In this document: positions 1 to 64,000 of the stretch, piece after piece | Layout of the letters: every line of letters begins with the position of its first letter | How positions within the stretch are numbered: the first letter of the stretch is position 1 | Origin: Pseudomonadota bacterium | GTDB lineage: Bacteria > Desulfobacterota > Desulfobulbia > Desulfobulbales > SURF-16 | Assembly (NCBI GenBank): GCA_018897105.1 | Contig: JAHILF010000092.1 | Span: 19,559-83,558, forward strand | Direction: 5' to 3' | DNA length: 64,000 nt | Program-made: the position numbers and the translations under genes | Notes under the pieces: generated by a model | Seen by the model: only the letters and a program-made list of their open reading frames with translations | The model's database searches: none | What the model was told of the DNA's origin: nothing

Positions 1-1
1 T

Positions 2-133
2 CCCATGAACGGCAATATTCATGGCAAGTCCATGCATAATGGCGTCTGGCCGCAGGTCTATTATGTAACAACCATGGTCTTGTCCATTATCGTTATTCTT
101 CTCCGGGGGATGGGAAAGAAAAATGCCAGATAA
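2..133 (+). CDS. 3' end of an upstream CDS (partial); function cannot be supported from 43 codons, possibly the membrane-anchored tail of a glycosyltransferase
   Basis: Frame 2 is open from the window edge to TAA at 131-133 (..VYYVTTMVLSIIVILLRGMGKKNAR*). It has a hydrophobic helix then a basic tail and overlaps the next ATG (123) by 11 nt. Confidence 0.3.
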   Translation, partial: PMNGNIHGKSMHNGVWPQVYYVTTMVLSIIVILLRGMGKKNAR

Positions 134-491
134 GCTGATAGTGGTGCTCGGTATATTTTTTATCATTTCTTTCGTCTTTGTCCTGCGAATGATTGTCAAG
201 CATCAATTGCGCGAGGTATACGCCGTTGCCTGGGTTTTTGTGACCTTATCCATCCCGGCAACCATTGTGCTTTTTCCGCTGTTTTCCAAAGTGAGTGCGT
301 ACCTTGGTATCAGCAGCCCGTTTAATCTGGCCGTTTTTGTCGGTTTTGTGATCAGCTTCGGGCTGTTGCTGCATTTTTCCGCTTTAAATTCGGGAATGCA
401 GAGAAATCTGAAGAACTGTATCCAGAAGATTGCCGTTCTTGAGGCGGAGATTAGGGAATTATCGGCAAAACAGTCAAAGAATGACCCATAA
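123..491 (+). CDS. small multi-pass membrane protein, DUF2304-like
   Basis: 122 aa with about 4 hydrophobic helices and a charged C-terminal tail. The N-terminal pattern (VLRMIVKHQLREVYAVAW) resembles DUF2304 proteins, which typically follow a GT2 gene. Assigned by eye only. Confidence 0.5.
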   Translation: MPDKLIVVLGIFFIISFVFVLRMIVKHQLREVYAVAWVFVTLSIPATIVLFPLFSKVSAYLGISSPFNLAVFVGFVISFGLLLHFSALNSGMQRNLKNCIQKIAVLEAEIRELSAKQSKNDP

Positions 492-509
492 AGCGATGAG
501 TACTCTTGT

Positions 510-1169
510 ATGAAAGAATTAGCCGTAGTCACCCCCCTGCACCGACGGACAAAACGTGATTACCTTGGCAGGATGCAGGACGACAAGGTTCACTGCATGC
601 AGACAGCCAAAAAGTTCGACCGGGAGTTCTGGGACGGCGAGCGGCGATATGGTTATGGCGGCTATACTTATGATGGCCGCTGGGCTCAGGTCGCCCGGGC
701 GCTTATCGATATTTACAATTTGCCTGCCAAGGCAAAAATTCTGGATGTGGGTTGCGGCAAGGGATTTCTGCTTTTCGAGTTCAGCCGGCTTTTGCCGGAA
801 GCCGAACTGCATGGTTTTGATATTTCCTCCTATGCCGTCAGCCATGCCAAGGCGGAAATCCGGGACCGTCTCTTTGTCCAAAAGGCCGAAGAGCCCTATG
901 ATTTTGCAGTTGGCTATTTTGATCTGGTTGTTTCCTTGGGAACCCTGCACAACCTGAAAGTGTCGGATCTGGCCGCCGCCTTGGGGGAAGTGGAAAGGGT
1001 GGGTCGGGAAAAATATATCATGGTGGAAAGTTACCGGAACGATGACGAATTATTCAACCTGCAATGCTGGGCGCTGACCTGTGAATCGTTTTTTCGGCCG
1101 GAGGAGTGGCAATGGCTGATGGGCATCTTCGGCTATAAGGGAGATTATGAATTCATTTATTTTGAGTAA
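510..1169 (+). CDS. class I SAM-dependent methyltransferase
   Basis: Motif I ILDVGCGKGFLLFEF and a downstream acidic loop (HGFDIS); 219 aa. Confidence 0.8.
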   Translation: MKELAVVTPLHRRTKRDYLGRMQDDKVHCMQTAKKFDREFWDGERRYGYGGYTYDGRWAQVARALIDIYNLPAKAKILDVGCGKGFLLFEFSRLLPEAELHGFDISSYAVSHAKAEIRDRLFVQKAEEPYDFAVGYFDLVVSLGTLHNLKVSDLAAALGEVERVGREKYIMVESYRNDDELFNLQCWALTCESFFRPEEWQWLMGIFGYKGDYEFIYFE

Positions 1170-1210
1170 GTGCCGGGTGCTGACCGGCAAGCCCCGGAGG
1201 GGATTGTCTT

Positions 1211-3553
1211 GTGACTGATCCCAGCTCTTCTTTTGAGACACATCTGCTCTCCCTCGTCGGAAAAAGGGATGCCGGTGCCATTTTCGCCTTGCTGCATGAG
1301 AACGGCCTGGATATCGGTTCTACCCTGCTCGCTATTTCCAGACAATACCTGGGCCAGAGAAGGGTGGCAGAGGCGGTGTTTTTATTCAAGCTGCTGGTTC
1401 AGGCCATTGACTCGCCCGCTGAACAGATTGAGCTGGCAAGGGTTTATGGAGAAATTTGTCTGCAGATGGGTTGCCCGGTGGAGGGCAGAGAGTGTTATCT
1501 CTGTGTCGGTCTCAATAAAGACATGACCTTCCATGTGTGCCGTACTTTTCAGGATGATTTGGTCGGGCTGGTGGAATATCTCGGTCGCTACGCTGACCGT
1601 TTCCCTGAGACGAATCTGAGTCAGGAGGTCAACGAACTCCTTGATACGCAGATCCAGCAATATTGGAAAAACGAGCAGGGCCGGCAGGAGCGGCAACAGC
1701 TGTTTGATGGAAATTTATCCCTGATTGAATCGCGTTGTCACCCTGCTACTGCAGCAGCCGTGCAGATGCTTTCGGACTACCTTTCACTGCCCAAAGTTCT
1801 GCTGATAAATGGCGTGGTATTGGAATCAATTGCCGGCAAATGGAAGGTTTATGGGCCTGGATATTTGGCGGCGTACCGTGATTTGCCCCGTTGGCAGTTA
1901 GATAATAAAAAAACGCGAGTCGGGATTTACTGCCCTGATGCTGCAGTGCTGTGGGCCTGCCTTGCCGGCCATCAGGTTGAAAGTCAGGTGTTTTATAAAC
2001 CGGGCCGTTTTGTTTACATTGATTTCCGCGTCCTTAATGCCGCCCTGTCCGCATTTTCGTTTGCCCCACTTTTTCAGAGCGATTTCATTTTTGATTTTAT
2101 GGACACCAGAAACCTGCGCGCCTCCTGGCAGAGGTTGTTTTACGCAACTTCAAATATGGTTCCGACACAAGTTATTCTCTTGGATGATCGGCAGGATATC
2201 GTTGAAGAAGTAATAAAAATTACCGCGGAAACCACGGCGCACATCAAAGCGGAGTTGCAACTGACCAGGCGGGAAATCGATCAATATTATTCGGATTATA
2301 CGGGCTCTCGGAATAATAAAAGAGCAAGGCGGATTCTCTTTCTCAGTACCCGGTTTTCAACCTATATCCAGCACAGCATCCGTGACCTGGCTTGGGGGTT
2401 TGAAAAAATCGGCTGCGCAACAGTGATTCTGAAGGAAAATCATTGGGAAGGGGTTGATCTGCGCCAGGATTACATTCAGAACACTATTGCCTCTTTTCTG
2501 CCGGACATGGTTTTTACAATTGACCATCTGCGCTATGAGTTTGATTTTTATGTTCAAGAGGCACTGCCTTTTGTGAGCTGGATACAGGATCCTCTGCCCA
2601 GGCAATTTGATAACAACCAGCCTCCCTTGCGAAAAAATGATTTCGTATTTGCCTATGCGCCCGGGATGAAAGCAATGTTGCAACAAAAATCTAGGGTTAT
2701 GGAGCACCATCCCATCAGGGTGCTGCCGGTTACTGCAAATCCTGATGTTTTTTTCCCTATTGAACATTGTTCGAAAAAATATGATGTTACGTATATTTCA
2801 CATCTTGTTTCGCCTGAAAGTACCTTATTTCCTGTTCTGAACGGGTGGCTTCCTCCTGGTATTTCTTCTAAGACAGAACAGTCGTTTTTAATTCGTCTGG
2901 TGAATGTGCTGGATGAACTGACCTGGAATGAAGTCAAGGAATTGACCGTTGATATCAGTATTACCTGGAACCTGGTAGATCGGATATGTCGGGAGTTTTC
3001 TCTAGAGTGTTCACAGGCCTTACGTGACTTTATTGATTGGCGCAACCCCCTGAAAAAGTCTGCTGAGTTCATGTGGCATGTTTTAACTTTGATGAAGCTT
3101 AAACCTGTGAAGTTTCTCCTTGATCACGGTGTTTCCCTTGCTTTATTTGGAAACAACTGGGAGAAATATTATGATTTTGAGAAGGTAGCCAAGGGACCTG
3201 TAGTCAATGGCTCTTCACTGAACAGGGTCATGAATGAGTCAAAGATAACCCTGAGTTTTAATCCGTCTGTGACCTATCACATGAGAGCGCCGGAAACAAT
3301 TGCCGCCGCTTGTTTCATGATCTCCGGTCGAGTCAAGGAAGATACGATTTCTTTATGTGATTTTTTTGTTGAGGGAGAGGAAGTAGTCCTCGTGGATGAT
3401 GAATTTGATTTGCTGGAAAAGGTTCATTATTTTTTGAAGAATGAGAAAGAAAGAGAGTTTGCTGCCCAGAAGGCATATAACCGTTTCCGCGCTAAATATA
3501 CCGCTGAGGCTAGTTGCCGGAAAGTTCTCGATTGTATTTATGGGACATATTAG
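1211..3553 (+). CDS. large protein with a C-terminal CgeB/DUF3880-like glycosyltransferase domain; the N-terminal ~450 aa are unassigned
   Basis: 780 aa with a GTG start. The C-terminus (KITLSFNP..HMRAPETIAAACFMISGR..GEEVVLVDDEFDLLEKVHYFLKNEKEREFAAQKAYNRFRAKYT) matches the pattern of CgeB-family Glyco_trans_1_2 domains. Confidence 0.55.
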   Translation: MTDPSSSFETHLLSLVGKRDAGAIFALLHENGLDIGSTLLAISRQYLGQRRVAEAVFLFKLLVQAIDSPAEQIELARVYGEICLQMGCPVEGRECYLCVGLNKDMTFHVCRTFQDDLVGLVEYLGRYADRFPETNLSQEVNELLDTQIQQYWKNEQGRQERQQLFDGNLSLIESRCHPATAAAVQMLSDYLSLPKVLLINGVVLESIAGKWKVYGPGYLAAYRDLPRWQLDNKKTRVGIYCPDAAVLWACLAGHQVESQVFYKPGRFVYIDFRVLNAALSAFSFAPLFQSDFIFDFMDTRNLRASWQRLFYATSNMVPTQVILLDDRQDIVEEVIKITAETTAHIKAELQLTRREIDQYYSDYTGSRNNKRARRILFLSTRFSTYIQHSIRDLAWGFEKIGCATVILKENHWEGVDLRQDYIQNTIASFLPDMVFTIDHLRYEFDFYVQEALPFVSWIQDPLPRQFDNNQPPLRKNDFVFAYAPGMKAMLQQKSRVMEHHPIRVLPVTANPDVFFPIEHCSKKYDVTYISHLVSPESTLFPVLNGWLPPGISSKTEQSFLIRLVNVLDELTWNEVKELTVDISITWNLVDRICREFSLECSQALRDFIDWRNPLKKSAEFMWHVLTLMKLKPVKFLLDHGVSLALFGNNWEKYYDFEKVAKGPVVNGSSLNRVMNESKITLSFNPSVTYHMRAPETIAAACFMISGRVKEDTISLCDFFVEGEEVVLVDDEFDLLEKVHYFLKNEKEREFAAQKAYNRFRAKYTAEASCRKVLDCIYGTY

Positions 3554-5209
3554 ATGCAGGATTTGTTTTTTTCGGCAATTCCCAATATCATCGTGCTTCT
3601 CTGCGCAGGATGTCTTTTCCTGAGTATTGCTTCCATTTATTTTTTGTTACGCAACACTCCTTATCCTTATGGTGATGCCTGCTCATTGCTGATTACTTCC
3701 TTTAGCTTCCGGTCCCTGTTGTTTTGGAATAATCATTATCTTGTCTATTGGTTTAAGGAGAACAAACACCCCACACCAGCAGATTTCGGGCAGACACTCA
3801 CCTGTCCTAATTATAGTTTGTTTCTTTTCCTGATGCGACTTTGTTCGGAAGAGAACAGGTATGAAATGACCAAGAAATTGAATCTGTTTCTGCTTTTATG
3901 CTGTGCTTTCATTTGGACCGGCAATCTTTACAATACTTTTGATCAGGTCGAAAATACATTTGTTGTTATCTGTGCGCTGCTTTTTTTTACGTTGATAATG
4001 TCAAGTATGAAAATGCTTACTTTGGCTGTGTTTTGCTTAAGCGATATTGTTAATTTCATACTGCTGGGCATTACAGTTATGTTGGTGCAGTATATCAGCA
4101 TGGCTGCAGATTATTTCTGGCCTTATATTGCTCTTGGGATGGTTGTTGGCTTGGGGATGCGCAACAGGTTTCAAGATTTTTTGGTGCTATTGGCAGTTAT
4201 GTTCTTCCTTTTAGCTGATCATGGCGTTATGTGGTTGGTGGTTGGCGGGATAGCCTTTCTGATGCGGGTGGATATTGTTCTGGCAGACTTTTTGGGAGGA
4301 AATTTTTTTTATAATGTTCGGTCGTTGCTAAACATGTGTTTTAAACCATTTCGGGTCAGGCGGCAAAATGCACAATCAGTCCAAAAGAAGGATAGGGAGA
4401 GAAACTGGTTGGGAATTGCCCGACAGGGATGTTTGACTATCTTGAACCCGATGGCGGAAGATTCCCTTTGGAGGTCCGTAGGAATAGGCCTTCTTTTGTT
4501 ACCATTTTCCATTTATTTTCTTTTACATGGCAATGTGCCTATGGGGCAATACTATGTCTTGCTTCTATACAGTATCGGCCTATGCTGCTCGGGTCTGTTT
4601 GTTCGGCATGTCGCTTTTGGCGGCGGGATGGGGATCCGGGAGACATATTATTTTGGAAACCGGCAGTTTTATATCCTTTTTTTGATTGTGACTTTTATAA
4701 ATTGCTCAGCTTTTGTAGTGCTGCTTCATTCCGCGGCAATGGTTCCAGTTCTTTGTTATCTCATTTATTTTATCAGTTTTGCTATTGCTCAGCAGAGGCG
4801 CTTAGCTGGGTATAAGATCTCTGGGGAGATTTATGAACCAAAATTTATCCGGTATCCGATTAAGCCATACGACTGGATGGTGGAGCAAGGGCAGTTTCTG
4901 AATTCAATAGGTGATTCAGTCGTGGTTCTTGGCTCCTATTTGCAGTTTGGCAACGCTGCTAATTTTTATCATTGGAAAGGGCGTATGAAATTCATTGATT
5001 TGTATTACGAGACTTCTGAATCTTTCATGCAATCCATACTCATCCGGCATCAGGTGACCCATATTCTGGTAAGTCCAAGCTGTTGTTTTAAGAAAATAAT
5101 CAATAAAATTATCAAGGGTGACGGAGAGAGGAATATTTTCCTAGAGCAGATTCAGACGCAATCCCCGGGACTTTCAATATATAAAGTGACCTCTGTCAAA
5201 GGATTATGA
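3554..5209 (+). CDS. polytopic integral membrane protein of unknown function (GT-C/polymerase-like topology is speculative)
   Basis: 551 aa with more than 10 hydrophobic segments followed by a soluble C-terminal region of about 120 aa. The ATG directly follows the upstream TAG (3551-3553). The gene is markedly AT-rich. Confidence 0.6.
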   Translation: MQDLFFSAIPNIIVLLCAGCLFLSIASIYFLLRNTPYPYGDACSLLITSFSFRSLLFWNNHYLVYWFKENKHPTPADFGQTLTCPNYSLFLFLMRLCSEENRYEMTKKLNLFLLLCCAFIWTGNLYNTFDQVENTFVVICALLFFTLIMSSMKMLTLAVFCLSDIVNFILLGITVMLVQYISMAADYFWPYIALGMVVGLGMRNRFQDFLVLLAVMFFLLADHGVMWLVVGGIAFLMRVDIVLADFLGGNFFYNVRSLLNMCFKPFRVRRQNAQSVQKKDRERNWLGIARQGCLTILNPMAEDSLWRSVGIGLLLLPFSIYFLLHGNVPMGQYYVLLLYSIGLCCSGLFVRHVAFGGGMGIRETYYFGNRQFYILFLIVTFINCSAFVVLLHSAAMVPVLCYLIYFISFAIAQQRRLAGYKISGEIYEPKFIRYPIKPYDWMVEQGQFLNSIGDSVVVLGSYLQFGNAANFYHWKGRMKFIDLYYETSESFMQSILIRHQVTHILVSPSCCFKKIINKIIKGDGERNIFLEQIQTQSPGLSIYKVTSVKGL

Positions 5210-5853
5210 AGGTGGCAGCAAGTAAGTTTTTTATCGCTCTCAGTGTTTTTGTCAATTTTGTTTTTTTTGTCATCCTGTTTACTCCATTGACAAAATACCT
5301 GAGTTTTCCTCTCAATGTGGGGCAGGCCCCCCATAAAGCCGAGGTGATAGTGATTTTGGCCTATGATGCCTATGACAGTGAAACAGGCTTTCTCGACTTG
5401 CAATCGAGAGCCAGACTGGAGAAAGGTGCCGATTTGTTTGAAGCGGGATTTGCGCCGAAGATTATCTGTGTCGGTGGGAACAAGTTATTTCGATCAGGCA
5501 AGACATATGGCCAACGCATGAAGGACCTGCTTGTCCGTTATGGAATCCCTGAAGGTACTATTCTTGTTCAGGATGATATTCCGGGGAACTGGGCCTATTA
5601 TGATAACCTCATGGCGATTCTGAAAAAATATGAAGGTGTATTTGATTTTAATAATGCTCTCGTCGTGACTTCTCCCCAAAATACTTATCGAATTCAAAAG
5701 GCATTTAATATGCAAAAGATATTCCCGACCTTGGTGGCATCGGAAAACTACGCTATTACCCCTTATAACTGGCATACTAATTTCAATTTTTTTCACTCGG
5801 TATCCAATGAATATTGCGCCATTTTTTATTTTTGGGTGGCTGATCGTATTTGA
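5206..5853 (+). CDS. YdcF/DUF218 (ElyC/SanA-like) family protein, copy 1
   Basis: N-terminal TM helix, then VIVILAYD..KIICVGG..YGQRMKDLLVRYGIPEGTILVQDD..VVTSPQNTYR, typical of DUF218. ATGA overlap with the upstream stop. Confidence 0.7.
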   Translation: MKVAASKFFIALSVFVNFVFFVILFTPLTKYLSFPLNVGQAPHKAEVIVILAYDAYDSETGFLDLQSRARLEKGADLFEAGFAPKIICVGGNKLFRSGKTYGQRMKDLLVRYGIPEGTILVQDDIPGNWAYYDNLMAILKKYEGVFDFNNALVVTSPQNTYRIQKAFNMQKIFPTLVASENYAITPYNWHTNFNFFHSVSNEYCAIFYFWVADRI

Positions 5854-5914
5854 TCTCACCCGTTAGCCGGAGAGTAAAAGAATTGGCCTGCTGATATCCT
5901 GGAAAGAAGGACTT

Positions 5915-7843
5915 ATGAGAATTTTACTGATTGCACCATCTTACGCCCGGGACCGAAACGCCGGTTATTTTCCAATGGGTATTGCCTATATTTCCTCCTA
6001 CATTCGTCAGTATGGTCATGAGGTGATTCCGTTTAATATGGGCATTCTTGATTATGATCAGCGTCTGGCCACTCTGGAGGAGATTCTTGATCATAATGAA
6101 ATAGAGCTGGTAGGCATTTCTGTCATGACCCTTGGTTTCCTTGAGTGCGAATCCTTAATAAAGATGATTCGGCGGTTGCGTCCCGATTTACCCATTGTGG
6201 TGGGTGGCGACATAACCTCAGGTGAACCGGAAGCGGTATTAGCTGAACTGAGACCGGATTATGGGGTAGTTGGTGAAGGAGAGATTATTTTTACCAATCT
6301 TCTTAAGGCCCTTGAATCCGGATACGATGTATCCGGGGTCAAGGGGATATGGCATTGGTGTGAGGGTGAGCTTCATTATACCGGAGACGGTGAAACGGTC
6401 TCCGACCTTGATACACTGCCTCGCCCGGATATTGATTTGTTTGGTATAAAGGAATATCTCAATATTCAAAGGGAATTTCTCTGGCGCTCTCTGCGCTCCA
6501 CCTATGACCGGAAAAATGTATTGATTGTCTTTGCGAGTCGATCATGTCCTTTCCATTGCACTTTCTGTTATCATGTCGGCCCTTATAAACAGCGTTCCAT
6601 TACTTCCGTAGTCGATGAAATAGAGGATATGGCCCATCGCTATCAGATTTATTCTTTTGATATATACGATGATCTTTTTGCTGTAAAGAAAGAGCGAATT
6701 CATGAGTTTTGCAATCAATTGCAACAGCGCCGGTTAGATATTGATTGGACCATCCAGATGAGAGTGAATCCTTTTGTGGATCAGGAAACTTTGACCCTGA
6801 TGAAGGAAACAGGATGCCGTGAACTTTTCTTTGGCGTGGAGAGTGGTTCCGATACGATTCTGAAAAGCATGCGCAAGGGCATTACAACTAAGCAAATTGC
6901 CAAAGCAATGGAGATGACCAGAAAGGCAAAAATAGGTTGCCTGGGAGCTTTTTTGTTGGGGGATCCAGCAGAAACCGAAGAAACACTTGAGGAATCTTTG
7001 AAGTTTCAGCAGGATAATGAAATGTATTTTTCCCAATGGAGCCCAATTGTTCCCTATCCTGGATCGCAGATCTGGATGCATCTCTGCCGCGAGAAGCTCC
7101 ACACGCCTGAAGCAAAAATAAACTTCATCCGGAAAATATGTAACCCGAATCGCTATTTCTGGAATGATCAGGTTAATTTAACCAGAATGTCGGATGAAAA
7201 ATACTGGGAAATGTATGTTTTTCTTCGGGAGTTGAATGATATAAATTATCGTAAACAAAAGGCTATTTTATTGGGTGGTCAGCAGGCATCACCATATTAT
7301 TCTAAGATGCAATTAGCCTGCCCAAGTTGCATGCAAGAGGTCGAGCATACCATCGTCTATCCAGCTGAGTGTGCTCATGATGGTAACTTGAATTTGGATG
7401 CTGTCATCGGAGTACAGGGTGTCAATATCGTTTGTATGAATTGCCGCCGCGAAATGCATGTGGCAGCCAAGGATATCCCCCATGTGCGAAAGGTCTACAA
7501 TGCTTTTCAACACAGTGTCGATGCATTAAAAATGGAGAACAGAGAGGTGGTTGTCATTCCCGCCTTGGATAGATATAAGCATGTTTTTTTTGAGGATATT
7601 GACATGGATGGCTTGAATGTTGCGGCGGTTTTAGACTCCAGGACTAAAGCAATCGGCAGAGAATTTATGGGCACGGAGGTCTCGGAACTCAATCAGGAGA
7701 ATGTGAAAAGATATGCTGATTGTGCGTTCCTCGTCCTCCCCTGGGTTGAGTACATGAAAGCTGTCAGTTTGTGCGAGCAGCAAGGTGTCAGCTCATATCT
7801 TTCTTGGAATAGGCTTTTTGCGCCTGATTACGGTTTGTTATGA
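5915..7843 (+). CDS. B12-binding-domain radical SAM enzyme (class B rSAM) with a ~200-aa C-terminal extension
   Basis: N-terminal B12-binding pattern (ILLIAPSY..LVGISVMT..IVVGGDITSGEPE) and FASRSCPFHCTFC (CxxxCxxC). The C-terminal Cys4 pattern is CPSC..x38..CMNC. Paralogue of 10050-11975. Confidence 0.9.
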   Translation: MRILLIAPSYARDRNAGYFPMGIAYISSYIRQYGHEVIPFNMGILDYDQRLATLEEILDHNEIELVGISVMTLGFLECESLIKMIRRLRPDLPIVVGGDITSGEPEAVLAELRPDYGVVGEGEIIFTNLLKALESGYDVSGVKGIWHWCEGELHYTGDGETVSDLDTLPRPDIDLFGIKEYLNIQREFLWRSLRSTYDRKNVLIVFASRSCPFHCTFCYHVGPYKQRSITSVVDEIEDMAHRYQIYSFDIYDDLFAVKKERIHEFCNQLQQRRLDIDWTIQMRVNPFVDQETLTLMKETGCRELFFGVESGSDTILKSMRKGITTKQIAKAMEMTRKAKIGCLGAFLLGDPAETEETLEESLKFQQDNEMYFSQWSPIVPYPGSQIWMHLCREKLHTPEAKINFIRKICNPNRYFWNDQVNLTRMSDEKYWEMYVFLRELNDINYRKQKAILLGGQQASPYYSKMQLACPSCMQEVEHTIVYPAECAHDGNLNLDAVIGVQGVNIVCMNCRREMHVAAKDIPHVRKVYNAFQHSVDALKMENREVVVIPALDRYKHVFFEDIDMDGLNVAAVLDSRTKAIGREFMGTEVSELNQENVKRYADCAFLVLPWVEYMKAVSLCEQQGVSSYLSWNRLFAPDYGLL

Positions 7844-7865
7844 TTTCCCTGGTTGTGTTTTGATA

Positions 7866-8888
7866 ATGAGAGCCGCCGAGAACTATTTTAAAGAATTAAC
7901 CTTGGCTCGTGGCATCGCTATTCTTTTGGCTATTTTGGGGAACTCCATTACTACAACGCCCGTTGATATGAAAGTGACGGGTGGCCTATTATTATTGCAT
8001 AATTATATTTACAGTTTTCATATGCATCTTTTCTTTGTTGTGTCCGGCTGCTGTTTAGGTTTGGCTAAACAGGAGAGGTATATCAGGGTGGTGGAGAAAA
8101 AAATAAGCAGACTTTTGATTCCCTATTTACTTTTTAGCTTATTATTTTTCTGCCGATACATGTTCTTTGATCCCTATCATTTAATGCCGGAGATCTGGAG
8201 TTATATTATCCATATCCTTCTCAAAGGTGGAGAATACTGGTTTATTTTTGTGCTTTTTCTGTTTTTCATTATTTATCCGGTCGCAAGTTTTCCTGCCGGA
8301 AAAATTGGGCCCGTGTGCAATATCTTTTTGTTGCTTTTGTTCGCCTATTTTTGTCGAGTCTTTTTTTCTGAGTCATTAATCAACCATGATGCTTTTTATT
8401 TTTTAGTTTATCTGGCTTATTTCCTATCTGGTTATTTTGTTGCACCGTTAGTCTCTTCCTGGTTACGCAACAAGCAGCGCATGCCGCCAATAGTTTTTTG
8501 GGGGGCTTTGCTTCTTTTTCTTTTGATGGGACGTCTGGATCTCCGTTCCCATGATGTTGCCGTCATTATCATAATATTCACCCCTTTTTTCGGGATTGTT
8601 CTCGCTATGCGAATGGCTCAATTTCTTGCCCATACCGGATTCGCAAAGGTTTTTTTATGGTTGGGGAAGTGGTCATTGCAGCTTTATCTTGTTGAAGCTT
8701 TAATCGCGGTGTTTGTCATGTATTTTTATTATGATGTGATGTCGGTAAGGCATTCTTTACTGTTCATGTTGTTATTTTTCCTGTCTAAAATGGTTATTTG
8801 TTATTTGCTGCTGGAATTTGGCATCGGACGATTATCAATTTTGCATAAATTTTGTGGAGTAATTCGACGTAAAGAGGCGGCATTGTAA
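7866..8888 (+). CDS. membrane acyltransferase, acyltransferase_3 family
   Basis: The LARGIAILLAILGN start motif and about 10 TM helices are typical of the O-acyltransferase 3 family. I prefer ATG 7866 (after the upstream stop at 7843) to the track start at 7785. Confidence 0.75.
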   Translation: MRAAENYFKELTLARGIAILLAILGNSITTTPVDMKVTGGLLLLHNYIYSFHMHLFFVVSGCCLGLAKQERYIRVVEKKISRLLIPYLLFSLLFFCRYMFFDPYHLMPEIWSYIIHILLKGGEYWFIFVLFLFFIIYPVASFPAGKIGPVCNIFLLLLFAYFCRVFFSESLINHDAFYFLVYLAYFLSGYFVAPLVSSWLRNKQRMPPIVFWGALLLFLLMGRLDLRSHDVAVIIIIFTPFFGIVLAMRMAQFLAHTGFAKVFLWLGKWSLQLYLVEALIAVFVMYFYYDVMSVRHSLLFMLLFFLSKMVICYLLLEFGIGRLSILHKFCGVIRRKEAAL

Positions 8889-10013
8889 ATGGGGTTGCTT
8901 CGGTTTTTATTGGCACTGGATATTCTTATCTCCCATTTCCCGGCCACAAGTATTGGGCGCTACCTCTTCCTTGATGATGCGGTTGCTGTGAAAACATTTT
9001 TTATCTTATCCGGGTTTTACATAAGTCTGATTCTGTCGGAGAAGTATAATACTCCAGGGGGATATCGGGTTTATCTGACCAACCGATTTTTGCGATTGCT
9101 TCCCGCCTTCTGGGTTGTTCTGCTGTTGACCATAATTGGCTCCGGGGTGAGCGGGATTTTTTTTGACAATTGGGGGAGGCTGTTACCCTACCTGGATTAC
9201 TGGGATAAAATGACCTGGGAGGCAAGCGGTTATCTGATTATCTCAAATATCTTCCTGGTGGGGCAGGATTTGATTCGGTTTATGTTTCTCGATCTTGCCA
9301 ATGGTACGCTGGGTTTGACCCCTGATTACATGGGGCATACCCCAATTATGGCAACTTTCATGTTTGTCCCGCAGGCCTGGTCCCTAGGCATTGAATTGGT
9401 CTTTTATGCCGTGGCTCCACTTTTTGTCTCACGGGATCAAAGGGTGCTGGTTATCCTGCTTGTCGCGATCCTTGGGGGACGATATTGGTTTACTTCCATG
9501 TGGCAACTCCCCCAGGAACCCTGGAAGTATGGTTTTTTCCCTTTTGAACTTTCAATGTTCATTCTGGGAATCCTGGCATACCAGGTTTATCTGAAAATCA
9601 GAGATCGTCATATTCCAAAGTCATTTTTCTGGGGACTTTATTTATTTGTCGTCTTTGTTACCCTGATTTGGGATTTCCTGCCTGGGATAACAATAAAAAC
9701 AAATAGTTATTACGGTCTTTTTTCCCTTGCTCTTCCATTCTTATTTGCAGGGAGACAGGATGGATGGCTTCAGAGGAAATTAGGGGATCTTTCTTATCCA
9801 ATCTACGTGTCTCACATCCTGGTGCGTGATGTATTGTTGGTCCTCTGTCAGTCGAGCCTGCTAGTCCCCTATGTGGGAATCCTTTCAGCCATAGCAACGA
9901 TGATTTTTTCTATTGCCCTGCATCATTTTATTGTTATGCCCATTGAAACGTATCGTCAGCAGCGGGCCTTATCAATTCGGAATAATTTGAGATATGCCGC
10001 ACTTGGTAAATAG
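8889..10013 (+). CDS. membrane acyltransferase, acyltransferase_3 family
   Basis: LRFLLALDILISH..VKTFFILSGFYISL is a conserved acyltransferase_3 N-terminus, and the protein is multi-TM. The ATG abuts the upstream TAA. Confidence 0.8.
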   Translation: MGLLRFLLALDILISHFPATSIGRYLFLDDAVAVKTFFILSGFYISLILSEKYNTPGGYRVYLTNRFLRLLPAFWVVLLLTIIGSGVSGIFFDNWGRLLPYLDYWDKMTWEASGYLIISNIFLVGQDLIRFMFLDLANGTLGLTPDYMGHTPIMATFMFVPQAWSLGIELVFYAVAPLFVSRDQRVLVILLVAILGGRYWFTSMWQLPQEPWKYGFFPFELSMFILGILAYQVYLKIRDRHIPKSFFWGLYLFVVFVTLIWDFLPGITIKTNSYYGLFSLALPFLFAGRQDGWLQRKLGDLSYPIYVSHILVRDVLLVLCQSSLLVPYVGILSAIATMIFSIALHHFIVMPIETYRQQRALSIRNNLRYAALGK

Positions 10014-10049
10014 TTATTCAAGAATAGTTTGACCATAAAGAGAAATAAA

Positions 10050-11975
10050 ATGAAAATACTCCTCATCGCTCCCTCGTATGCCAGGGATAGAAATGCAATG
10101 TATTTTCCCACAGGGGTCGCGCAGATTTCATCCTATATCCGGCAGTCTGGCTATCAAGTTGCTGCTTTGAATATGGGGAATCTGGCATATGATGAGAGGA
10201 TGGGTGAACTTGAAAAGCAGATTCTGATGGGAGATGTAGATCTTGTCGGTATAAGTTCCATGACCCTCGGTTTTTTGCAGACAGAAGAAATAGTAAGAAA
10301 AATTCGATCTCTTGCTCCGGAGATTCCTATTTGCCTTGGTGGTGATATCACCTCTGGAGAACCGGAATTAGTCCTCCGGGAGCTGCAGGTTGATTATGGG
10401 GTGGTCGGCGAGGGGGAACTGATTTTTCTTAATCTTCTTCATGCACTTGTCCAGCATGCTGATGTGGCCAGCGTTAAGGGGTTGTGGGTCAGGCTCCAGG
10501 ACAGATTTGTCTTCACAGGTGAAGGACCCCTGATCGATAATCTCGATGAACTACCTCTCCCTGACTATGAACTGTTTGGGGTCGAAAATTTTTTTACAAT
10601 TCAGCCAAAAGCCAATTGGCAGTATTTACGTTCTCATGACAATAGTCAGGTCATAATGCCGGTTTTTGCAAGCCGATCATGCCCGTTTAACTGTAGTTTC
10701 TGCTATCATACCGGGCCATATAGGCAGCGCTCCATCCCGTCACTTATCGAAGAATTGTTCTATTTCAAGGATAGCTTCGGCATTACTTCTTTCAATATTT
10801 TTGATGACCTCTTTGCGACCGATCGAAAACGGATCGAAGAATTTTGTCAGGCCCTGAAGAAGGAAGATCTGGACATTTCCTGGTCCACCCAAATGCGGGT
10901 TCATCCCATTGACCTTGAACAATTACAGATGATGCAATCAGCCGGATGCAAGGATATAACCTTTGGTATTGAAAGCGGTTCCGACCGGATCCTCGCCAGT
11001 ATGAATAAAAAAATCAACACCAGGCAAATAGCAACTGCTGTTGAGTTCGCTCGGCAGGCGAGGATAGGAGTCGTTGGCAACTTTTTATATGGCGATCCGG
11101 CGGAAACAGAAGAGACTCTTGAAGAATCGCTGCAGTTCCAGCAGGAAAACAAGATGTTTTTCGTCCAATGGGCCGCAATTATACCCTATCCTGGTTCTGC
11201 CATCTGGAAGTATGTCTGCAAAAACAAAATCAGCAGTGAGGCTGAGAAAATGGCTCTTATCCGTAAACTCAGCAATCCGGTTCATTACTTATGGAATGAT
11301 CTGGTAAACATGACCAAAATGACGGATAAGGTTTTCTGGGATAAGTTCGTTGATTTGCGGGAAGTTAATGATATTAATTTCAGAAAGGGCCAAGCTATTA
11401 TGCATCAATCGACACCCGATAAAGAGAGAAATCACTCTCTGTGCGATCTTGAGTGTCCATCCTGCGGTTTGCGCAGAGAACTGACTATCCCGTATCCTGT
11501 TGAGTGCTTTGACGGCGGGGAACCCGATCTTAATACTGCAATAGGAGTCAAGGGAATTAATCTGGTATGTCCCTCGTGTCGACAGGAAATGCATATCCCT
11601 GCCAATAAAATCGCCCATATCGCAGAAAAATATCATTTTTTTCAGGCTCAGGTGCAGCAGTGTGTCGCAACTGGAGAGGACGTTGTATTGATCCCTGCTT
11701 TAGATAGATTCCTTTATATTTTTAACGAAGATATTGACCTTTCTCATCTTAATGTAAAACAGGTGTGCGACACGCGGGAAAAACGGTTTGGGTGTTATTT
11801 TATGGGCAAGAAGGTTGAAGAATTGACTCTTGAAAACCTTAAGAAAAATTGTCATGCAACATTTTTTCTTCTCCCCTGGGTGGAGTATGAAAAACCATTG
11901 TCACTTTTAAATGATATCGGAGCCCGGAAGGTGATTTGCTGGAATCGCCTATTTGCCGATAAGGTTTCGGAATAA
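10050..11975 (+). CDS. B12-binding-domain radical SAM enzyme (class B rSAM) with a C-terminal extension
   Basis: MKILLIAPSYARDRNAMYFP..LVGISSMT..CLGGDITSGEPE and FASRSCPFNCSFC. The C-terminal pattern is CPSC..CPSC. It aligns by eye along its full length with 5915-7843. The track start at 10029 is TTG, so ATG 10050 is preferred. Confidence 0.9.
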   Translation: MKILLIAPSYARDRNAMYFPTGVAQISSYIRQSGYQVAALNMGNLAYDERMGELEKQILMGDVDLVGISSMTLGFLQTEEIVRKIRSLAPEIPICLGGDITSGEPELVLRELQVDYGVVGEGELIFLNLLHALVQHADVASVKGLWVRLQDRFVFTGEGPLIDNLDELPLPDYELFGVENFFTIQPKANWQYLRSHDNSQVIMPVFASRSCPFNCSFCYHTGPYRQRSIPSLIEELFYFKDSFGITSFNIFDDLFATDRKRIEEFCQALKKEDLDISWSTQMRVHPIDLEQLQMMQSAGCKDITFGIESGSDRILASMNKKINTRQIATAVEFARQARIGVVGNFLYGDPAETEETLEESLQFQQENKMFFVQWAAIIPYPGSAIWKYVCKNKISSEAEKMALIRKLSNPVHYLWNDLVNMTKMTDKVFWDKFVDLREVNDINFRKGQAIMHQSTPDKERNHSLCDLECPSCGLRRELTIPYPVECFDGGEPDLNTAIGVKGINLVCPSCRQEMHIPANKIAHIAEKYHFFQAQVQQCVATGEDVVLIPALDRFLYIFNEDIDLSHLNVKQVCDTREKRFGCYFMGKKVEELTLENLKKNCHATFFLLPWVEYEKPLSLLNDIGARKVICWNRLFADKVSE

Positions 11976-11976
11976 T

Positions 11977-12825
11977 ATGCACCATGAAAATTGTATTGTC
12001 TGCGATAGTAACCATTTGCAGGTAATTCATAAAAAAATTGAATCATTACCACCCAATTTTTCGCTTACGAACAACCATTCCGGACATTTTGTCATCGTGA
12101 GGTGTCAATCATGCGGGATGACTTTTGTTCAGAACCCTTTGACTTCAGAAGAAGAAAAAGAGGTTGACCTTATAGAAGATTTTCATGAGGAATTTCCAGA
12201 GCCCGAAGGCCGGCACAGGTACATGGCCCGGATGTTGATCGATGAATATGAAAAGAATTCCAGGCTGCGGGTGCTTGAGCTTGGCTGCGGCTATGGGGCT
12301 ATTCTCCGTTTTGTCAGGGATAAAGGATTCCGTTATGAGGCGCTGGAATTGAGCCACTGGAGGGTGAAGATGCTGGAGGAGGCCGGTTATCCTGTTGCAA
12401 GGATGACGTTGCAGGAATATAGCAGGAAATATCAGGACAGAAAGTTTGATGTCATTATTATTGATAACGTCCTTGAACATATTGTCGGGCCGAAGAAAAT
12501 AATGGAGGAAGCAATGGAGCTTCTTGCCCATGAAGGGAAAATCATAATTTCAGTTCCAGGACTGTATGACGTCCGGCGCTGGCTTGTCCCGGGCTGGGCC
12601 CGGAAATATCTCTGGCAGCCGAAAAGGCATGTGAATTTTTTCTCCAGTCGAACCTTAGCCTCCATGTTATCTCCCATGGGCCTGCAGGTTGGCTCATTTC
12701 CGCTGCTGTTTCCTCGCAGCGCCGACGCACGGCAGTTCATACTGTTTTTGGAAATTTTCTTTGATCGATTTCTGCCTGAACCTCTGTTTGGCATTTACAG
12801 AATATTTGCAAAGGCAAGAAGGTGA
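11977..12825 (+). CDS. class I SAM-dependent methyltransferase with an N-terminal Cys4 zinc-ribbon-like motif
   Basis: CIVCDS..x35..CQSCG, then motif I VLELGCGYGAIL and IIIDNVLEHI. ATG 11977 lies just after the upstream stop. Confidence 0.8.
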   Translation: MHHENCIVCDSNHLQVIHKKIESLPPNFSLTNNHSGHFVIVRCQSCGMTFVQNPLTSEEEKEVDLIEDFHEEFPEPEGRHRYMARMLIDEYEKNSRLRVLELGCGYGAILRFVRDKGFRYEALELSHWRVKMLEEAGYPVARMTLQEYSRKYQDRKFDVIIIDNVLEHIVGPKKIMEEAMELLAHEGKIIISVPGLYDVRRWLVPGWARKYLWQPKRHVNFFSSRTLASMLSPMGLQVGSFPLLFPRSADARQFILFLEIFFDRFLPEPLFGIYRIFAKARR

Positions 12826-14246
12826 GCATGACGAAACTGAACACATTGCTCCTTCGTTTACCTCTGAATCTGGATAACAGGTTTGACCGTACTAATGTGC
12901 TGCAATTATATGGGCTTGCCATGGTATCGGCTGCTATGAAGGCAGCCGGGCGGCAAGTCACGCTCTATGACGCATACGCCTACAATTTAACGCCCAGAAA
13001 AATTTTACAATATGTTGTGCAGCAGAACCCTGATGTGATTGGTCTTACTCTCTACACGGTCGGTCTCGCCCGGACGCTGGACTTTATTGCCGACATGAAA
13101 AGTCTATTGCCCAAGGTGAAGATAGTTGTTGGCGGCCCCCATGCCACGGCAGAAAGCCGTACTCTTCTCGCCAACAATAAAGATATTGACATTGCTGTCA
13201 TAGGTGAGGGAGAAGAAACCTTTGTTGAACTGGTCAAGGTCTTGGCGGAAGGCGACGACCTCAAAAACGTTGATGGGATTGCTTACAAGGATACGAGCGG
13301 AGAGGTGATAGTAAACAAGGACCGTTCTCCGATCGAAAATCTGGACACATTACCCTTCGCTGATTGGGATTCTCTGCCCATGGCCAGATATTGGTCTGGA
13401 CATACGAACAAGAAAAATTATGTGAATTTAGTGGCTAACCGGGGTTGTGCGTATTCCTGTATTTTCTGTGGTTCCAAGATTACCCTGGGCCGTAAGGTTC
13501 GTCAGCGTTCTATTGATAGTATCATTGCCGAGTTGAAGTTTCTGCATAAACAGCACCATGTCCGCCAGATCATGTTCAGTGATTCGACTTTTAATCTTGA
13601 CGATAAGTGGCTCAACGACTTCTGCCACCGGCTTTTATCTGAATCTCTTTCGTTTAAGTGGGAGTGTAATATTCGCGGAAATCTCTTAAGAAGAGATACT
13701 CTCAGGCTGATGAAGAAGGCCGGTTGTTTTCATCTGTTCATGGGGGTAGAATCGGCTGATAATGATATGCTCAAGAGAATGAACAAGGGGGAGACCATTG
13801 AGCAGTTGCAGAAGGCCATTGAAATTCTCGATGAGGAGAAAATGAGAGCGTCCTATGGCTTTATCATGGGACTGCCCGGGGAAAGTGAGGCTTCGCTTCG
13901 GAAGACAATTGATTTTGTCAAAGGTCTCAATAAAAGGGGAATATATTCCTGTTCCCTGGCAACACCGTATCCTGGAACCCCGTTTTACCGAATGGCTCTT
14001 GATGAGGGGTGGCAATGTCCCGATTGGCATACCTTCAGTCAGGAAAACGTTTCCTATGTGCCCCAGGGACTTACGAAGAAAAAACTAGAAAATTTCAAAG
14101 ATCAGTTTGGTAAGGCAACCAACAGTGCCATATCTTTGAAACCGTCTTTTATCCTCAACCAATTATTGCAGGTGCAGTCTCCTGTCAATCTGTGGATCAA
14201 GATAGGATATGGGTATCGTCTTTTCATGAAGCGTTTGTTGGCATGA
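12822..14246 (+). CDS. B12-binding-domain radical SAM enzyme (class B rSAM)
   Basis: DVIGLTLYT..IVVGGPHATAE and VANRGCAYSCIFC. GTGA overlap with the upstream stop (an alternative ATG is at 12828). Paralogue of 16829-18247. Confidence 0.9.
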   Translation: MSMTKLNTLLLRLPLNLDNRFDRTNVLQLYGLAMVSAAMKAAGRQVTLYDAYAYNLTPRKILQYVVQQNPDVIGLTLYTVGLARTLDFIADMKSLLPKVKIVVGGPHATAESRTLLANNKDIDIAVIGEGEETFVELVKVLAEGDDLKNVDGIAYKDTSGEVIVNKDRSPIENLDTLPFADWDSLPMARYWSGHTNKKNYVNLVANRGCAYSCIFCGSKITLGRKVRQRSIDSIIAELKFLHKQHHVRQIMFSDSTFNLDDKWLNDFCHRLLSESLSFKWECNIRGNLLRRDTLRLMKKAGCFHLFMGVESADNDMLKRMNKGETIEQLQKAIEILDEEKMRASYGFIMGLPGESEASLRKTIDFVKGLNKRGIYSCSLATPYPGTPFYRMALDEGWQCPDWHTFSQENVSYVPQGLTKKKLENFKDQFGKATNSAISLKPSFILNQLLQVQSPVNLWIKIGYGYRLFMKRLLA

Positions 14247-14311
14247 ATTACGACCTGGAGCGGGCGTAGGCCTGATATCTGCATCAGAAAGGTCAGAGGG
14301 AAGACGACGTA

Positions 14312-15664
14312 ATGAAAACTTTATTAATTATTCCGCCCAGCAATTCAGATAGCCCACTGCCTACCCTCGGTGTAGCCTACCTGGCTTCATCCCTGCAGCG
14401 GGCCGGACATGAGGCACGTATTCTTGACCTTTGGACTGAACCCTTATCTGATCAGCAACTTCTCGCAAATATTGGAGAATATCAGCCGGATCTTGTCGGG
14501 ATTACTTTTTTCACCCGAAGATATAGTGCAACAAAAAAACTAGCTGATGATATCAAGGACTGGTTCCCTGATAAGAAAATCGTAGTTGGAGGTTATCACC
14601 CCTCAGCCCTGCCCCGGGAGACCTTGGAAGAAATTCAATCAATTGATTTTGTTGCCATTGGAGAGGGGGAGGAAACCATCGTTGAATTGCTGGAGTCTCT
14701 TCCTGATAAAGAATGGGACACCGTGAATGGTATTGGCTATCGGGGTGAGGGGGGGGCAGTAGTTCTCACGCCTCCACGAAAATTCATAAAGGATCTCGAT
14801 CAACTGGCTTATCCCGATCTGTTCCAGGTTGACCCGAGAAAATACCGTATTCACCCGCCCTATGGCTGGTTTGGCTTGCCCCTGACGATGATTACCACCA
14901 GGGGCTGCCCAGGGAAATGCACTTTCTGTTCCAAATCAGTCTTCAAAAGAACACTGCGTTCTCTGTCCCCGCGTAAAGTTGTTGATGAAATTCTTTATTG
15001 GAAAGAGCGATTGCCTGTTAAGGAAATTCGATTTTACGATGATGATTTCACCATCTCCCAGAAGCGTACTTTTGAGATCTGCGATCTGCTCATTGAGGAG
15101 AAGGTGAATCTCCCCTGGACCTGCACAACGCGCGTTGATTTTTTGTCACGCGACCTTATGGTCAGGATGAAAGAGGCAGGGCTGTATTTTATTACCCTGG
15201 GAGTGGAATCAGGTTCCCCTAAGGTATTAAAGGGCTTGCAGAAAGGGTATACCGTGGGGCATATAAGGGATGCATTTTCATGGGCGCATCAGCTGGATCT
15301 CGTCACGTTTGCCTTTTTTATGGTTGGCTGCCCCGAGGAGACAGATGAGGATGTTGCAATGACCATGGCGATTCAAAAAGAAATCAAACCGGATTTCCTG
15401 AATTGGGGAGTCTTGCGGGTAGTGCCCGGCAGTCAGCTCTTTGAAGAGTTCAAAAGGGACCATGCTTATGATTTCTCCTGTGATCAAAACCCCATTTACC
15501 GGCAGGATCTTGATGAAAAATATCTGTGCAAATTATGTAAAAAGGGGATGCTGACTCATTACACCTCCCCATGGGGAGCCCGGGCAGTTCTGAGGTATTT
15601 CTATAACACGAAAAATTTCGGGGTCATTGCCAACGGATTGCAGTGGATCAAGGAGCTTATCTGA
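14312..15664 (+). CDS. B12-binding-domain radical SAM enzyme (class B rSAM)
   Basis: DLVGITFFT..IVVGGYHPSALP and TTRGCPGKCTFC. It contains a G8 homopolymer at 14749-14756. Confidence 0.9.
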   Translation: MKTLLIIPPSNSDSPLPTLGVAYLASSLQRAGHEARILDLWTEPLSDQQLLANIGEYQPDLVGITFFTRRYSATKKLADDIKDWFPDKKIVVGGYHPSALPRETLEEIQSIDFVAIGEGEETIVELLESLPDKEWDTVNGIGYRGEGGAVVLTPPRKFIKDLDQLAYPDLFQVDPRKYRIHPPYGWFGLPLTMITTRGCPGKCTFCSKSVFKRTLRSLSPRKVVDEILYWKERLPVKEIRFYDDDFTISQKRTFEICDLLIEEKVNLPWTCTTRVDFLSRDLMVRMKEAGLYFITLGVESGSPKVLKGLQKGYTVGHIRDAFSWAHQLDLVTFAFFMVGCPEETDEDVAMTMAIQKEIKPDFLNWGVLRVVPGSQLFEEFKRDHAYDFSCDQNPIYRQDLDEKYLCKLCKKGMLTHYTSPWGARAVLRYFYNTKNFGVIANGLQWIKELI

Positions 15665-15665
15665 A

Positions 15666-16841
15666 GTGGCGGTTCCAAAAAAATATACATTAATTCTTTC
15701 CTGCCTGCTCCTTGTTTGTCTCGGTATTGTGCTTGCTGAAGTCTTGTCTTATGCAATTATCAGCCACTTTACGAACGTCGAGGAAGGTCACCCCTATCAT
15801 CCATACCTGGGCTGGGTTGCCAGGCCTAATAGTGATATCAAACTGACTGGACATTGTCCCGGCCAAGAGTTGTCTGCTTCATGCGGAATCATCAAGACAG
15901 ATGAAAATGGTCACTCCATCACCCCATTTTTTCAGGGCGAGCCTGATATGACCATCGTTGTTCTGGGCGGTAGCACGATGTTCGGGGCGGGGGCCAGCAG
16001 CAATGGGACAACTGTTCCCTCTCTGCTCGAAGAAACGATTAACAGGCATACCTCAAAAAAGGTCGAAGTTGTCAATCTGGGGGTTTGCGGCTACCAGTCC
16101 TTTCAGGAAATGCTGGCCTTGCATCGGTATTTACGCGATCACCCTGCCGATCTTGTCCTTGCCGTGACGGGACGCAATGATGCTGAAAGCGGGCTGGATT
16201 TTCCTGCAAAAGAGGCCGCTTTTCTTCCTGAATCGGTTCATTTCAAAGCCGCCTTGATGCGTCATTTCGAGGATAGAGATGGTGGTGTTGCAATGACACT
16301 GCAGCATGTCCGCTTAATTTTGAATTCATACTCCTATACCTTTAAATTATTTGAAAAGGCACTGCACTATATACGTATAAAGACCACGACCGGGGAAGGA
16401 GAAGTGCTAGATGAGGCGGGAAAATCGTCGGATCCGTTTGCTAATATCGATCAACGGGTGGGGATAACTTCATTGCACTATGATATGATGCAGACGATCA
16501 CCAATGCGCATGGAGCTGAATTCATCATGTTTCTCCAACCGACTGCGTTTACCAAGCCCATTCTTACAGATGAAGAACAGATTTGTGCGGCTTCTCGAGT
16601 GGTGGGAGACCAGAGAATTGATAATGGCCTGCTCAGGGAATATGAAAAACGCTATTTTGCACAATTGCGCACGGTCGGGAAAAAATATCAATTTGCAGAT
16701 ATTACTCATGTTTTTGATGGGGAAAGCCGAACGGTATACAAGGATATGTGCCACTATAATGATATCGGAGCCAAGGTTGTTGCTGAGGCAATATATGCGA
16801 AATACAAAGATTTGTGGAAGACTGAGCAATGCAGAAATTAA
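15666..16841 (+). CDS. membrane-anchored SGNH/GDSL-type hydrolase (esterase or O-acyl-transfer partner)
   Basis: N-terminal TM helix. SGNH blocks are visible: VVLGGSTMFG (Ser), NLGVCGY (Gly), TGRND (Asn) and DMCHYN (Asp-x-x-His). A GTG at 15666 follows the upstream stop; the track start at 15627 would overlap by 38 nt. Confidence 0.6.
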   Translation: MAVPKKYTLILSCLLLVCLGIVLAEVLSYAIISHFTNVEEGHPYHPYLGWVARPNSDIKLTGHCPGQELSASCGIIKTDENGHSITPFFQGEPDMTIVVLGGSTMFGAGASSNGTTVPSLLEETINRHTSKKVEVVNLGVCGYQSFQEMLALHRYLRDHPADLVLAVTGRNDAESGLDFPAKEAAFLPESVHFKAALMRHFEDRDGGVAMTLQHVRLILNSYSYTFKLFEKALHYIRIKTTTGEGEVLDEAGKSSDPFANIDQRVGITSLHYDMMQTITNAHGAEFIMFLQPTAFTKPILTDEEQICAASRVVGDQRIDNGLLREYEKRYFAQLRTVGKKYQFADITHVFDGESRTVYKDMCHYNDIGAKVVAEAIYAKYKDLWKTEQCRN

Positions 16842-18247
16842 GAACTCTCCTGATTAATCTGCCGGAGGATATTCATGAGGTTCATTATAATAATCATATT
16901 CTCCAGCCTTACGGACTGGGGATGATTTCCAGTTATTTGAAACAGTGCGGCCGTGATGTCGTTCTCCACGATGCATGCGCCCATGCAACAAAGAGAAAGC
17001 AATTACTCCGTTATATTGAGGATGTGACTCCGGATGTCCTCGGCATTACCACCATGACCCATGGCATCCAACAGGTGGCTGAATTGCTGGCGGATGCAAA
17101 AAAAATACTGCCGGAGGTCACCACCGTGGTCGGTGGACCACATCCGTCTGCAGAGTATCAATCTCTGCTGGAAGACAATAAGGCGATAGATATTGCTGTC
17201 CGTGGTGAAGGCGAATATACCATGGAGGCCCTCCTTGATAGTCTGCAGCGGGATGGCGATTTGACGGAGGTGCAGGGGCTTGCCTTCCGCAAAGGTGAGG
17301 AAATTGTCGTGACACCTGCCAGGCCACCCATTGCCGATATTGATTCGTTGCCTTTTTCCGATTGGACTTCTTTTCCCATGGATAAATACTGGTGTGGGTG
17401 GACCATCAGAAAAAATTACGCATCGATTCTCTTCAGCCGGGGGTGTCCCTTTTCCTGTACCTTTTGCGCCCACGATACAGTTCTGGGCCGTAATCAACGC
17501 AAACGTTCTCCTGAATTAATCATCGAAGAGCTGAAGCTGCTCTATGATAATTTTGGTGTTCGGCAGTTGCGGGTGGACGATTCTGCCCTGATTGACCGCA
17601 AGTGGATTCAGGAGATTTGCGAGGGTATGCTGCGGATGGGGCGGCCTCTTTTATGGGGATGCAATGTTCGTTCAACCTTAATTGACAAAGAACTGCTGCT
17701 TCTCATGAAAAAAAGTGGTTTGGTTCGGCTCAATTTCGGCATTGAGTCGGCGGATAACCGTATGCTGAAGTCCATGAAAAAAGGGCAGACAATTGAAGAG
17801 GCGGAAGCAGGAATACGGCTGATTAATGAAGTGGGGATTGTGGCCTGTTACACCTTTATTGTGGGTTTGCCGGGAGAGACGGAAGAATCGTTACGGAAGA
17901 CGGTGGATTTTTCGAGAAAACTGGATAAATGCTTTAATACATTCCATATTGCCACTCCATATCCGGGAACGGAGTTTTATGAAACAGCCAAAAAGGAAGG
18001 ACTGATGGTCAAGAATTGGGCCAATTTTGATTTGTATAAGATTGCCTATGTCCCAAAGGGATTGACCAAAGAAATCCTGCTTTATCATTATAAACGGTCT
18101 TTAACAAAAAATTTGTTCAAACCCTCTTTCATCCTTTGGAATATTACACTTACTGAATCATGGATTAATTTTAAGATCCGCTTGCGTTTTGCCTTCCATG
18201 TGGTGACGCGTTTTTTAAAAGCGAAAAAATCCATGAGCGTCGATTGA
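16829..18247 (+). CDS. B12-binding-domain radical SAM enzyme (class B rSAM)
   Basis: DVLGITTMT..TVVGGPHPSAE and FSRGCPFSCTFC. Collinear similarity to 12822-14246. Confidence 0.9.
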   Translation: MQKLRTLLINLPEDIHEVHYNNHILQPYGLGMISSYLKQCGRDVVLHDACAHATKRKQLLRYIEDVTPDVLGITTMTHGIQQVAELLADAKKILPEVTTVVGGPHPSAEYQSLLEDNKAIDIAVRGEGEYTMEALLDSLQRDGDLTEVQGLAFRKGEEIVVTPARPPIADIDSLPFSDWTSFPMDKYWCGWTIRKNYASILFSRGCPFSCTFCAHDTVLGRNQRKRSPELIIEELKLLYDNFGVRQLRVDDSALIDRKWIQEICEGMLRMGRPLLWGCNVRSTLIDKELLLLMKKSGLVRLNFGIESADNRMLKSMKKGQTIEEAEAGIRLINEVGIVACYTFIVGLPGETEESLRKTVDFSRKLDKCFNTFHIATPYPGTEFYETAKKEGLMVKNWANFDLYKIAYVPKGLTKEILLYHYKRSLTKNLFKPSFILWNITLTESWINFKIRLRFAFHVVTRFLKAKKSMSVD

Positions 18248-18307
18248 TCATTGGTAACGGGATGAAGAAAAATGACCAGTCATATTCTGTAAAGGTTGCG
18301 GTGTTAT

Positions 18308-19459
18308 ATGCTTGAATATGCAAAAGGAATACTTCCGGTATTGTTGAAGCTTGAGAAGGCATGGAATCAACCAATTACCATTAATGTTGATACAAGCAGC
18401 GCCTGCAACCTTTCTTGCAAAATGTGTTTTCGGTCCCAGGACTATTATGAGGAAAAGCAGCGCATTTTCTTAACCACTGAAACACTCCATAAACTCTATG
18501 GGCAGTTTCAGCCTAAGATTTTGATTTTTGGTGGTATTACTGCAGAACCCTTAATGAATAAGGATATCGGGGAGCTTGTCGCAATAGCACATTCTCATAA
18601 ATCCCGGACGATCATGAGCACCAATGGACAATTAATGAGTGAAGAAAAGGCATATACACTCATCAAAAACGGAATCAATTTGGTTAAATTTTCGGTCGAT
18701 GCCGCCACTCCCACCACATATCAGAAAATAAGAGGAAGCGATTTTGACCATCTTATTGGCAATATAAGGCGATTTATCGCTATCCAGAAGGAGTTCAAGA
18801 TATCTCGGCAACTGGCCCGGCTCGATTTTGTTATTCAGAAAGATAATTTGGATGATATTATTCCATTCCTGAAGTTAAATCGTGATTTGGGGCTTAATTT
18901 TGCCGGCTTCCTGCCTGTTAATTTCAAGCAATTCACCCAGGAGTCGGTGGCTGATTTCCGGCAGGGGTATAATGTCGCAAAGATAATCAACATACTGAAG
19001 ACGGCGGCCGATAAAGCCCGCGAATACGGGGTGAAAACAAATCTTGAGGCGCTGCTGAAAGGAGCTGATAAGATTGGTACCCCTGAATCATATGAACCGG
19101 CATCGGATGATTATTATCTCCCCTGGTATAAATATACCCGTGCCAGAGACTATCTCTGCCTCTATCCTTGGTTGCAGCTGGCCGTTCTTGTGAATGGCGA
19201 TGTCTCCATCTGCTGTGATACCTTTGGCTATAATGTTTTTAATGAAGGTGGCGGAGACCAAGAGAAGGGCATGGTGCTGGGAAATATTCACAATGATGAT
19301 TTGCGGGAGTTGTGGAACGGCAAGAAATTGCAGATGATTCGTCGCATGTTCAAAAATGGGGAAAATTTACAAAAATTTAAAAGCTGTAAGGGATGCATTT
19401 ATAAGCTGAATATTTCTTACGAGATTCGCATGAATAATCTTTTTTCAACCTTAAGGTAA
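18308..19459 (+). CDS. radical SAM enzyme with a SPASM/twitch-type C-terminal domain
   Basis: DTSSACNLSCKMC (CxxxCxxC), the C-terminal CLYPWLQLAVLVNGDVSIC (Cx12Gx4C), then SCKGC. ATG 18308 is preferred to TTG 18296. Confidence 0.85.
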   Translation: MLEYAKGILPVLLKLEKAWNQPITINVDTSSACNLSCKMCFRSQDYYEEKQRIFLTTETLHKLYGQFQPKILIFGGITAEPLMNKDIGELVAIAHSHKSRTIMSTNGQLMSEEKAYTLIKNGINLVKFSVDAATPTTYQKIRGSDFDHLIGNIRRFIAIQKEFKISRQLARLDFVIQKDNLDDIIPFLKLNRDLGLNFAGFLPVNFKQFTQESVADFRQGYNVAKIINILKTAADKAREYGVKTNLEALLKGADKIGTPESYEPASDDYYLPWYKYTRARDYLCLYPWLQLAVLVNGDVSICCDTFGYNVFNEGGGDQEKGMVLGNIHNDDLRELWNGKKLQMIRRMFKNGENLQKFKSCKGCIYKLNISYEIRMNNLFSTLR

Positions 19460-19501
19460 CTGTACGTGCAAATCGCAGAGTGGGAATTTGCCTAATTGAT
19501 A

Positions 19502-20512
19502 ATGCAGATAAAGAAGGGAAGAACTATAGGAGGGCTACTCCTCAGCGGTCTTCTGATTTGGATTGTTTCCAGGCTCGACATTGATTGGCAGGAAGTCATT
19601 CGGATTATACTCACCATTGACCCCCTCTTTATTTGCGTCGGCTACCTGCTGATGTTTGGGGTTTTTTTCTGTGCGGCACTGCGTTGGATGCTGGTGGTCA
19701 AGGAGCTGGATACCTTGGCCCGCAACAGGTCATATTTCTATTTTTTGCGCTATGCCGTCCTTGGAGGAGTCTCTGAAATACTTTTTTTGGGAGCCTTGGG
19801 GAATATTGGCGTAAAAAGCATGGCACTCAAAATTGATGGCCAGGTGCCCTTAACCAAGGGAACGTATTCCGTTCTTTTTGATCAGCTTATCACCCTGCTG
19901 ATTAATACCTTTTTCCTCATTCCCGCCTGCTTGTTCCTGGCCAAGATGATTTCCTTGGCACAGGGAGTATGGCTGGCAGCAACTCTGCTCCTGCTTTTTT
20001 TTCTGCTTTTTTGGGTTTGTAACCGCTTTATGATTGGTTCGGTTATGTGGCTTTACTCTGTCGCCCTCCAGGCACTCGCATTTCTGCCTTTTGCAAAAAA
20101 TAGACTGCCGGAACAGGCCACCAGAAAAGATCAATTTGCGATCAGTCGGGCAGCCTCCCTGAAGGTTTTTCTGGTCGCCATCATGAAATATTTCTTGCTG
20201 GCTGCATTTTCCTTCACTGTCGCTTTGGCCGTGGGCATTTCTCTGCCCTTTTCGATTTTTTTGCTCAGCGAGGGGGCTGTCATGACCCTGGTGACATTTC
20301 CGATTCTACCGGGAAATGTCGGTGTCTCTGAGGCAGGATGGTATGGTGTCCTCTCTCTTGTCGGAATTTCAAGTCAAGCCTCTCTCATGGCCTTTATGAT
20401 CACGTCCCGCCTGCTTTTCAATCTTTCCGTTTTGCTGGTCGGGTTTACGGTATGGCTTATTCACTTCCTGTGCTTCCGTGAGGAAAGAGAATCTGCGGAG
20501 CTCCGACTTTGA
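19502..20512 (+). CDS. flippase-like membrane protein (UPF0104 / lysyl-PG-synthase TM-domain family)
   Basis: About 8 TM helices. The N-terminus (KKGRTIGGLLLSGLLIWIVSRLDIDWQEV) is typical of the UPF0104 flippase-like domain that is often paired with GT2 genes. Confidence 0.6.
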   Translation: MQIKKGRTIGGLLLSGLLIWIVSRLDIDWQEVIRIILTIDPLFICVGYLLMFGVFFCAALRWMLVVKELDTLARNRSYFYFLRYAVLGGVSEILFLGALGNIGVKSMALKIDGQVPLTKGTYSVLFDQLITLLINTFFLIPACLFLAKMISLAQGVWLAATLLLLFFLLFWVCNRFMIGSVMWLYSVALQALAFLPFAKNRLPEQATRKDQFAISRAASLKVFLVAIMKYFLLAAFSFTVALAVGISLPFSIFLLSEGAVMTLVTFPILPGNVGVSEAGWYGVLSLVGISSQASLMAFMITSRLLFNLSVLLVGFTVWLIHFLCFREERESAELRL

Positions 20513-20537
20513 TGGCCGGGCGACACAGAGGGCTTGC

Positions 20538-21398
20538 ATGACATTGACAACACAGCGGGTGATTGATTTTGGGGAGAAGGTGTGGAGGCTTATGCATCCC
20601 TATACCCCTGAAGTGATTATCCGCTTTTTTGGGCTGCTGGTTACCCGGATCCTCTTCTGTGTTGCAGACAGGAAGATTGAGCAGGTTCGGCGCGAACTTG
20701 GTTGTCCTTGTCTTCCTCCTGCCCATCTGCGCTACCGGGTCTGGGGTGATCCTGATATCAATACCTTTGTTTGGAGTGGTAAACATGTTGCCCTGGATAT
20801 TGTTCATGCACTGGAAAAGAATGGCAGATCACTTTCCGATTTTCGCAATATTCTCGATTTTGGCTGTGGCTGTGGGCGCATTGAGATGTTTCTTGCGCAA
20901 CTGCTTCATGCTGATGCCCATTACCAAGGGGTAGATAATGATAAAGAGACCATTACCTGGTGCCGGGAAAACATGGCATCATCCTATGCGGTGAATGACC
21001 GTCAACCTCCTCTCTCCGGTGCTGATGGCCAGTATGATCTGATTATAGCCATTGCCGTTTTCAGGCATTTATCTGTTGCTGATCAAAAGAGCTGGCTCGC
21101 AGAGTTTAAGCGTTTGTTGGCTCCTGGCGGTATTTGTCTCATTTCCCTGCACGGTCACTTCTGCTGGAAGGATTTTTCAGCGGAAGATCAGCTATGCCTC
21201 CAGGAAAAGGGGTTTCTGATGAAGGAAATTGTTGATCCCTATCAGAGGAGTGTTTTCCCCGCGTGGTACCGGGCAGCGTATCATTCCCGCGCATTTGCAA
21301 CGGAACTGTATGGGAATTTTTTTGAGATAATGGATTATATCGAGCAGGGGGTGGAAAATGAGACGGACTTGTTGGTTCTGAAGCAGGATGAGGAGTAA
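20538..21398 (+). CDS. class I SAM-dependent methyltransferase
   Basis: Motif I ILDFGCGCGRIEMFL and post-I GVDND. The start is uncertain: the track GTG at 20478 overlaps the upstream gene, and ATG 20538 is the first start beyond it. Confidence 0.75.
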   Translation: MTLTTQRVIDFGEKVWRLMHPYTPEVIIRFFGLLVTRILFCVADRKIEQVRRELGCPCLPPAHLRYRVWGDPDINTFVWSGKHVALDIVHALEKNGRSLSDFRNILDFGCGCGRIEMFLAQLLHADAHYQGVDNDKETITWCRENMASSYAVNDRQPPLSGADGQYDLIIAIAVFRHLSVADQKSWLAEFKRLLAPGGICLISLHGHFCWKDFSAEDQLCLQEKGFLMKEIVDPYQRSVFPAWYRAAYHSRAFATELYGNFFEIMDYIEQGVENETDLLVLKQDEE

Positions 21399-21528
21399 TG
21401 GTGTCGGTAAAGATTGTTTTGCTGAATTGCTGAACAGAGGAACGCATTTGGAAAACAGCGGATCGTGAATTTGCTTACGTGCCGATTTGAGGAAAGTGTT
21501 TTGCAAAGAAAGGGTAGAAGGTTCGTCG

Positions 21529-22512
21529 ATGGCTCATGATAATTTTTTGTATACCTCCGTAAAAAAGGTACTTCATATTCCGGAAAAAATACCCCCTTTT
21601 GTGCAGATTGCCGTGACCAATCTGTGTAACAAGGACTGCAAAATGTGCATTCGCTTTCAAGTGCCCATTGAACAGCGGCATATGCCATTGACAGATTTCA
21701 AAACCATAGTAGACAGGATCAGGGGGGCCAGAGCCGTAACCCTGGTGGGCATGGGTGAACCTCTTCTGTATCCGGAACTCATGGAGGCAATCCGCTATTG
21801 CCGGCTGAAAGGGCTTGATACCCGGCTCACGACGAATGGCATCCTGTTGAGGCAGAAAGCAGCGGAACTTGTGGAAGCGGGACTGGGCAGCATTCATGTT
21901 TCCATGGAAAATGTCCGACAGGAAGAACTCAAAGAGGATCTTCTCTACCTGATGGGCGAGCGGGAAAGGAAGGGCAAGAACACCCCGGAGATTGTTCTGC
22001 AGCCAATATTGTTTGAGGACCCTGCAAGGGGGCGAACCGTCCAGGATGTATATGATGTGATTTCATGGGCTGCCGGACATGGGATAAAAAAGGTCAATAT
22101 AGCCCGGGTGGATAAGAGGACCGATCCCACCATGCAGCGGCCCGGCGTACAGCAGGAACAAGCCATTTTCAGAGAGCTTGCGAAATTGCGACGGCAATAC
22201 CGGATTCGGATTGATTGTCTGCAGGACCAGGTATATAGCGGGCTGAAAGGGAAATTATATAAATTCATGAAACCGCTTTTGCGGTTGGATTCCTTCTGTT
22301 ATCGCTTATTGGATTATGTTTATATTGATGTTAATGGCAATGTTCATCCCTGTCCCATTGATATGGATCAGATCATGGGCAATATTTTCCAGGAAAGCCT
22401 GGAGGAAATCTGGCATGGGGAGAGATTTTCCTCAATCAGGGAGAATCAGCAGAAGTTTACCTTTTGTCGAAAATGTGATTTTCTCAAATTGAAGCAGATG
22501 AACGGCGCATGA
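21529..22512 (+). CDS. radical SAM enzyme with a SPASM/twitch-type C-terminal domain
   Basis: AVTNLCNKDCKMC, the C-terminal CYRLLDYVYIDVNGNVHPC (Cx12Gx4C), then CRKC. ATG 21529 is preferred to TTG 21487. Confidence 0.85.
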   Translation: MAHDNFLYTSVKKVLHIPEKIPPFVQIAVTNLCNKDCKMCIRFQVPIEQRHMPLTDFKTIVDRIRGARAVTLVGMGEPLLYPELMEAIRYCRLKGLDTRLTTNGILLRQKAAELVEAGLGSIHVSMENVRQEELKEDLLYLMGERERKGKNTPEIVLQPILFEDPARGRTVQDVYDVISWAAGHGIKKVNIARVDKRTDPTMQRPGVQQEQAIFRELAKLRRQYRIRIDCLQDQVYSGLKGKLYKFMKPLLRLDSFCYRLLDYVYIDVNGNVHPCPIDMDQIMGNIFQESLEEIWHGERFSSIRENQQKFTFCRKCDFLKLKQMNGA

Positions 22513-23957
22513 GAAAGAAGGTTCTGTTGATCAATCCGCGGAAAGGGTGGCGGCCGCCATTGGGTCTTCTCTATGTGGCCAGCTATGTTCGCGCCGCCGG
22601 TTATGAAGTGAAGGTGGTTGAGTTCATTGATGAAGTATTCTTTCCCCGTGGAAACGATGATCTTTGGGGCGAGATTGAACATTTTTCTCCTGATTTCATA
22701 GGGCTGGGTGTGATCAGCTGGAACAGGAGAGTCGCTGGTGAAATCATTGCCCGCCTAAAAAGACTATTGCCTGCAGCGATTTTGTTTTGTGGAGGCAAGG
22801 ATCCCACCTTCAAACCTGCAGCATATTTTGATTTTGGAGTGGACTACGTGGTCCATGGCGAGGGGGAGCAGAGCTGTGTCCGGTTACTTGATGCGCTGAA
22901 TGCCGGGGAAGAGGTTCTCGCCATAAAAGGTCTTTATCTGTTAAGCAATGGAGAGCTGGTCAACACCGGCAAATCAGAGCCGGTGCCGGTAACCAATTTG
23001 CTTTATCCTGCTTTTGAGCTGGTGGATTATGATCACTATTGCGACATCCGATTAGGTGGGATACCAGGTCATTTTGTCAGAACGGGATTTCTCATGGCCA
23101 ATCGAGGCTGCCCCTTCAAATGCAGGTTTTGTACGGATCCCATTCGCAATATCTATCGGGAGCGGCCCATTGAGGACATTATTGCCGAAATTAAATGGCA
23201 AATAGACAATTGGCAGATAAAAGGACTTGTCCTGCTTGATGACCTTTTTTACTTCAGTGACTCCAGGGTTAGCGAGTTCTGTAATCGAATTCTGGAGGAG
23301 GGAATTCGCCTCAAGCTCTATGCCCAGACAAGAGTTGATCGAATCGGCTCAAAGGAAACTCTTGCCTTAATGGCCAAGGCGGGTTTCATACAGCTGGCTC
23401 TGGGGGTTGAGTCAGGCTCGCAGCGCATGCTGGATATCATGAATAAGGGGACCAGGTTGAGCCAGATTGTTAAGGCCATTGCCGATATCAATGAAGCGGG
23501 TATCTATACTTACGCATTTCTGATAATTGGTTTTCCCGAAGAGACAGAAAATGATCTGCAATTGACGGAAAAGTTTCTGCAGCAGGTTAAACCTACCTTT
23601 GCGGCGGTAAACTATTTTATGCCCATGCCGGGTACGGAATATTACAATGCCGAGGATGAAGAGAATCTGCTGGATCTGTCCTATTCCCTTACGGAGAATC
23701 AACAGCAATTTCATTCACCCCTGCCAAAGGAAAAGATCATTGAATACCGGGGAAGATTTCTTGCCGCGGTCCAGCGAAGCGCGGATCTCAACCTGTTGCG
23801 TTACCCGGCTTTTTATCTGTGGATCGCCAAGTTATTTCTCTTTTCTCCGACGGTGATCTTCCGGGGTATTGTTCAACAGTGGCACAAGCAGACCTATACC
23901 AGTTATTTCGACGCCGTTCGAACATCCATGATCAACTATCGAATTTACCGTCGTTGA
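22509..23957 (+). CDS. B12-binding-domain radical SAM enzyme (class B rSAM)
   Basis: DFIGLGVIS..ILFCGGKDPT and MANRGCPFKCRFC. ATGA overlap with the upstream stop. Confidence 0.9.
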   Translation: MRKKVLLINPRKGWRPPLGLLYVASYVRAAGYEVKVVEFIDEVFFPRGNDDLWGEIEHFSPDFIGLGVISWNRRVAGEIIARLKRLLPAAILFCGGKDPTFKPAAYFDFGVDYVVHGEGEQSCVRLLDALNAGEEVLAIKGLYLLSNGELVNTGKSEPVPVTNLLYPAFELVDYDHYCDIRLGGIPGHFVRTGFLMANRGCPFKCRFCTDPIRNIYRERPIEDIIAEIKWQIDNWQIKGLVLLDDLFYFSDSRVSEFCNRILEEGIRLKLYAQTRVDRIGSKETLALMAKAGFIQLALGVESGSQRMLDIMNKGTRLSQIVKAIADINEAGIYTYAFLIIGFPEETENDLQLTEKFLQQVKPTFAAVNYFMPMPGTEYYNAEDEENLLDLSYSLTENQQQFHSPLPKEKIIEYRGRFLAAVQRSADLNLLRYPAFYLWIAKLFLFSPTVIFRGIVQQWHKQTYTSYFDAVRTSMINYRIYRR

Positions 23958-23964
23958 GCTGCGT

Positions 23965-25044
23965 ATGAAGAAAATAAGCATCCTGGCCAATTCTATTCGG
24001 GCTTTTATCAATTACAGGAAGAAAAGAACGGTCCTAAATAATGCTCCCAGCTATATCTGGCTCGAACCCACAAATCACTGTAACCTTCGCTGCGTCATGT
24101 GCCCCAATGGTGCAGGCAAGGTCACTGTCGATAAAGGATATATGGATTATGATTTGTTTACCCGGATCATTGACCAGATTTCCCCCCATACTTCGGCGTT
24201 GACCCTTGCGGTTGGCGGCGAATCCCTGCTGCATCCACGGTTTGTTGATATGGTCCATTACAGCAAGTCCAAGGGGATGAAGGTCTTGCTTAACACGAAT
24301 GCCACCCTGCTGTATGACGGTCTGTCTGGGGAGTTACTGGATGCCGAACTTGATTATATCAGCTTTGCCTTTGATGGATTCACTAGGGAGAGTTATGAGA
24401 AAGCCCGGAGGGGAGCAAAATTCAATGATACACTTGGCAATATAAATGCTTTTTTGCGACTCAAAAGAAGCAAGAGGGCGAAAAAGCCTTACTGTGTTCT
24501 GTCTGTTCTGAATTTAGGTCTCGGTGGATGCAGTGAGAGCGACAAGCAGCGGTTCATAGCCCGCTTGGATGAAGGGATTGATGAAATCCGCCAAAGGGAG
24601 GTTGCCTCATGGGGGAGTACTTTTAAGGATGAAACCTCCTTTGCCCATCGCGCCCATGAAGGTGTTTATCCTCCATGCTCCAGACTCTGGAGTACAACGT
24701 GTATCAGCTGGAATGGAGAAGTCGTGCCGTGTATTTACAATGCGAACCGGGAGTATGTGCTGGGGTCTTTAGAGAGGGAGTTATTGCTGGATATCTGGAA
24801 TGGTGAGGCAATGATCGGACTGAGGGAGGCAATGCTGGATGGTTCTTATCTGGAACGATCTCCCTTGTGTGAGAATTGCATTGTCCTTGGCACTCCCCCT
24901 CTGCTCGGTGTGCCAAGTGGGTTGCGGCTGTCCATGGCCGATGCGCTGGTTAATTTCGCCGGGTTTGGTCTGGAAAAATTCATGCTTCAGTTTGCCAATA
25001 AAATTCGAAAAAATAAATTCACGACCCTGACCATCAAGGGTTAA
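23965..25044 (+). CDS. radical SAM enzyme with a SPASM/twitch-type C-terminal domain
   Basis: EPTNHCNLRCVMC, the C-terminal CSRLWSTTCISWNGEVVPC (Cx12Gx4C), then CENC. Confidence 0.85.
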   Translation: MKKISILANSIRAFINYRKKRTVLNNAPSYIWLEPTNHCNLRCVMCPNGAGKVTVDKGYMDYDLFTRIIDQISPHTSALTLAVGGESLLHPRFVDMVHYSKSKGMKVLLNTNATLLYDGLSGELLDAELDYISFAFDGFTRESYEKARRGAKFNDTLGNINAFLRLKRSKRAKKPYCVLSVLNLGLGGCSESDKQRFIARLDEGIDEIRQREVASWGSTFKDETSFAHRAHEGVYPPCSRLWSTTCISWNGEVVPCIYNANREYVLGSLERELLLDIWNGEAMIGLREAMLDGSYLERSPLCENCIVLGTPPLLGVPSGLRLSMADALVNFAGFGLEKFMLQFANKIRKNKFTTLTIKG

Positions 25045-25075
25045 AATTGGTTCAGGGAAAAGAGAGAGAAGCAAT

Positions 25076-26332
25076 ATGCCGCTGAGAATGAGGGCCATTC
25101 CTCGCGTATGGGTTGATTTGAAAACCACTGAAGTAATGTCAGCTGTTTGTGGACTGCTCAATGTCCCTAAAGCCAGGGGGAATTCCTCCCGGAAAAGGTT
25201 TGAAAATGAGTTTGCGCAATTTATTGGTGTCAAGCATGCGGTCAGCTTTACTAATTGTCGTTCCGCGCTTTATTTTATTTTAAAGGGCCTGAATTTTTCT
25301 CAGGGGGATGAAGTGATATTGCCGGCTTTTACTTTCTGGGTTGATGCGGCAGTGGTCGAGTTGGCCGGATTGAAACCGGTTTTTGTCGATGTTGATCCGG
25401 CATCCATGAATATTGATCCTGCACAAATTGAACAGGCCGTGACCAAACGGACAAAGGCTATTTTGCTGGCCCATCTCAATGGGTTGCCGGTTGATATGGG
25501 CGCGGTCATGTCTCTTGCCCGGCGGTACAATCTTCGCGTGATTGAGGACAGCGCGCGTTCTTGCGGGGCGAGATGCGTTGGAAAGAGGGTTGGTTCCTTT
25601 GATATTGGCGCCTTCAGTTTTGGTTATGGAAAATCATTTTATGGTTTTGGTGGGGGCATGGTTACCTCTGATGATACAGAGTTTATCGAGCGTTTACGCC
25701 AATTGAAAGTTGATTTTCACCAGGTAACAGTGGCGGGCATGTATAAAATAATCCTGAAAGGGTGTTTGCTGAAATTTTTAAATACACCATCCCTCCACGG
25801 GTTCACCCTTTTTCCCTGTGCCTATCGGTATGAAATAAACCATGATACGCGCTTCAACTCCTGGTTTAAAATAAAAAAACCTCACTTGACATCGGTTCCG
25901 GAGCAGTTCAAAACGGATATGTTCCATTTGCAGACAAAGTTTTGTTTCAGACAGATTCGGACCATCGACCAATCGAACGCTGTCCGCCAGAAGTATCTCA
26001 AAATATTAAATAATGAATTTGCGCATCTCCCCGAGGTGCGTATTCCAGTTTCTCCTGCCAACAGAGAAAACATCAATGTTCATTATGCAGTGAGTGTGGA
26101 GCGGAAAAGAGAACTCCAGGTGTTTCTCATGGAGAATGGAATTGATGCCCAGGATGAGTCGGCTGAAGATGTGACGCAGATGGAGCGGTTTAAAAAATAT
26201 GCGACCGCTCTTTATCCGAATGCGGCCAAACTGCATCAGCGGATAGTCTATCTTCCCTGTCATCCATGTCTGTCTGAGGATGACGTGAGGAGGATGGCAG
26301 CTAGGGTAAAAGAGTTTTATGGGCGCGGTTAG
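25076..26332 (+). CDS. DegT/DnrJ/EryC1/StrS-family PLP-dependent sugar aminotransferase
   Basis: GDEVILPAFTFWVDAAVVELAGLKPVFVDVD..IEDSARSCGA..FSFGYGKSF, with the predicted PLP lysine in GYGKS. Confidence 0.8.
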   Translation: MPLRMRAIPRVWVDLKTTEVMSAVCGLLNVPKARGNSSRKRFENEFAQFIGVKHAVSFTNCRSALYFILKGLNFSQGDEVILPAFTFWVDAAVVELAGLKPVFVDVDPASMNIDPAQIEQAVTKRTKAILLAHLNGLPVDMGAVMSLARRYNLRVIEDSARSCGARCVGKRVGSFDIGAFSFGYGKSFYGFGGGMVTSDDTEFIERLRQLKVDFHQVTVAGMYKIILKGCLLKFLNTPSLHGFTLFPCAYRYEINHDTRFNSWFKIKKPHLTSVPEQFKTDMFHLQTKFCFRQIRTIDQSNAVRQKYLKILNNEFAHLPEVRIPVSPANRENINVHYAVSVERKRELQVFLMENGIDAQDESAEDVTQMERFKKYATALYPNAAKLHQRIVYLPCHPCLSEDDVRRMAARVKEFYGRG

Positions 26333-26338
26333 ACTGCT

Positions 26339-26986
26339 ATGAGTTCCAGAGGCGGACTTGAAAGGCGGAGTATATTCCGGTCATTATGTTTTCTGTCGGT
26401 TATGCTCAATCTCTTTGTCGGTGGGGTTCTTTTTACTCCCATTACAAATTTCATGTATGACTGGATCGAAGTGGATCCTCAAGTCAGGAAAGTTGATGCG
26501 ATCATGCTTCTTGCCGCCGGACAGCACACCCCGATAATTTTCGGCAGGAATACCTATCAGCGGACCCTGAAGGCTCATGCTCTTTACCGGCAAGGGGTGG
26601 CCGATAAGATAATTGTCTGTGGCGGGGTCCAGCATCCAGGTCAACCGGCGACCTCTGAGAGCATGGCGCAATTGCTCATGAAACTGGGAGTGCCGGAGGC
26701 AAAAATTTTTACGGAAACCACCTCAACAAATACCTATGAGAATATAAAGAATGCACTTCCGATTATCAGGAAGCTCGGTATTGAGAGTGTTTTACTGGTT
26801 ACATCCTCCTATCATATGCGGCGGAGTTTGATGATTGCTAAAAAACTAGGCCTCAATGTCTATGCAGGCCCGGTGGAATGCTATGAAAAAGATATAGAGG
26901 ATAGCGGGACCAGAAGTCGTTTTGTACTGGAGATTTTCCGCGAGTACGGAGCCCATGTCTATTTCCGTCTGCGTGGATGGGTTTGA
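26339..26986 (+). CDS. YdcF/DUF218 family protein, copy 2
   Basis: N-terminal TM helix, then DAIMLLAAG..KIIVCGG..SESMAQLLMKLGVPEAKIFTE..TNTYEN..LLVTSSYHMRR. Confidence 0.7.
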   Translation: MSSRGGLERRSIFRSLCFLSVMLNLFVGGVLFTPITNFMYDWIEVDPQVRKVDAIMLLAAGQHTPIIFGRNTYQRTLKAHALYRQGVADKIIVCGGVQHPGQPATSESMAQLLMKLGVPEAKIFTETTSTNTYENIKNALPIIRKLGIESVLLVTSSYHMRRSLMIAKKLGLNVYAGPVECYEKDIEDSGTRSRFVLEIFREYGAHVYFRLRGWV

Positions 26987-26987
26987 A

Positions 26988-27962
26988 ATGGCAGGCGAGA
27001 TGGTCTGTATATTTGGCGCTACTGGATTTATTGGGAGTAATCTCGTTCGTTTTTTGGTGAGGCACGGCTATCGTGTCCGTGTTTATTGCCGGAAAACATC
27101 GAATTTGGAAAATCTTGCCGCAAATGAGTGTGAAATTTTCTATGGAACACTTGATGACGAGAAGAGCCTTCGCCATGCCCTGGAAGGGAGTGCGATAGCC
27201 TACAACCTTGCTGTTTGTGGAGAAAATAGTCAGAGCTATTACGATGAACGTGTACAGGTGAACGTGGCATTCCCGGAGCGTCTGGCGCGTGTGGCTCTCC
27301 AGGTTGGGTTACGCCTTGTCCATGTCAGCTCCACCGCTGCGGTTGGGACTCCTGGACTCGGTGTGATTGCTGATGAGTCTTTTCAGTTTAACAATCAACA
27401 CGATCATTATGCAGTTACCAAGGCAATGGGGGAGCAGAAAATCCTTCATGAAGTAGGCCAGGGGCTTGATGCGGTCATTGCAATTCCTGCCAATGTGGTC
27501 GGAGCCCATGCCATGAAATCCGGTCAGCGGTTAAATTTCGAAAAAATTGCCAAGGGGAAAATGAAAGTATATCCTGCCGGGGGGGTCTGTCTGGTGTCTG
27601 TTGAAGATGTGGTTCAAGGTCTGCATCTTTGCGCCCAGAAGGGAGAGACGGGGCAAAGATATATTCTGGGCGGGAATAATGTTTCCTTCCTGCAATACTT
27701 TCAAGCTATTGCCTGCGAAACAGCTGGGAAAGCGCCATTTGTTCCCATCCCTGGACCGCTATTAAAATCTGCCGGTTATCTCATTGAGAATTTTTCAAGA
27801 ATTTTGGGGAAAGAGCCTTTTATAACAGAGGAGACCTGCCGTATGGTTTCTTCTTTCCTTTATTTTTCATCACAAAAGGCGAGAGAAAAGCTGGGATATG
27901 TAATAACGCCCCTTGATAAAACCATAAAAAATGCAGTTCACCCTACAGGGAGGGAAATATGA
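26988..27962 (+). CDS. NAD(P)-dependent epimerase/dehydratase-family SDR
   Basis: Rossmann motif CIFGATGFIGSNLVRFL, plus a YAVTK catalytic-type YxxxK. ATG 26988 lies immediately after the upstream TGA (26984-26986). Confidence 0.8.
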   Translation: MAGEMVCIFGATGFIGSNLVRFLVRHGYRVRVYCRKTSNLENLAANECEIFYGTLDDEKSLRHALEGSAIAYNLAVCGENSQSYYDERVQVNVAFPERLARVALQVGLRLVHVSSTAAVGTPGLGVIADESFQFNNQHDHYAVTKAMGEQKILHEVGQGLDAVIAIPANVVGAHAMKSGQRLNFEKIAKGKMKVYPAGGVCLVSVEDVVQGLHLCAQKGETGQRYILGGNNVSFLQYFQAIACETAGKAPFVPIPGPLLKSAGYLIENFSRILGKEPFITEETCRMVSSFLYFSSQKAREKLGYVITPLDKTIKNAVHPTGREI

Positions 27963-29233
27963 AGAACAAAGCATCTGTTTTCTGTACCAAGGAAGATGAT
28001 ATTGCCCAAATTACTTCCACCGAAGAAGAGGCTGCCCAGGTTCGTGCCCTTCTCGATACTGCTGAACAGCAATCTCAAGAAAAGAAAATTCGCCGGACAC
28101 GCAAGGGCAATATGCTTATCAAGCATCTGGTGCTCCTGAAAATTTATATCCACTACGGAATCCATTGGCGTAAGCCGTTATATCCGGTTCGGTTGTTCCG
28201 TAATATCATGCTCGGCAAGATATATAATCTGTTCAAGCTCAAGAAGTATGTCCTGCGCGGCATTGAGTTTGCCATTACGTTCCGCTGCAACTTCCGTTGC
28301 AATCATTGTCTCTGCGCCCGGATTAATGAAAGCGGTAAGCGGCGGGAAATGGATGCAAGCGATTATGCGAAGATTGTCAAGGATGCCATGAAACTTGGGG
28401 CTACCACTTTCGGTCTTGAGGGTGGCGAACCTTTTGTCAGTCATGAGTGGGAGGAGGTCATCAAGGCCTGCCAGCCCCATTATAATCACGTCATCATCTC
28501 TTCCAACGGTTTTCTCTTTGATGAGGAAAAGGCCAAAAAATGTGCGGAATTAGGCGTTGATACCATCAATTTCAGCATGGATTCCGGGATACCAGAGATT
28601 CATGACGCCTTTCGCCGGCAGCGCGGCAGCCACGCCAAGGTGGTGGAAGGCATACGCCTGTGCAAGAAATATGGAATCAAGGTGATCATTAATACGGTGG
28701 TTCATAAGGGCAACCTGTACACCGATGGATTTCTGAAACTTCTGGAGTTTGCGGAAAAGGAAAAGATTCTGGTAAACACTCTGCTGGCTAAAGGGGTGGG
28801 GAATTTCCAGGAGAAGGATGCCGTACTCGATCCCGAGGATTTAAAGGCCATGGAGGAAATAGTCCGGCCATACAACTATGTTCAGCGGCATTTAGCTTAT
28901 AATTACGGCAAGCAGTTTGGCTGTCCCGGCACCAAGGAGATGATTAACATGACCCCTTATGGTGACGTAATGAACTGTGCCAATATGCACGTCTATCAAG
29001 GCAATGTCCTTGAAGAGCCTCTGGCCACGATCAGAGAAAAGGGGTTGAGGAGTCCCTTCGGGCTTTATAATCCTTGCTTCCTGGCGGACGACAGGGATTT
29101 TATGACCATTTATTACCCCCTGCTTGAGCAAAAAGGGCATGTGAGCCTGGAAGAATTTATGGCTGCCATCAAGGTGTATGAGAAAGAGAAAGGGCGGGTC
29201 CTCTACCCGAATCTGCAGCAGGGAATAAGCTGA
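27959..29233 (+). CDS. radical SAM enzyme with a twitch-like C-terminal motif and a ~100-aa N-terminal extension
   Basis: AITFRCNFRCNHC (CxxxCxxC) and the C-terminal CPGTKEMINMTPYGDVMNC (Cx12Gx4C). Confidence 0.8.
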   Translation: MKNKASVFCTKEDDIAQITSTEEEAAQVRALLDTAEQQSQEKKIRRTRKGNMLIKHLVLLKIYIHYGIHWRKPLYPVRLFRNIMLGKIYNLFKLKKYVLRGIEFAITFRCNFRCNHCLCARINESGKRREMDASDYAKIVKDAMKLGATTFGLEGGEPFVSHEWEEVIKACQPHYNHVIISSNGFLFDEEKAKKCAELGVDTINFSMDSGIPEIHDAFRRQRGSHAKVVEGIRLCKKYGIKVIINTVVHKGNLYTDGFLKLLEFAEKEKILVNTLLAKGVGNFQEKDAVLDPEDLKAMEEIVRPYNYVQRHLAYNYGKQFGCPGTKEMINMTPYGDVMNCANMHVYQGNVLEEPLATIREKGLRSPFGLYNPCFLADDRDFMTIYYPLLEQKGHVSLEEFMAAIKVYEKEKGRVLYPNLQQGIS

Positions 29234-29253
29234 TTTCAGCCGACGGAAATTAC

Positions 29254-30696
29254 GTGCATACGAATAAGCATATCGTCCTGGTCGTCCCCAATTTCAAGTG
29301 GGCTGACTGGGATGAGAATACCAACTGGGATTTCATCCCCTATAATCTCTGTTTGCTGGCCGCCATGGTGGAGCCTGATTTTCAGGTGACCATTCTTGAT
29401 GCCAACGCCAGGGAAATGGACGAGTCGCAGTTCCGGCAGACCATTCATGAGCTACAGCCCGATGTGGTTGGCATTACGGTGCTCATGGATCAATACGGCC
29501 CGGCAGGGCATTATGGCGCCCGGCTTGTTAAAGAAGTTGATCCAGCCATTACTGTGGTGCTGGGCGGGGTCTATGCCACCATGAACAGTGACCGCCTGAT
29601 GGCTGACAGCAATATTGATTATTGCTGCATTGGTGAAGGGGAGTATGTGCTTCCAGAGTTGCTTGGCTATCTTGCCGGGTGTAATGATCTGCCGGCCAGA
29701 GGCGTGGCGTATCGCCGGGACGGCAAGGTGGTCAATCTGGGGCGGTCCCCATTTATTAATGACCTGGATGCCCTGCCACGACCGGCCTATCACCTGCTTG
29801 ATTACCCTTCGTATATCTCAAAGGTGGTCAAGCGCAAGGCCATTGATCTGCCTTCCGCATATCCGTATGCCCGGATTCAGACCTCCCGCGGGTGTCCGTA
29901 TGGCTGTGTTTTCTGCCAGGTAGAGTCCATTGCCGGCAAACGCTTCCGGCCCCGCAGCGCCGAAAAAATCGTTGATGAGATTGAGTGGCTGTACCGGCAA
30001 TACGGGGTGCGTGGGATTATTTTTGAGGATGACAACCTCTACACAAAGCCGGCCAGGGCCAGGGCCATCTTTCAGATGATGATTGATCGTGATCTTGCCC
30101 TGCCCTGGTGTTCCATCAGCACCGCCATCTTCAAATGTGACCGGGAGTTGCTGGACCTGATGCGGACCAGTGGCTGTGAGTATATTAATATTGCCGTGGA
30201 ATCGGGCAATGAACGGGTACTGAAAGAGGTGGTGGGCAAGCCCCTGGAGCTTGGTCACGCCAAGGAAATGGCCGCCTATGCCAGAGAGATCGGCATTTAT
30301 GTGGCCGCCAATTTCATCATCGGATTCCCCACTGAAACATGGGATGAACTCCTTGATACCATCAGGTTTGCGGAAGAGATTAACGTCAATTATTCCAAGA
30401 TATTTGCCGCCATGCCCCTGCCAAATACAAAATTGTGGGATTTGTGTGAAAAGACCCACAGCTTTAAACCGGGGTTTGATCCTGAAAAATTACGCTGGAG
30501 TACAGGGCAGCTGGAAACCGAACATTTCAGCCCGAGGGATCTGACAATTCTGCGGGCCTACGAATGGGACAGGATCAACTTCACGGATCCGGGAAAACGC
30601 AGGATGACCGCGGCGCGCATGGGAATTACCGAGGCTGAGTTGCTGCAAATCAGGAAGCGTACTCTGCAGAAGGCGCGCAATTTTATTGAGGAGTAA
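29254..30696 (+). CDS. B12-binding-domain radical SAM enzyme (class B rSAM)
   Basis: DVVGITVLM..VVLGGVYATMN and QTSRGCPYGCVFC. GTG start. Confidence 0.9.
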   Translation: MHTNKHIVLVVPNFKWADWDENTNWDFIPYNLCLLAAMVEPDFQVTILDANAREMDESQFRQTIHELQPDVVGITVLMDQYGPAGHYGARLVKEVDPAITVVLGGVYATMNSDRLMADSNIDYCCIGEGEYVLPELLGYLAGCNDLPARGVAYRRDGKVVNLGRSPFINDLDALPRPAYHLLDYPSYISKVVKRKAIDLPSAYPYARIQTSRGCPYGCVFCQVESIAGKRFRPRSAEKIVDEIEWLYRQYGVRGIIFEDDNLYTKPARARAIFQMMIDRDLALPWCSISTAIFKCDRELLDLMRTSGCEYINIAVESGNERVLKEVVGKPLELGHAKEMAAYAREIGIYVAANFIIGFPTETWDELLDTIRFAEEINVNYSKIFAAMPLPNTKLWDLCEKTHSFKPGFDPEKLRWSTGQLETEHFSPRDLTILRAYEWDRINFTDPGKRRMTAARMGITEAELLQIRKRTLQKARNFIEE

Positions 30697-30733
30697 AAAT
30701 TTTGCGGGATTCTATCAGTAACAAAATGAAGCT

Positions 30734-32200
30734 GTGAATATCTTATTTCTTAATCCGCCATTTCTTGGCCGTTTCTCCAGGTCATCGCGAAGCCCCGCGG
30801 TGACAAAGGGGGGCACTCTTTACTATCCCATATGGCTTTCCTATGCTGCCGGGGTTGCCGAACAGGCCGGCTATGCTGTCCGGCTTCTCGACGCTCCGGC
30901 TCAGGGCCTGGGTGTGGACGAGGTATTCCAGAAGCTGTTTCCCTTTTCTCCCGATTTAATCGTCATCGATACCAGCACGCCAAGTATTTTTCATGATGTC
31001 AAGGTGGCCACCGAGTTCAAGGGACGGTTTCCGCATTCTTTTATTGTTCTCGTCGGCACCCATCCGTCTGCACTGCCGGAAGAAACGCTGCAGATCAGTG
31101 CCGCAGTTGATGGCGTGGCTGTTGGTGAGTATGACTTTATAATCCGTGATCTTGCCGCTGCCCTGGCAAGCGGCAAGGATATGGCGACTGTTGCAGGACT
31201 GGTCTGGCGCGATAATGGCCAGGTGGTCGTAAATGCCGGACGGGAAAAGATCATTGATCTTGATTCGCTGCCCTTTGTCACTTCTGTGTACAAAAAACAT
31301 CTTGATGTCAGGGATTATTTTTTTGCCGCCGCCAGTTATCCCATGGTAATGATCATGAGCGGCCGTGGCTGTCCGCACCGCTGTTTTTTCTGCGTCTATC
31401 CCCAGGTCATGCATGGCCGCAGGTACCGGGTGCGTTCCGCGGAGAATGTGGTTGAGGAAATGGCCTATGTTGCCCATTATCTTCCGGAAGTCCGGGAGGT
31501 TGGCTTTGAAGACGATTGTTTTACCGCCAACATCAGACGGGTCCATGATATCTGTGAACAGATTATCGCCCGCAACATCAGAATGAAATGGTACTGCAAC
31601 GTTCGCGGCAATCTTGAGTATCCGACTCTTGCCTTGATGAAACAGGCCGGTTGCCGGCTGGTGACTGTTGGTTTTGAGAGTGGCTGTCAGCAAGTGCTCG
31701 ATGGCATGCATAAGGATGAGAAGGTCGAACACTATCATGCCTTCGGCAGGGCGGCCCGCAGAGCTGGAATGTTGGTGCATGGCTGCCTTATGGTGGGTAA
31801 CCCAGGGGACACGGCCGAGACTCTGGCTGCGTCATATGAATTTGCCAAACGGATTGATTGCGACAGCATGCAGTTTTATCCGCTCTATGTCTATCCGGGC
31901 ACAGAGGCCTATGACTGGGCGGTGAAAAACAACTATCTGTCGACCACTGATTTTGCAGAGTGGCTCACCCCTGACGGGCTGCATAACTGTGTCTTGAATA
32001 CGCCGGAGCTTTCAGCCGCTGAAATGGTTGGGCTTTGTGATACATATTTAAAGAAATACCATCTCCGCCCCTCCTATATTGCCCGCAAGGCATGGCAGGG
32101 ATTGTGTAACCCCAGTGAAGGTCTGCGCACTGTGAAATCGGCCAGGGTTTTCTTGAGCAAGTTGCTGGCCGGGCAATTAAGCAAAACAACGAGGAAGTAA
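30734..32200 (+). CDS. B12-binding-domain radical SAM enzyme (class B rSAM; the N-terminus resembles the HpnJ-like subgroup)
   Basis: LFLNPPFLGRFSRSSRSPAVTKGGTLYYPIWLS..DLIVIDTST..IVLVGTHPSALP and MSGRGCPHRCFFC. The subgroup call is by eye and has low confidence. Confidence 0.85.
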   Translation: MNILFLNPPFLGRFSRSSRSPAVTKGGTLYYPIWLSYAAGVAEQAGYAVRLLDAPAQGLGVDEVFQKLFPFSPDLIVIDTSTPSIFHDVKVATEFKGRFPHSFIVLVGTHPSALPEETLQISAAVDGVAVGEYDFIIRDLAAALASGKDMATVAGLVWRDNGQVVVNAGREKIIDLDSLPFVTSVYKKHLDVRDYFFAAASYPMVMIMSGRGCPHRCFFCVYPQVMHGRRYRVRSAENVVEEMAYVAHYLPEVREVGFEDDCFTANIRRVHDICEQIIARNIRMKWYCNVRGNLEYPTLALMKQAGCRLVTVGFESGCQQVLDGMHKDEKVEHYHAFGRAARRAGMLVHGCLMVGNPGDTAETLAASYEFAKRIDCDSMQFYPLYVYPGTEAYDWAVKNNYLSTTDFAEWLTPDGLHNCVLNTPELSAAEMVGLCDTYLKKYHLRPSYIARKAWQGLCNPSEGLRTVKSARVFLSKLLAGQLSKTTRK

Positions 32201-33202
32201 ATGGAAAGGCTGCCTGATATCTCCGTTGTCATTACCTGTTTCAACGAGGAAGCAAACATTGCCGATTGCCTTGCCGGCCTGGTTACCCAATCATATCCGG
32301 CTGAAAAATATGAAATAATTGTTGTGGACGGCAATTCAACCGATACGACAATAACGGTTATTGAAGCAATTGCCCGGCAGCAGAAAAACATCAGCCTGCT
32401 CATTGAGCCCAAAAAGGGAACGGCTGCCGGACGCAACACGGGTATTCGTGCGGCCCGTTTTGACCATGTTGCTTTTATTGATGCCGACTGCGAGGCGCCT
32501 CCCGAGTGGCTTGAGGTTCTGGCGGTGAACTATCTGAAGCAGAAACAGCAGAATCCGGCAATAATAGCTGTTGGAGGGAAGAATATCCCCCCTGTCGGGG
32601 CTGATTTTTTCATGAGGGCCATAGGAGTCAGTCTTGATTCCTATATGGGAAGCTTTAATAGTGCCCAAGGGCGTCAATTTTTTGAGAATCGTCCAGTGGA
32701 CAGCCTGGCAACCCTCAATGTGCTCTATGATAAGGCCACCTTGGAAAAAATTGGTTGTTTCGATGAGACCCTGGCAAGCGAGGCGGAAGACGCTGATTTG
32801 AATTTCAGGCTGAAACAGGCCGGTTACGGTATGTTTTTTATCAGTCAATCCTATGTATGGCATAAAATGCGGCCAACCCCGGCGTCCTGGCTAAAGAATA
32901 TGTTCCGCTACGGCAAGGGGCGGGCACGATTGTTAAAACGCTACCCTGCCATGTGGCGCCCGTCCTTTGTCCTGCCGCTGCTCTTTGCTGGGGCAATGGT
33001 TTCGCTGCTGCTGGCGCCGATATCCCAGACTGCCCTGGCCGGGTTGTGCTATTTCCCTCTGCTGCTTGTCTTTTCCCTGGGGCAGTGCCTGCGGAAGAGG
33101 GAGCCGTTATTGTTTCTCCATGTGGCCTTTGTTTACCTGATTCAGCACTTCGGCTATGCCGCGGGTGAGGTATATGGACTTATTAATCCCGCGGTTCGGT
33201 AG
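32201..33202 (+). CDS. family 2 glycosyltransferase with C-terminal TM helices
   Basis: ISVVITCFNEEANI..IIVVDGNSTD..FIDADC (a DxD-type motif). Hydrophobic C-terminal third. The ATG abuts the upstream TAA. Confidence 0.8.
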   Translation: MERLPDISVVITCFNEEANIADCLAGLVTQSYPAEKYEIIVVDGNSTDTTITVIEAIARQQKNISLLIEPKKGTAAGRNTGIRAARFDHVAFIDADCEAPPEWLEVLAVNYLKQKQQNPAIIAVGGKNIPPVGADFFMRAIGVSLDSYMGSFNSAQGRQFFENRPVDSLATLNVLYDKATLEKIGCFDETLASEAEDADLNFRLKQAGYGMFFISQSYVWHKMRPTPASWLKNMFRYGKGRARLLKRYPAMWRPSFVLPLLFAGAMVSLLLAPISQTALAGLCYFPLLLVFSLGQCLRKREPLLFLHVAFVYLIQHFGYAAGEVYGLINPAVR

Positions 33203-33210
33203 GGGAGAAA

Positions 33211-33834
33211 GTGGCTGCTGACAATTGTGACAAGAGACTCTATGACAAATGGGATAAACGCTGGCAGGCCCCTGAAGACAATGAACGTCTGACCATTGTC
33301 GGCAGAGGGATGTTCAAGGCCAAGAAGAAGGCTTTGCTGGCGGTTTTGCAGGGGATTGATCCCGGGGCAATATGCGAGGTCGGCTGTGGCCTGGGGTACA
33401 CGCTGGGATTTCTGCAGGAGGCGGGATACCGCTGTGTGGGGATTGATGTATCCGCCAATGCCGTGCAGGAATGTCTGAGAAAAGGTTTGAATGCCAGACT
33501 GCAGAAACTTGAAGATGTCACGGAAGAGTTCGATCTGGTCAGCAGCGATGGCATGCTGGAGCATTTTTTGAATTTTGAACCGTATGCCCGGCATATGATG
33601 CGCATCAGCAGAAAGTACGTCCTGCTTATTCAGCCAAACTATGATTCCCTGTCCGGCCAGGCCCTTGCCTTTTTGGCCAATGTGCTGCGGCGTCAGGTGA
33701 ATGTCTATGAGTACAACTATCGGATACGTGATTTTGTCTCGGTTTTTGCGGACAATGATTTTCAGCTCATCGATAGCCGGCCGGTTTTTTTTGATGTTTG
33801 CCGCATCCTGTTATTTGAACGGACAGAGGTGTAA
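33211..33834 (+). CDS. class I SAM-dependent methyltransferase
   Basis: Motif I ICEVGCGLGYTLGFL, then GIDVS and SSDGMLEHF. GTG start. Confidence 0.75.
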   Translation: MAADNCDKRLYDKWDKRWQAPEDNERLTIVGRGMFKAKKKALLAVLQGIDPGAICEVGCGLGYTLGFLQEAGYRCVGIDVSANAVQECLRKGLNARLQKLEDVTEEFDLVSSDGMLEHFLNFEPYARHMMRISRKYVLLIQPNYDSLSGQALAFLANVLRRQVNVYEYNYRIRDFVSVFADNDFQLIDSRPVFFDVCRILLFERTEV

Positions 33835-33837
33835 AAA

Positions 33838-34221
33838 ATGAAATATGTGGACGTGACGGATGGGCAGTGTAAGGATGGTGGGTTGGCAATTATGCTGATC
33901 TTGCTGCTTGTCGCCTGGTTTGGAGAGAGGCCTGTTTATGCCGGTCCGGTCATTGTCGTGCTTCTGATTACCATGATCCGGCCGGTTTTTTTCAAACCTC
34001 TGGCATGGCTGCTGTTCAGGGTTTCAGCTGTCCTGGAAAAGATTGCCTCAAGGGTTATCCTGACATTTATTTTTGTGTTCATGGTAACACCGGTCGGAAT
34101 ATGCAGGAAGATGCTCGGCCATGATCCCATGAGGTTGAAGCAATGGCATGTCAGTCATCAATCCTCCTTTCAGGACCGGAAGCATAAATTTACTGCTGCA
34201 GACCTGGAAAAGCAATTTTAG
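33838..34221 (+). CDS. SxtJ-like small membrane protein
   Basis: 127 aa with 3 hydrophobic helices. It sits immediately upstream of a DUF5989-like mini-ORF and a carbamoyltransferase, which is the arrangement of sxtI/J/K-type triads. Assigned from size, topology and context. Confidence 0.5.
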   Translation: MKYVDVTDGQCKDGGLAIMLILLLVAWFGERPVYAGPVIVVLLITMIRPVFFKPLAWLLFRVSAVLEKIASRVILTFIFVFMVTPVGICRKMLGHDPMRLKQWHVSHQSSFQDRKHKFTAADLEKQF

Positions 34222-34268
34222 ATTCATGCACCGTTGTTCCGGGTGAGAAAAATTAGTATGAGATGCTT

Positions 34269-34418
34269 ATGGATTTTCTAACAGAGTTGTGGGATTTCAT
34301 GAAGGTCAGGAAAAAATTCTGGCTGCTGCCGGTCATTCTCGTCCTGCTGGGCTTTGGCGCCCTTATCATTCTCACCAGCGGTTCGGCTATTGCTCCGTTT
34401 GTCTATACACTTTTCTAA
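34269..34418 (+). CDS. DUF5989 (SxtK-like) 49-aa membrane mini-protein, absent from the supplied ORF track
   Basis: The ATG at 34269 translates to MDFLTELWDFMKVRKKFWLLPVILVLLGFGALIILTSGSAIAPFVYTLF* (TAA 34416-34418). The RKKFWLLP..APF.YTLF pattern is the hallmark of this family, which is found beside NodU/CmcH carbamoyltransferases. Confidence 0.75.
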   Translation: MDFLTELWDFMKVRKKFWLLPVILVLLGFGALIILTSGSAIAPFVYTLF

Positions 34419-34436
34419 AAGGCGTCAAGCTGGAGC

Positions 34437-36311
34437 ATGAGGAACGCAATTCTTGGCATTTCCGCCTATTACCATGACAGCGCCGCTGCCTTGCTGCAGA
34501 ATGGGGAAATAATCGCTGCAGCCCAGGAGGAAAGGTTTAGCCGGAAAAAACATGACGCTTCGTTTCCCGCAAATGCCGTCCGCTATGTCCTTGACGAGGC
34601 GGGACTGGACATTGAACAGTTGGACGCCATTGCCTTTTATGACAAGCCCTGGCTCAAATTCGAACGTCTGCTTGAGACCAGTCATGCCTTTGCCCCTGCC
34701 GGCCTGCAGAGTTTTCTGGCGGCTATGCCGGTATGGGTTAAAGAAAAGCTGTTCATGAAGCGCAATTTGTGGAAAGAGCTTGGCCTCATTCACGGACAGT
34801 CTTTTGGGCGGAAACCCCCTCTGCTGTTTCCTGAGCATCACCTTTCCCATGCTGCCAGCGCCTTTTATCCCTCTCCATTTCATGATGCGTCCATTTTGAC
34901 GATTGACGGGGTAGGGGAGTGGGCCACAACGACAATCGGCTATGGTGCCGGTGAAGAGCTGTCCCTGTTAAAAGAGCTTTCTTTCCCACACTCCATCGGC
35001 CTGCTCTATTCCGCCTTTACCTATTTTCTTGGCTTTAAAGTCAACAGTGGAGAGTACAAACTGATGGGCCTTGCCCCCTATGGGGAGTTGCAGAGCGCGA
35101 GGGTCAACCATTACAAACAACTCATTTGCGAAAAGCTTGTTGATCTGAAAGATGACGGTTCCCTGCTGCTGAACATGGAGTATTTTGATTTTGCCACCGG
35201 TCTTACCATGTGCCGGAACAGCAAATGGGAGGAACTCTTCAGCTTGAAGAAGCGTGATGCTGAATCCGCTTTCCAGCAGGAGCACATGGATATGGCCCAG
35301 GCAATCCAGCAGGTCATTGAAGAAATTATCCTGCGACTTGCCGGAACCGCCCGGCGTTTGACCGAAAGCAGAAATCTGGTTATGGCGGGCGGAGTGGCTT
35401 TAAATTGCGTCGTCAACGGTCGTCTGCTGAAAAGTAAAATTTTCAAACATATCTGGATCCAACCGGCTGCCGGTGATGCCGGTGGAGCCTTGGGCGCTGC
35501 TTACGCGGTCCGCCATATCTGGCAGGGCCATAAGCGGATTGTCGCTGCCGAGGTGCCGGACAAAATGCAGGGGTGCTATCTTGGGCCATCTTTTTCCCAG
35601 CAGTCGGTGCAGCGGCTTTGTCGCAAATATCAGGCACCTGCTCATGATTGGAAAAAGTTTGATCAGCTGACGCGAAATGTTGCTGCTCTGCTTGCCGAAG
35701 GAAAGATAATAGGTTGGTTTCAGGGGCGGATGGAATGGGGTCCCCGGGCCCTCGGTAACAGAAGTATCCTGGGGGATCCCAGAAATGCGGGCATGCAGAA
35801 AAAGCTGAACATGCAGATCAAATATCGGGAAGGATTCAGACCTTTTGCTCCGTCGGTGTTGGCGGAGGAGGCTGCCGGGTTCTTTCAACTTGATTGTTCC
35901 TCTCCCTATATGTTGCTGGTTGCTCCGGTGGCGGAAGGACGGAGGAAGAAATTGCCGGACAATTACCTGTCGTTGGAACTCTATGAGCGGCTTTATTGTA
36001 AACGATCAGATGTGCCCGCCATTACCCATGTAGATTTCTCCGCCAGGATACAAACTGTCCACAAAGAGACAAATCCGCGCTACTGGCAATTGATTGCCGA
36101 TTTTAAGGAGATTACCGGCTATGGTCTGGTCGTTAATACCAGCTTTAATGTACGGGGGGAGCCTATTGTCTGTACTCCGGAGGATGCCTACCGGTGTTTT
36201 ATGAGAACCGGGATGGATTATCTGGTCATCAATAATTACCTATTCAGTAAGTCCGAACAGCCTGAATGGGAGGAGAATAAACAATGGCAGACAGAATTTA
36301 CCCTGGATTAA
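34437..36311 (+). CDS. NodU/CmcH-family carbamoyltransferase
   Basis: N-terminus ILGISAYYHDSAAALLQNGEIIAAAQEERFSRKKHD, an internal FPHSIGLLYSAFT, and C-terminal VNTSFNVRGEPIV; 624 aa. Confidence 0.9.
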   Translation: MRNAILGISAYYHDSAAALLQNGEIIAAAQEERFSRKKHDASFPANAVRYVLDEAGLDIEQLDAIAFYDKPWLKFERLLETSHAFAPAGLQSFLAAMPVWVKEKLFMKRNLWKELGLIHGQSFGRKPPLLFPEHHLSHAASAFYPSPFHDASILTIDGVGEWATTTIGYGAGEELSLLKELSFPHSIGLLYSAFTYFLGFKVNSGEYKLMGLAPYGELQSARVNHYKQLICEKLVDLKDDGSLLLNMEYFDFATGLTMCRNSKWEELFSLKKRDAESAFQQEHMDMAQAIQQVIEEIILRLAGTARRLTESRNLVMAGGVALNCVVNGRLLKSKIFKHIWIQPAAGDAGGALGAAYAVRHIWQGHKRIVAAEVPDKMQGCYLGPSFSQQSVQRLCRKYQAPAHDWKKFDQLTRNVAALLAEGKIIGWFQGRMEWGPRALGNRSILGDPRNAGMQKKLNMQIKYREGFRPFAPSVLAEEAAGFFQLDCSSPYMLLVAPVAEGRRKKLPDNYLSLELYERLYCKRSDVPAITHVDFSARIQTVHKETNPRYWQLIADFKEITGYGLVVNTSFNVRGEPIVCTPEDAYRCFMRTGMDYLVINNYLFSKSEQPEWEENKQWQTEFTLD

Positions 36312-36368
36312 GGTCGGAACTTCGGCCCACTGCGTATTTTCTCTGGTTTTGCCGCAGGGGCTTTTGAT

Positions 36369-37433
36369 ATGGGACTTCTCTATACGCAAATGAAGGTGTT
36401 TCATTACCAGGAGAAGCTTGCTTCCCTGCCCTCGTCAAGTGATGTCTTGCTGCCGCCGCTTCATGTCCGCATCAAGCCGACCAATGTCTGTAATCATAAA
36501 TGCTCCTATTGCGCCTACCGCAACGAGGATATGCAGCTTGGCCAGGACATGAATGTCCGGGACTCCATCCCCCGAGGCAAGATGTTGGAACTCATAGACG
36601 ACTTGCAGGAAATGGGGGTGAAGGCTGTAACCTTCAGTGGCGGGGGGGAGCCGTTTTGTTATCCGCATATGCTGGAGGCGGCCGGAAGGCTTGCCGATGC
36701 AAAGGTGAAATTTGCCTCCTTGACCAACGGCTCCAGGCTGAACGGAGAAGTGGCGGAACTGTTTGCCGCCCATGCCACCTGGATCCGCATTTCCATGGAC
36801 GGCTGGGACGATGCGAGTTATTCCGAATACCGGCAGGTGCCGGATGGCGAGTATTCCCGGATTATGGCCAATATCGCCTCATTTAAGCGCTATCGCGGCA
36901 ACTGCTATGTCGGGATCAGTCTCATTGTTGATCAGAAAAACGCGGCGCATGTCTACCATATGATAGACAAACTTTACGACATCGGGGTGGACAGCGTGAA
37001 GGTTTCCCCTTGTATCGTCAGCAACAGCGGCCGGGAAAATAATGCCTACCACGCTCCCATATTCCAGAGGGTGAAAGCTGAGGTGGATCGGGCAATAGGG
37101 GATTTTGCCGGCAACAATTTCGAGATTTTTGACTCGTATCATGCCCTGGATGAAAAGTTTACCAGGACCTATTCCTGGTGCCCGAATATTCAAATCAGGC
37201 CGGTGGTGGGGGCGGATTGCAATGTGTATGCCTGTCAGGACAAGGCGTATAATTTGAAAAACGGTCTGCTTGGTTCGATAAAAGAACAGAATTTTCGTTC
37301 ATTCTGGTTTTCCGGCAAAGATAAATTCCATTCCATCAAACCTGACAGCCATTGCTTGCATCATTGCGTGGCAAACGGCATGAATATAAAAATACACGAG
37401 TATCTGGCAGCAGACCATCTCGAATTTGTCTAA
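36369..37433 (+). CDS. radical SAM enzyme (sugar-cluster type) with a Cys-rich C-terminus
   Basis: KPTNVCNHKCSYC (CxxxCxxC), a GGGEP SAM-binding motif, and C-terminal cysteines CPN..C..C..CLHHC. It is the last gene of the long + operon. Confidence 0.8.
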   Translation: MGLLYTQMKVFHYQEKLASLPSSSDVLLPPLHVRIKPTNVCNHKCSYCAYRNEDMQLGQDMNVRDSIPRGKMLELIDDLQEMGVKAVTFSGGGEPFCYPHMLEAAGRLADAKVKFASLTNGSRLNGEVAELFAAHATWIRISMDGWDDASYSEYRQVPDGEYSRIMANIASFKRYRGNCYVGISLIVDQKNAAHVYHMIDKLYDIGVDSVKVSPCIVSNSGRENNAYHAPIFQRVKAEVDRAIGDFAGNNFEIFDSYHALDEKFTRTYSWCPNIQIRPVVGADCNVYACQDKAYNLKNGLLGSIKEQNFRSFWFSGKDKFHSIKPDSHCLHHCVANGMNIKIHEYLAADHLEFV

Positions 37434-37607
37434 AAAACGAGGACTGCTGATAAATTCATCATTTCCTGGCGCTGTTCTCCTGCAGTCTAGGCGGACAATT
37501 CGTCATTTCATTCCCATACTGTCATAATATCGGGCAGTAGCTGTTGTTTTCCCCTTGTTGTCACGGCAAATTTTTCCCTTTACGGGCGCGGCCATGGTGT
37601 TGTTTCA

Positions 37608-37640
37608 AACAAAAATATCAGTGCTTGATATTTTTGTTTA
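37608..37640. repeat. perfect 14-bp inverted repeat with a 5-nt spacer (candidate regulator/enhancer-binding site, or a weak hairpin)
   Basis: AAACAAAAATATCA gtgct TGATATTTTTGTTT. The arms are exact reverse complements. It lies about 100 bp upstream of the sigma54-like motif. Confidence 0.6.
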
Positions 37641-37725
37641 ACTTTCTGTAAATAAAGAGTTTTTTAAGGGCAATAGGCCTTTTGGCATCGAGTTTGTTTC
37701 TCTCCTTTTTTATTTCCCCGGCGCA

Positions 37726-37741
37726 TGGTATGCAACTTGCT
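37726..37741 (+). promoter_or_regulatory. candidate sigma54 (-24/-12) promoter for the 37960 operon
   Basis: TGGTATgcaacTTGCT matches TGGYAY-N5-TTGCW with the correct GG-to-GC spacing. A weaker copy, TGGCATcgagtTTGTT, is at 37683-37698. Confidence 0.5.
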
Positions 37742-37959
37742 AAAAAGTTAAACGTAAAGTTTACTTTAGCTTTTTTTTCTGCTGTCGATAAGGCTATTCA
37801 GAACAGATTGTTTTCTTTGGATTAGTAACGTTATCACAGGTACTGCCGCTGGACAATCTCCCCGGTATTTTCTCTACTTCACCTGTGACTGCATGGATTG
37901 GTCATTTTTCTGAATTTTGACAGACCCCTTTATGGCGTCCTGTTATTATTGGTGCCTGC

Positions 37960-40164
37960 ATGATTGCTGCTTATTTTCCTCAGTCAGTACAAATAAGCTG
38001 TGACGACGGTGATTGCTGTCGTCTCCAGGCATATACTCCGGATGCTGAAGGGAATCAGGCAGGCTGGGACCTGAAGAGAATTTATCTGTTGCTTGATGAG
38101 ACTTTTGAGGGCGCATGCCGTGATTGTCGGAAATTGGGTATAGCGCCACCGGTTCCTTTTGATAAGGATATTCTGCCGATGATTCCCGGATGGCCGCTGC
38201 CGGTCGGTGATTTTCTGGAGGGCGGACAAAAGTTTTCCGGGGATACGCTGAAAGTTTGTCTTATGAACGGCGGCGGAGGCGGGCTTGGTGATGGGATCAT
38301 GTTTGGCTCCGCCCTGGAAATCCTGGCCGGAAAATTGTCGGCGCAGGTCTGCGGCAATGTCGCGCTTGATGTTTATTCTTCTCTTCCTGGCAGGACCCAT
38401 GCCGTGCTGCGGGGAATTCCGTCCGTGCGTGTAAAGGCGTTGCCCATTACCATCTGGGATTACATACAGTATGACGCGCAGGTGGATTGCAGCGGCATGC
38501 TGCAGGATGTGAAGTTTCAGACCTCCCATATGACCGATTTTGTCTTGGACCGTATGGGGCTGGATCCTGGAACAGTCTCTGATGAAGCAAAGGAGCCGGT
38601 GCTTCGTCTTGCCGGGAGGCGAAGTCCTGCGGTAACTGTCGCCCTTGCGCAGGCACGAAAGCAGGCACAGGGCAGGAGGATGGTGGCCGTTATCTTCAGC
38701 AGTGCCCGGGTGCGCACCATGCCGGACCCCCAAGCGGCCGGCTTGATCCGCTTCCTCAGTGAAACGTGTCAGCCGGTTGTCATCATGCCTTCTCACTGTA
38801 ATTCAGGTTTATTCCTGGAACAATACAATCTGGCCGATTCGGTAATTAATCTTTCCATGGTTTCACGCGGTTTTGCCGAGTATATGAGCTTGCTTGCCGG
38901 AATGGATGCCATCGTCAGTGTCGATACCTCGGCTGTCCATATCGGCGGAGCGCTACGTAAGCCCACCGTAGGTATTTTTAACAGTATCAACAAGTTATAC
39001 CGTATACGCTACAGTCCCACCGTGGTCGGCATCCAGCTGGAGTACCGGGGGAAGGGCTGTACGGCCCCCTGCGGCCGGTCAAAGGGGGCGGCTTTTGTGC
39101 AGGGAAATGTGCCCGGCGGAGATTCGGTACGCCTGGAATTCGGCTATGCCTGTGATGAGGCGGTGGACAAGGAGTCCTTGCTGGACCAGGTGATTGAGGA
39201 GCTGCAGCAGATCGATCCTGCCGCTGATCCGGATTCCCAGGTCAATCGGATTTACAGTCATTTCCGGGAAAAGTTTATCAGCGAATACCCTCCGTGCTGG
39301 AATGAGGTGAGTAACGAGACGGTGGCCGCTGCGCTGGAAGAGTCGTTTCGGTTGGCTGACGGTCTTTGTCCGCCTTTTACCTGTCCGGTCTGCCAAAAAA
39401 ATGAATCCCACAGGCCATGTGACCGTTGGCAGGGAATTTTTCGTTATCGCTGTCAAACATGCGGGGCCGATTTTTTCCGCAAAGAGGGTGGGGCTGATGG
39501 TTATGAGGAGGCGAATGGCGCACTGCCGCTGCCGACACCGACTGAGTGTGGCTGTTTTCATGATCTGCTGGCTCAGGTCAGACAGGAAACATGTCTGTGG
39601 ATTGGCACAGGCCGGGATGACTGGGATAATAAGTGGTGGCCGGCAGAGTTTTCCATGAATGCTGACAGGCTCGTCTTCTCTGATGTCCCCCATGTTCAGG
39701 AGGGAGTCTATGGGGGTATAATCGCCCCGGGAGTGCTTGATTTGCACCCGAATCCTCTGCCTTTTTTTGCCGGACTTGTCAGAGCGCTCAGAAATGACGG
39801 CTTGCTCTTTCTGGTCACCATGAACCGAAACTGTTTAGCAAATGAGGTGGCTGATCAGTCCGGTACCGCGCTGACCTATCTGCCCGGGCCGGGGTGGCAG
39901 CTGGAGCTGCTGCTGCTCTTTTGCCAACAGTTGGATACGGAGATTCTCTGGAGCGGGGTTACCACTCTTGAATGGGAAGGGCTTACCGGGGCCTTGGGGC
40001 GAATGGCTCCTTTGACAGTGCGCCCGCCGGATATGCAGAACGTGAGGATACAGTTAACCGGTGAGGAACTTTCCTGGCCTTTTCGAACATATCTCAAACC
40101 AGCGCTGGATGTGGTAAATCAGGGGCGCTACTGCCTTGCCGTGGCCCGTAAGCTGGTTCGTTAA
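37960..40164 (+). CDS. multidomain protein: GT9 (heptosyltransferase-like) glycosyltransferase domain, a Cys4 zinc-ribbon, and a methyltransferase-like C-terminal region
   Basis: LMNGGGGGLGDGIMFGSALEIL and VSVDTSAVHIGGALRKPTVGIF (GT9-type motifs), CPVCQ..x17..CQTCG, and the C-terminal GVLDLHPNPLPFFAGLVRALRNDGLLFLVT. 734 aa. Confidence 0.6.
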   Translation: MIAAYFPQSVQISCDDGDCCRLQAYTPDAEGNQAGWDLKRIYLLLDETFEGACRDCRKLGIAPPVPFDKDILPMIPGWPLPVGDFLEGGQKFSGDTLKVCLMNGGGGGLGDGIMFGSALEILAGKLSAQVCGNVALDVYSSLPGRTHAVLRGIPSVRVKALPITIWDYIQYDAQVDCSGMLQDVKFQTSHMTDFVLDRMGLDPGTVSDEAKEPVLRLAGRRSPAVTVALAQARKQAQGRRMVAVIFSSARVRTMPDPQAAGLIRFLSETCQPVVIMPSHCNSGLFLEQYNLADSVINLSMVSRGFAEYMSLLAGMDAIVSVDTSAVHIGGALRKPTVGIFNSINKLYRIRYSPTVVGIQLEYRGKGCTAPCGRSKGAAFVQGNVPGGDSVRLEFGYACDEAVDKESLLDQVIEELQQIDPAADPDSQVNRIYSHFREKFISEYPPCWNEVSNETVAAALEESFRLADGLCPPFTCPVCQKNESHRPCDRWQGIFRYRCQTCGADFFRKEGGADGYEEANGALPLPTPTECGCFHDLLAQVRQETCLWIGTGRDDWDNKWWPAEFSMNADRLVFSDVPHVQEGVYGGIIAPGVLDLHPNPLPFFAGLVRALRNDGLLFLVTMNRNCLANEVADQSGTALTYLPGPGWQLELLLLFCQQLDTEILWSGVTTLEWEGLTGALGRMAPLTVRPPDMQNVRIQLTGEELSWPFRTYLKPALDVVNQGRYCLAVARKLVR

Positions 40165-40184
40165 CAATATAAAGGAGCAAGCGA

Positions 40185-40781
40185 GTGTGGGAACAAAGTA
40201 AAGCCGCGAAACGACGCTTTGGCATCGGAGCTTTTCATAACCGTTACTTTGTCGGGCATGGAATAGATGTGGGGGGTAAGCCGGATCCCCTTGGCCAGTA
40301 TGCCGGAATTTTTGCCAGAATGGCATCCTGCCGAACCTGGGATATTGAGGATGGTGATGCCCAGCTTATGAAAGGGGTGGTTGATAATCAGTATGATTTT
40401 CTGCACGCCAGCCATTGTCTGGAGCACATGGTTGATGTGGACGAGGCGATGGCCAATTGGATTCGTATTGTCAAGCCCGGTGGATTTCTGATTATTACAG
40501 TACCGGAAGAAGATCTTTACGAGATCGGCAACTGGCCCAGCAAGTTCAATCCTGATCACAAGTGGACATTTGCGATCATGAAAGAAAAAAGCTGGTCGGA
40601 AAAATCGATAAACGTGGTTGATTTACTGCGGAGATATGTCGGTTTGATAGAAGTGGAAAAAGTTGAACTCATACGTGATTTTTTCCGGGATTCATGGGTG
40701 CGGGAGCAGATTGATCAGACCAGAACCCCGGTAGCGGAATGCTGCATTGAAATTATCTTACAGAAAAATGGAGGAAAATGA
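40185..40781 (+). CDS. SAM-dependent methyltransferase (Methyltransf_11/23-like)
   Basis: FLHASHCLEHMVDVDEAMANWIRIVKPGGFLIITVP. GTG start, 8 nt after AAAGGAG. Confidence 0.6.
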   Translation: MWEQSKAAKRRFGIGAFHNRYFVGHGIDVGGKPDPLGQYAGIFARMASCRTWDIEDGDAQLMKGVVDNQYDFLHASHCLEHMVDVDEAMANWIRIVKPGGFLIITVPEEDLYEIGNWPSKFNPDHKWTFAIMKEKSWSEKSINVVDLLRRYVGLIEVEKVELIRDFFRDSWVREQIDQTRTPVAECCIEIILQKNGGK

Positions 40782-41824
40782 TGACGATCATCAGCGGCTC
40801 AGTCGCCAAACAACTCATTAAGGGTGCATTGTTAAAAGAAAATGTTGATCAACAGGTGGCTGAATATGTAGCCGAAGGACTTACCTCAACCTCCTTGAGA
40901 GGTGTTGATTCCCATGGGATCAGGCTCATTCATCATTATCTTGCCGGGGTCAAATCAGGTCGCATCAACCCCCGTCCGGTATATAAAATTGAAAAGAAAA
41001 TGGCCACGGCGGCGGTACTGGATGCGGATGACACCTTCGGACATGCCGCCTGTATGGAGGCTACCAGAGTGGCCGTGGAAATGGCCGGTGAGTTCGGCAG
41101 CGGCCATGTGGCAGTGAGAAATTCAACCCATTTCGGTGCGGCCGCCTACTATTCGATTGAAATTGCCAGGCAGGATATGGTGGGTATGAGTTTTACCCAC
41201 TCGGATTCTCTCATCATTCCCACCAACGGCAAGCGAAGTTTTTTAGGCAACAATCCAATCTGTTTTGCCGCTCCTGTCAAAAATGAAGAACCCTTTTGCC
41301 TGGATATGGCCACCAGCATTACCACATTCAATGAGATCCGCCGCCTGCGGGAAACCGGGGGAACCGCCCCTGAAGGAGTAGGGGCGGACAGTGAAGGCAG
41401 ACCAAGCACCGACCCGAACCAGATCACCATGCTTACCCCGGTGGGGGGTTATAAGGGATATGGACTCAGTCTGATGGTGGAGATTCTGTGCTCGATGATG
41501 ACCGGGATGAATTATGGGCCGCATATCTCCAAAATGTTCGAAAAGCTGGAGAATAAACGACATCTTGGCCAGTTTGTCAGCGCTCTCAATATCTCGGCCT
41601 TTCAGGAAGTTGATGTTTTTAAAGAGCGCATGTCACTGCTGGTAAACGAGCTGAGAAACGAACCGACCCTGGAGCCCGGCAAGCAGGTCATGGTGGCCGA
41701 TGATCCGCAGAAACGAAATTTTGCCCGCCGCAGCAAAGAGGGAATTCCGGTCACTGAGGCGGAACTGGCTCAGTTCAGGAAATTGAACGAAACATATAAA
41801 CTGAACGTGGAGTTGGGCTCATGA
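40778..41824 (+). CDS. Ldh_2-family (malate/L-lactate/2-keto-acid) NAD(P)H-dependent dehydrogenase
   Basis: SLRGVDSHGIRLIHHYL..HFGAAAYY..GGYKGYGLSLMVEIL, typical of Ldh_2. ATGA overlap with the upstream stop. Confidence 0.75.
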   Translation: MMTIISGSVAKQLIKGALLKENVDQQVAEYVAEGLTSTSLRGVDSHGIRLIHHYLAGVKSGRINPRPVYKIEKKMATAAVLDADDTFGHAACMEATRVAVEMAGEFGSGHVAVRNSTHFGAAAYYSIEIARQDMVGMSFTHSDSLIIPTNGKRSFLGNNPICFAAPVKNEEPFCLDMATSITTFNEIRRLRETGGTAPEGVGADSEGRPSTDPNQITMLTPVGGYKGYGLSLMVEILCSMMTGMNYGPHISKMFEKLENKRHLGQFVSALNISAFQEVDVFKERMSLLVNELRNEPTLEPGKQVMVADDPQKRNFARRSKEGIPVTEAELAQFRKLNETYKLNVELGS

Positions 41825-42555
41825 TCGGCAAAGAGAAAATTATTGCCATGATTCCGGCCCGGATCGGCAGCACCCGGCTGCCCATGAAAAATCTCGCCTT
41901 GATCGACGGTGCGCCGATGATTTCCTACGCCATCATGGCAGCAAAAAAATCTGGGGTGTTTGACCGGATCGTCATTAATGGTGATGATCCGCTGTTCAAC
42001 AGGATCGCTGAACGTTACGGGGTGGAGTTTTATCTGCGTCCCAAAGAGCTTGGCAGTTCAACAACGAAATCAGATTTTGTGGTGCAAGATTTCATGCTGA
42101 AGCACCCTGCGGATATTCTCTGCTGGGTAAACCCGACTTCTCCTTTGCAGACCGGCAGCGAAATCAGGGCGGTGGTGGACCATTTTATCCAGGAAAAGCT
42201 GGATACCTTGATCACGGTGAACAGGGAACAGGTCCATGCAAGTTTTCAGGGCAGGCCGATAAATTACAACCCGGATGAGGTTTTTGCCCAGACCCAGGAC
42301 CTGATGCCGGTGGATGTCTTTGTTTATTCGGTGATGGCCTGGAGAAACAAGGCCTTTCTCGCGGAATTCAATAAAAAAGGGCAGGCTTTTTTTGTCGGAA
42401 AGTTTGGGGTGTACCCGGTCTCCAAGATGTCCGGCATCATCATCAAGCGCAAAGAGGACCTGAAATTGGTGGAAAGTATTGTAAAGTCATTGAAAGACAG
42501 TGGTTCGGACACTCTTTGCTATGATCCCCTGGCTGAGGAGCGGGCACATGGCTGA
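41821..42555 (+). CDS. acylneuraminate (CMP-nonulosonate/CMP-sugar) cytidylyltransferase-family protein
   Basis: IAMIPARIGSTRLPMKNLALIDGAPMISYAIMAAKKSGVFDRIVINGDD, the CTP_transf_3 N-terminal signature. ATGA overlap with the upstream stop. Confidence 0.8.
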   Translation: MIGKEKIIAMIPARIGSTRLPMKNLALIDGAPMISYAIMAAKKSGVFDRIVINGDDPLFNRIAERYGVEFYLRPKELGSSTTKSDFVVQDFMLKHPADILCWVNPTSPLQTGSEIRAVVDHFIQEKLDTLITVNREQVHASFQGRPINYNPDEVFAQTQDLMPVDVFVYSVMAWRNKAFLAEFNKKGQAFFVGKFGVYPVSKMSGIIIKRKEDLKLVESIVKSLKDSGSDTLCYDPLAEERAHG

Positions 42556-43756
42556 CCAGGGCCGTGCCATTGATCTGCTGATTGTCGGCGCCGGCATGTA
42601 TGTCTGCGGCAAGGGCACTGACGGCTACGGCACCATTCTGCCGGCAGCTTTGGAGGCATGCCGGGCCGGTGTGGTGGGTCGTATTCATATAGCCGCCCAG
42701 TCTGGAAAAAGCGCCCAAGCAGCCCTGGCAAAGGCGGAAGAATTACGCAAGCTAATGGGGGTTGATGCCGAGGTTGCCGTCTCTCCCCAGGGAACAGAGC
42801 ATGACAGTCGTGCCTATATCAAAGCGGCCGAGGCCCTTTCCCCGGACAGTGCGGCAATTATATCCGTGCCGGATCACCTGCATTTTGACATTACCAGGCA
42901 GCTCATTGAACGAAAGATTCATGTGCAGGTGGTGAAGCCTCTTGTCCCGGGGATTAAAGAGACAAGAGAACTTATTGCCCTGAAAAAAAAGTGGAATGTC
43001 CTCGGCCTGGTGGAATTTCATAAGCGGTTTGATGAGTCGAATCTGAAACTCCGCGAATTGATCGAACGTGATGAGCTTGGTGAGTTGTTGAATTTCAGAA
43101 TTCAATATAGCCAGCGCAAGATTATTCCCACCCGCGCCTTCCGCAACTGGGTTGAACAGACCGATATTCTCCAGTATCTGGGGGTTCATTACGTTGACCT
43201 CATCCATTTCCTCACAGGGGCAAAGCCGATGCGGGTCATGTCCTACGGCTTGAAAAAGCATCTGGTGCAAGAGGGAATTAATACCTTTGACACGATCCAG
43301 ACCCTCATAGAGTGGAGGCGGGGTAAAGACGGGGATTTCCTCTCCTCTCATCTGACCGGATGGGTTGATGCGGACACATCCAGTGCCATGTCAGACCAGC
43401 GTCTTGAAGTGCAGGGCACCAGGGGACGTTGCCTGGTGGACCAGAAAAACCGTGGGGTCAGCCTGTCTCTGGACGGTAAAGGGGTCGAGGATATCAATCC
43501 CTATTTTACCCAGTTGTACGCGGCAATTGACGGCAAAAACAAGCGAGCCGCCGGCTATGGACCTGAGAGTATTCTCAGTTTCCTGCGTGATGTGCAAAAT
43601 ATCAAAAACGGGGTCAGCCAGCCCGCCGGTCTCGGCGGCTTGCGGGCGACCTTTGAGTCTTCCCTGTATGTCGCCGCAGTGCTGGAGGCGTCTCGGATAA
43701 GTCTGGATAGTAAAAACTGTTGGGTTGATGCGAGCCCCCTATGGGCCGAGGTGTGA
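42548..43756 (+). CDS. Gfo/Idh/MocA-family oxidoreductase
   Basis: LLIVGAGMY Rossmann start, VQVVKPL (EKP-like motif), and HKRFD. ATG 42548 overlaps the upstream stop by 8 nt. Confidence 0.7.
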   Translation: MADQGRAIDLLIVGAGMYVCGKGTDGYGTILPAALEACRAGVVGRIHIAAQSGKSAQAALAKAEELRKLMGVDAEVAVSPQGTEHDSRAYIKAAEALSPDSAAIISVPDHLHFDITRQLIERKIHVQVVKPLVPGIKETRELIALKKKWNVLGLVEFHKRFDESNLKLRELIERDELGELLNFRIQYSQRKIIPTRAFRNWVEQTDILQYLGVHYVDLIHFLTGAKPMRVMSYGLKKHLVQEGINTFDTIQTLIEWRRGKDGDFLSSHLTGWVDADTSSAMSDQRLEVQGTRGRCLVDQKNRGVSLSLDGKGVEDINPYFTQLYAAIDGKNKRAAGYGPESILSFLRDVQNIKNGVSQPAGLGGLRATFESSLYVAAVLEASRISLDSKNCWVDASPLWAEV

Positions 43757-43758
43757 AT

Positions 43759-45105
43759 ATGAAAGTATCGATAATTGTCAGAACCAAAAACGAGGAGAGA
43801 TGGATTTCTTCCTGCCTGAAGGCCGTGTACTCCCAGGATTTCCAGGACTTTGAAGTCATCATTGTGGACAATGAGAGCAGTGATTCCACCTTGGCCAAGG
43901 TGGGACAGTTCCCGGTGAAAAAAATTCTCGCCTGCACGGATTACCTGCCGGGCAAGGCCCTCAATATCGGCATTGCGGCGGCTGAAGGGGAGTTCATTGT
44001 CTGCCTGTCGGGCCATTGTATTCCGACAAACTCATCCTGGCTCGGCAATCTCTATCGTAATATGGAAGATCCGGAAGTTGCCGGGGTTTATGGCCGGCAG
44101 GAGCCCCTGTCCTTTACCCCACCAGCGGATAAGCGGGATCTGATGATTGTCTTCGGCCCGGAACGCCGGGTGCAGAAAAAAGACAGTTTTTTTCATAACG
44201 CCAACAGCATGATCAGAAAAGAAATTCTGGACCGATATCCCTTTGACGATAAAATTACCAATATAGAAGACCGGGTATGGGCCCAGGTCGTCATAAATCG
44301 CGGCTATACCATTGTTTATGAGCCGGAAGCCAGTGTTTACCATCATCACGGCATTCATCAGGACGGCAACCAGCAGCGCTGCCAGAATGTGGTCAAAATA
44401 CTGGAGAGCCTTAATGGCAATGCCTACCAGCAGGACCATATGCACCGGTTGCAGGATCTGAATATTGTCTCTTTTATTCCAGTGAAGGGGTTCTTAAAGT
44501 CCCTGGGTGGAAAGCCATTGCTGGAATATGCCATCCGTGCCTCCCGGGAATCAAAATACATCAAATCGACTATTGTCGCGGCGGATGAGGAGCAGGTCCT
44601 TCGAAGCGCGGAAGATATGGGAGCGGAAAAGACCTTGCTCAGGGACCAGTCGCTGTCTCAGGAATATGTCGGTCTGGAAAAGGTCTATAAGTTTATTCTG
44701 CAGCAGCTTGAGGCGGAACACAATTTTCCTGATATCATTGTTCTGCTGGAAACAACCTATCCGTTTCGGGATGCCAAATTGATAGATGATCTGGTGGACA
44801 GGCTGGTCTTTCAGGGGCTTGATACTATTTTACCCGCAAAAATCGAGAATAATGCCATCTGGGTTGATGGCGAAGACGGCATGAAGCGGGTTGATGGCGG
44901 CTTTATTCCCCGTAATTTAAAAAGTCCGGTTTATTTGAGCTATAAGGGCCTCTGTTGCGTGACCAGGCCTGAATTTATCCGTAACGAAGAAATTCTCGGG
45001 GAGAATATCGGTGTGATGAAAATTGATAACCCCTATTATTGCATGGAATTCCGGGATGACAAGGATTGGCAGATGCCTGATATGAGTATTTTTCACGTCA
45101 ATTAA
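43759..45105 (+). CDS. fusion of a GT2 glycosyltransferase (N-terminal) and a cytidylyltransferase (C-terminal)
   Basis: N-terminus: VSIIVRTKNEERWISSCL..VIIVDNESSDST..CLSGHC. C-terminus: IVSFIPVKGFLKSLGGKPLLEYAI..IIVLLETTYPFRD (CTP_transf_3-like). Confidence 0.7.
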   Translation: MKVSIIVRTKNEERWISSCLKAVYSQDFQDFEVIIVDNESSDSTLAKVGQFPVKKILACTDYLPGKALNIGIAAAEGEFIVCLSGHCIPTNSSWLGNLYRNMEDPEVAGVYGRQEPLSFTPPADKRDLMIVFGPERRVQKKDSFFHNANSMIRKEILDRYPFDDKITNIEDRVWAQVVINRGYTIVYEPEASVYHHHGIHQDGNQQRCQNVVKILESLNGNAYQQDHMHRLQDLNIVSFIPVKGFLKSLGGKPLLEYAIRASRESKYIKSTIVAADEEQVLRSAEDMGAEKTLLRDQSLSQEYVGLEKVYKFILQQLEAEHNFPDIIVLLETTYPFRDAKLIDDLVDRLVFQGLDTILPAKIENNAIWVDGEDGMKRVDGGFIPRNLKSPVYLSYKGLCCVTRPEFIRNEEILGENIGVMKIDNPYYCMEFRDDKDWQMPDMSIFHVN

Positions 45106-45168
45106 GGGTGTTAATTCAGGTATTACATCTGAAAGAACCGGTACTCTTGTGCCGCTGGAGCAGAGCCG

Positions 45169-46656
45169 ATGAAAAAAATGAGAGATGTAAGGGTGTTGCT
45201 TGTGTCTCCCAATGTTTTGGGACTGAAGGACGGCATTAATCGCATTCAACCCGGACTGGGGATCATGTATATCGCCGCTGTCCTTGAGCAGCGAGGGTGT
45301 GAGGTGGCGATATATGATTCCGCCCTCGAAGGTTATGAGCGGCAGGTTGAAGTTCCCGGCAGGCCGAATATTGTCGAGATTGGCGATACTGATGAGGCCA
45401 TTGTTCGGCGTATTATGACTTTCAAGCCCGATATGGTCGGCATTTCGGTGCTTTTTTATAATCAGTCCCCCCAGGCGTATCATCTGGCTAAATTAGTCAA
45501 AGGGTTTGACGACACTATTCCGGTTGTCGTGGGCGGCAACCAGGTTGCCGAGGAATATTCCGGGCTCATGCAAAATGAGAATTTCGATTTTGCCATGATC
45601 ACCGAAAGCGATCTTAACTTTGCGGATTTTGTCGAACGCTACTTTTCCGGTGGCGATTTTCATGCTGTTCCCGGACTGGTTTATCGAAAGGGAGACGCCC
45701 TGGCGGTAAATCCCGCCGGTGGTATTGTCAAAAATTTAAACGAGCTGCCTTTTCCGGCAAGACATCTTGTCAACATGGAGAAGTATTTTCAAATCAGCAT
45801 GTTTCATAATCCCTATTCCCGTCATCCCCGAGTCGGCAATGTCATGACCTCACGCGGATGTCCGGAAAAATGCACTTTCTGCACAACGCCTCTTCGTTGG
45901 GGGAAAAACATCCGCTGGCGGTCAGCGGAAAATGTCTATCAGGAGATTCTGCAGTTAAAAGAACAATACGGCGTCGGCGAAATCCAATTTGAGGATGATT
46001 CCCTTACCTTAAACATTAAAAATCTGTTTACCCTCTGTGATCTCATCGGCCCTTTGGGGTTAAGCTGGAATACCGTCAACGGCATTCGGGCTGATTATCA
46101 TGGCGGGCAAAAGGGGAAGCAGGAGCGGATGTTCCGAAAAATGGCTGAAGCCGGTTGTTATCAGGTTTGTCTCGGCGTGGAGACCGGAAACCAGGACCTT
46201 CTTGACAACCTGCTAAATAAACACCTGGATCTCCATGCGGTTGAGCCCTGTGTAACTGCGGCAAAAAAAGCAGGTCTTGCTGTCCATCTTTTTCTGATGG
46301 TGGGCTTTCCCGGTGAAACCATTGAGCAGATGCATAATACGATCAGATTTGCCGAAGGCCTCGATGTGGACAGCTGTTCCATCTCAATTTACTCGCCCTT
46401 GCCGGGAACGCGGCTTTATGACTATGCTGTCAGCAATAATTATCTTGTCGATGGATTCAGCAAAGACAACATTTTGTTTGCCAAGGCAAACATCAAGGTT
46501 CCCGGCATGACTTCCGAAGAATTTGAGGAACAGGTGGTAAAATGGACCAACAGGCTCAATAACCGGCTGAAAGAAAAATCACCGGCGCAATACCGGGAAA
46601 AATATGCGAAATTTCTGAACGAAGATAACACGTTCCTTTTCAGGAAGCATTCTTGA
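45169..46656 (+). CDS. B12-binding-domain radical SAM enzyme (class B rSAM)
   Basis: DMVGISVLF..VVVGGNQVAEE and MTSRGCPEKCTFC. Confidence 0.9.
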   Translation: MKKMRDVRVLLVSPNVLGLKDGINRIQPGLGIMYIAAVLEQRGCEVAIYDSALEGYERQVEVPGRPNIVEIGDTDEAIVRRIMTFKPDMVGISVLFYNQSPQAYHLAKLVKGFDDTIPVVVGGNQVAEEYSGLMQNENFDFAMITESDLNFADFVERYFSGGDFHAVPGLVYRKGDALAVNPAGGIVKNLNELPFPARHLVNMEKYFQISMFHNPYSRHPRVGNVMTSRGCPEKCTFCTTPLRWGKNIRWRSAENVYQEILQLKEQYGVGEIQFEDDSLTLNIKNLFTLCDLIGPLGLSWNTVNGIRADYHGGQKGKQERMFRKMAEAGCYQVCLGVETGNQDLLDNLLNKHLDLHAVEPCVTAAKKAGLAVHLFLMVGFPGETIEQMHNTIRFAEGLDVDSCSISIYSPLPGTRLYDYAVSNNYLVDGFSKDNILFAKANIKVPGMTSEEFEEQVVKWTNRLNNRLKEKSPAQYREKYAKFLNEDNTFLFRKHS

Positions 46657-46809
46657 TGACGTGATATTTTCTTTTTAGCCGCAATGCAGTAATCGGGCAA
46701 AAGAGCAGTTTCTCAAGGTTCCCATTAAATCAATGAGTTCCGGAGCCAGAGACTGGTGAAATCGTAACTGCTACGAGTTCGCTAATAATTCTTGAGTAAG
46801 GAGAGTGTG

Positions 46810-47526
46810 ATGAATGGTAGGTTTCAGTTAGGTCCGGGCAGGGGTTTACAGGTCAACATATCCCAGGAAGAAATTATCAATATATTTCATTCCATCTTTT
46901 ACGCCAGCGAGAATGACCACAGCGGCCCGCCAAAACTCTATAACGGTGTGCCTATTCATAAACATCCCGGTGATATGTTTAATTACCAGCAGATTCTCTT
47001 TGATCAGAAGCCCGACTATATCATAGAGTGCGGCGCCTTTCAGGGAGGCTCCACCATGTTTTTTGCCGATACCCTCAGTCTTATCGGAAAAGGGAAAATT
47101 GTTTCCGTTGATATCTGCGAGCGGGAAGAACGCTGGTACCCGCAGGTTGAAGCCCATGAACGGACAATTCTGATTCCTGGCAGTTCCGTGGCGGCCGACG
47201 TTGTGGCAAAGGTCAAGGAAACGGTGAAAGACGGGGAGTCATTTTTTGTCATACTCGATTCCCTGCACACCAAGGCCCATGTTCTGGCAGAGATGGAGAG
47301 TTATGGCCCCCTGCTGGCCAAGGGAAATTATATGATCGTGGAAGACAGTAATTTGAATGGTCATCCCTTGCCTCCTGAATGGCATACCCAGACCATGCAG
47401 GAAGGTGGTCCTTTTGAGGCGGTGCTGGAGTATATGAGCACTCATCATGATTTCGTCGTTGACCTGCAGATGGAACACCGTTTTCTGTTCTCCTATGCCC
47501 CGTCAGGGTATCTGGTGAAAATATAA
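46810..47526 (+). CDS. CmcI / cephalosporin-hydroxylase-family methyltransferase (sugar O-methyltransferase type)
   Basis: YNGVPIHKHPGDMFNYQQILFDQKPDYIIECGAFQGGSTMFFAD..KIVSVDI. ATG 46810 lies 7 nt after AAGGAG. Confidence 0.75.
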   Translation: MNGRFQLGPGRGLQVNISQEEIINIFHSIFYASENDHSGPPKLYNGVPIHKHPGDMFNYQQILFDQKPDYIIECGAFQGGSTMFFADTLSLIGKGKIVSVDICEREERWYPQVEAHERTILIPGSSVAADVVAKVKETVKDGESFFVILDSLHTKAHVLAEMESYGPLLAKGNYMIVEDSNLNGHPLPPEWHTQTMQEGGPFEAVLEYMSTHHDFVVDLQMEHRFLFSYAPSGYLVKI

Positions 47527-47551
47527 ATTCTTTTGTCTGTCAAGGAGAGTG

Positions 47552-49168
47552 ATGATGCAGAGTGCGCCCGTGTTAATGCTGATTGTTGCAACCTCTTTCG
47601 GGGAGGTTGACTGGATCCTTCCGGTGCTCGCTGCATATAAGAAGAAAAACCCGCAATGGCAGATAATGACCCTGTTCGGCCATGAGGAGATTTTTGAGAG
47701 CTTGGTTCACAATAGGGCAATATATGAAGAGTTTGCCGCAATTTCTTCCCTGAACATTGTTCCCCGGGAAATCGATCTCTTTCTCTCCAGGAATATTTCA
47801 CCGGATCAGGTGAAAATCATTTTAAAGGATTTTAATGAGGACGAGTATGCCCCATATAAAATATATCTGGAGTCACGCTGCCCTGATGCCCTGGTGGTGA
47901 GTTATCCGCACTCCAATTATATTTATTCAAACCGGACTACGGAAGCCCTGCAAATCGCCGCATCCCCGGATGCTTATAGCAGGCATGATATTTTTCTGCT
48001 TGGCTCCGAGCATGATATCCCATATTGGTCCAGCTACGTGGATGTCTCCAAAATTCGCACATTCGGTTATCCTGTTTTCGATGAGGGGTGGATGGGAAAA
48101 ATGCTTCACGCCCCAAGCTTTGTTGAGTCCCCGGAAATGAAGATGGCAGTTAATGCGGGCAAGGTTTTTTTTCATATTTCCCGGCATCCACATCGTACCT
48201 ATCTTGACGAGGAGGATTATTTTTACCTGATGCAGTCCCTGGTGGAAGAGGTGTTTTCCTATGACGATGCTGTGCTTCTCATAAAACCGCATCCCAGGCA
48301 GAATATTGACAGTTTTGCTGAAGTTCTGGCATCGTATGATCCTTCAAGATGGATGTTTACCGGTCTCCAGCTTACCCAGCTCTGTTCTCTGGCTGATGTC
48401 GTGGTGTCGTTTTTTTCTTCCGGCATCATAAATGCTTTGGCGGCAGGAAAGCCAGTTATTGAGTTCTATCGTTTCAATGACAAGAATCCGGACTGGCGCA
48501 GGCTGCCAAACGGCGCGACAACGTCCATCTACCGGGAACTCGGCCTTGCCGTGCCCGCAGATAGCAGACAGGAATTAGCTCTGCAGATAAAATCGGCCTT
48601 GGCGGGTACGGATTCTGTTTGGGCGTTTCAACAAAAAGCCTACACTCTCCACTGCCAAGAAAGGGAGAATGTTGCAGAAGCAATAAGTGATTGTCTCCTT
48701 AAAGAATGGGCAGCCAAAAAAGAGAGAGTTGCCAAAGGTGAAGTGAGCGATGAGGATAAACCGGCCCGGCAGCTCGGGTATATGCGGAACTTTGTGGAAA
48801 AGGGAGACTATCAAGCCGCGGAAGAACTGGTGGAATCACTCGTTGGTCGCTATCCCAACGTTGCCCTGTTCTACAATGAACTCGCTGTTTACCTCTATCA
48901 GCGGGGGGAAGTTGAACGGGCAATACGTAATTTCGCCAATTGCCTGGGTCTTGACCCTCATTTTGGGGTTGCAGCAGTGAATCTCTGTCATGCCCTTATG
49001 GAAAAAGAGAGAGATGGTGAAGCGCTGGAAGTGATTCTTTCCTTTCAGCGGACGGTTGTCGAAAAACAGGATGTTTTGGTTGAGTTGCAGAATGCACTCA
49101 AAGGGCAGCTGCCGGCGGAGATGTTTGACCGATTGCAGAAAATGCTAAACGATAACCATGCGTCATGA
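47552..49168 (+). CDS. GT-B-like putative glycosyltransferase (KPHP motif) fused to C-terminal TPR repeats
   Basis: LLIKPHPRQ..ADVVVSFFSSGIINALAAGKPVIEF resembles capsule-synthesis or sialyltransferase-type GT-B C-lobes. The C-terminus has TPR-like repeats (GDYQAAEELVE..YNELAVYLYQRGEVERAIRNFANCLGLDP). The function is tentative. Confidence 0.45.
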   Translation: MMQSAPVLMLIVATSFGEVDWILPVLAAYKKKNPQWQIMTLFGHEEIFESLVHNRAIYEEFAAISSLNIVPREIDLFLSRNISPDQVKIILKDFNEDEYAPYKIYLESRCPDALVVSYPHSNYIYSNRTTEALQIAASPDAYSRHDIFLLGSEHDIPYWSSYVDVSKIRTFGYPVFDEGWMGKMLHAPSFVESPEMKMAVNAGKVFFHISRHPHRTYLDEEDYFYLMQSLVEEVFSYDDAVLLIKPHPRQNIDSFAEVLASYDPSRWMFTGLQLTQLCSLADVVVSFFSSGIINALAAGKPVIEFYRFNDKNPDWRRLPNGATTSIYRELGLAVPADSRQELALQIKSALAGTDSVWAFQQKAYTLHCQERENVAEAISDCLLKEWAAKKERVAKGEVSDEDKPARQLGYMRNFVEKGDYQAAEELVESLVGRYPNVALFYNELAVYLYQRGEVERAIRNFANCLGLDPHFGVAAVNLCHALMEKERDGEALEVILSFQRTVVEKQDVLVELQNALKGQLPAEMFDRLQKMLNDNHAS

Positions 49169-50354
49169 TCTGCTGATAATCGGTGGAGGTATCATAGGGC
49201 TTGCCGTCTGTCAAAAGATCCTCGATTCAAGGCCGCAAACCAGGGTACTGCTTCTGGAAAAAGAAGATGATGTTGCCTGCCAGCAGACAGGTCATAACAG
49301 TGGCGTCATTCACTCCGGTATCTATTATGTGCCCGGCACTATAAAGGCCGAAACATGCCGGAGGGGCTATGGGCTGCTGGTGGACTGGTGCCGGAGGCAT
49401 CATATTGACTATGAAATATGCGGAAAAATCGTTGTCGCCACCCATGAAGCTGAACTGCCCTATTTAAATACGCTTTATGAACGAGGCCTGAAAAATGGCC
49501 TGCAGGGAATTCGGAGAATTTCAGCTGATGAGTTGCGGGAATTAGAACCGCATGTGGCAGGCATTGCCGGGCTTCATGTTCCCGAGACCGGCATTGTTGA
49601 TTATCGTCAGGTGGCCGCAAGCCTAAGGCTCGCATGCGAAAAAAACGGGGCCGTTCTGCGGTTCGGGGAAGAAGTTGTCAATGTTGTCGCAGCTAGCGAT
49701 GGCGTCAGGGTTGAGACCGCAAAAGGAGTGTACACTGCGTCCTGCGTGGTCAGTTGCTGCGGGCTGCAGTCGGATCGGATAGCCCGGTTGACCCGACCTG
49801 ATCTGCCGGTACGGATTATACCCTTCAGGGGTGAATATTATACCCTGGCTCCCGCCAAGAAATATCTGGTTCGCAATCTTATTTATCCTGTTCCTGATCC
49901 TGCCTTCCCTTTTCTTGGTGTTCATTTTACACGGTTGATCAACGGGGAAAGAGAGGCGGGCCCTAATGCCGTGCTTGCCCTAAAACGGGAAGGATACCTG
50001 AAGACCGACGTGTCGTTTGCTGATCTTTTTGAGACTCTGGCCTGGCCTGGGTTTCGAAAAATTGCCCGGAAATATTGGCGCTCCGGGCTCATGGAAATGT
50101 ACCGGTCCTTCAGTAAAAAAGCATTCCTCCATGCATTGCAGAAGCTTGTTCCCGAGATTGAGGAGGCTGATCTGCTGCCCGGCGGATCAGGGGTAAGAGC
50201 CCAGGCCTGCTCCCGGGATGGCCGGTTGCTCGATGATTTCTACTTTGTGGAGGATGATCGAGTGCTCCATGTCTGCAATGCCCCTTCGCCGGCAGCAACC
50301 GCCTCACTGGCCATTGGCGAGCAGGTGACGGAGAGAGTGCGGGCGAAATTTTAG
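49158..50354 (+). CDS. lhgO: L-2-hydroxyglutarate oxidase/dehydrogenase (FAD-dependent)
   Basis: DLLIIGGGIIGLAV..LLEKE..CQQTGHNSGVIHSGIYYVPGTIKAETC closely parallels the N-terminal region of E. coli LhgO (YgaF). 398 aa. Confidence 0.75.
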   Translation: MRHDLLIIGGGIIGLAVCQKILDSRPQTRVLLLEKEDDVACQQTGHNSGVIHSGIYYVPGTIKAETCRRGYGLLVDWCRRHHIDYEICGKIVVATHEAELPYLNTLYERGLKNGLQGIRRISADELRELEPHVAGIAGLHVPETGIVDYRQVAASLRLACEKNGAVLRFGEEVVNVVAASDGVRVETAKGVYTASCVVSCCGLQSDRIARLTRPDLPVRIIPFRGEYYTLAPAKKYLVRNLIYPVPDPAFPFLGVHFTRLINGEREAGPNAVLALKREGYLKTDVSFADLFETLAWPGFRKIARKYWRSGLMEMYRSFSKKAFLHALQKLVPEIEEADLLPGGSGVRAQACSRDGRLLDDFYFVEDDRVLHVCNAPSPAATASLAIGEQVTERVRAKF

Positions 50355-50403
50355 CAATGGGTATAACACATGCCGGAAACTGAGGCGTCCTGGAGGGTAG
50401 TTG

Positions 50404-51600
50404 TCACCCTTCTTCGATGAGACGCGGACCGATGGAAAACTGATAGATGCCCCAGATCCCCGTGGGAGCGGCTTGCGGGGCCATTGTCAGGAAGCCGAAA
50501 TAGTCATAGCCATAGTCTCCCGATGTTCCCGCCAGAACCGATTCCAGGGGGGCTGTGCCGGATAATCTATACCAGTATTGCTCTTCCGGCCGCAAAATCA
50601 TATTGATGGTACCGCTTTCCCGGATGTTTTCCACTCGAAAAACCCATCTGGTGCCGCTTTGGGCGTGTTCGACAAAAAAATGGATGGTTCCGTTTTGAAG
50701 ATCCAGGTTTTTGACATATTGTCGGACATAAAGGAAGCTGTTGCGAAGATCCTCGCCCAGTGTCGATTGCGAGGCGTGGACAAAACCAAGATAGGCAAAG
50801 GAGGGAGCGGAGTCTGTTATGGGTAGGAAATCATCAGTGTTGTAGGCAAGATGAATTGTTTGATTTTCGATCATTTCAACCCGGTCCTGAATTGTTTCAC
50901 TGTGCATGGGTATTTGACGACCCTGCCGACGGCTGACAGTCAGCCATCTGTTGGCGGACTTGCTGAAGTCGGCATTGTAAGGCCAGTTTGTTTTGATGTC
51001 GGCCTCTATGGTAAATTCGCTTAAGGATAATCTCCCGGTCACTTTTTCGGAAAATCCGAGAAAAGAAAAACCAAAACTTGAACAGGCTTTCAGGGTCATG
51101 GGCAGACTCCTGGCATGCAAGGGGTCGGAGATGAAGCTGCAGTGCCATGACGCCGGGTTCATATCCATGCAAAGACGAAGGGGTTTATCCCAGGTTCCAT
51201 CGCTTATAGCCAGGGGATACCGATTATAATGCCAGCGGGTTGAGCCAAGGGTCGAGGTGTGGACCCAGAAAAAACATTTTCCCCCCTTCAGGTCAAGCCC
51301 GTCTCCGCGCAGGTGGAATTCCACCATGGCGTTTCTGAGATCATACGGAGGTTCCAATACCCAGAAGGGGTAGTAAATCAAGGCTAAAATGGAGTGGGGG
51401 GATTCCGGGGTGTCAATGCTCCACATGGTGTCATCCGCCCAGATATAGGGTTTCCCGTCAGCCCCCCCCTGTTCATCAAAATGGACTTGATGGAATTTAT
51501 CATCCGGGCCGATGTATTCATAACTGCCCCAGGATAAGAGGTTTGTCGTTATTTTCATGTCGGAGGGATTTCCTTGTTGATGGGGGAGGCCCTCTCCCAC
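50404..51600 (-). CDS. hypothetical protein with an internally duplicated domain; no family recognised
   Basis: An uninterrupted 398-codon ORF lying 8 nt downstream of the HisF-like gene. The two halves share patterns (FHLRGDGLDLKGGKCFFWVHTS..TRW vs YVKNLDLQNGTIHFFVEHAQSGTRW). The start is either GTG 51600 or ATG 51558. It contains a G8 tract (51462-51469). Confidence 0.55.
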   Translation of the reverse strand: MGEGLPHQQGNPSDMKITTNLLSWGSYEYIGPDDKFHQVHFDEQGGADGKPYIWADDTMWSIDTPESPHSILALIYYPFWVLEPPYDLRNAMVEFHLRGDGLDLKGGKCFFWVHTSTLGSTRWHYNRYPLAISDGTWDKPLRLCMDMNPASWHCSFISDPLHARSLPMTLKACSSFGFSFLGFSEKVTGRLSLSEFTIEADIKTNWPYNADFSKSANRWLTVSRRQGRQIPMHSETIQDRVEMIENQTIHLAYNTDDFLPITDSAPSFAYLGFVHASQSTLGEDLRNSFLYVRQYVKNLDLQNGTIHFFVEHAQSGTRWVFRVENIRESGTINMILRPEEQYWYRLSGTAPLESVLAGTSGDYGYDYFGFLTMAPQAAPTGIWGIYQFSIGPRLIEEG

Positions 51601-51607
51601 CCGGAGG

Positions 51608-52366
51608 TTAGAGGCGTACAGGGATGTTTTTCCCCCGCAGGTAGTGTTTCATCTCCAGAGGGGTCTGTTCGGTGAAATGAAAAATGCTTGCCGCGGCCAC
51701 CGCGCTTGCCTTTCCCTGATGAATGGCGAGATACATGTCTTCCGCATTTCCCGCGCCCCCGGAGGCGATAACCGGGATGGAGACGCTTTTGCTCACCTGG
51801 CGGAGGCAGTCCGGCTCATATCCCTGCATGGTCCCGTCCCGGTCGATGGAGGTGAGAAGGATTTCGCCGGCCCCCATTTCTTCGGCCTGCTGCGCAAAAG
51901 TAACCGGCGACAGGCCGGTGGCCCTGGTTCCTGAGTGGGTAAAAATTTCATGGACGCCATTTGCATGGGTTTTGTAATCAATGGAAACGACCGCACACTG
52001 GGAACCGAACCGATTGGCAATGTCCTTGATGAGCTGCGGATTGAGGACCGCGCCTGTATTGATTGCCACCTTGTCCGCTCCCATCATGAGCAGCTGCCGG
52101 ACGTGGTCAATGGTTTGTATGCCGCCGCCTACCGTAAGCGGCATGAAGCAGTCGTCCGCCAGATCGTCGACCACCTCGAAGTCCGGATCGCGTTGTTCCC
52201 CTGTGGCCGTAATGTCCAAAAATATCAGTTCGTCAACCTCCCTCATGCTGTATACCATGATTGTCTGCAGGGCACTGCCCACCCGTCGCCAGCTGTCGAA
52301 GGATATCCCCTTGACCAGACCGAAGTTTTTGTAGAGGAGAGTTGGGATAATGCGTACTTTTAACAT
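51608..52366 (-). CDS. HisF-like cyclase subunit (WbuZ-type; glycan acetamidino module, not histidine biosynthesis)
   Basis: MLKVRIIPTLLYKNFGLVKG..DELIFLDITAT..GGGI..ASGGAG. The start is taken as ATG 52366; the track extension to 52513 overlaps the HisH-like gene. Confidence 0.8.
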   Translation of the reverse strand: MLKVRIIPTLLYKNFGLVKGISFDSWRRVGSALQTIMVYSMREVDELIFLDITATGEQRDPDFEVVDDLADDCFMPLTVGGGIQTIDHVRQLLMMGADKVAINTGAVLNPQLIKDIANRFGSQCAVVSIDYKTHANGVHEIFTHSGTRATGLSPVTFAQQAEEMGAGEILLTSIDRDGTMQGYEPDCLRQVSKSVSIPVIASGGAGNAEDMYLAIHQGKASAVAAASIFHFTEQTPLEMKHYLRGKNIPVRL

Positions 52367-52980
52367 AGCGAGATAAAATTGGTCAGAATTCTGGCGCCGG
52401 ACTTGAGGCTTTTTTCCGGATGGAATTGCACCCCGAAGCAGACGTCTTTGCCGACAACAGAGATGAATCCCCCGCAGTATGGGGTCTGAGCAAGGACATA
52501 CTGTGGATCGCACTGGAAATGATAGCTGTGGACAAAGTAGAAATCCAGGCGGTCTTCCACTTCGTGAAAAAGCGGAGAAGTCGAAACCCGGTTGACCTCG
52601 TTCCAGCCCACATGGGGAATCCGTTCCTCTGCAATAACAGGTTCAAGGTGTCTGATCGTCCCCGGGATCAGATCGAGACCACTGGTTTTTCCGCCTTCAT
52701 AGCCGATTGTGGCCATGAGTTGCATACCTAAACAGATGCCCAGAAAAGGAGTGCCGTGTGTTTGTATCCTGTATTTGATGGTCTGTATCAGGTCGTCACG
52801 GGAGGTCAACTCCTTCATGGCGTCGGCAAATGATCCTACGCCGGGTAAAATGATACCATCCGCTTGGGCCACCTCGTGGGCGATATCCGTGATAAGCGGC
52901 GCGGCCCCTAATTTTTCAACGGCCCGGGCAACGGAGTCAATGTTGCACATCCCATAATCAATGATTGCTATTTTTTTCAT
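52360..52980 (-). CDS. HisH-like glutamine amidotransferase subunit (WbuY-type)
   Basis: KIAIIDYGMCNIDSVARA..ILPGVGSF..GICLGMQLM (catalytic Cys)..VQFHPEKS. Confidence 0.85.
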   Translation of the reverse strand: MKKIAIIDYGMCNIDSVARAVEKLGAAPLITDIAHEVAQADGIILPGVGSFADAMKELTSRDDLIQTIKYRIQTHGTPFLGICLGMQLMATIGYEGGKTSGLDLIPGTIRHLEPVIAEERIPHVGWNEVNRVSTSPLFHEVEDRLDFYFVHSYHFQCDPQYVLAQTPYCGGFISVVGKDVCFGVQFHPEKSLKSGARILTNFISLC

Positions 52981-54128
52981 GGGTTGTCGTAATTGATTTT
53001 TGTCAGATTGCCATGCCTGTCTTTTACCAGACGTCCCTTGGCGTCGCGGACAAACAGTTTTTTATTGGTAAATCGATCGCAGATTGTCACGAATTCATCT
53101 ACCGTCATATCAATCTCTTCAAGAATATCTTCCAGCGGCCGGCCAAGATAGGTCCAGGGGAATTTCCCGTCGTGGCGCCTGACCAGTTCCAGGGCGTCAG
53201 CCCGCTGCATGCGGCCTCGCCGGATATGCAGACAGGCGATGTCTGTTGCCCGGCCAAAACCATATTTAAGAAATTTGAAGTAATCGTGGATCCCGGTGTG
53301 ATAATTGTCAAGATTCTCGTAGTTTGCCAGGGAGCCTTCCACAAAACTCGGAAAGGTCTCAAACCCGTATCCCTGGGAGATGACCGAATTATGGTAGCCA
53401 TCCCAGGGCAGGTAGTATCCGAGAAATAGACCGGTCACCCCGACTCTCTGCAGCTCTGCGTCGCTGGGATAGGTAAACTGGACCAGATGCCGTTTTTCAA
53501 TGCCCTCCTGACCCACCAGATCGGATACCCGCAATCCGAGCAGGCCTCCGAACTCTTCAAGCCAGCGGCGGGACAGGGTGTTGTTGTCCGCGTCGGCAGC
53601 AGGCCCGCCGTATTCGTTTTGTGAATTTTCTCCCCAGATGAGAAGGGGGATATTGAGCTGAACGGCGATGCGGACTGGAATAGTGAAAATCGTCACGTGT
53701 TCCGGCCAGGAGATATCGCCCAGGGTAGTGAGGCATAACCGGTTGATTTTATGGCGGACGACCCTGTTGGTTGTCACTTCGAGATAATCAACCCCCAGTT
53801 TTTTTATGTTGTCGATATTACGCCGGCCGATATCGGACAGGGAACAGGTGGTGCTGGTGACACAGAGTGGATTCATGCCTAATTTCAGCATCCGCACGGT
53901 CTGATAGGTGCTGTCCTTGCCGCCGCTGACCGGAATGACACAGTCATAGTTGCTGCCCGCTGTATTGCGGTATTTTGCCAGTATGTCATCAAGCTCTTTT
54001 TTGCGGACGGCCCAATCGATTTTCTTTCGGCGTTGGAAATAATTACAGGCGCTGCAAACGCCCTGTTCGTCAATTTCCAGATCCGGTTTGGTTTCCGGCA
54101 TGAGGCATTTGTTGCAGTAGGTAATCAT
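52977..54128 (-). CDS. N-acetyl sugar amidotransferase (PP-loop ATPase; WbuX/WbpG/LfnA/PseA family)
   Basis: N-terminal zinc-ribbon CNKC..CSAC and the PP-loop VIPVSGGKDSTYQ. 383 aa. Confidence 0.85.
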   Translation of the reverse strand: MITYCNKCLMPETKPDLEIDEQGVCSACNYFQRRKKIDWAVRKKELDDILAKYRNTAGSNYDCVIPVSGGKDSTYQTVRMLKLGMNPLCVTSTTCSLSDIGRRNIDNIKKLGVDYLEVTTNRVVRHKINRLCLTTLGDISWPEHVTIFTIPVRIAVQLNIPLLIWGENSQNEYGGPAADADNNTLSRRWLEEFGGLLGLRVSDLVGQEGIEKRHLVQFTYPSDAELQRVGVTGLFLGYYLPWDGYHNSVISQGYGFETFPSFVEGSLANYENLDNYHTGIHDYFKFLKYGFGRATDIACLHIRRGRMQRADALELVRRHDGKFPWTYLGRPLEDILEEIDMTVDEFVTICDRFTNKKLFVRDAKGRLVKDRHGNLTKINYDNP

Positions 54129-54208
54129 GCATATTTCTCCGGTTAGATATCCGTACCTTGTTTGGCGCTGTAAAAAGAACCTGGATCGGTCAATTGAGGC
54201 AGGGATCT

Positions 54209-56698
54209 TTATCTGTCGTTTCGGTTTGTTGCCGCTAAACTCAAATCATTTCTGAATTGCTTGAGAGAATTGCTGATTTCGGCAAACACAGCGGCCCAGT
54301 CCCCTGGTCTTGATTGGCGGAATATGGTCATTGAGGGATACCAGGGGCTCTCGCGTCCATCAAGCAGCCACCTCCAGTCCGGGATATAGGGTAATAAAAG
54401 CCAGACAGGTTTATTCATTGCCCCGGCAAGATGTGCAACGGATGTGTCCACTGTTATGATGAGATCCAGGTGGTGCATCAGGGCCGCGGTATCTGAAAAA
54501 GATGAAAGATGTTCTTTCAGGTCATTGATTTCCGGAAATGAGGTAAGCTCGGGCGCATCTTTCTGCAGGCTGAAAAGCTGCACATCGGGTACACGAATCA
54601 GCGATTCGAAGTGCTCCAGACGACATGACCGGTTATGGTCATTCTTGTGCTTTGGATTGCCGCGCCAGACAATGCCGATTTTTATTTTCCCGACTGAAGC
54701 GGCAAACTCATTGAGATACTGGTGCGCCAGCTTGCTGTCGGCGGCAATATAGGGGACTTTATCGGGAATGCTGTCGCGGGTTGTCCGGAATATTGTCGGC
54801 AGATCAAGCAGGGGAATATGGTAATCGACCTCTGCCATCATCGCGGCCGGCAGGTCCTTGCCGATGACGGCATCTATTTCCGGAAGCGTCCTGAAGAGAT
54901 CCAGGAGTGCTCTTTCACAGCAAACAAAAATTCTGTTGACTCGTTCTTTGAGTAGAGGGATGTATCTGATAAATTGAATCGAATCGCCATAGCCCTGCTC
55001 CGTGTGGACTAATACTGTTTTGTCCGGACAGAAATCTCCCTGCCATCGGGGCTTGTTGATAGGCAGAATAATGACTTTTTTTCTTTTCCATCGCCAGAGA
55101 TAGAGGTCAAAACCTTCCGGGTAGTCACCTGTCAGCAGCAGTTGATGGCTGAGGTTCCAGTTGGCCTCGACGTGATCGGGATTTATGGCAATGGCATGGC
55201 GAAGATGTTCAATGGCTTTGCCGGTGTCTTTCAGTTTGGAATAACAGGTGCCGAGATTGTACCAGGCATCGGCAAAGTCCGGATCATGGGAAGTGGCCAG
55301 TTCATAGGCAGCGATTGCCTCATTGAAGGATTCCTGCTTCAGATAAATATTGCCCAGATTGCAATACGCCTTGCTGAAAGCCGGTTGCAGAGTGAGTATC
55401 TGTTGAAAGGTGGCAATGGCTGCGTCAATGTCATCATTTTCTTCCAGGCTGAGTCCGAGGTTGTTAAGCGTATCCACATTGTCAGGGGAGAGAGTCAGTG
55501 ATTGGTGGAAGGCCTCTATCGCTTTGGGGTAATTTTTCACCTTATGATAGGCGATTCCCAGATTGTAATAGGTTTGCGCTGAGCCTGGCTTTAAGGTGAG
55601 CACCTGCTCGTAGGCCTGTATGCTTTCGGCAAAGCGGTCTTGAAACTGGATAGTCAAAGCCAGATTCTCCAGGACACTGCTGTCTTCGGGGTGCAACTGC
55701 AAAGCTTGCCTGAAAATTATTTCCGCCTCGGCATAACGCTGCAATGTTTTATAGGTGACCCCCAGGTTGTTCAGGGCCTCCGGATAGTCTGGTTTCAGGA
55801 CGAGAGCGGTTTCAAATTCCCCGACGGCGGACTCAAGTTGTCCCAAGCTGTGCAGGGCATTGCCAAGATTGTACCTGGCCTCCGGGAGATTGGGGGCTCT
55901 TTCCAAGGCCTTTCTGAAATAAGAAATGGCTTCATTTTTCCGGTCATCTTCCGATAATAATAAACCAAGGTTGTTGAGAGCGCAGACGTTATCGGGCTGC
56001 AGGGTAAGTGCCGTCTGAAAGCAGGTTTCCGCGTGAGCTGAGTTGCCGCCTGCCTGGAGCAGCAGACCTGCCTTGACGATAGGGATCACCGCCAGCGGGT
56101 CTGCTGTATTGGCTTTGAGGAAAATATCCAATGCTTCTTGGGACCTGCCTTGGGATTGAAGGATTGTCCCAAGCTGATCCAGCACATAGGAATCTTCAGG
56201 CTGCAGCGAGAGGGCTTTCCGGTACATTTCTTCCGCTTCGCCAAGCATGTTGCGTGACACATAAATCCGTCCCAGGTTGCGAAGGGCTTCCTGGTAATCG
56301 GGGCGCAATGCGATCGTCTTGAGGAAATATTCCAGGCCCTCCTCCACTCGTCCTTGCAATACCTCAATATTGCCGAGGTTGAAATAGGTTTCCGCCGAAT
56401 CCGGAGAGAGTTGCATGGCAGAGAGGAAAGTTGCCGCTGCTTCATCGAGCCTCTTGAGTTGCAGGAGAATAAAACCCAGATTGTGCAGGGCCTTGAAATT
56501 GTCAGGCTGCAGCGAGGCGGCTTTTTTGAAAAAGGGGTATGCTTCGCTGTTTCTTCCCTGATGGTGCAGGGTCAGACCGAGAATCCCAAGGATCTCCGGG
56601 GCTTCAGGGTTCTGTTCCAGAATCCGGCGGCAGGTTTGTTCCGCTTCCTGCAGTTTACCCTGGTGGAGGAGATCAATGGCTGTCTGAGTATGCGGCAT
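54209..56698 (-). CDS. TPR-repeat (about 15 repeats by eye) protein with a C-terminal GT9-like glycosyltransferase domain; the architecture resembles the flagellin glycosyltransferase FlmG
   Basis: Repeated A..NLG..Y...G....A...Y..AL.L.P units span about 520 aa. They are followed by HTEQGYGDSIQFIRYIPLL and ITVDTSVAHLAGAMNKPVWLLLP (GT9-type). Confidence 0.7.
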   Translation of the reverse strand: MPHTQTAIDLLHQGKLQEAEQTCRRILEQNPEAPEILGILGLTLHHQGRNSEAYPFFKKAASLQPDNFKALHNLGFILLQLKRLDEAAATFLSAMQLSPDSAETYFNLGNIEVLQGRVEEGLEYFLKTIALRPDYQEALRNLGRIYVSRNMLGEAEEMYRKALSLQPEDSYVLDQLGTILQSQGRSQEALDIFLKANTADPLAVIPIVKAGLLLQAGGNSAHAETCFQTALTLQPDNVCALNNLGLLLSEDDRKNEAISYFRKALERAPNLPEARYNLGNALHSLGQLESAVGEFETALVLKPDYPEALNNLGVTYKTLQRYAEAEIIFRQALQLHPEDSSVLENLALTIQFQDRFAESIQAYEQVLTLKPGSAQTYYNLGIAYHKVKNYPKAIEAFHQSLTLSPDNVDTLNNLGLSLEENDDIDAAIATFQQILTLQPAFSKAYCNLGNIYLKQESFNEAIAAYELATSHDPDFADAWYNLGTCYSKLKDTGKAIEHLRHAIAINPDHVEANWNLSHQLLLTGDYPEGFDLYLWRWKRKKVIILPINKPRWQGDFCPDKTVLVHTEQGYGDSIQFIRYIPLLKERVNRIFVCCERALLDLFRTLPEIDAVIGKDLPAAMMAEVDYHIPLLDLPTIFRTTRDSIPDKVPYIAADSKLAHQYLNEFAASVGKIKIGIVWRGNPKHKNDHNRSCRLEHFESLIRVPDVQLFSLQKDAPELTSFPEINDLKEHLSSFSDTAALMHHLDLIITVDTSVAHLAGAMNKPVWLLLPYIPDWRWLLDGRESPWYPSMTIFRQSRPGDWAAVFAEISNSLKQFRNDLSLAATNRNDR

Positions 56699-56832
56699 TG
56701 TAGTGATGTGCGGCTGTTAATGGATGATATTGTAGCAAAATGCAGGAAAAGTATGTCATTTCTATCAGTAATGATAAGATCAGAAAAAAACATGGTTTGC
56801 AAGTAACTTTGAAGATTTTTATGGGTGATTGA

Positions 56833-59712
56833 ATGAAAAACTACTGGCAGGCAAATATGGATTTGCTCAAACAATATGAACCGGAACTCCATGAGCGGTT
56901 AACAGATATCCACTTTGAATCTGTCGGCGACTTTTTTCAGACACCGACCGGCGACGTCTCTCTTCGCTATCACGGAGCCAATAACCAGCTTTTCGCCTAT
57001 GGCAATGATCCTTGGCAGGATTGTGCCTGCCATCTGCAAACAGTGGAGAAGGGCGCCACCGGACTGGTTGTCTTTGTGGGCATGGGGTTGGGGTATGGGC
57101 CTTTAACTCTGCTCCGGGAACGTCAGGAAGTAGGGCGGATCATCATTCTTGAACCGTCCACGGACCTGTTTTTTGCTGCCATGTCCGTCCTTGATTTGAG
57201 GCCGCTCATCATTTCAAAACAGGTTTTGTTTCAGGTGGGCGCTGTTGACTTTGAGAAATTTGAACTGGATGCATATCGTCTGGCGTCCATTGACGATTCC
57301 CATGTTCTGCGTCATGCCCCATCTTTTCAATGGCGGCCTGATCTGTATGCAACATTAAATGAGCAGGCATATATGATTTTGAACAAGATCAATGCCAGCG
57401 GCGGGACCACGAGGCGGTGGGGGCCGACTTTCTTTAAGAATCGCCTGACATATCTGAAACGCCTGCGTTTTCTCAATGAAATCGACTTGCTGCACGGGGC
57501 ATTCAAGGGGATGCCGGCCATGCTGGTCGCCGCAGGTCCATCCTTGACCCAGAGTCTGGAGGAATTGAAGAAAGTTAAGAATCATTGTGTTATCATTGCT
57601 GCTGATTCCGCCTTGGCCCCCCTTCTGGAGGCAGGAGTCATTCCTGATTTTGTCACCTCCATTGATTTTCTGGATTTGAATATCGAGAAACTGGCACCCT
57701 ATCTCTCCGGGGAATGGGATTTTTCCTTGGTGTCCATGGTGAAAATGGCGCCGATCGTCAATCAGACGTTTCCCGCCCGCCATATTTTTGCCGCCTTTCC
57801 CGAGGATCGTTCCCATGATTGGGTCATCCAGGCTCTTGGCGTGAAAAGATATGTGGCCACGGCATCATCGGTTGCTCACCTTTCTCTTGGGCTTGCTCTT
57901 ATTCTTGAGGCGGAACCTGTCTTTTTGGTCGGCCAGGATTTAAGTTTTACCTCGGAAGTGGAGGACCATGCCAAGGGTACCATCATTATGAAGACGGGGA
58001 CCGAGCCGGAGCATGAGATTTTTTATGTGAAAAGCATCAATGGCGGCAAGGTAAAAACCGACCGTCAGTTGATGTCTCTTCAGAGTATTTTTGAGGATAT
58101 TTTTGCGAAAGCTCCCGGGCAATTTATTAACGTTTCTGCTGCCGGTGCGCATATCCAGGGAACCAGAGTAATGCCGCTTGCAGCGGCACGGCAGGAGTTT
58201 ATGGGGGATGAACTGCCGGTTGCCGTTTCGGATGTTGTTGACCGCTGTGTCGCTAAGAGTATTCCCTTCCCGGTTGAAAATTTCTGCCGCACCTGTGAAA
58301 AGAATATAACGCTTGCCAAGAAGTTGACCGGTAAGCTGAACTCTTCTCTGACCATGTCTCAGGAACTTGTAGCACGCTTGAAGGTTATCGGTAAAGAAGG
58401 CCATGCCATCAATGCAATGGGCGATTTGCCTGATTCATTGGTGAGAAAGCTGCATAAGATCGATACCGTCAATTGTGAAGTTGACAAAGAACAGGAGTTC
58501 TGGCAGCAGGTGCTGGAGTTGACCTATAACTCCTTGAGTGAAAATGACGTGAGGAACGCTCGGAATACAAAATTAAAGGAACAAGGCCCTTATTTGCGCT
58601 GGTTGTCGGCGGAGCTGGACCGTATTGATCTGGTAAACCGTGAGCGGCTGCAGGCGCTGATGACGTATCAGGCAGAGGTGGGAGCTCTGGTCGGTTTTTT
58701 GAAACAGGAGAAAGTTTTGCTTGCCCGGTATGAAAAGAAGAAATCGTTGCAGGCTACTCTGGATTTGGCACGATTCTATACGGATAATCATGCCTATCAG
58801 CAGGCAAAGGCAATTGTTCGCTCCAGTCCAGCTGAATTTCATGGGCAAAGTGCCGAGCTCAATGTGCTGACTGGTAACACCTGGGCGGCATTACTGGATT
58901 ATGAACAGGCGGGACAGTTCTGGCAACAGGCTGTCACCATTGCCGAAGCAAGTCAACAGGCAATTTCTCAATTCTGCCGTGAGCAGATTACTCTCTGGCT
59001 CGGGTTTGTAGAGAGATATGGAAATGCCGGAGAGAAAGGGGACAATTTCCCTCATCTGTTACCGGTCTGGCTCGGAAGAATTTTTCAACTGGTTGAGCAG
59101 GATGGAAATCTTCCTGCTGAGGTCAGGGTAATGTGGGAAAACCATTTTGGCCGTATTCGCACATGGCTTGATGAAGGAGATGTGGACGCGGCCAGGATTA
59201 CCTTTACCGGCTGGCGGCTATTTCGGAACTGGATTGCTGAAATAGACTTCTGCCGGGCATTATTGCTGTCAGGGGAAGGAGAAAGTGAAGCGGCACGGCA
59301 ATGCATGGAAGAACTGAATGCCCGCAAGCCGGGAAATGGTGAGTGGCTTGCCTTTCAGGCCCGTTTAACATTGGAGCAGGGAAACTTTGATCAGGGGATC
59401 AGTCTCCTGCAAAAGGCTGTTGCTCTCGACCCCCTGCAGGCGAAGCTGTGGGGGGAATTAGGTGATGTCCTGGTCGCGGACGGCGATCTGGAGAGCGCGG
59501 TATTGGCCTATGAACGATGCTTTCTTGCCTTGCCGCATTATCTGGTCGCTTTGAATAAAATAGGCGATTGTTACCTGCTGGCAAAGCAACCTCAGCCGGC
59601 CATGGCCGCCTATGATGCGGTATTAGAGAAAGATCCGGCTGATACCTGGGCAAGAGATGGGAAACGCAAGGCTGACAAGATGGGGCAAAAAAATTCCGGC
59701 AGAAAAGATTAA
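56833..59712 (+). CDS. maf: motility accessory factor (Maf; DUF115/MptE-like domain) with a long C-terminal helical/TPR region
   Basis: MPAMLVAAGPSLTQSLEELKKVKNHCVIIAADSALAPLLEAGVIPDFVTSID is the Maf/DUF115 core. C-terminal TPR-like repeats (KLWGELGDVLVADGDLESAVLAYERCFLALP..). It lies directly upstream of the flagellin gene. Confidence 0.8.
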   Translation: MKNYWQANMDLLKQYEPELHERLTDIHFESVGDFFQTPTGDVSLRYHGANNQLFAYGNDPWQDCACHLQTVEKGATGLVVFVGMGLGYGPLTLLRERQEVGRIIILEPSTDLFFAAMSVLDLRPLIISKQVLFQVGAVDFEKFELDAYRLASIDDSHVLRHAPSFQWRPDLYATLNEQAYMILNKINASGGTTRRWGPTFFKNRLTYLKRLRFLNEIDLLHGAFKGMPAMLVAAGPSLTQSLEELKKVKNHCVIIAADSALAPLLEAGVIPDFVTSIDFLDLNIEKLAPYLSGEWDFSLVSMVKMAPIVNQTFPARHIFAAFPEDRSHDWVIQALGVKRYVATASSVAHLSLGLALILEAEPVFLVGQDLSFTSEVEDHAKGTIIMKTGTEPEHEIFYVKSINGGKVKTDRQLMSLQSIFEDIFAKAPGQFINVSAAGAHIQGTRVMPLAAARQEFMGDELPVAVSDVVDRCVAKSIPFPVENFCRTCEKNITLAKKLTGKLNSSLTMSQELVARLKVIGKEGHAINAMGDLPDSLVRKLHKIDTVNCEVDKEQEFWQQVLELTYNSLSENDVRNARNTKLKEQGPYLRWLSAELDRIDLVNRERLQALMTYQAEVGALVGFLKQEKVLLARYEKKKSLQATLDLARFYTDNHAYQQAKAIVRSSPAEFHGQSAELNVLTGNTWAALLDYEQAGQFWQQAVTIAEASQQAISQFCREQITLWLGFVERYGNAGEKGDNFPHLLPVWLGRIFQLVEQDGNLPAEVRVMWENHFGRIRTWLDEGDVDAARITFTGWRLFRNWIAEIDFCRALLLSGEGESEAARQCMEELNARKPGNGEWLAFQARLTLEQGNFDQGISLLQKAVALDPLQAKLWGELGDVLVADGDLESAVLAYERCFLALPHYLVALNKIGDCYLLAKQPQPAMAAYDAVLEKDPADTWARDGKRKADKMGQKNSGRKD

Positions 59713-59736
59713 AGTTGCCGGCAGCATTATCCGATA
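59709..59736 (+). promoter_or_regulatory. candidate sigma28 (FliA) promoter of the flagellin gene
   Basis: TAAAGTTG-N12-TCCGATAC versus the consensus TAAAGTTT-N11-GCCGATAA. The spacer is one nt longer than consensus. The motif overlaps the maf stop codon. Confidence 0.45.
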
Positions 59737-59849
59737 CTTGACAATAGAACCGTTACGAAGTGTTGTCCCGTGTGAAAAAACAAGTAAAGGAGGTGTCTCG
59801 CACAGGAAAGAAACGATGGAAAACTCGGAGTTTCTAGTTTGCAGTTTGT

Positions 59850-59886
59850 CGGGAAAGGATTCCCGTAGTGAATTAAATCAAGGAGG
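59850..59886 (+). promoter_or_regulatory. flagellin 5' leader: a GGA-loop hairpin plus a GGA-containing Shine-Dalgarno sequence (CsrA-type dual site, inferred)
   Basis: CGGGAA-AGGA-TTCCCG (59850-59865) is a 6-bp stem presenting AGGA in its loop. AGGAGG (59881-59886) lies 8 nt before the ATG at 59895. Confidence 0.4.
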
Positions 59887-59894
59887 AATAAGTT

Positions 59895-62309
59895 ATGGCA
59901 TTACGAATTAATACAAATGTGGCTGCTCTGTCAGCTCACAAAAACATGATCAAGAACGATAATTCTCTCTCGGCCTCATTGGAGAAATTATCCTCCGGTC
60001 TGCGGATCAACAAGGCGGCTGACGATGCCTCCGGTATGGCAATTGCCGACTCGTTGAGGTCCCAGGGCCTTGGTCTCGGTCAGGCTGTCAGGAATGCCAA
60101 TGATGGTATTTCCATGGTACAGACAGCTGACGGTGCTTTGGAAGAGTCCATCAATATCGTTAATACTATTAAGACCAAATCCATCCAGGCAGCCCAGGAT
60201 GGGCAAACCATCGATTCCCGTAAGGCGATTCAGGCTGACATCAATAAACTGATGCAGGAGCTCGATGTCATTGCCAAAACGACTTCGTTTAATGGGCAAA
60301 AGCTGCTTTCCGGGGCTTTTACCGATAAGAAGTTCCAGGTTGGCGCCTACTCCGGTGAGACGGTCGGTGTTTCGATCGGTTCTTCAGAGTCAACCAAAAC
60401 CGGCCATCTGAGCACTGCAATACTGAAATCTGATGCGGTAAATGGCGGTGAAGTCCGCATGACCATTCAGAGCAGCCTGCAGGCGACCTCGGTTGCACTG
60501 CAATCCGTAACTCTGGCATATGATAATGAGGCCCAGCATGGTATAGGGGCTCTGGCTGATGCTATTAACAAGGTTGCCGCTGTTACCGGTGTAACCGCGC
60601 AGCTGGATGTTTCCGTGTCCAGCACCGGAGCTGTTGGGGCCGGCACCACCGGTTCTGACTTTGCTGTTAATGGAATAGCCATCGGTGCGGTGGAAATTTT
60701 TGCCAATGATTCCAATGGCGCTTTGGTGAATTCTATTAATCAGAAGTCGGATCAGCATGGTGTGACCGCCAGCGTTGATGCGGGCGGTGTGTTAACCCTG
60801 ACCGCAACTGACGGCCGGGCTATCCAGGTTACCGGTAGCACGAGTACGGTTCTTGCCGGCAGTAACTTAAGCACCTTTGGCCAGATCAAACTCTTCCAGA
60901 TCGGCGCCAATGAGATTAAGATAAATGATGAAGCCCAGGTAATGTCTCTGAATGTCACTGCCAATGTGACAGCGTCGGATAAAGTTACCACCAGTGTTGA
61001 TTCTGTTTTGAGCAAAGATTCAGTTATTGCATCGCTTTCGGTTCTGAAAGCCGGTACCACCCTCGGTTTTGACGCCGGGGCTGCTCAGATGATAGATGCA
61101 GATATTTCAACGACCCAGGATACCATCTTGACTGCCGGCTCGGTACTGGGATCCGGGACGACGATTGAATCAGGCTCGATTCTTGGCGGTTCAGTCTCGA
61201 ATCAGTCCGCAGTAACCACCACGGATGAGTCTGTGTTGAAAACCGGCTCCATTCTTGGCTCTACTTCAGTGCTCGCCGCTGGAACCGTTGTCACCACCCA
61301 GTTTATCGACAGTGCTGCTAATACCTACACGGCCGGCACCACGCTGTCCAGCGATGTCACGATTAGTGACGCGGTGACCTTGACAGCCGATATGAATATT
61401 GCCGCCGGTTCAGTGTTTAACGATGACGAAAACGTCTTTACTGCTGGTTCTTATATCGGTGCTGATGTTGTCGTTTCAGGTAATGCAACCATGACCCTTG
61501 GCATGACCTTGAAGGCCAACTCCATTATTGGGGGTTCTGCATCGACTATCAAGGCCGGTTCAACTCTTGGCGGCGATCTCACCACAAGCGGTGCGGATAT
61601 AACCGTTCTGGCTGATACGCAACTTAAAGCCGGTTCTGTTATAGGCAGTAACAGTGCCTTTGCCAAAGGCTCCACCATTGGCGGCAATGTCACTACCAGC
61701 GCCAATGTCACCACCTCCGGTGAGATGACCCTGGCTGCCGGTTCTCAGCTGCAAGCGGCAAGTACCATCAAGGCCGGTACCGTGCTTACCAATGATGTCT
61801 GGGTAGCTGGCGGCGATCTTCTCAAAGCCGGCACAGTCCTGCAGGGTGATGCCATTACCTCGGGTACGAATTATCTCAACAACTCCATGACCCTGAAGTC
61901 TGGATCTGTGATGGCGAGTGGCTCCGTTTTTGCGGCGGCTCAGACCGCAGCAACCGGAGCGTCTGCTACAACCAGTCTGTCTGACATTGAGAAATTCACC
62001 CTCGCTGATGTTGACGTGACCTCTCAGGAAGGCGCCCAGGTGGCAATCAGTATCGCTGACTCTGCCTTGAAGAATCTTGATAAGATCAGGTCCGATCTCG
62101 GTTCCGTACAGAATCAGCTGACCTCTACCATTGCCAATATCTCGGTAACCCGCGTTAATATCTTTGCCGCGGAATCTTCAATCCGGGATGTTGACTTTGC
62201 CGAAGAGTCTGCAAACTTCTCAAGGATGCAGATTCTGAGTCAGGCCAGCACCTTTGCCATGGCCCAGGCCAATGCAAGCTCCCAGAACGTTCTGAGCCTG
62301 CTGCAGTAA
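59895..62309 (+). CDS. fliC: flagellin (804 aa, enlarged variable region)
   Basis: N-terminus MALRINTNVAALSAHKNM..LSSGLRINKAADDASGMAIA. C-terminus LGSVQNQL..RIRDVDFAEESANFSRMQILSQA..NVLSLLQ. Flagellin_IN-like motifs (ALVNSINQKSDQHGVTASVDAGGVLTLTATDGRAIQV). A central region of about 520 aa is rich in Ser, Thr, Gly and Ala. Confidence 0.95.
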   Translation: MALRINTNVAALSAHKNMIKNDNSLSASLEKLSSGLRINKAADDASGMAIADSLRSQGLGLGQAVRNANDGISMVQTADGALEESINIVNTIKTKSIQAAQDGQTIDSRKAIQADINKLMQELDVIAKTTSFNGQKLLSGAFTDKKFQVGAYSGETVGVSIGSSESTKTGHLSTAILKSDAVNGGEVRMTIQSSLQATSVALQSVTLAYDNEAQHGIGALADAINKVAAVTGVTAQLDVSVSSTGAVGAGTTGSDFAVNGIAIGAVEIFANDSNGALVNSINQKSDQHGVTASVDAGGVLTLTATDGRAIQVTGSTSTVLAGSNLSTFGQIKLFQIGANEIKINDEAQVMSLNVTANVTASDKVTTSVDSVLSKDSVIASLSVLKAGTTLGFDAGAAQMIDADISTTQDTILTAGSVLGSGTTIESGSILGGSVSNQSAVTTTDESVLKTGSILGSTSVLAAGTVVTTQFIDSAANTYTAGTTLSSDVTISDAVTLTADMNIAAGSVFNDDENVFTAGSYIGADVVVSGNATMTLGMTLKANSIIGGSASTIKAGSTLGGDLTTSGADITVLADTQLKAGSVIGSNSAFAKGSTIGGNVTTSANVTTSGEMTLAAGSQLQAASTIKAGTVLTNDVWVAGGDLLKAGTVLQGDAITSGTNYLNNSMTLKSGSVMASGSVFAAAQTAATGASATTSLSDIEKFTLADVDVTSQEGAQVAISIADSALKNLDKIRSDLGSVQNQLTSTIANISVTRVNIFAAESSIRDVDFAEESANFSRMQILSQASTFAMAQANASSQNVLSLLQ

Positions 62310-62386
62310 TAGCGGATAGTGCGCAAGCATTGGTAATTCCAGCCTGATGCTTCAAGCAGGCTGAGAGGTGAAGATAAATCTTAACA

Positions 62387-62423
62387 GGGTAACGGTCCTT
62401 AGCTGACCGTTACCCTTTTTTTT
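62387..62423 (+). terminator. rho-independent terminator of the flagellin gene
   Basis: An 11-bp perfect stem, GGGTAACGGTC / GACCGTTACCC, with a 7-nt loop, followed by T8 (62416-62423). A second 7-bp hairpin lies at 62340-62363. Confidence 0.85.
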
Positions 62424-62509
62424 GCCGCGCTACAGGCCCTGAAGGGAGAAAAACGGCTTGTGGACAGGGAAAGGCGCCATGGCGAAGAGGATGATACCAA
62501 AGAAATATC

Positions 62510-62536
62510 TTAAGTTTTCTGAGTAAAAGACGATAA
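62510..62536 (+). promoter_or_regulatory. candidate sigma28 (FliA) promoter of fliD
   Basis: TTAAGTTT-N11-GACGATAA matches 14 of 16 positions of TAAAGTTT-N11-GCCGATAA. It lies about 100 nt upstream of the fliD ATG. Confidence 0.6.
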
Positions 62537-62638
62537 TATGTTCATGAGTAAACAATTAAACGCGGTTAAACAGGTAATGAGTGCGAAAATTCTTGGGATT
62601 GGCGGGATTCTTCTCTCTGATCATGGTGAGTGACGGAT

Positions 62639-64000
62639 ATGGCCGGGACTATCAGTACATTGGGCATCGGGTCGGGCATCGATTTGCAGGGTATGCTCGA
62701 ACAGCTGCGGGAGATTGACCAGCAAGTCGTTGATGCGAAAAGCGACAAGATCAAGGGGTACCAGGACCAGCTGGCGGAATTCACCACTGTCAACAACAAG
62801 CTGTTGACCTTGAAAAGTTCGGCCCTGAATCTGTCCCTGTCCAGTAACTTTCTGGGACGGACTGTGACCAGTTCTGACGAAACCGTGGCAACGGCCACGG
62901 TTGTTGACGGCGCTGTGGAGCAGAGTGACCAGCTGGAGGTGACCCGTCTTGCCGCTAAAAATTCATGGCTGTCGGCTTCCGGTGCGGCCTCCGCCGACAG
63001 CAGCGTTTATGTGCCGGTGAGCACTGAATCGACAACGGGCGTTGCTGACAGCGCCGCAACGGTGGTTGCCCATGCCGGGGAATCCATGCTCATCACCTTT
63101 GGCGAGGCGGATCAGATTATTCTGAATGTGGCCGGTGATATGACCATGGATGATCTGGTGACGGCGATCAATACCCATGTGGATAATGTCGGCGCCGGTG
63201 ATAATGGACGGCTGGTAACCGCGGAAACCTATGATGTGGAAGGCGAGACATTCCTGCGCATCAGAAGCGATCTGGCCGCTGGCACGGGTGAGAGCAACCG
63301 GGTGGCGGTTAACGAGGATTTTGCTGATATCGATTTTGCCGCTCCTGACACCACTTTTTCCTTCCAGGTCGGCGAGGGTGATCCTGTTTCCATAACCGTT
63401 GCGGCCGATACCACCCTGACCGAGCTTACCGCGCTTATTAATGATGCAGAGGATAATCCCGGCGTCACAGCGGCAGTGATCAATGACGGAGATGCCTCCA
63501 CTCCCTACCGCCTGACCCTGCAGTCGAACACCATCGGCGAGGATGGCCGCATCACTTTTCTGACCCAGCTTGCCGATATGACCCTGGATGAACAGCAGGG
63601 GGCCGGAGGAGAATCGCTCAACGCCCAGTTTTCCCTGGACGGCATTTCTTATCAGCGCCAGTCCAACTCTTTTTTCGATGTGATTTCCGGCGTGACCATC
63701 ACTCTGGAGAGTGAGGGCACCACCACCATCACCGTCGGTAATAACAATGCAAACATCAAAGATATGATCAACGGGCTGGTTACCGCCTATAATGACGCGG
63801 TCCAGGAAGTACGGACAAATTCCTCCTATGACGCCGAGACAGGCACATTCGGCAGTCTATTCGGCACAACGCTGCGCGATCTTCCCAACACGTTGAGAAA
63901 CCTTATGACTTCAACGGTCAGGGCAGACGAAACCGGCAAGGTCACTACTCTTTTTGATTTAGGCCTGGAATTTAACAGAGATGGAACCATATCACTGGAT
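62639..64000 (+). CDS. fliD: flagellar filament cap protein FliD (partial; runs off the window end; absent from the supplied ORF track)
   Basis: The ATG at 62639 opens 454 codons with no stop. The product reads MAGTISTLGIGSGIDLQGMLEQLREIDQQ..FSLDGISYQRQSNSFFDVISGVTITLE..LGLEFNRDGTISLD, which are classic FliD N-terminal and central motifs. Confidence 0.9.
   Translation, partial: MAGTISTLGIGSGIDLQGMLEQLREIDQQVVDAKSDKIKGYQDQLAEFTTVNNKLLTLKSSALNLSLSSNFLGRTVTSSDETVATATVVDGAVEQSDQLEVTRLAAKNSWLSASGAASADSSVYVPVSTESTTGVADSAATVVAHAGESMLITFGEADQIILNVAGDMTMDDLVTAINTHVDNVGAGDNGRLVTAETYDVEGETFLRIRSDLAAGTGESNRVAVNEDFADIDFAAPDTTFSFQVGEGDPVSITVAADTTLTELTALINDAEDNPGVTAAVINDGDASTPYRLTLQSNTIGEDGRITFLTQLADMTLDEQQGAGGESLNAQFSLDGISYQRQSNSFFDVISGVTITLESEGTTTITVGNNNANIKDMINGLVTAYNDAVQEVRTNSSYDAETGTFGSLFGTTLRDLPNTLRNLMTSTVRADETGKVTTLFDLGLEFNRDGTISLD

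Follow-up and report, generated by a model that had tools for sequence, protein, structure and literature searches.

Domain searches and comparisons of the predicted proteins showed that one genomic island of an uncultured groundwater bacterium, deltaproteobacterial (Desulfobacteraceae-related), probably anaerobic and known from metagenome-assembled genome (MAG) sequence, encodes 14 intact, anciently diverged candidate radical SAM (rSAM) enzymes together with sugar-pathway and transferase genes. The island lies in a 64,000-nucleotide stretch of DNA that was analysed at its full length (called the window for simplicity). With moderate confidence, we propose that it is a composite surface-glycan biosynthesis island from which the rSAM products would leave by two routes. 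The rSAM enzymes would act in the cytoplasm by radical tailoring of nucleotide- or lipid-linked sugar intermediates. In route (a), Maf, an FlmG-like protein and other TPR-tagged transferases would O-glycosylate the Ser/Thr-rich flagellin in the cytoplasm; in route (b), a polyprenyl-phosphate-linked periplasmic path (PpgS-like GT2, DUF2304, GT-C) would lead to a non-flagellar envelope acceptor.

The radical SAM genes and their setting

The 14 genes are all encoded on the plus strand and make up 48% of the interval 5915-46656:

5915-7843, plus strand: B12-binding-domain rSAM no. 1, 642 aa; PF02310 E 7e-19, PF04055 E 9e-19; CPFHCTFC at residue 211
10029-11975 (annotated start 10050), plus strand: B12-binding-domain rSAM no. 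2, a paralogue of no. 1
12822-14246, plus strand: B12-binding-domain rSAM no. 3; best NCBIfam model HpnJ, 221 bits, under cut-off
14312-15664, plus strand: B12-binding-domain rSAM no. 4; best NCBIfam model BchE, 206 bits, under cut-off
16829-18247, plus strand: B12-binding-domain rSAM no. 5
18296-19459 (alternative start 18308), plus strand: radical SAM/SPASM protein no. 1; PF04055 and PF13186
21487-22512 (alternative start 21529), plus strand: radical SAM/SPASM protein no. 2; PF13186; solved-structure sequence matches include BtrN and BlsE
22509-23957, plus strand: B12-binding-domain rSAM no. 6; PF02310 and PF04055
23965-25044, plus strand: radical SAM/SPASM protein no. 3; PF04055 and PF13186
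27959-29233, plus strand: MoaA/NirJ-like rSAM; PF04055 and Fer4_12, a three-Cys, twitch-like C-terminal tail and no SPASM match in Pfam
29254-30696, plus strand: B12-binding-domain rSAM no. 7; PF02310 and PF04055
30734-32200, plus strand: B12-binding-domain rSAM no. 8, HpnJ-like
36369-37433, plus strand: rSAM with a Cys-rich (SPASM/twitch-like) tail; PF04055 and Fer4_12; downstream of a carbamoyltransferase gene
45169-46656, plus strand: B12-binding-domain rSAM no. 9; PF02310 and PF04055; member of a NeuB-linked cassette

The differing start coordinates are gene-caller starts in public records. As stated in a preliminary description of this DNA, every one of the 14 coding sequences contains the CxxxCxxC motif; exactly one canonical copy is present in each and lies inside the PF04055 (Radical_SAM) match (Pfam, E 1e-15 to 5e-28, n = 14). 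The N-terminal B12-binding domain reported for nine proteins was likewise found in all nine (PF02310, E 6e-14 to 5e-25, together with PF04055). For the five shorter proteins, a SPASM or twitch Pfam domain had been anticipated in at least four, which did not hold: PF13186 is present in three, and the other two have a Cys-rich twitch-like tail. Domains and motifs are intact in 14 of 14, and a 15th rSAM gene lies directly upstream of the window. Pairwise identity among the nine B12-binding-domain proteins is 22-32%, apart from the pairs no. 1/no. 2 (52%) and no. 3/no. 5 (42%), and this low mutual identity indicates a set of different enzymes and speaks against a recent amplification. The densest 21 kb of the island holds nine rSAM genes, compared with a median of two and a maximum of five in 37 comparable rSAM-containing metagenome loci.

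A second MAG shows the identical gene order with 86-97% amino-acid identity and dN/dS values of 0.05-0.34 (0.07-0.18 for the rSAM genes); judged from these coding-sequence comparisons, the rSAM island genes are under purifying selection. Recurrence of the gene order in the second MAG also rules out an assembly artefact.

Domain matches bore out the inventory and the glycan-tailoring context given in the preliminary description: class I methyltransferases, two Acyl_transf_3 (AT3) proteins, an SGNH-like protein, a DegT aminotransferase, an SDR, a GT2 and a carbamoyltransferase are interleaved with the rSAM genes, and NDP-heptose genes lie upstream. Further along follow CMP-transferases, WbuX/HisH/HisF, a TPR and GT9-like protein (FlmG architecture), Maf and an 804-aa flagellin. 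The island is, as described, physically continuous with the Maf and FlmG-like genes and with flagellin-fliD-fliS-fliT-flaG. Riboswitches for cobalamin or SAM are absent.

Candidate sugar chemistry

All 14 rSAM proteins score below the curated cut-offs of the named families (NCBIfam), so that no reaction can be assigned. The AF2 model of rSAM 5915 (pLDDT 86.9) has a class-B rSAM fold, with structural matches to TsrM, OxsB, AprD4, MgmA, CysS and TokK; the protein has a C-terminal extension of ~240 aa with four invariant Cys and belongs to a rare family of about 16 full-length homologues. The two-domain architecture and fold are shared with sugar-tailoring rSAMs (GenK, GenD1, Fms7, MoeK5, Fom3, AprD4, BtrN, BlsE), several of which bind cobalamin. 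When island proteins were compared with solved structures by sequence, the best matches included the sugar-modifying AprD4, BtrN and BlsE, and AprD4 is the top such match of rSAM 45169; identity to the known enzymes is, however, about 15-25%. GenK, GenD1 and MoeK5 modify sugars by radical SAM chemistry in natural-product pathways (PMC9204698).

The preliminary description went too far in calling the nine proteins B12-dependent and their product C-alkylated: both were inferred from the domain, cobalamin use is not readable from sequence, and the nearest relatives include the non-methylases HpnJ and AprD4. B12-binding-domain rSAMs include the non-methylases HpnJ, BchE and OxsB, HpnJ being a proposed non-methylating ring-contracting enzyme (PMC9204698). 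Some of the B12-binding-domain enzymes may C-methylate sugars, the HpnJ-like enzyme would probably contract a ring without methylation, the AprD4-like enzyme would probably catalyse dehydration or deoxygenation, and the BtrN/BlsE-like SPASM enzymes would probably oxidise or epimerise. Taken together, the predicted gene functions point to sugar chemistry undescribed for bacterial surface glycans.

Such an enzyme set also recalls aminoglycoside tailoring, as GenK/AprD4/BtrN-like rSAMs, methyltransferases and glycosyltransferases are accompanied by the companions common in antibiotic clusters, namely a DegT aminotransferase, an SDR and a TobZ/NodU-type carbamoyltransferase. That the island is a gene cluster for a sugar-derived (aminoglycoside- or aminocyclitol-like) small molecule, placed next to a flagellar locus by chance, is nevertheless improbable. 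Neither 2-deoxy-scyllo-inosose synthase or another cyclitol-forming core enzyme nor a resistance gene or exporter was detected in the window, relatives of the rSAMs occur in nonulosonate (NulO) and flagellin contexts, and the genes run co-linearly with those of the glycoprotein machinery. Unlike antibiotic clusters, the island is set among primary surface-glycan and glycoprotein genes and has far more rSAMs per locus.

About equally improbable is a lipid-modification island whose rSAMs would modify the head group or chain of a membrane lipid, by chemistry of ladderane type or related to the tailoring of hopanoid side chains. Some of the genes resemble HpnI/HpnJ/HpnA, which contract glucosamine to a cyclitol ether: rSAM 30734 matches the HpnJ model from end to end (392 bits), a membrane-anchored GT2 (32201-33202) follows directly 3' and an HpnA-like SDR (204 bits) lies three genes upstream; several B12-binding-domain proteins score 100-160 bits against TIGR04072 ('lipid biosynthesis B12/rSAM'), and membrane proteins are numerous. 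All of these scores are, however, under the curated cut-offs (578 for the HpnJ equivalog), squalene-hopene cyclase, HpnH, HpnG, and fatty-acid or isoprenoid genes are absent from ~84 kb (the window with its 10-kb flanks), and sugar-nucleotide genes dominate the island. The pair of HpnJ-like rSAM and GT2 also recurs in L002, L082 and L093, and such pairs are known from other multi-rSAM glycan loci and from an archaeal MAG.

The right-hand module and the flagellin genes

The genes beyond the main rSAM block comprise:

37726-37741, plus strand: sigma-54-type promoter-like site TGGTATGCAACTTGCT, in a 526-bp gap 5' of the right-hand operon
37960-45105, plus strand: gene set opening with a GT9-like 734-aa protein and a methyltransferase-like fragment and including an Ldh_2 dehydrogenase, a PseF-like CTP_transf_3, a GFO/IDH/MocA oxidoreductase and a GT2::CTP_transf_3 fusion
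46792-47526, downstream of rSAM 45169: CmcI-type methyltransferase
47549-49168, plus strand: 539-aa protein with an uncharacterised N-terminal domain and C-terminal TPRs
50404-56698, minus strand: 398-aa protein, HisF-like and HisH-like proteins, WbuX N-acetyl-sugar amidotransferase (acetamidino formation) and 829-aa TPR and GT9-like protein of FlmG architecture
56833-59712, plus strand: Maf-type flagellin glycosyltransferase (PF01973 E 7e-32, PF20157) with a C-terminal TPR domain
59895-62309, plus strand: flagellin, 804 aa, followed by fliD, fliS, fliT and flaG

The sigma-54-like site is the sole match in the window (0.25 expected by chance) and is kept in the second MAG though the surrounding spacer has diverged; a sigma-28-like promoter (59710-59737) lies 5' of the flagellin gene. 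The N-terminus of the 539-aa protein gave a very weak hint of a polysialyltransferase, and an orthologue occurs in Desulfobacula-type cassettes.

The closest known systems are the Maf/FlmG and nonulosonic-acid flagellin islands of Campylobacter, Aeromonas, Clostridium, Geobacillus and Caulobacter. Common to both are Maf (MptE-like) and a TPR and GT-B protein of FlmG architecture (compared with PMC7591256) beside flagellin-fliD-fliS, a PseF-like CMP-transferase, the WbuX/HisH/HisF acetamidino module and methyltransferases. Unlike these systems, the island has no NeuB or other nonulosonate synthase, PseB or PseG/H in the window and its 10-kb flanks, which means that the donor sugar of Maf is not identified there and that the nonulosonate identity assumed earlier is unproven. 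The 14 rSAM genes have no counterpart in the searchable flagellin-glycosylation literature; in line with the preliminary description, we found no paper in which flagellin glycosylation or a nonulosonate pathway is tied to a radical SAM enzyme. The island also differs in its periplasmic GT-C route and in its size of about 60 kb, typical flagellin-glycosylation islands spanning between a few and about 20 kb.

Orthologues of rSAM 45169 (55-81% identity) lie directly after NeuB/PseI in three independent contexts (L003, L009, L011), adjoining CmcI, Ldh_2, CTP_transf_3, GFO and GT2::CTP_transf_3 and also beside PseB/F/G-H, WbuX/HisH/HisF and MotB. These cassette-bearing relatives have one rSAM only per 21 kb, which indicates that the 13-rSAM block is lineage-specific and linked to flagellin by adjacency. 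Members of the 5915 family follow GT1_2 genes; their neighbours include HldE, a split transketolase, a further rSAM and pse genes, joined by flagellin genes in L018 and by fliD in L021. Other B12-binding-domain rSAMs occur beside FlmG-like and flagellin genes (L033, L054); one locus (L022) unites NeuB, PseF, the 5915 type, a 29254-type rSAM, SPASM rSAMs and a carbamoyltransferase, and homologues of 27959 (33-36% identity) adjoin NeuB-like and B12-binding-domain rSAM genes in six metagenome loci. Co-occurrence with pse and flagellin genes elsewhere was seen for homologues of two rSAM types; flagellar genes are present in only 4 of the 37 comparison loci. From these neighbourhoods, part of the island (45169 cassette, 5915 family) is indeed linked to the flagellum, and the proposed route (a) has its best support in the 37.9-50 kb module with rSAM 45169 and in the heptose/GT1_2/rSAM-5915 module.

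The flagellin itself has an unusual central domain of 545 residues, hexapeptide-repeat-like, with 26% Ser+Thr and the appearance of a left-handed beta-helix. A RiPP-like radical modification of this domain or of another protein (C-methylation, epimerisation or crosslinking) would suit PoyC-type B12-rSAMs and SPASM enzymes, which modify peptides, and PoyB is a further peptide-modifying B12-rSAM (PMC9204698). We regard this as the least probable explanation: no PqqD/RRE domain or leader-peptide gene was detected, the flagellin lacks Cys for thioether links, sugar enzymes dominate the island, and the best families of the SPASM proteins, all under cut-off, are of cofactor or sugar type rather than peptide maturases.

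Membrane components and the acceptor of the left block

The left block contains, besides the rSAM genes:

within 1211-5209, plus strand: soluble Glyco_trans_1_2 (GT1_2) glycosyltransferase, 780 aa, PF13524
3554-5209, plus strand: GT-C-fold membrane glycosyltransferase, 551 aa (AF2 pLDDT 85.7, Foldseek)
7785-10013, plus strand: two Acyl_transf_3 membrane acyltransferases with 7-10 predicted TM segments
15627-16841, plus strand: SGNH/GDSL-like protein with an N-terminal membrane anchor
19496-20512, plus strand: LPG_synthase_TM (UPF0104) membrane protein, 8 TM segments
25076-27962, plus strand: DegT aminotransferase, DUF218 protein and HpnA-like SDR (26922-27962)
33838-36311, plus strand: SxtJ-like membrane protein, DUF5989 ORF (34269-34418; small, unlisted) and NodU/CmcH-type O-carbamoyltransferase (34437-36311)

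A PpgS-like GT2 (112 bits; polyprenyl-phosphate sugar synthase-like) is followed by DUF2304 and, three genes further on, by the GT-C protein, whose top Foldseek matches are STT3, AglB, ArnT, PimE, PglB and AftB. These three components are shared with periplasmic glycosylation of the PpgS/Rv3632/Rv3779 or ArnC/ArnT type; unlike in those systems, the GT-C protein is set among rSAM genes, and its family, which neither Pfam nor NCBIfam covers, is very rare: 1.84 billion proteins include 30 representatives. A PMT_2 match is seen in 2 of 21 members. Flagellin is exported by the flagellar type III route and never visits the GT-C site at or outside the membrane, and therefore the periplasmic route cannot serve flagellin. 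A role of the entire block in the flagellin glycan is thus doubtful, and the membrane and periplasmic components speak against a flagellin function for part of the island. The flagellin glycan named as target in the preliminary description is supported for the 45169 and 5915 types but not for the PpgS-like GT2, DUF2304 and GT-C of the left block.

A possible, though less probable, alternative to the composite island is that flagellar adjacency is incidental and that 5.9-37.4 kb with the upstream heptose genes serves a lipid-linked polysaccharide, LPS, S-layer or glycolipid, the glycan being exported and modified at the membrane and only the genes from about 38 kb serving flagellin. Besides the PpgS-like GT2, DUF2304 and the GT-C fold, this would account for the two AT3 proteins, the membrane-anchored SGNH protein, LPG_synthase_TM, two DUF218 proteins and the GT2 with C-terminal TM segments. 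The island halves are parted by the gap with the promoter-like site and differ in GC (42-47% and 50-55%), the 13-rSAM block is absent from cassette-bearing relatives, and in L066 and L093 multiple rSAM genes and a GT2 occur with neither flagellar nor NulO genes. However, the window showed no Wzx/Wzy/Wzz, ABC exporter, WaaL or initiating phosphoglycosyltransferase, and AT3 enzymes also act on nonulosonates and small cytoplasmic molecules (Lag-1, AcyA). AT3 or GT-C homologues were found in 0 of the 37 comparison loci, indicating that they are not obligate partners of the rSAMs. Also against this alternative, pse, flagellin or fliD genes are repeated neighbours of the 5915 and GT1_2 families and of the upstream SPASM rSAM. 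The 780-aa GT1_2 protein is 30% identical to giant GT1_2 proteins of flagellin-adjacent loci.

The radical SAM gene set and its conservation

Pfam scans of every long forward-strand open reading frame in the window identified 14 radical SAM (rSAM) proteins, named here by the start position of their coding sequence. Each carries one CxxxCxxC motif at the expected place, which lies about 200 residues in for the proteins with a B12-binding domain. As the preliminary description had predicted, nine show the class B architecture, i.e. a Rossmann-type B12-binding domain at the N terminus (PF02310) followed by an rSAM core (PF04055) with CxxxCxxC, and both domains scored above the gathering cut-off in all nine. 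At least four of the five shorter rSAM proteins had been expected to give a SPASM-type Pfam match, a count that was narrowly missed with three of five; the wording 'SPASM/twitch-like or Cys-rich' is fair in view of the C-terminal cysteines of the other two. The companion genes interleaved with the rSAM genes were those listed earlier.

Shorter rSAM proteins (start position, strand, assignment)
18296, +, SPASM rSAM with a PF13186 match
21487, +, SPASM rSAM with a PF13186 match
23965, +, SPASM rSAM with a PF13186 match
27959, +, twitch-like candidate; PF04055 and Fer4_12, no Pfam SPASM match, 3 C-terminal Cys
36369, +, twitch-like candidate; PF04055 and Fer4_12, no Pfam SPASM match, 5 C-terminal Cys

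The rSAM genes make up 48% of the interval that they occupy, and the densest 21 kb holds nine of them. The comparison set comprised 37 metagenome loci, each 12 kb or longer and each recovered for containing a related B12-domain rSAM; per locus they had a median of 2 rSAM-like genes and at most 5. Pairwise identities among the nine B12-domain proteins are 22-32%, except for two pairs at 52% and 42%, which rules out recent tandem duplication as the origin of their number and indicates that the set was drawn from distinct lineages without recent amplification. Compared over 0-42.5 kb of the window, a second metagenome-assembled genome (MAG; GCA_016219175.1, 'Deltaproteobacteria bacterium NC_groundwater_1637') proved collinear and alike in gene content, with amino acid identities of 81-97% and orthologues of all 13 rSAM proteins readable there (dN/dS 0.07-0.18). 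Judged from these sequences, the rSAM genes are real, old and maintained.

The 10-kb flanks of the window were read from contig JAKLQG010000108.1 (GCA_022013535.1), in which window position 1 corresponds to about record position 19,560. About 7 kb before the window begins there is a 15th rSAM/SPASM gene, surrounded by genes that together amount, by homology, to an NDP-heptose-type pathway.

Genes in the upstream 10 kb (L013, positions 1-10011)
HldE-like kinase/nucleotidyltransferase
GSU2086-family protein (above cut-off)
RmlD-like reductase
15th rSAM/SPASM protein
APH-like kinase
Split transketolase
HddC-GmhB-like fusion
HddA-like kinase
PpgS-like GT2

Individual proteins have their nearest named relatives in Desulfobacula/Desulfobacteraceae MAGs, and an ATP sulfurylase gene lies just past the flagellar genes, from which an anaerobic, sulfate-reducer-like host is a reasonable inference.

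Candidate chemistry of the rSAM enzymes

All 14 rSAM proteins were scanned against NCBIfam and none reached the curated cut-off of any model. Two came closest: 30734 aligned end to end with the HpnJ model at 392 bits (cut-off 577.6) and 45169 scored 263 bits against the Sden_1168 family (cut-off 575). An AF2 model of 5915, the one of these proteins modelled (pLDDT 86.9), resembled solved cobalamin-binding rSAM enzymes and also AprD4: Foldseek returned TsrM (E 5e-22), followed by OxsB, AprD4, MgmA, CysS and TokK. The closest PDB match of 45169 was AprD4, a diol dehydratase. HpnJ, BchE and OxsB are non-methylases of the B12-binding-domain rSAM class, Fom3, MoeK5 and HpnJ co-cluster, and the function of SD1168 was unknown as of the review (PMC9204698). 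The nine B12-domain rSAM proteins of the preliminary description thus stand by their domains, but because the class includes non-methylases and 45169 is nearest to AprD4, cobalamin-dependent C-methylation is treated as a putative role of the nine. An Rfam scan of the window returned no riboswitch of any kind, cobalamin and SAM riboswitches included.

The HpnI/J/A trio is resembled by 30734 together with the GT2 gene directly after it and an HpnA-like SDR gene (26922) three genes before it, an analogy that suggests aminosugar ring contraction as a plausible non-methylating reaction of 30734. Membership in the hopanoid families was rejected for both 30734 and 26922, as scores fell below cut-off and core genes are absent (SHC, HpnH and HpnG, across about 84 kb); only the mechanistic analogy was retained. 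Three further assignments were rejected: a phosphonate (Fom3/PhpK/Sden_1168) function of 45169, in view of its score, the lack of any PEP-mutase domain or motif in the window and the nonulosonate (NulO) contexts of its orthologues; a RiPP reading, for want of RRE or leader features; and an aminoglycoside/aminocyclitol cluster, as no cyclitol-forming core enzyme (e.g. 2-deoxy-scyllo-inosose synthase) and no resistance or export gene was detected among the window proteins. One homologue of 45169 carries the name 'phosphonoacetaldehyde methylase'. Marine samples are rich in a large family with 41-45% identity to 45169; on the marine metagenome contigs L006-L008 it adjoins DegT, SDR, second B12-domain rSAM and GT1 genes with a TonB receptor next door. 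Some sources name this family BchE or 'phosphonoacetaldehyde methylase', names that look wrong since these contigs contain no phosphonate genes.

Proteins 5915 (5915-7843, +) and 10029 (10029-11975, +) belong to a rare family of 642 residues with about 16 full-length homologues. Its C-terminal extension of about 240 residues (approximately 400-642) contains four invariant cysteines arranged as two pairs, CPxC ... CxxC (alignment A1), together with the conserved motifs PALDRF and LPWVEY. This part of the AF2 model is predicted with confidence; no fold match specific to the extension was obtained, and it could form a zinc ribbon or bind a further cluster. A GT1_2 glycosyltransferase gene lies close upstream in seven of eight family loci, four of which share the array GmhA/HldE, split transketolase, rSAM, giant GT1_2, rSAM. 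This heptose array is followed by PseF and PseB in three of the four, and in locus L018 also by NeuB and two flagellin genes. The flagellar gene fliD lies near the family member in L021, and L022 combines NeuB, PseF, a 5915-type rSAM, a 29254-type rSAM, SPASM rSAMs and a carbamoyltransferase.

Links to nonulosonate and flagellin glycosylation genes

In a Desulfobacula MAG, a further two NCBI MAGs and one Logan contig, the gene directly downstream of NeuB/PseI encodes an orthologue of 45169 (55-81% identity), and its neighbours are genes for a CmcI-type methyltransferase, Ldh_2, CTP_transf_3, GFO/IDH/MocA and GT2::CTP_transf_3. The three MAG loci also encode an orthologue of the 539-aa TPR protein and are flanked by PseB, PseF, PseG-H and WbuX/HisH/HisF genes, with PseC and MotB in two of the three. 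A cluster-member look-up placed these cassettes only in Desulfobacteraceae/Desulfobacula MAGs and in no cultured host. In the window the same cassette is present at 40.8-49.2 kb, but without pse genes: PseF-like CMP-transferases are encoded, and no NeuB, PseB or PseG/H gene was found in the window or its 10-kb flanks. Among the comparison loci, FlmG-like and flagellin genes lie beside other B12-domain rSAMs in L033 and L054, and six loci share a trio of a NeuB-like gene, a B12-domain rSAM and a MoaA-like rSAM. A search of one literature library for work joining rSAM enzymes to flagellin glycosylation or nonulosonate biosynthesis found nothing relevant.

The window array continues into a WbuX/HisH/HisF acetamidino module, a FlmG-architecture protein, a Maf protein, the flagellin and fliD-fliS-fliT-flaG.

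Flagellin glycosylation features (coordinates, strand, description)
54209-56698, -, FlmG-architecture protein; TPRs in residues 1-530, GT9-like C-terminal 300 aa
56833-59712, +, Maf with TPRs (PF01973 E 7e-32, PF20157 E 3e-11), directly upstream of the flagellin gene
59895-62309, +, unusually long flagellin of 804 aa; central 545 residues with 26% Ser+Thr and no Cys

The first of these proteins is of the FlmG type at the level of domain architecture, which is defined by an N-terminal, flagellin-binding TPR region and a C-terminal GT-B domain (PMC7591256). The central domain of the flagellin contains AGSxLG-type hexapeptide-like repeats (Hexapep E 3e-8), and a strong terminator-like hairpin lies 3' of the gene at 62387-62423. 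The right-hand operon, which begins at 37960 and includes 45169, ends with a bona fide L-2-hydroxyglutarate oxidase gene (49158-50354, +; 545 bits, cut-off 299), on which the gene of a 398-aa protein with no detectable family (50404-51600, -) converges; both are absent from related cassettes.

Candidate promoters (coordinates, strand, description)
37726-37741, +, sigma-54-type site TGGTATGCAACTTGCT, 234 bp upstream of the 37960 operon, with conservation in the second MAG
59710-59737, +, sigma-28-type site TAAAGTTG-N11-ATCCGATA, overlapping the stop codon of Maf, immediately ahead of the flagellin gene

The two sites are putative, as consensus matches only. A search with strict patterns for sigma-28 and sigma-54 produced one match, which was sigma-54-like (1 versus 0.25 expected) and is weak alone, and a generic sigma-70 and terminator scan performed no better than shuffles.

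Putative envelope-directed genes and possible delivery routes

GT-C enzymes, marked by a multi-span fold with an acidic residue in the first external loop, use lipid-linked donors on the outward-facing side of the membrane, and flagellin acquires its glycans in the cytoplasm and leaves via the flagellar channel. Just before the window lies the gene of a PpgS-like polyprenyl-phosphate sugar synthase, which scores 112 bits against a cut-off of 370. A DUF2304 gene follows it, and a GT-C-fold protein is encoded at the left end of the window.

GT-C-fold protein (coordinates, strand, description)
3554-5209, +, 551 aa; AF2 pLDDT 85.7, pTM 0.88

Protein 3554 had no match in Pfam, in NCBIfam or, by sequence and profile searches, in the PDB, and a word-indexed homologue search recovered it alone; an exhaustive search of 1.84 billion proteins yielded 30 representatives of its family, which is thus very rare and carries no annotation. 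Only structure prediction resolved its fold: the top Foldseek matches were all GT-C enzymes, namely STT3 (TM 0.53-0.55), AglB, ArnT, PimE, PglB and AftB. D41, R203 and N204 are invariant in the family (alignment A2), D41 probably in an external loop, and two of 21 members give a PMT_2 match. A sequence search of the PDB with the 780-aa glycosyltransferase returned nothing. The membrane proteins of the left block (about 0-37 kb, with 13 rSAM genes) further include two Acyl_transf_3 (AT3) proteins with 7-10 predicted transmembrane segments, a membrane-anchored SGNH protein, LPG_synthase_TM, two DUF218 proteins and a GT2 with C-terminal transmembrane segments. At 34269-34418 (+), an unlisted open reading frame of 49 aa encodes a DUF5989 protein of full length (E 1.4e-25). 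Its neighbours are the gene of an SxtJ-like membrane protein (33838-34221, E 0.004) on one side and that of the carbamoyltransferase on the other, an arrangement that presumably reproduces the SxtJ/SxtK/SxtI-type trio of saxitoxin clusters.

These genes point to an acceptor other than flagellin for part of the island; the alternative that essentially the whole left block is non-flagellar we consider less likely than the composite model given below. The PpgS-like GT2/DUF2304 pair, the fold of 3554 and the membrane set are consistent with a second acceptor, as is the structure of the island: GC content is 42-47% in the left half and 50-55% in the right half (42-44% at 2000-12000 versus 51-55% at 28000-40000), a 526-bp gap separates the halves, synonymous divergence (dS) relative to the second MAG varies along the island (0.08-0.17 for 3554-10013, 0.25-0.58 elsewhere), and cassette-bearing relatives entirely lack the 13-rSAM block. 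The GC mosaic and uneven dS suggest that the left segment was recently exchanged between lineages. AT3 and GT-C homologues, however, were absent from all 37 comparison loci, which argues that these membrane genes are not obligate partners of the rSAM genes.

The gene content of the island, its conservation and the recurrent linkage of two of its modules to pse and flagellin genes are direct observations. At somewhat better than even chances, we favour a composite model in which the enzymes of a mosaic island synthesise unusual sugars in the cytoplasm, from where two routes lead to the acceptors. The rSAM enzymes would act on nucleotide- or lipid-linked sugars, some by C-methylation and others by rearrangement, dehydration, oxidation or epimerisation. 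Class I methyltransferases and AT3 proteins would attach further groups, as would the carbamoyltransferase together with the SxtJ-like and DUF5989 proteins. Products would reach flagellin via Maf, the FlmG-like protein and other TPR-tagged transferases, and an envelope acceptor via the PpgS-like GT2 and the GT-C protein. The small remaining share of probability falls to small-molecule, lipid or protein-directed readings.

Previous work has described the enzyme classes, the Maf/FlmG machinery and the tailoring of sugars by rSAM enzymes in antibiotic pathways. The novelty lies in how these are combined, in the recurrence of the combination among environmental anaerobes and in its extreme density in this island. 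To our knowledge, the flagellin and surface-glycan pathways characterised so far employ polar, two-electron sugar chemistry. Tentatively, and with less confidence than in the composite model, partly cobalamin-dependent rSAM chemistry can be read as a recurrent, undescribed layer of protein and surface glycosylation in anaerobes. The NeuB/B12-rSAM/CmcI cassette would then make a C-alkylated or rearranged nonulosonate, and up to 14-15 rSAM enzymes of this island would together produce a heptose/aminosugar/nonulosonate glycan that is multiply C-methylated, carbamoylated and possibly carbocyclised and that the flagellar filament displays. If the rSAM enzymes do act on the glycan, C-H functionalisation at unactivated carbons (possibly C-methylation, ring contraction or deoxygenation) would join bacterial glycoprotein biosynthesis, glycan structure would be tied to cobalamin and anoxia, and sugars would be predicted that standard glycomics databases would miss. 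The six- to seven-gene NeuB/B12-rSAM/CmcI cassette and the heptose/GT1_2/642-aa rSAM module are compact testable units that recur in several lineages and could be rebuilt in a heterologous host although the native one is uncultured.

Dense multi-rSAM loci were also seen in metagenomes and an archaeal MAG (L093, L066, L082 and L002). Within these four loci no NulO or flagellar genes were found; they combine HpnJ-like and other B12-domain rSAMs with GT2 genes, with up to 5 rSAMs in 12.6 kb, and may constitute a distinct class of glycan or glycolipid clusters that is so far uncharacterised.

Follow-up and report, generated by a model that had tools for sequence, protein, structure and literature searches.

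Just 5' of a σ28-type flagellin-fliD-fliS-fliT-flaG locus, the window (the whole stretch of DNA analysed, 64,000 nucleotides) encodes three proteins, here called A, B and C, each of which joins a transferase fold to a TPR region (Table 1). A preliminary description of this DNA had proposed three TPR-fused candidate transferases near one flagellin. The three open reading frames were confirmed, as were their TPRs and folds (Pfam, AlphaFold2 (AF2) and Foldseek). All three catalytic domains have transferase folds, so the objection that they might not, raised in the same description, fails. A specific TPR type common to A, B and C was also considered and rejected, the similarity among the three TPR regions being at the generic TPR level.

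The presumed acceptor is the only flagellin gene within the ~90 kb inspected. It starts 183 bp 3' of the Maf gene encoding protein C and is followed by fliD, fliS, fliT and flaG. Its top NCBIfam models are of the FlaA/FlaB types and its middle region is, by composition, Ser/Thr-rich with beta-helix-like repeats. The flagellin core is conserved and the middle is variable. The Sigma-28 (FliA)-like promoter 5' of the gene is the single match to its pattern in the window. As ~0.5 matches are expected by chance, the weight of this promoter rests on its position.

Table 1. Positions of the genes, protein regions and promoter discussed in the text, in window coordinates.
Feature	Position	Strand	Details
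Protein D, candidate fourth transferase	37960..40164	+	PF01075 E = 1.2e-6; Cys-rich stretch; C-terminal half without assignment; no TPR
Conserved cassette 5' of A	40185..47526	+	Pfam, NCBIfam
Protein A	47552..49168	+	538 aa from ATG; GTG 3 nt upstream
Protein A, catalytic GT-B domain	residues 1-398, about 47549-48742	+	N-terminal S-F-G-E-V-D-W-I-L-P loop; K246-P-H248-P249 motif
Protein A, TPRs (~4)	residues 404-538, about 48758-49162	+	AF2 model, TPR_19
FAD oxidase, L-2-hydroxyglutarate oxidase-like	49158..50354	+	NF008726 E = 1e-163; directly 3' of A, overlapping its end
Acetamidino-forming trio: WbuX-type N-acetyl-sugar amidotransferase, HisH, WbuZ/HisF-like	51608..54128	-	TIGR03573 1.5e-98, TIGR01855 9e-64, TIGR03572 4e-88
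Protein B	54209..56698	-	829 aa; first gene of minus-strand run B, WbuX, HisH, HisF, 398-aa protein
Protein B, TPRs (~15)	residues 1-540, 55079-56698	-	Pfam TPR_1 in 11 stretches; ~15 units of 34 residues fit
Protein B, compact GT9-like GT-B domain	residues 541-829, 54212-55078	-	PF01075, AF2, Foldseek
Protein C, Maf (MAF_flag10/DUF115)	56833..59712	+	959 aa; Maf core about 57061-57954; helical/TPR region about 58510-59667
Sigma-28 (FliA)-like promoter	59710..59736	+	TAAAGTTG-N11-TCCGATA; 5' of flagellin; overlaps Maf stop codon
Flagellin, presumed acceptor	59895..62309	+	804 aa; Flagellin_N 1.8e-46, Flagellin_C 1.8e-27

The cassette upstream of A encodes a SAM methyltransferase, an Ldh_2 oxidoreductase, a PseF-like cytidylyltransferase (3.5e-25), a GFO/IDH/MocA oxidoreductase, a GT2::cytidylyltransferase fusion, a B12-radical SAM protein and a CmcI-type methyltransferase. 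Searched against NCBIfam, the radical SAM genes upstream gave generic class B matches only, all of them sub-threshold. The acetamidino-forming trio follows B on the minus strand. Protein D matched the B family in hhalign with a probability of 90%; a PDB sequence search returned no match for D and none for the 398-aa protein of B's run. Besides GT9-like D and the GT2::cytidylyltransferase fusion, the glycosyltransferase-like genes of the island include other GT2s and a GT1-like protein. A nonulosonate synthase (NeuB/PseI/LegI, PF03102) was looked for in the window and its readable flanks, without success.

Protein C had been described as a Maf/DUF115 protein with a long C-terminal TPR-like region, and domain searches agreed. 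It matched the MptE-like core PF01973 at 111 bits (cutoff 34.6, E = 6.8e-32, residues 208-374), Maf_flag10_N (PF20157) at 43.5 bits (cutoff 23.5, E = 3e-11) and the solved Maf structure 5mu5 in the PDB at E = 4.4e-7. The PseD domain model NF050051 was also matched (E = 4.4e-23) but under its full-length cutoff. The protein is helical from about residue 560, with TPR_19, TPR_16 and TPR_2 at residues 800-940. Maf-1 of Shewanella oneidensis has the same Maf N-domain, MAF_flag10/MptE-like core and long C-terminal TPR, and its gene likewise lies beside flagellin; it has 822 aa, whereas C, a Desulfobacterota MAG protein, has 959. Maf-1 places Pse or Leg on Ser/Thr residues of flagellin, with D247 as its catalytic Asp. 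Its TPR domain, which sets it apart from the GlfM-dependent Maf-2, is C-terminal and reported to bind flagellin, and in Shewanella Maf-1 and Maf-2 modify different serines of one flagellin. By its sequence, C belongs with the Maf proteins of Shewanella Maf-1 type, a class already characterised. A Maf fused to TPRs is not in itself unusual, being the known Maf-1 class.

The catalytic domain of protein B was modelled by AF2 with a pLDDT of 93.9 (323-residue fragment). The C-terminal 290 aa matched PF01075 (GT9) at 27.9 bits (cutoff 22), with only 32 residues aligned (198-229 of the domain), and NCBIfam heptosyltransferase models scored far under their cutoffs. Its best PDB matches in Foldseek were GT9 structures (3tov, 1psw, 6dfe, 2h1h and TibC 4rb4; E 1e-6 to 1e-4), including WaaF, WaaC and the protein heptosyltransferase TibC. 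The signature D-T-S-V-A-H-L-A-G-A of B aligns with WaaC and WaaU, and a B family profile run against nine E. coli waa-region proteins matched the GT9 members and no others. The earlier account of B as ~15 TPRs with a C-terminal GT9-like domain stands (Pfam TPR_1, GT9 matches in Foldseek). GT9 enzymes, including TibC of the BAHT family, share with the B domain and protein D both the fold and the C-terminal D-T/S-x-x-x-H-L-A-x-A signature; unlike B, they carry no TPR. TibC demonstrates that a GT9 fold is able to O-glycosylate protein Ser directly. The island also includes HddA-like, HddC::GmhB-like and HldE-like (NDP-heptose) genes, about 45 kb away and 10-20 kb outside the window on its upstream side. 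Synteny lent no support to heptose as the donor of B, as the NDP-heptose genes are not syntenic with B-like genes outside this contig.

A further comparison for B is FlmG of Caulobacter and Brevundimonas, which the preliminary description had cited as a precedent for TPR-mediated flagellin docking, correctly in view of the experimental support for FlmG binding (PMC7591256). By architecture alone the two are alike, with an N-terminal TPR region, a C-terminal GT-B domain and a place in a flagellin glycosylation locus. The catalytic domain measures 283 aa in FlmG and ~290 aa in B; the FlmG TPR domain measures 313 aa, against ~15 TPRs over ~540 aa in B. The FlmG class is reported as limited to Caulobacterales, which are without Maf, whilst B occurs in a Desulfobacterota-type MAG, adjoins a Maf gene and belongs to a very widespread family. 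The parallel between FlmG and B thus holds for the layout of TPR then GT-B and breaks down for the distribution, and B is not assigned to the FlmG class. Maf enzymes are GT-A-like and FlmG is GT-B.

The AF2 model of protein A (pLDDT 91.7, from a 38-sequence alignment) has two Rossmann-like domains (residues 1-395) followed by eight helices, and Pfam TPR_19 scored 32.7 bits (cutoff 25). The TPR region of A is short. The KPHP motif and C-terminal TPRs noted in the preliminary description were located at residues 246-249 and in ~4 repeats, respectively; across 38 family members and 52 distant relatives, K246, H248 and P249 vary little or not at all. Foldseek searches of the PDB gave 345 matches at E <= 1e-3, and the best 50 of the 345 all have the GT-B fold, with E down to 1e-11. 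At least the top 30 are UDP-GlcNAc 2-epimerases, not transferases (E 1e-11; TM 0.65-0.70 on target), sharing 11-15% sequence identity with A, and Epimerase_2 (PF02350) gave no match in A at E <= 10. Family matches were weak and below significance: the polysialyltransferase family PF07388 (E = 0.044), NF046086, the BFO_1060 nonulosonate transferase (E = 0.011), and TIGR04396 (E = 0.0024). All of these weak matches are to enzymes with CMP-linked donors. The Kdo transferase 2xci was also matched in the PDB (E = 0.0045), non-specifically, since the SxGE loop of A resembles GT30 SxGE and GT9 SxGD alike. In hhalign runs against single E. coli sequences, which are near-uninformative targets, probabilities were 6% for WaaA and 3% for WaaC.

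Among the 52 distant relatives of A, Glyphos_transf (PF04464) was found in five (2.6e-10), PF07388 in two (3e-8) and PF02350 in two, and for ~40 Pfam assigned no known catalytic family. These matches suggest kinship of A with TagF/TagB-like, polysialyltransferase-like and Tannerella nonulosonate-transferase-like enzymes, in which the donor gives off CMP; the family of A itself is uncharacterised. Within it, the TPR region has diverged faster (25-36% identity) than the catalytic domain (47-62%), which, with the variable middle of the flagellin, fits co-evolution without being proof of it. The D/E-D/E-G sialyltransferase motif was considered for A and rejected: D178-E179-G180 in the window protein is a coincidence, the family consensus there being D-x-W.

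The closest putative functional parallels to A are in flagellin glycan loci of other bacteria. The TagF-like phosphotransferase CD0244 of C. difficile takes a CDP donor to extend GlcNAc already bound to flagellin and has a TagF/epimerase dual resemblance, yet is a transferase by genetics. Like A, CD0244 and FgtA of P. aeruginosa (PA1091), of the type A and b-type flagellin glycans, are TagF/epimerase-like GT-B proteins in a flagellin locus. As with A, their neighbours comprise methyltransferases, cytidylyltransferase domains and a GT2 domain, and the chemistry proposed, transfer to a flagellin-bound sugar with release of CMP, is alike. Their cytidylyltransferases are CCT-like whereas those of A's cassette are of the CMP-Kdo/CMP-NeuAc (PseF-like) family, and TPRs and the Ldh_2, GFO and FAD-oxidase enzymes occur only on A's side. 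Tanf_01245/BFO_1060 of Tannerella forsythia and the bacterial polysialyltransferases resemble A as TagB-like GT-B proteins that have an invariant HP and are associated with CMP-nonulosonate and acetamidino genes. Unlike A, they have no TPRs, their acceptors are lipid-linked or polysaccharide and their match to A is weak (E 0.011, 0.044). Tanf_01245, itself TagB-like, has a sugar as its acceptor for Pse/Leg. As the nearest enzymes act on sugar acceptors, A is likelier to extend a glycan than to initiate one at the protein level.

The arrangement recurs across Desulfobacterota genomes and is more than chance. The order Ldh2-CTP3-GFO-GT2::CTP-A is kept in 16 loci, and in 11 related loci the FAD oxidase comes next after A. 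A B-like gene lies antisense and just 3' of A in nine loci (L002, L004-L006 and L008-L012), and in two to four of these nine a Maf-TPR gene and flagellin are visible as well. In L012, A, B, Maf and flagellin fall within 9 kb. L003, L004, L012 and L017 each encode a Maf-TPR protein (943-959 aa), those in L003, L012 and L017 being orthologues of C (943-952 aa). The acetamidino trio adjoins B-like genes in L002, L004, L006, L008 and L009, protein D heads the cassette in L002, L004, L006, L008 and L016, and PseB/LegB-like, DegT and Epimerase_2 genes lie beside A in L003. The TPR-fused form of A was found in Desulfobacterota only, always behind the same cassette; relatives without TPR are known from Pelagibacter and Thermoplasmata. 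What has been observed comprises folds, motifs, domain fusions, flagellar context and synteny.

For the donors, acceptors, order of action and TPR-flagellin binding we infer the following. The likeliest model, which we hold tentatively, is cytoplasmic modification of the flagellin by A, B and C docked through their TPRs, the three proteins acting on flagellin before its export. Protein C is proposed to attach a CMP-activated nonulosonic acid to flagellin Ser/Thr and so to start the glycan. The donor of protein A would be a CMP- or CDP-activated unit supplied by the cassette upstream of its gene, which encodes two cytidylyltransferase domains, oxidoreductases and methyltransferases. By analogy with CD0244, FgtA and the Tannerella Pse/Leg transferase, A would most likely attach this unit to a flagellin-borne sugar, in line with the sequential soluble transferases that assemble flagellin glycans elsewhere. 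Protein B may add a further or a separate sugar, for which an acetamidino sugar from its own operon and heptose are candidate donors. The locus would then be the core of a Desulfobacterota flagellin glycosylation island, present in Desulfobulbaceae, Desulfobacula and related MAGs. Taken jointly, all parts of this explanation have somewhat less than an even chance of being right. Points against it are the search of the window and its readable flanks for a nonulosonate synthase, which found none, the mostly non-flagellar family of B and the epimerases at the top of A's structural matches. Further such points are the sub-significant matches of A to transferase families, its non-conserved D/E-D/E-G and the generic TPR similarity. 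The preliminary description had foreseen either several glycans or stepwise assembly on one flagellin as a consequence of the three enzymes. This interpretation has partial support, the trio being conserved in synteny; several transferases per flagellin are already documented (Maf-1 with Maf-2).

Initiation could instead be parallel, with A, B and C each starting its own glycan at different Ser/Thr residues of the flagellin and no stepwise elongation. Each of the three has its own TPR, a need of initiating, protein-recognising enzymes, and both the site-specific action of Maf-1 and Maf-2 on one flagellin and the direct Ser glycosylation by GT9-like TibC are precedents. All nearest characterised relatives of A (TagB/TagF, CD0244, Tanf_01245 and the polysialyltransferases) have sugar acceptors, however, and the GT2 domain in A's cassette could supply a primer sugar. 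We consider parallel initiation improbable.

The family of B raises the question of whether this protein, and possibly A, acts on flagellin at all. The family is very large and mostly non-flagellar: its catalytic domain occurs in >2900 clusters, which include cyanobacteria, Planctomycetota, DPANN-like archaea, non-flagellated organisms and unrelated neighbourhoods. The B domains of the island are not nearer to one another than to these generic members; by pairwise identity, no clade of island B proteins was seen (40-53% among themselves, up to 49% to generic members). The TPRs of B, and possibly those of A, might thus bind another protein or scaffold a biosynthetic complex, proximity to the flagellin reflecting a shared supply of sugar donors. 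For A, the TPR-less relatives in Pelagibacter and Thermoplasmata point the same way. By contrast, A and B are kept adjacent in nine loci at only 40-50% identity, and A, B, Maf and flagellin form a compact block in L012. The island B proteins have long TPR arrays (627-846 aa, compared with ~450 aa in generic members), and TPR-fused A is found solely with this cassette. An action away from flagellin is also unlikely, to a similar degree. It is more doubtful still that A is an epimerase-like nucleotide-sugar enzyme with a helical tail and no transferase activity, such as a hydrolysing 2-epimerase of the nonulosonate pathway: the top Foldseek matches and PF02350 in two of the 52 relatives suggest it, but A itself has low identity to these epimerases and no PF02350 match, the invariant K-x-H-P and the N-terminal SxGE loop mark transferases and not epimerases, the equally dual CD0244 is a transferase by genetics and a TPR fusion would have no obvious purpose in a soluble epimerase.

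On the preferred reading, that of TPR-docked flagellin modification, a bolder possibility arises, which we put forward as speculative and rather unlikely. Protein A may stand, after Maf and FlmG, for a third class of transferase directed at flagellin, TagF/polysialyltransferase-like, guided by TPRs and using a new CMP-activated donor from its own cassette. With B and C, three unrelated folds would then have independently recruited TPRs to build or diversify a complex glycan directly on one cytoplasmic flagellin. Two of the three enzymes are of a type already described (C) or very common (B, whose location here is unusual), A belongs to an unstudied family, and the source is an uncultured MAG, of a sulfate-reducer-type bacterium, whose gene functions are assigned by inference.

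How cytoplasmic O-glycosyltransferases select their targets is a live question, for which the only worked examples to our knowledge are the FlmG TPR, the Maf-1 TPR and the GlfM adaptor. With three catalytic folds, each with its own TPR, and one flagellin, the locus is a natural test bed. It could be asked here whether TPRs are interchangeable docking modules, or select different acceptor sites or glycan intermediates, and whether enzymes that extend a glycan need protein docking as well as those that initiate one. The cassette of A may make an undescribed CMP-linked donor, and modular soluble systems such as A, B and C have appeal for engineered protein glycosylation. A radical SAM tailoring enzyme with a TPR of its own was also seen in related loci.

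All three TPR-fused proteins named in the preliminary description (A, B and C) are present as described beside the flagellin, and all have transferase-type catalytic domains, GT-B in A and B and Maf in C. The refuting outcome set out in that description, catalytic domains without a GT fold, was thus not observed. Nearly all window genes lie on the + strand and nearly all encode sugar- or small-molecule-modifying enzymes, with closest relatives in Thermodesulfobacteriota, Desulfobulbaceae, Desulfobacula and Desulfobacterales MAGs. The flagellin gives FlaA/FlaB types as its top NCBIfam models and is followed on the contig by fliD, fliS, fliT and flaG. The ~90 kb inspected yielded no other flagellin.

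Features of the flagellin island (window coordinates, except L029, the contig region upstream of the window)
Feature	Position	Strand	Evidence
ORF, 551 aa	3554-5209	+	no Pfam/NCBIfam match
Protein D, 734 aa, fourth candidate transferase	37960-40164		GT9 signature; hhalign vs B family, probability 90%
Ldh_2 2-hydroxyacid dehydrogenase	40778-41824
GT2::CMP-sugar-type cytidylyltransferase fusion, one protein	43741-45105		PF00535 + PF02348
Protein A	47552-49168	+	TPR_19, 32.7 bits (cutoff 25), short match at residues 414-496
FAD oxidase, L-2-hydroxyglutarate oxidase-like	49158-50354		1e-163
ORF, 398 aa	50404-51600	-	no Pfam/NCBIfam match, no PDB sequence match
Protein B	54209-56698	-	TPRs at residues 1-540: 11 TPR_1 stretches (Pfam), about 15 units fit
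Protein C, Maf	56833-59712	+	PF01973 6.8e-32; Maf_flag10_N 3e-11; PseD domain 4e-23
σ28-like promoter	59710-59736		TAAAGTTG-N11-TCCGATA, sole such match within the window
Flagellin, 804 aa	59895-62309 (window right-hand end)		Flagellin_N 1.8e-46; Flagellin_C 1.8e-27
NDP-heptose pathway	L029 1-8823 (10-20 kb upstream of window start)		HddA-like kinase 6e-40; HddC::GmhB-like fusion 1e-40 (phosphatase part)

A scan of one genome per species for an A-like domain gave 25 loci, and tblastn was used to compare these and further fetched loci with the window proteins. Sixteen Desulfobacterota loci share one gene order: Ldh_2, PseF-like cytidylyltransferase, GFO/IDH/MocA oxidoreductase, GT2::cytidylyltransferase fusion, methyltransferase(s) and A. 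Nine loci (L002, L004-L006, L008-L012) carry a TPR plus GT9-like gene antisense and just 3' of A. A Maf-TPR protein (943-959 aa) and a flagellin were present wherever the fetched flank was long enough (L003, L004, L012, L017), and in L012 A, B, Maf and flagellin lie within 9 kb with no intervening genes. Thus, although island proteins are just 40-60% identical across these species, the recurring gene order, the A-B adjacency and the presence of Maf and flagellin indicate a conserved unit, an arrangement that exceeds chance.

The preliminary interpretation, that TPR-docked transferases either put several distinct glycans on one flagellin or assemble an oligosaccharide on it step by step, is partly supported. 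The transferase folds and the conserved trio favour it, but Maf proteins with TPRs and several transferases on one flagellin are already known, as are TPR plus GT-B flagellin transferases as a concept. What is new is that three TPR-fused proteins of different fold stand together, in conserved fashion, next to one flagellin; new too are the co-occurrence of Maf with an enzyme of FlmG-like architecture, and A itself, an uncharacterised TagF/polysialyltransferase-like TPR fusion with a dedicated cassette.

Protein C is of the known Maf-1 type. It matches the solved Magnetospirillum Maf 5mu5 (4e-7), is helical from about residue 560 and carries TPRs at residues 800-940. Shewanella oneidensis Maf-1 (822 aa) likewise has a C-terminal TPR region (residues 550-820); two-hybrid assays show that this region binds flagellin, and Pse-dependent glycosylation needs it. 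Maf-2, which has no TPR, depends on the adaptor GlfM.

For the C-terminal ~290-residue domain of B, the predicted structure supports a GT9-like assignment. PF01075 (GT9) scored 27.9 bits (cutoff 22), but with just 32 residues aligned. The AlphaFold2 model (pLDDT 93.9) shows a compact GT-B fold, and its best PDB matches are GT9 enzymes, namely 3tov, WaaF, WaaC and TibC, the last of which glycosylates protein. When the B family profile was run against nine E. coli waa-region proteins (eight Waa enzymes and RfaD), the sole matches were the GT9 members WaaU, WaaC, WaaQ and WaaF, in an alignment spanning the nucleotide-binding signature D-T-S-x-x-H-L-A-x-A. Judged by architecture from its published description, FlmG (596 aa; flagellin-binding TPR domain at residues 1-313, C-terminal GT-B domain of 283 aa) has the same layout as B. 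Other features speak against naming B an FlmG: FlmG is described as restricted to Caulobacterales, which lack Maf, whereas B has a non-Caulobacterales host, adjoins a Maf and draws its catalytic domain from a very large, generic family.

This family comprises >2900 clusters, from cyanobacteria, Planctomycetota, Desulfovibrio and DPANN-like archaea, with typical proteins of about 450 aa. Its generic character favours one main alternative, that B, and possibly A, targets something other than flagellin. Three members were inspected, one beside a type I secretion system, one among archaeal ribosomal genes and one in a Nostoc locus, and none of the three had a flagellar setting. Among themselves island B domains share 40-53% identity, and with generic members as much as 49%. 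By identity alone they therefore form no group of their own; synteny and long TPR arrays (627-846 aa) set the island proteins apart. A word-indexed search with the B C-terminal domain returned neither the window's own B nor any match above 49% identity. By contrast, the exact sequence of A was recovered by database search; B is a called gene without a Pfam record, and the word index appears to miss it.

There are two leads on the donor of B. The gene heads a minus-strand run continuing with a WbuX-type amidotransferase, HisH and a WbuZ/HisF-like protein, an adjacency kept in five other loci, and these partners point to a putative acetamidino sugar donor. The second lead is the NDP-heptose pathway upstream of the window, which also includes an HldE-like protein and a split transketolase; the same region encodes an APH-like kinase and a GSU2086-family protein. 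No synteny of heptose genes with B was found in other loci.

Of the trio, protein A is the most unusual. Its first 400 residues gave no solid Pfam match, yet its AlphaFold2 model (38-sequence alignment, pLDDT 91.7) shows two Rossmann-like domains (residues 1-395) followed by eight helices, about four TPRs (residues 404-538), in keeping with the GT-B-like fold and C-terminal TPRs first suggested. The KPHP motif noted earlier lies at residues 246-249 and is invariant or nearly so in the A family and 52 distant relatives. All Foldseek PDB matches listed are GT-B-fold proteins. The top matches are UDP-GlcNAc 2-epimerases (E 1e-11, identity 11-15%), with glycosyltransferases such as HepE, MGD1 and WaaC ranking after them. 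A further main alternative is thus that A is an epimerase-like biosynthetic enzyme and not a transferase. Among the 52 relatives, five match Glyphos_transf (TagB/TagF; best 2.6e-10), two polysialyltransferase (3e-8) and two Epimerase_2 (4.8e-8), while about 40 match no such catalytic family. A's own family matches are all below significance (polysialyltransferase 0.044, BFO_1060 family 0.011, TIGR04396 0.0024, Kdo transferase 0.027, PDB 2xci 0.0045); donors releasing CMP are common to all the families weakly matched. The sialyltransferase D/E-D/E-G motif is not conserved across the A family, and the N-terminal SxGE likeness is non-specific, since a corresponding SxGD loop occurs in GT9 enzymes.

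A word-indexed search returned 59 A relatives, nearly all of ~540 aa with the same layout and every named source in Desulfobacterota. Searched exhaustively as a profile against 1.84 billion representatives, the catalytic domain by itself matched 3484 proteins at E <= 1e-3 (206 at E <= 1e-30), mostly stand-alone ones of about 400-450 aa. Some relatives without TPR adjoin amidotransferase trios, in Solidesulfovibrio and in further Desulfobacterota loci (L020-L022); others come from Thermoplasmata and from Pelagibacter, which is non-flagellated. This suggests a general sugar-decorating role for the catalytic domain, with the TPR fusion as a probable flagellin-specific innovation.

By analogy, flagellin glycosylation itself supplies the best functional precedents for A, CD0244 and FgtA. 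Clostridium difficile needs CD0244, which resembles both TagF and UDP-GlcNAc 2-epimerase, for the addition of phospho-N-methyl-threonine to GlcNAc already on FliC, and a CDP-linked donor is proposed as the source of that group; in P. aeruginosa FgtA the equivalent domain is fused to a GT2 initiating transferase. The A cassette, the gene run preceding A, holds the same kinds of parts (GT2 domain, cytidylyltransferase domains, methyltransferases). A also shares an HP motif with the TagB-like Tanf_01245, whose T. forsythia orthologue is BFO_1060 and which is genetically required for adding Pse/Leg derivatives to a ManNAcA residue. The GT2::cytidylyltransferase fusion, 60-69% identical across all 16 cassette loci, could both activate a donor and transfer a sugar. 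The FAD oxidase and Ldh_2 dehydrogenase flank the cassette and are conserved with it, which hints at a 2-hydroxy- or 2-oxo-acid derivative as donor or substituent.

In the cytoplasm, soluble transferases build flagellin glycans on the protein one after another. From the folds, motifs, fusions and synteny observed for A, B and C, we infer donors, acceptors, an order of action and TPR-flagellin binding as follows. All three would dock via their TPRs on unexported flagellin. C would start a nonulosonate O-glycan, A would add a CMP- or CDP-activated unit from its own cassette, probably onto a sugar already on flagellin, and B would add a further or separate sugar. The remaining main alternative is three independent initiators, each at different flagellin sites. 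Four points weaken the proposal: no NeuB-type synthase was found in the window or readable flanks, B belongs to a generic family, the family matches of A fall short of significance, and the three TPR regions show no likeness beyond the generic repeat.

Protein D heads the A cassette in five loci; it has no TPR, a Cys-rich zinc-ribbon-like stretch (~residues 450-505) and a C-terminal half without assignment. The 398-aa protein adjoins the FAD oxidase in L002, L007, L008 and L018 (identity 40-44%).

Class B radical SAM genes are unusually crowded at window positions 5915-32200, where at least 10 B12-binding radical SAM and four radical SAM/SPASM proteins are interspersed with SAM methyltransferases, two Acyl_transf_3 proteins, an LPG_synthase_TM protein, an HpnA-like epimerase (3e-60), a DegT aminotransferase and a carbamoyltransferase. 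No NCBIfam cutoff was reached by these proteins, and a link between the stretch and the flagellin glycan is at most putative. A 556-aa TPR::radical SAM/SPASM fusion, absent from the window, lies between the 398-aa gene and hisF in L002 (15300-16970) and occurs in L007 (about 10695) and L018 (about 7126), so glycan-tailoring enzymes may use TPR docking as well.

The flagellin contains a central ~290-aa insert (residues ~400-690, about 61095-61964) of hexapeptide or left-handed beta-helix-like repeats, [KL]-[AT]-G-S-x-[IL]-G, in which Ser/Thr are very abundant (Pfam Hexapep 3e-8, LbH_EIF2B 7e-5). In L003 a separate 569-aa hexapeptide-repeat protein (679-2388) adjoins that locus's Maf.

What the first reader, a model, noticed from the sequence alone, without database searches (positions are those of the whole stretch)
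61128..61946. The flagellin variable region is a ~45-unit hexapeptide / 18-residue solenoid repeat (left-handed beta-helix-like)
From residue 412 (LTAGSV) to residue 684 the sequence can be written in register as hexads. There are 21 uninterrupted hexads (LTAGSV LGSGTT IESGSI LGGSVS .. TMTLGM), then +1 residue, 6 hexads (LKANSI IGGSAS TIKAGS ..), then +2 residues, then 18 hexads.

The last 108 residues stack as six 18-residue coils:
- LKAGSVIGSNSAFAKGST
- IGGNVTTSANVTTSGEMT
- LAAGSQLQAASTIKAGTV
- LTNDVWVAGGDLLKAGTV
- LQGDAITSGTNYLNNSMT
- LKSGSVMASGSVFAAAQT

Position 1 is mostly aliphatic or aromatic, for example in 17 of the first 21 hexads. At least 16 copies of phi-x-[AST]-G-[ST]-x-phi occur. 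This is the [LIV]-[GAED]-x2-[STAV]-x logic of LbetaH hexapeptide proteins.

I do not know this fold from any flagellin D2/D3 domain. It would project ordered ladders of Ser and Thr on the filament surface, which would be a regular scaffold for O-glycosylation by the adjacent transferases. The DNA-level repeats are degenerate, so this is not a recent expansion.
Basis: seen in the sequence. Interest (0 to 1): 0.82.

Follow-up and report, generated by a model that had tools for sequence, protein, structure and literature searches.

The report
Flagellin with a hexapeptide beta-helix rod
The surface-exposed middle of this 804-residue flagellin is about 18 turns of the hexapeptide beta-helix otherwise known from sugar acyltransferases, here without catalytic residues, probably serving as a rigid and probably sugar-coated outer layer of the flagellar filament; I found no solved or published flagellin with this outer domain.

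Summary
ORF 59895-62309 (+) is an 804-aa flagellin. Self-similarity peaks at lags 6, 12, 18, 24 and 30 (z 5-7); the neighbouring outer region is flat. A three-hexad (18-residue) period is also significant (p = 0.0014).

The left-handed beta-helix (LbH) reading is well supported:
- Pfam Hexapep scores above its cut-off.
- All 34 PDB sequence hits of a family profile are LbH proteins.
- AlphaFold2 with 32 homologues gives pLDDT ~93 and 2-3-residue strands every six residues.

The domain has no His, Cys, Pro or Arg and no invariant polar residue, so it is not an acyltransferase. It is a rare family: 61 clusters among 1.84 billion proteins, mostly flagellins of Desulfobacterota and Campylobacterota, with roughly 6 to 48 coils.

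The Ser/Thr-ladder idea is only partly right. The best-conserved Ser/Thr (hexad position 5) behaves as buried. Exposed Thr sits at position 6, mainly in alternate coils.

I found no solved or published flagellin with this domain. I rate it a new variant of a known kind, of moderate interest.

The parts
59710..59737 (+). Sigma-28 (FliA)-like promoter motif TAAAGTTG-N12-TCCGATAC. A Shine-Dalgarno AAGGAGG lies just before the ATG.
   Evidence: Read directly from the sequence. Compared from memory with the consensus TAAAGTTT-N11-GCCGATAA. The strict consensus pattern gave no exact match in the window. Inference only.
59895..62309 (+). Flagellin gene, 804 aa. Identical to NCBI MBU4263859.1, 'MAG: flagellar protein FlaB [Proteobacteria bacterium]'.
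   Evidence: ORF; Pfam Flagellin_N, Flagellin_IN and Flagellin_C; PDB flagellins at E down to 3.6e-112; exact look-up.
59907..60323 (+). N-terminal D0/D1 helices (aa 5-143).
   Evidence: Pfam Flagellin_N, E 1.8e-46; AF2 helices 9-33, 45-100 and 106-129.
60327..60920 (+). Conventional outer region (aa 145-342), mixed beta/alpha with the Flagellin_IN motif. It resembles the outer domains of H. pylori and C. jejuni flagellins.
   Evidence: Pfam Flagellin_IN at 257-306. phmmer stretches 3-329 to 9yh1 and 1-427 to 6x80. Foldseek top hits 9ygu, 9yh1 and 6x80. No hexad periodicity in 170-411.
60921..61946 (+). Hexapeptide (LbH-type) solenoid, aa 343-684: 54-56 hexads, about 18 coils of 18 residues. 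The estimated rod length of ~9 nm assumes ~4.8 A per coil (from my own knowledge of LbH structures).
   Evidence: Autocorrelation; AF2 DSSP with 56 short strands spaced 5-7 residues apart and pLDDT ~93; register and composition; Pfam Hexapep at 575-607 and LbH_EIF2B at 402-502; PDB profile hits are all LbH proteins.
61128..61397 (+). Five-coil block (aa 412-501), the first copy of an internal duplication.
   Evidence: Ungapped 90-residue alignment to aa 577-666, score 142: z = 15 against residue shuffles, and z = 4.7 (0/500) against shuffles of hexad order.
61623..61892 (+). Five-coil block (aa 577-666), the second copy of the internal duplication.
61947..62024 (+). Return linker (aa 685-710): a low-confidence segment at 683-689, then a beta-strand at 693-701 leading into C-terminal D1.
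   Evidence: AF2 pLDDT of 50 for residues 681-690; strand E693-701.
62049..62303 (+). C-terminal D1/D0 helices (aa 719-803).
   Evidence: Pfam Flagellin_C, E 1.8e-27. 100% identical in the closest relative L001, whereas the solenoid is 87.7% identical.
56833..59712 (+). Maf-type motility accessory factor (putative flagellin glycosyltransferase) with C-terminal TPRs, immediately upstream.
   Evidence: Pfam MptE-like 6.8e-32, Maf_flag10_N 3.4e-11, and TPR families.
62639..64000 (+). fliD (filament cap), runs off the end of the window.
   Evidence: Translation; Pfam FliD_N, FliD_C and Flagellin_IN.

Best explanation
Residues ~343-684 of this flagellin fold into one long, non-catalytic beta-helix of the hexapeptide (LpxA-like, left-handed) type. 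It has about 18 coils of three hexads each. An aliphatic residue at hexad position 1 and a small residue at position 5 fill the core. Gly, Asp or Asn at position 4 makes the turn. Positions 2, 3 and 6 face the solvent.

The rod is inserted on the return path of the flagellin 'out-and-back' chain, after a conventional Helicobacter/Campylobacter-like outer region and before C-terminal D1. It therefore lies on the outside of the filament.

Inferred: it acts as a rigid structural outer domain that thickens or coats the filament. It presents bands of exposed Thr/Ser (position 6 of every second coil, plus positions 2 and 3). These are probably O-glycosylated by the adjacent Maf enzyme with a heavily modified sugar made by the ~57-kb island upstream. 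A nonulosonic (sialic-acid-like) sugar is my reading of the CMP-sugar synthetase genes there, but no NeuB-type synthase was identified in the window.

The rod grew by duplicating multi-coil blocks. Two coil types alternate, and a five-coil block occurs twice. Its length is evolutionarily adjustable in relatives, from about 6 to 48 coils.

Shown: the periodicity, LbH-class sequence membership, a confident predicted solenoid, the absence of catalytic residues, the family distribution and the gene neighbourhood.

Inferred: handedness, the orientation of the rod on the filament, glycosylation and mechanical role.
For: Periodicity at 6 and 18 residues.

Pfam Hexapep is above its gathering score in the window protein and matches 44 of 70 family members. 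Only LbH-type families were hit among beta-helix folds: LbH_EIF2B, GMPPB_C, Hexapep_2, Hexapep_GlmU, DCTN5 and LbH_GLGC.

A profile of 10 collinear domains against PDB sequences gave 34 hits at E <= 0.01, all LbH proteins: LpxD at 3.9e-6, plus LpxA, GlmU, DapH, gamma-carbonic anhydrases and eIF2B-epsilon. The alignment to LpxA is in hexad register.

AF2 with a 32-sequence alignment gave mean pLDDT 86, about 93 over 351-680, with 2-3-residue strands every six residues. The single-sequence run was not confident (pLDDT 40), so the confidence comes from the alignment rather than from repeat hallucination.

The family conservation pattern fits in/out geometry. Entropy is 1.6-1.7 bits at positions 1, 4 and 5, against 2.3-2.4 at positions 2, 3 and 6. 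Charged or amide residues make up 0-5% at position 1 and 1-12% at position 5, against 13-45% elsewhere.

Non-catalytic: the domain has no His, Cys, Pro or Arg, and the invariant columns are only G, S, T and L.

Outside location and faster evolution: the C-terminal core is 100% identical in the closest relative, the solenoid 87.7%.

Glycosylation context: Maf, CMP-sugar synthetases and many modification enzymes lie next door. The Desulfospira joergensenii LbH flagellin is followed by PseB-like, NeuB and CMP-synthetase genes.

Duplication history and coil types. Length classes.
Against: No coordinates were available, and the only structure library that worked returned 50 flagellin hits aligned on the core. 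The solenoid was therefore never superposed on a solved LbH, and handedness is unmeasured.

AF2 is known to produce confident but unrealistic beta-solenoids for repeat sequences (PMC11795689).

The classical pattern [LIV]-[GAED]-x2-[STAV]-x is not enriched over shuffles: 14 hits against 12.8 expected. Gly sits mostly at position 4 rather than position 2.

PDB E-values are modest (1e-6 to 1e-2) and could partly reflect convergent repeat composition.

A straight ~9-nm rod is awkward for the out-and-back topology. The linkers at 337-352 and 681-692 are short. In relatives without the Ig-like region (P0001, P0002) both rod ends must reach D1 through about 20 residues each.

One homologous locus (P0002) has no glycosylation genes within 10 kb.

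No experimental data exist on glycosylation or filament morphology.
Confidence: 0.72

Rival explanations
1. The region is a beta-solenoid of another architecture, and the LbH sequence hits reflect convergence of short Gly/Ser/Val repeats. Candidates are a right-handed bactofilin-like or pectate-lyase-like helix, or a helix with 36-37 residues per turn.
For: Handedness was not measured. There is a strong 36-37-residue super-period: lag 37 gives z = 6.5, and DNA repeats lie 111 and 222 nt apart. One weak PDB hit was formylmethanofuran dehydrogenase subunit C, which is not an LbH protein. Pectate-lyase-like outer domains do exist in flagellins (cluster #35, PMC11532411).
Against: No Pfam hit to any right-handed beta-helix or bactofilin family in 70 members. 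All 34 profile hits in the PDB are LbH proteins. The three-hexad periodicity is significant (p = 0.0014), and the two-hexad grouping is not. The 36-residue period is explained by two alternating coil types.
Confidence: 0.08
2. The confident solenoid is an AlphaFold2 artefact, and the region is really a flexible, low-complexity, Ser/Thr/Gly/Ala-rich glycosylated linker.
For: AF2 is reported to over-predict beta-solenoids for repeats (PMC11795689). Ser and Thr make up 28% of the region, and Ala and Gly are abundant. The single-sequence prediction was poor.
Against: The repeats are degenerate, not perfect. Confidence appears only with a real alignment. Position-specific conservation shows a strict hydrophobic position 1 (83% in the family), which is unlike a disordered linker. 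Independent HMM hits go to solved LbH proteins. Collinear conservation holds across distant lineages. There is no Pro.
Confidence: 0.05
3. The LbH domain is an enzyme displayed on the filament, in the way that flagellinolysins display a protease. It would be an acyl- or acetyltransferase acting on glycans or host substrates.
For: Almost all characterised Hexapep proteins are acyltransferases or carbonic anhydrases (the hit list). Enzymatic flagellin outer domains are known (PMC7643111, PMC11532411).
Against: The domain has no His, Cys or Arg, and no invariant polar residue in 10 collinear homologues. It has no flanking substrate-binding domain. Similarity is confined to the repeat scaffold.
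Confidence: 0.03
4. The rod is primarily a binding surface rather than a passive, glycosylated structural layer. It could be an adhesin, or an ice-, mineral- or polysaccharide-binding array of Thr like the TxT faces of beta-helical antifreeze proteins.
For: Thr is frequent at outward position 6 (33% in the family), and T-x-T/S triplets occur across strand junctions. The relatives come from sediment and sulfidic-environment lineages.
Against: Thr at position 6 alternates with Val/Ile and is spread over all three faces. No face carries a regular, uninterrupted TxT ladder. The adjacent Maf and sugar island favour glycan coverage.
Confidence: 0.1

Closest known systems
Helicobacter pylori FlaA/FlaB and Campylobacter jejuni FlaA flagellins (PDB 9ygu, 9yh1, 6x80)
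   Same: The D0/D1 core and first outer region are homologous: phmmer E 3.6e-112 to 1.8e-108, covering query residues 1-330 or 1-427 plus the C-terminus. They are also the Foldseek top hits. The locus is Maf-associated, as in these organisms (Maf biology is from my own knowledge).
   Different: Those flagellins are 508-576 aa and have no hexapeptide solenoid. The solenoid alone, or its family profile, finds no flagellin in the PDB. Here about 340 extra residues of LbH sit between the outer region and C-terminal D1.
Left-handed parallel beta-helix (hexapeptide-repeat) domains of LpxA, LpxD, GlmU, DapH and gamma-carbonic anhydrases (Pfam PF00132)
   Same: Hexad register, with an aliphatic position 1 and a small position 5. 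Three hexads per coil. HMM similarity.
   Different: No catalytic His and no conserved polar residues. About 18 coils, and up to ~48 in relatives, against roughly 5-10 in the enzymes (the enzyme figure is from my own knowledge). Gly is preferred at position 4. Two coil types alternate. The domain is embedded in a secreted filament subunit. Trimerisation is unknown.
Beta-helical flagellin outer domains already noted from AlphaFold clustering (cluster #35, pectate-lyase-like; PMC11532411)
   Same: A beta-solenoid used as a flagellin outer domain, known only from prediction.
   Different: That cluster is described as pectate-trisaccharide-lyase-like, a right-handed fold with long irregular coils. 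The paper's main text does not mention hexapeptide, LbH or solenoid. Its supplementary tables could not be read.
Giant flagellins of Oceanospirillales (Bermanella, Oleibacter; PMC6248924)
   Same: An enlarged outer region built by internal duplication, raising the same out-and-back folding question. Thick filaments are expected.
   Different: Their duplicated 'DE' region is a globular domain unrelated to hexapeptide repeats. Here enlargement proceeds by adding solenoid coils.

Membership tests
Bacterial flagellin (FliC/FlaA/FlaB) | N-terminal and C-terminal helical D0/D1 regions | tested here: met
   Pfam Flagellin_N 158 bits and Flagellin_C 95.9 bits; AF2 long helices with pLDDT 85-94 in D1.
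Bacterial flagellin (FliC/FlaA/FlaB) | Homology to subunits of solved flagellar filaments | tested here: met
   80 PDB flagellin sequences at E <= 0.01, best 3.6e-112; Foldseek E 9e-35.
Bacterial flagellin (FliC/FlaA/FlaB) | Flagellar gene neighbourhood | tested here: met
   fliD immediately downstream; Maf upstream; sigma-28-like motif.
Bacterial flagellin (FliC/FlaA/FlaB) | Polymerises into the filament | not testable with these tools
   Requires filament purification and mass spectrometry, or cryo-EM.
Left-handed beta-helix / hexapeptide-repeat fold (PF00132, LpxA-like) | Tandem imperfect hexapeptides with an aliphatic residue at i and a small residue at i+4 | tested here: met
   Position 1 hydrophobic in 43/54 hexads (83% in the family). 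Position 5 is S/T/V/A/M with almost no charged residues. Lag-6 z = 7.1.
Left-handed beta-helix / hexapeptide-repeat fold (PF00132, LpxA-like) | Profile match at the curated threshold | tested here: met
   Hexapep 33.4 bits against a cut-off of 27. 44/70 family members match. The PDB profile search returned only LbH proteins.
Left-handed beta-helix / hexapeptide-repeat fold (PF00132, LpxA-like) | Three hexads (18 residues) per coil | tested here: met
   Leu at position 1 in 13/18, 3/18 and 5/18 hexads by hexad class, p = 0.0014; other moduli are not significant. AF2 strand spacing agrees.
Left-handed beta-helix / hexapeptide-repeat fold (PF00132, LpxA-like) | Left-handed chirality and triangular prism in 3D | not testable with these tools
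Hexapeptide acyltransferases / gamma-carbonic anhydrases (the enzyme families using this fold) | Conserved catalytic or metal-binding His and a trimer-interface active site | tested here: not met
   Zero His, Cys or Arg in residues 343-684. The invariant columns among 10 homologues are only G, S, T and L.
Right-handed beta-helix (pectate-lyase-like, bactofilin) | Profile or sequence similarity to those families | tested here: not met
   No such Pfam family at E <= 1 for the window protein, nor at E <= 0.01 / 0.001 for 70 relatives. None among the PDB hits.
Beta-helical antifreeze-type Thr-ladder proteins | An uninterrupted TxT array on one flat face | tested here: not met
   Thr at position 6 is 4-8 of 18 per face, alternates with Val/Ile, and is spread over all three faces.

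The most novel reading that the evidence does not exclude
The LbH rods are tethered at both ends. They would pack side by side with the rods of neighbouring subunits, much as LbH domains pack in trimers, to form a continuous, glycan-covered beta-helical coat around the filament. This would be a protein 'sheath' built from the flagellin itself. Its thickness or pitch would be set genetically by coil number (about 6, 14, 18, 26, 36 or 43-48 coils in different lineages). The same module would be reused in FlgL junction proteins.
Probability: 0.2. Interest if true: 0.7.

Novelty: new variant of a known kind. Interest (0 to 1): 0.5.

Why it matters
Flagellin outer domains determine filament thickness, stiffness, surface chemistry, antigenicity and phage or host recognition. 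They are also used as display scaffolds.

A long, regular, non-catalytic LbH rod would be a new structural class of outer domain. Its length changes in whole coils across relatives, which gives a natural experiment on how outer-domain size affects filament mechanics.

It also poses a clean topological puzzle. A linear solenoid must be fitted into a chain that goes out from the filament core and comes back.

If the exposed Thr bands are the Maf glycosylation sites, the protein would give a periodic, structurally defined substrate for studying how Maf enzymes choose sites, for which no sequon is known.

Desulfospira joergensenii, a cultured species, carries a 1339-aa member. The question is therefore experimentally accessible.

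Tried and rejected
- **Hydrophobicity Fourier spectrum over 412-684.** No period-6 peak (z = -0.3), only period 3 (z = 3.7). The cause is register slips and hydrophobic residues at both positions 6 and 1. I replaced it with BLOSUM autocorrelation.
- **Single-sequence AF2.** pLDDT 40, unusable.
- **Foldseek against the PDB with the good model.** All 50 listed hits were flagellins aligned on the core, so the solenoid was never compared.
- **BFVD.** Gave only uncharacterised phage and giant-virus proteins with poor TM-scores.
- **The search for related loci with the domain alignment.** With the single domain it found one locus, an 88% identical MAG relative.
- **Classical hexapeptide regular expression.** Not enriched over shuffles, so I did not use it as evidence.
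- **Strict sigma-28 consensus search.** No exact match. The motif reported here was read by eye.
- **Supplementary tables of the outer-domain clustering paper.** Not held, so I could not check whether an LbH cluster is listed there.
- **A single Thr-ladder face.** Rejected after the per-face counts.
- **A catalytic reading.** Rejected on composition.
Full report
**1. What is at the coordinates**

The finding lies inside ORF 59895-62309 (+), 804 aa. Pfam places the following:
- Flagellin_N at residues 5-143
- Flagellin_IN at 257-306
- Flagellin_C at 719-803
- Hexapep (PF00132) at 575-607, 33.4 bits against a curated cut-off of 27
- a weak LbH_EIF2B match at 402-502

The protein is identical to NCBI MBU4263859.1, 'MAG: flagellar protein FlaB [Proteobacteria bacterium]'.

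Its closest solved relatives are H. pylori FlaB/FlaA and C. jejuni FlaA (E 3.6e-112 to 4.9e-100). These align only over the core and the first outer region, up to about residue 330-427, plus the C-terminus.

The gene has a strong Shine-Dalgarno sequence and a sigma-28-like motif upstream (read by eye). fliD follows it at 62639. A Maf-type putative flagellin glycosyltransferase precedes it at 56833-59712.

**2.

The motif is expected 0.33 times by chance.

BLOSUM62 autocorrelation of residues 412-684 peaks at every multiple of six (z 5.1-7.1). It is strongly negative half a period away. The preceding outer region, 170-411, is flat.

A period of 18 is not visible as an extra-high autocorrelation peak. 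It does appear when hexads are sorted by index modulo 3. One class has Leu at position 1 in 13 of 18 coils, against 3 and 5 in the other two (p = 0.0014). Sorting modulo 2, 4 or 5 shows nothing.

The DNA repeats are short and degenerate.

**3. Extent and register**

AlphaFold2 on the single sequence failed (pLDDT 40). With a 32-sequence alignment of collinear homologues it gave mean pLDDT 86. Over 351-680 the value is about 93, apart from a loop at 391-400.

DSSP on that model shows 56 strands of 1-3 residues spaced 5-7 residues apart, from 343 to 679.

The model's register puts the three extra residues at 509-514, 546-551 and 565-570, with a 4-residue loop at 396-405. This raises hydrophobic occupancy of position 1 to 43/54.

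**4. Which fold**

All sequence-profile evidence points to the left-handed hexapeptide helix.
- The solenoid alone finds LpxA at E 3e-4, and otherwise almost only LbH proteins.
- A profile of ten collinear domains finds 34 PDB sequences at E <= 0.01. Every one is an LbH protein: LpxD, LpxA, GlmU, DapH, PglB-like, gamma-carbonic anhydrases, eIF2B-epsilon, QdtC and VioB.
- The LpxA alignment is in hexad register with my position 1.
- Across 70 relatives, 44 match Hexapep. Several match other LbH families. None matches a right-handed beta-helix or bactofilin family.

Family conservation follows the expected in/out pattern. Positions 1, 4 and 5 are conserved and nearly free of charged residues. 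Positions 2, 3 and 6 are variable and polar.

AF2's known tendency to invent confident solenoids for repeats (PMC11795689) is a caveat. It is weakened here because the repeats are degenerate and the single-sequence run was not confident.

**5. Internal anatomy**

Two coil types alternate.
- Type A has three 'phi-x-A-G-S/T-x' hexads, for example LKAGSV IGSNSA FAKGST.
- Type B is Thr-rich, for example IGGNVT TSANVT TSGEMT.
- A third type, C, is inserted twice.

The order along the rod is B A B A B A C B A B A B A B A C B A. Coils of one type score 19-48 against each other, and -10 to +13 across types. This explains the 36-37-residue super-period, seen as lag 37 z = 6.5 and as DNA repeats 111 and 222 nt apart.

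A five-coil block, 412-501, recurs ungapped at 577-666. It is significant even against shuffles that preserve the hexads (z = 4.7, 0/500). The rod therefore grew by block duplication. This happened long ago, because homologues at 35-60% identity are collinear, with indels only at a few loop positions.

**6. Not an enzyme**

The solenoid contains no His, Cys, Pro or Arg. Ser and Thr together make up 28%. The invariant columns among ten homologues are only Gly, Ser, Thr and Leu. The catalytic His of hexapeptide acyltransferases, and the metal-binding His residues of gamma-carbonic anhydrases, cannot be present.

**7. Distribution**

A full HMMER scan of 1.84 billion cluster representatives found only 61 at E <= 1e-3. 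Most are flagellins. Named sources include:
- Geobacteraceae, Dissulfurimicrobium, Campylobacterales and Sulfurimonas MAGs
- the cultured Desulfospira joergensenii, WP_022664654.1, 1339 aa

Two hits look like FlgL, and several are very large non-flagellar proteins.

Solenoid length in complete flagellins ranges from about 100 to about 860 residues, with classes near 330 and 650. Some members lack the Ig-like region, so the rod is their only outer domain (P0001, P0002, P0004, P0009).

In the closest relative, an 88% identical MAG, the C-terminal core is 100% identical and the solenoid 87.7%. That is the usual behaviour of an exposed flagellin region.

**8. How it probably works**

Shown: the rod sits between the conventional outer region and a short low-confidence linker (683-689), followed by strand 693-701 leading into C-terminal D1.

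Inferred from chain connectivity:
- Its C-terminal end must lie near the filament core.
- Its N-terminal end, about 9 nm away, is joined to the distal end of the Ig-like region.
- The rod therefore either runs antiparallel to that region as a two-part arm, or lies on the filament surface tethered at both ends.

I favour a structural role: a rigid outer layer that sets filament thickness and surface.

Glycosylation is plausible. Maf is adjacent. The ~57 kb upstream encode two or three CMP-sugar synthetase domains, aminotransferase, epimerase, carbamoyltransferase, acyltransferases, at least seven methyltransferases and 14 radical-SAM enzymes. No NeuB-type sugar synthase was identified among the ORFs I scanned in the window, so the sugar type is not established. 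The Desulfospira gene is followed by PseB-like, NeuB and CMP-synthetase genes.

The conserved Ser/Thr of the AGS/AGT motif is position 5, which behaves as a buried residue. The exposed hydroxyls are Thr at position 6, mostly in type-B coils and so roughly every 9.6 A, plus positions 2 and 3. No face carries an uninterrupted TxT ladder, so an antifreeze-like reading is weak.

**9. Comparison with what is known**

Flagellin outer domains are known to be extremely diverse. One study reports 682 structural clusters, including a pectate-lyase-like helix, peptidase and WD40 domains (PMC11532411). Giant flagellins built by domain duplication are also known (PMC6248924).

I found no solved flagellin with an LbH domain. 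I found no paper in the searchable library that connects flagellin with hexapeptide, LbH, LpxA-like or solenoid. Public precomputed Pfam annotations already flag Hexapep on some of these proteins.

My verdict is a new variant of a known kind: a flagellin with a known fold in a new, non-catalytic, unusually long form. It is not a new category.

**10. Verdict**

| Item | Verdict |
|---|---|
| Observation | Confirmed |
| Fold interpretation | Well supported by sequence profiles and prediction; handedness untested |
| Surface-ladder and glycosylation interpretation | Partly supported and uncorrected in detail until tested |
| Interest | 0.5 |

Noticed in passing
window 1-56,700 (e.g. 5915-7843, 10029-11975, 12822-14246, 14312-15664, 16829-18247, 22509-23957, 29254-30696, 30734-32200, 45169-46656): The whole window upstream of the flagellin is a single-strand-dominated sugar-modification island. 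It holds nine B12-binding radical-SAM genes, three SPASM radical-SAM genes, two further radical-SAM genes, at least seven SAM methyltransferases, two Acyl_transf_3 genes, a carbamoyltransferase, a DegT aminotransferase, CMP-sugar synthetases and GT2s. This is an unusually large toolkit for a flagellin glycan.
   Followed up: partly
window 59710-59737: Sigma-28-like motif TAAAGTTG-N12-TCCGATAC, overlapping the 3' end of the Maf ORF, 158 nt upstream of the flagellin ATG. The strict consensus search found no exact copy anywhere in the window.
   Followed up: partly
window 62639-64000: fliD (filament cap) starts at 62639 and runs off the window. It carries a Flagellin_IN motif like the flagellin.
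   Followed up: partly
window 54209-56698 (-) and 47549-49168 (+): Large TPR proteins sit inside the glycosylation/flagellin locus: one of 829 aa with many TPRs, and one of 539 aa. Maf itself also ends in TPRs. They may be substrate-recognition or chaperone partners. Not examined.
   Followed up: no
window 52977-54128 (-), 50404-51600 (-), 3554-5209 (+): Three sizeable ORFs (383, 398 and 551 aa) in the island have no Pfam family at the thresholds used.
   Followed up: no
P0035, P0057 (FlgL-like); P0045, P0048, P0053, P0062 (2300-2660 aa): The same repeat domain also occurs in proteins with FlgL-like N-termini (hook-filament junction) and in very large non-flagellar proteins.
   Followed up: partly
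P0009, P0004, window, P0041/P0065/P0020, P0024/P0027/P0029/P0034/P0042, P0019/P0021: Solenoid length among flagellins falls into classes of about 100, 260, 330, 460-500, 650 and 770-860 residues. That corresponds to about 6 to 48 coils, with near-doubling from 330 to 650.
   Followed up: partly
L004 10001-22421 (Desulfospira joergensenii ATUG01000001.1): A cultured species has a 1339-aa LbH flagellin. Downstream, after two unannotated proteins of 390 and 695 aa, lie PseB-like, NeuB, CMP-synthetase and PseG-like genes.
   Followed up: partly
L002 / L003 (P0002 locus): A 631-aa LbH flagellin without the Ig-like region sits next to a complete chemotaxis operon (CheA, CheW, CheR, CheD, CheB, MCP). 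It has no glycosylation genes within 10 kb.
   Followed up: no
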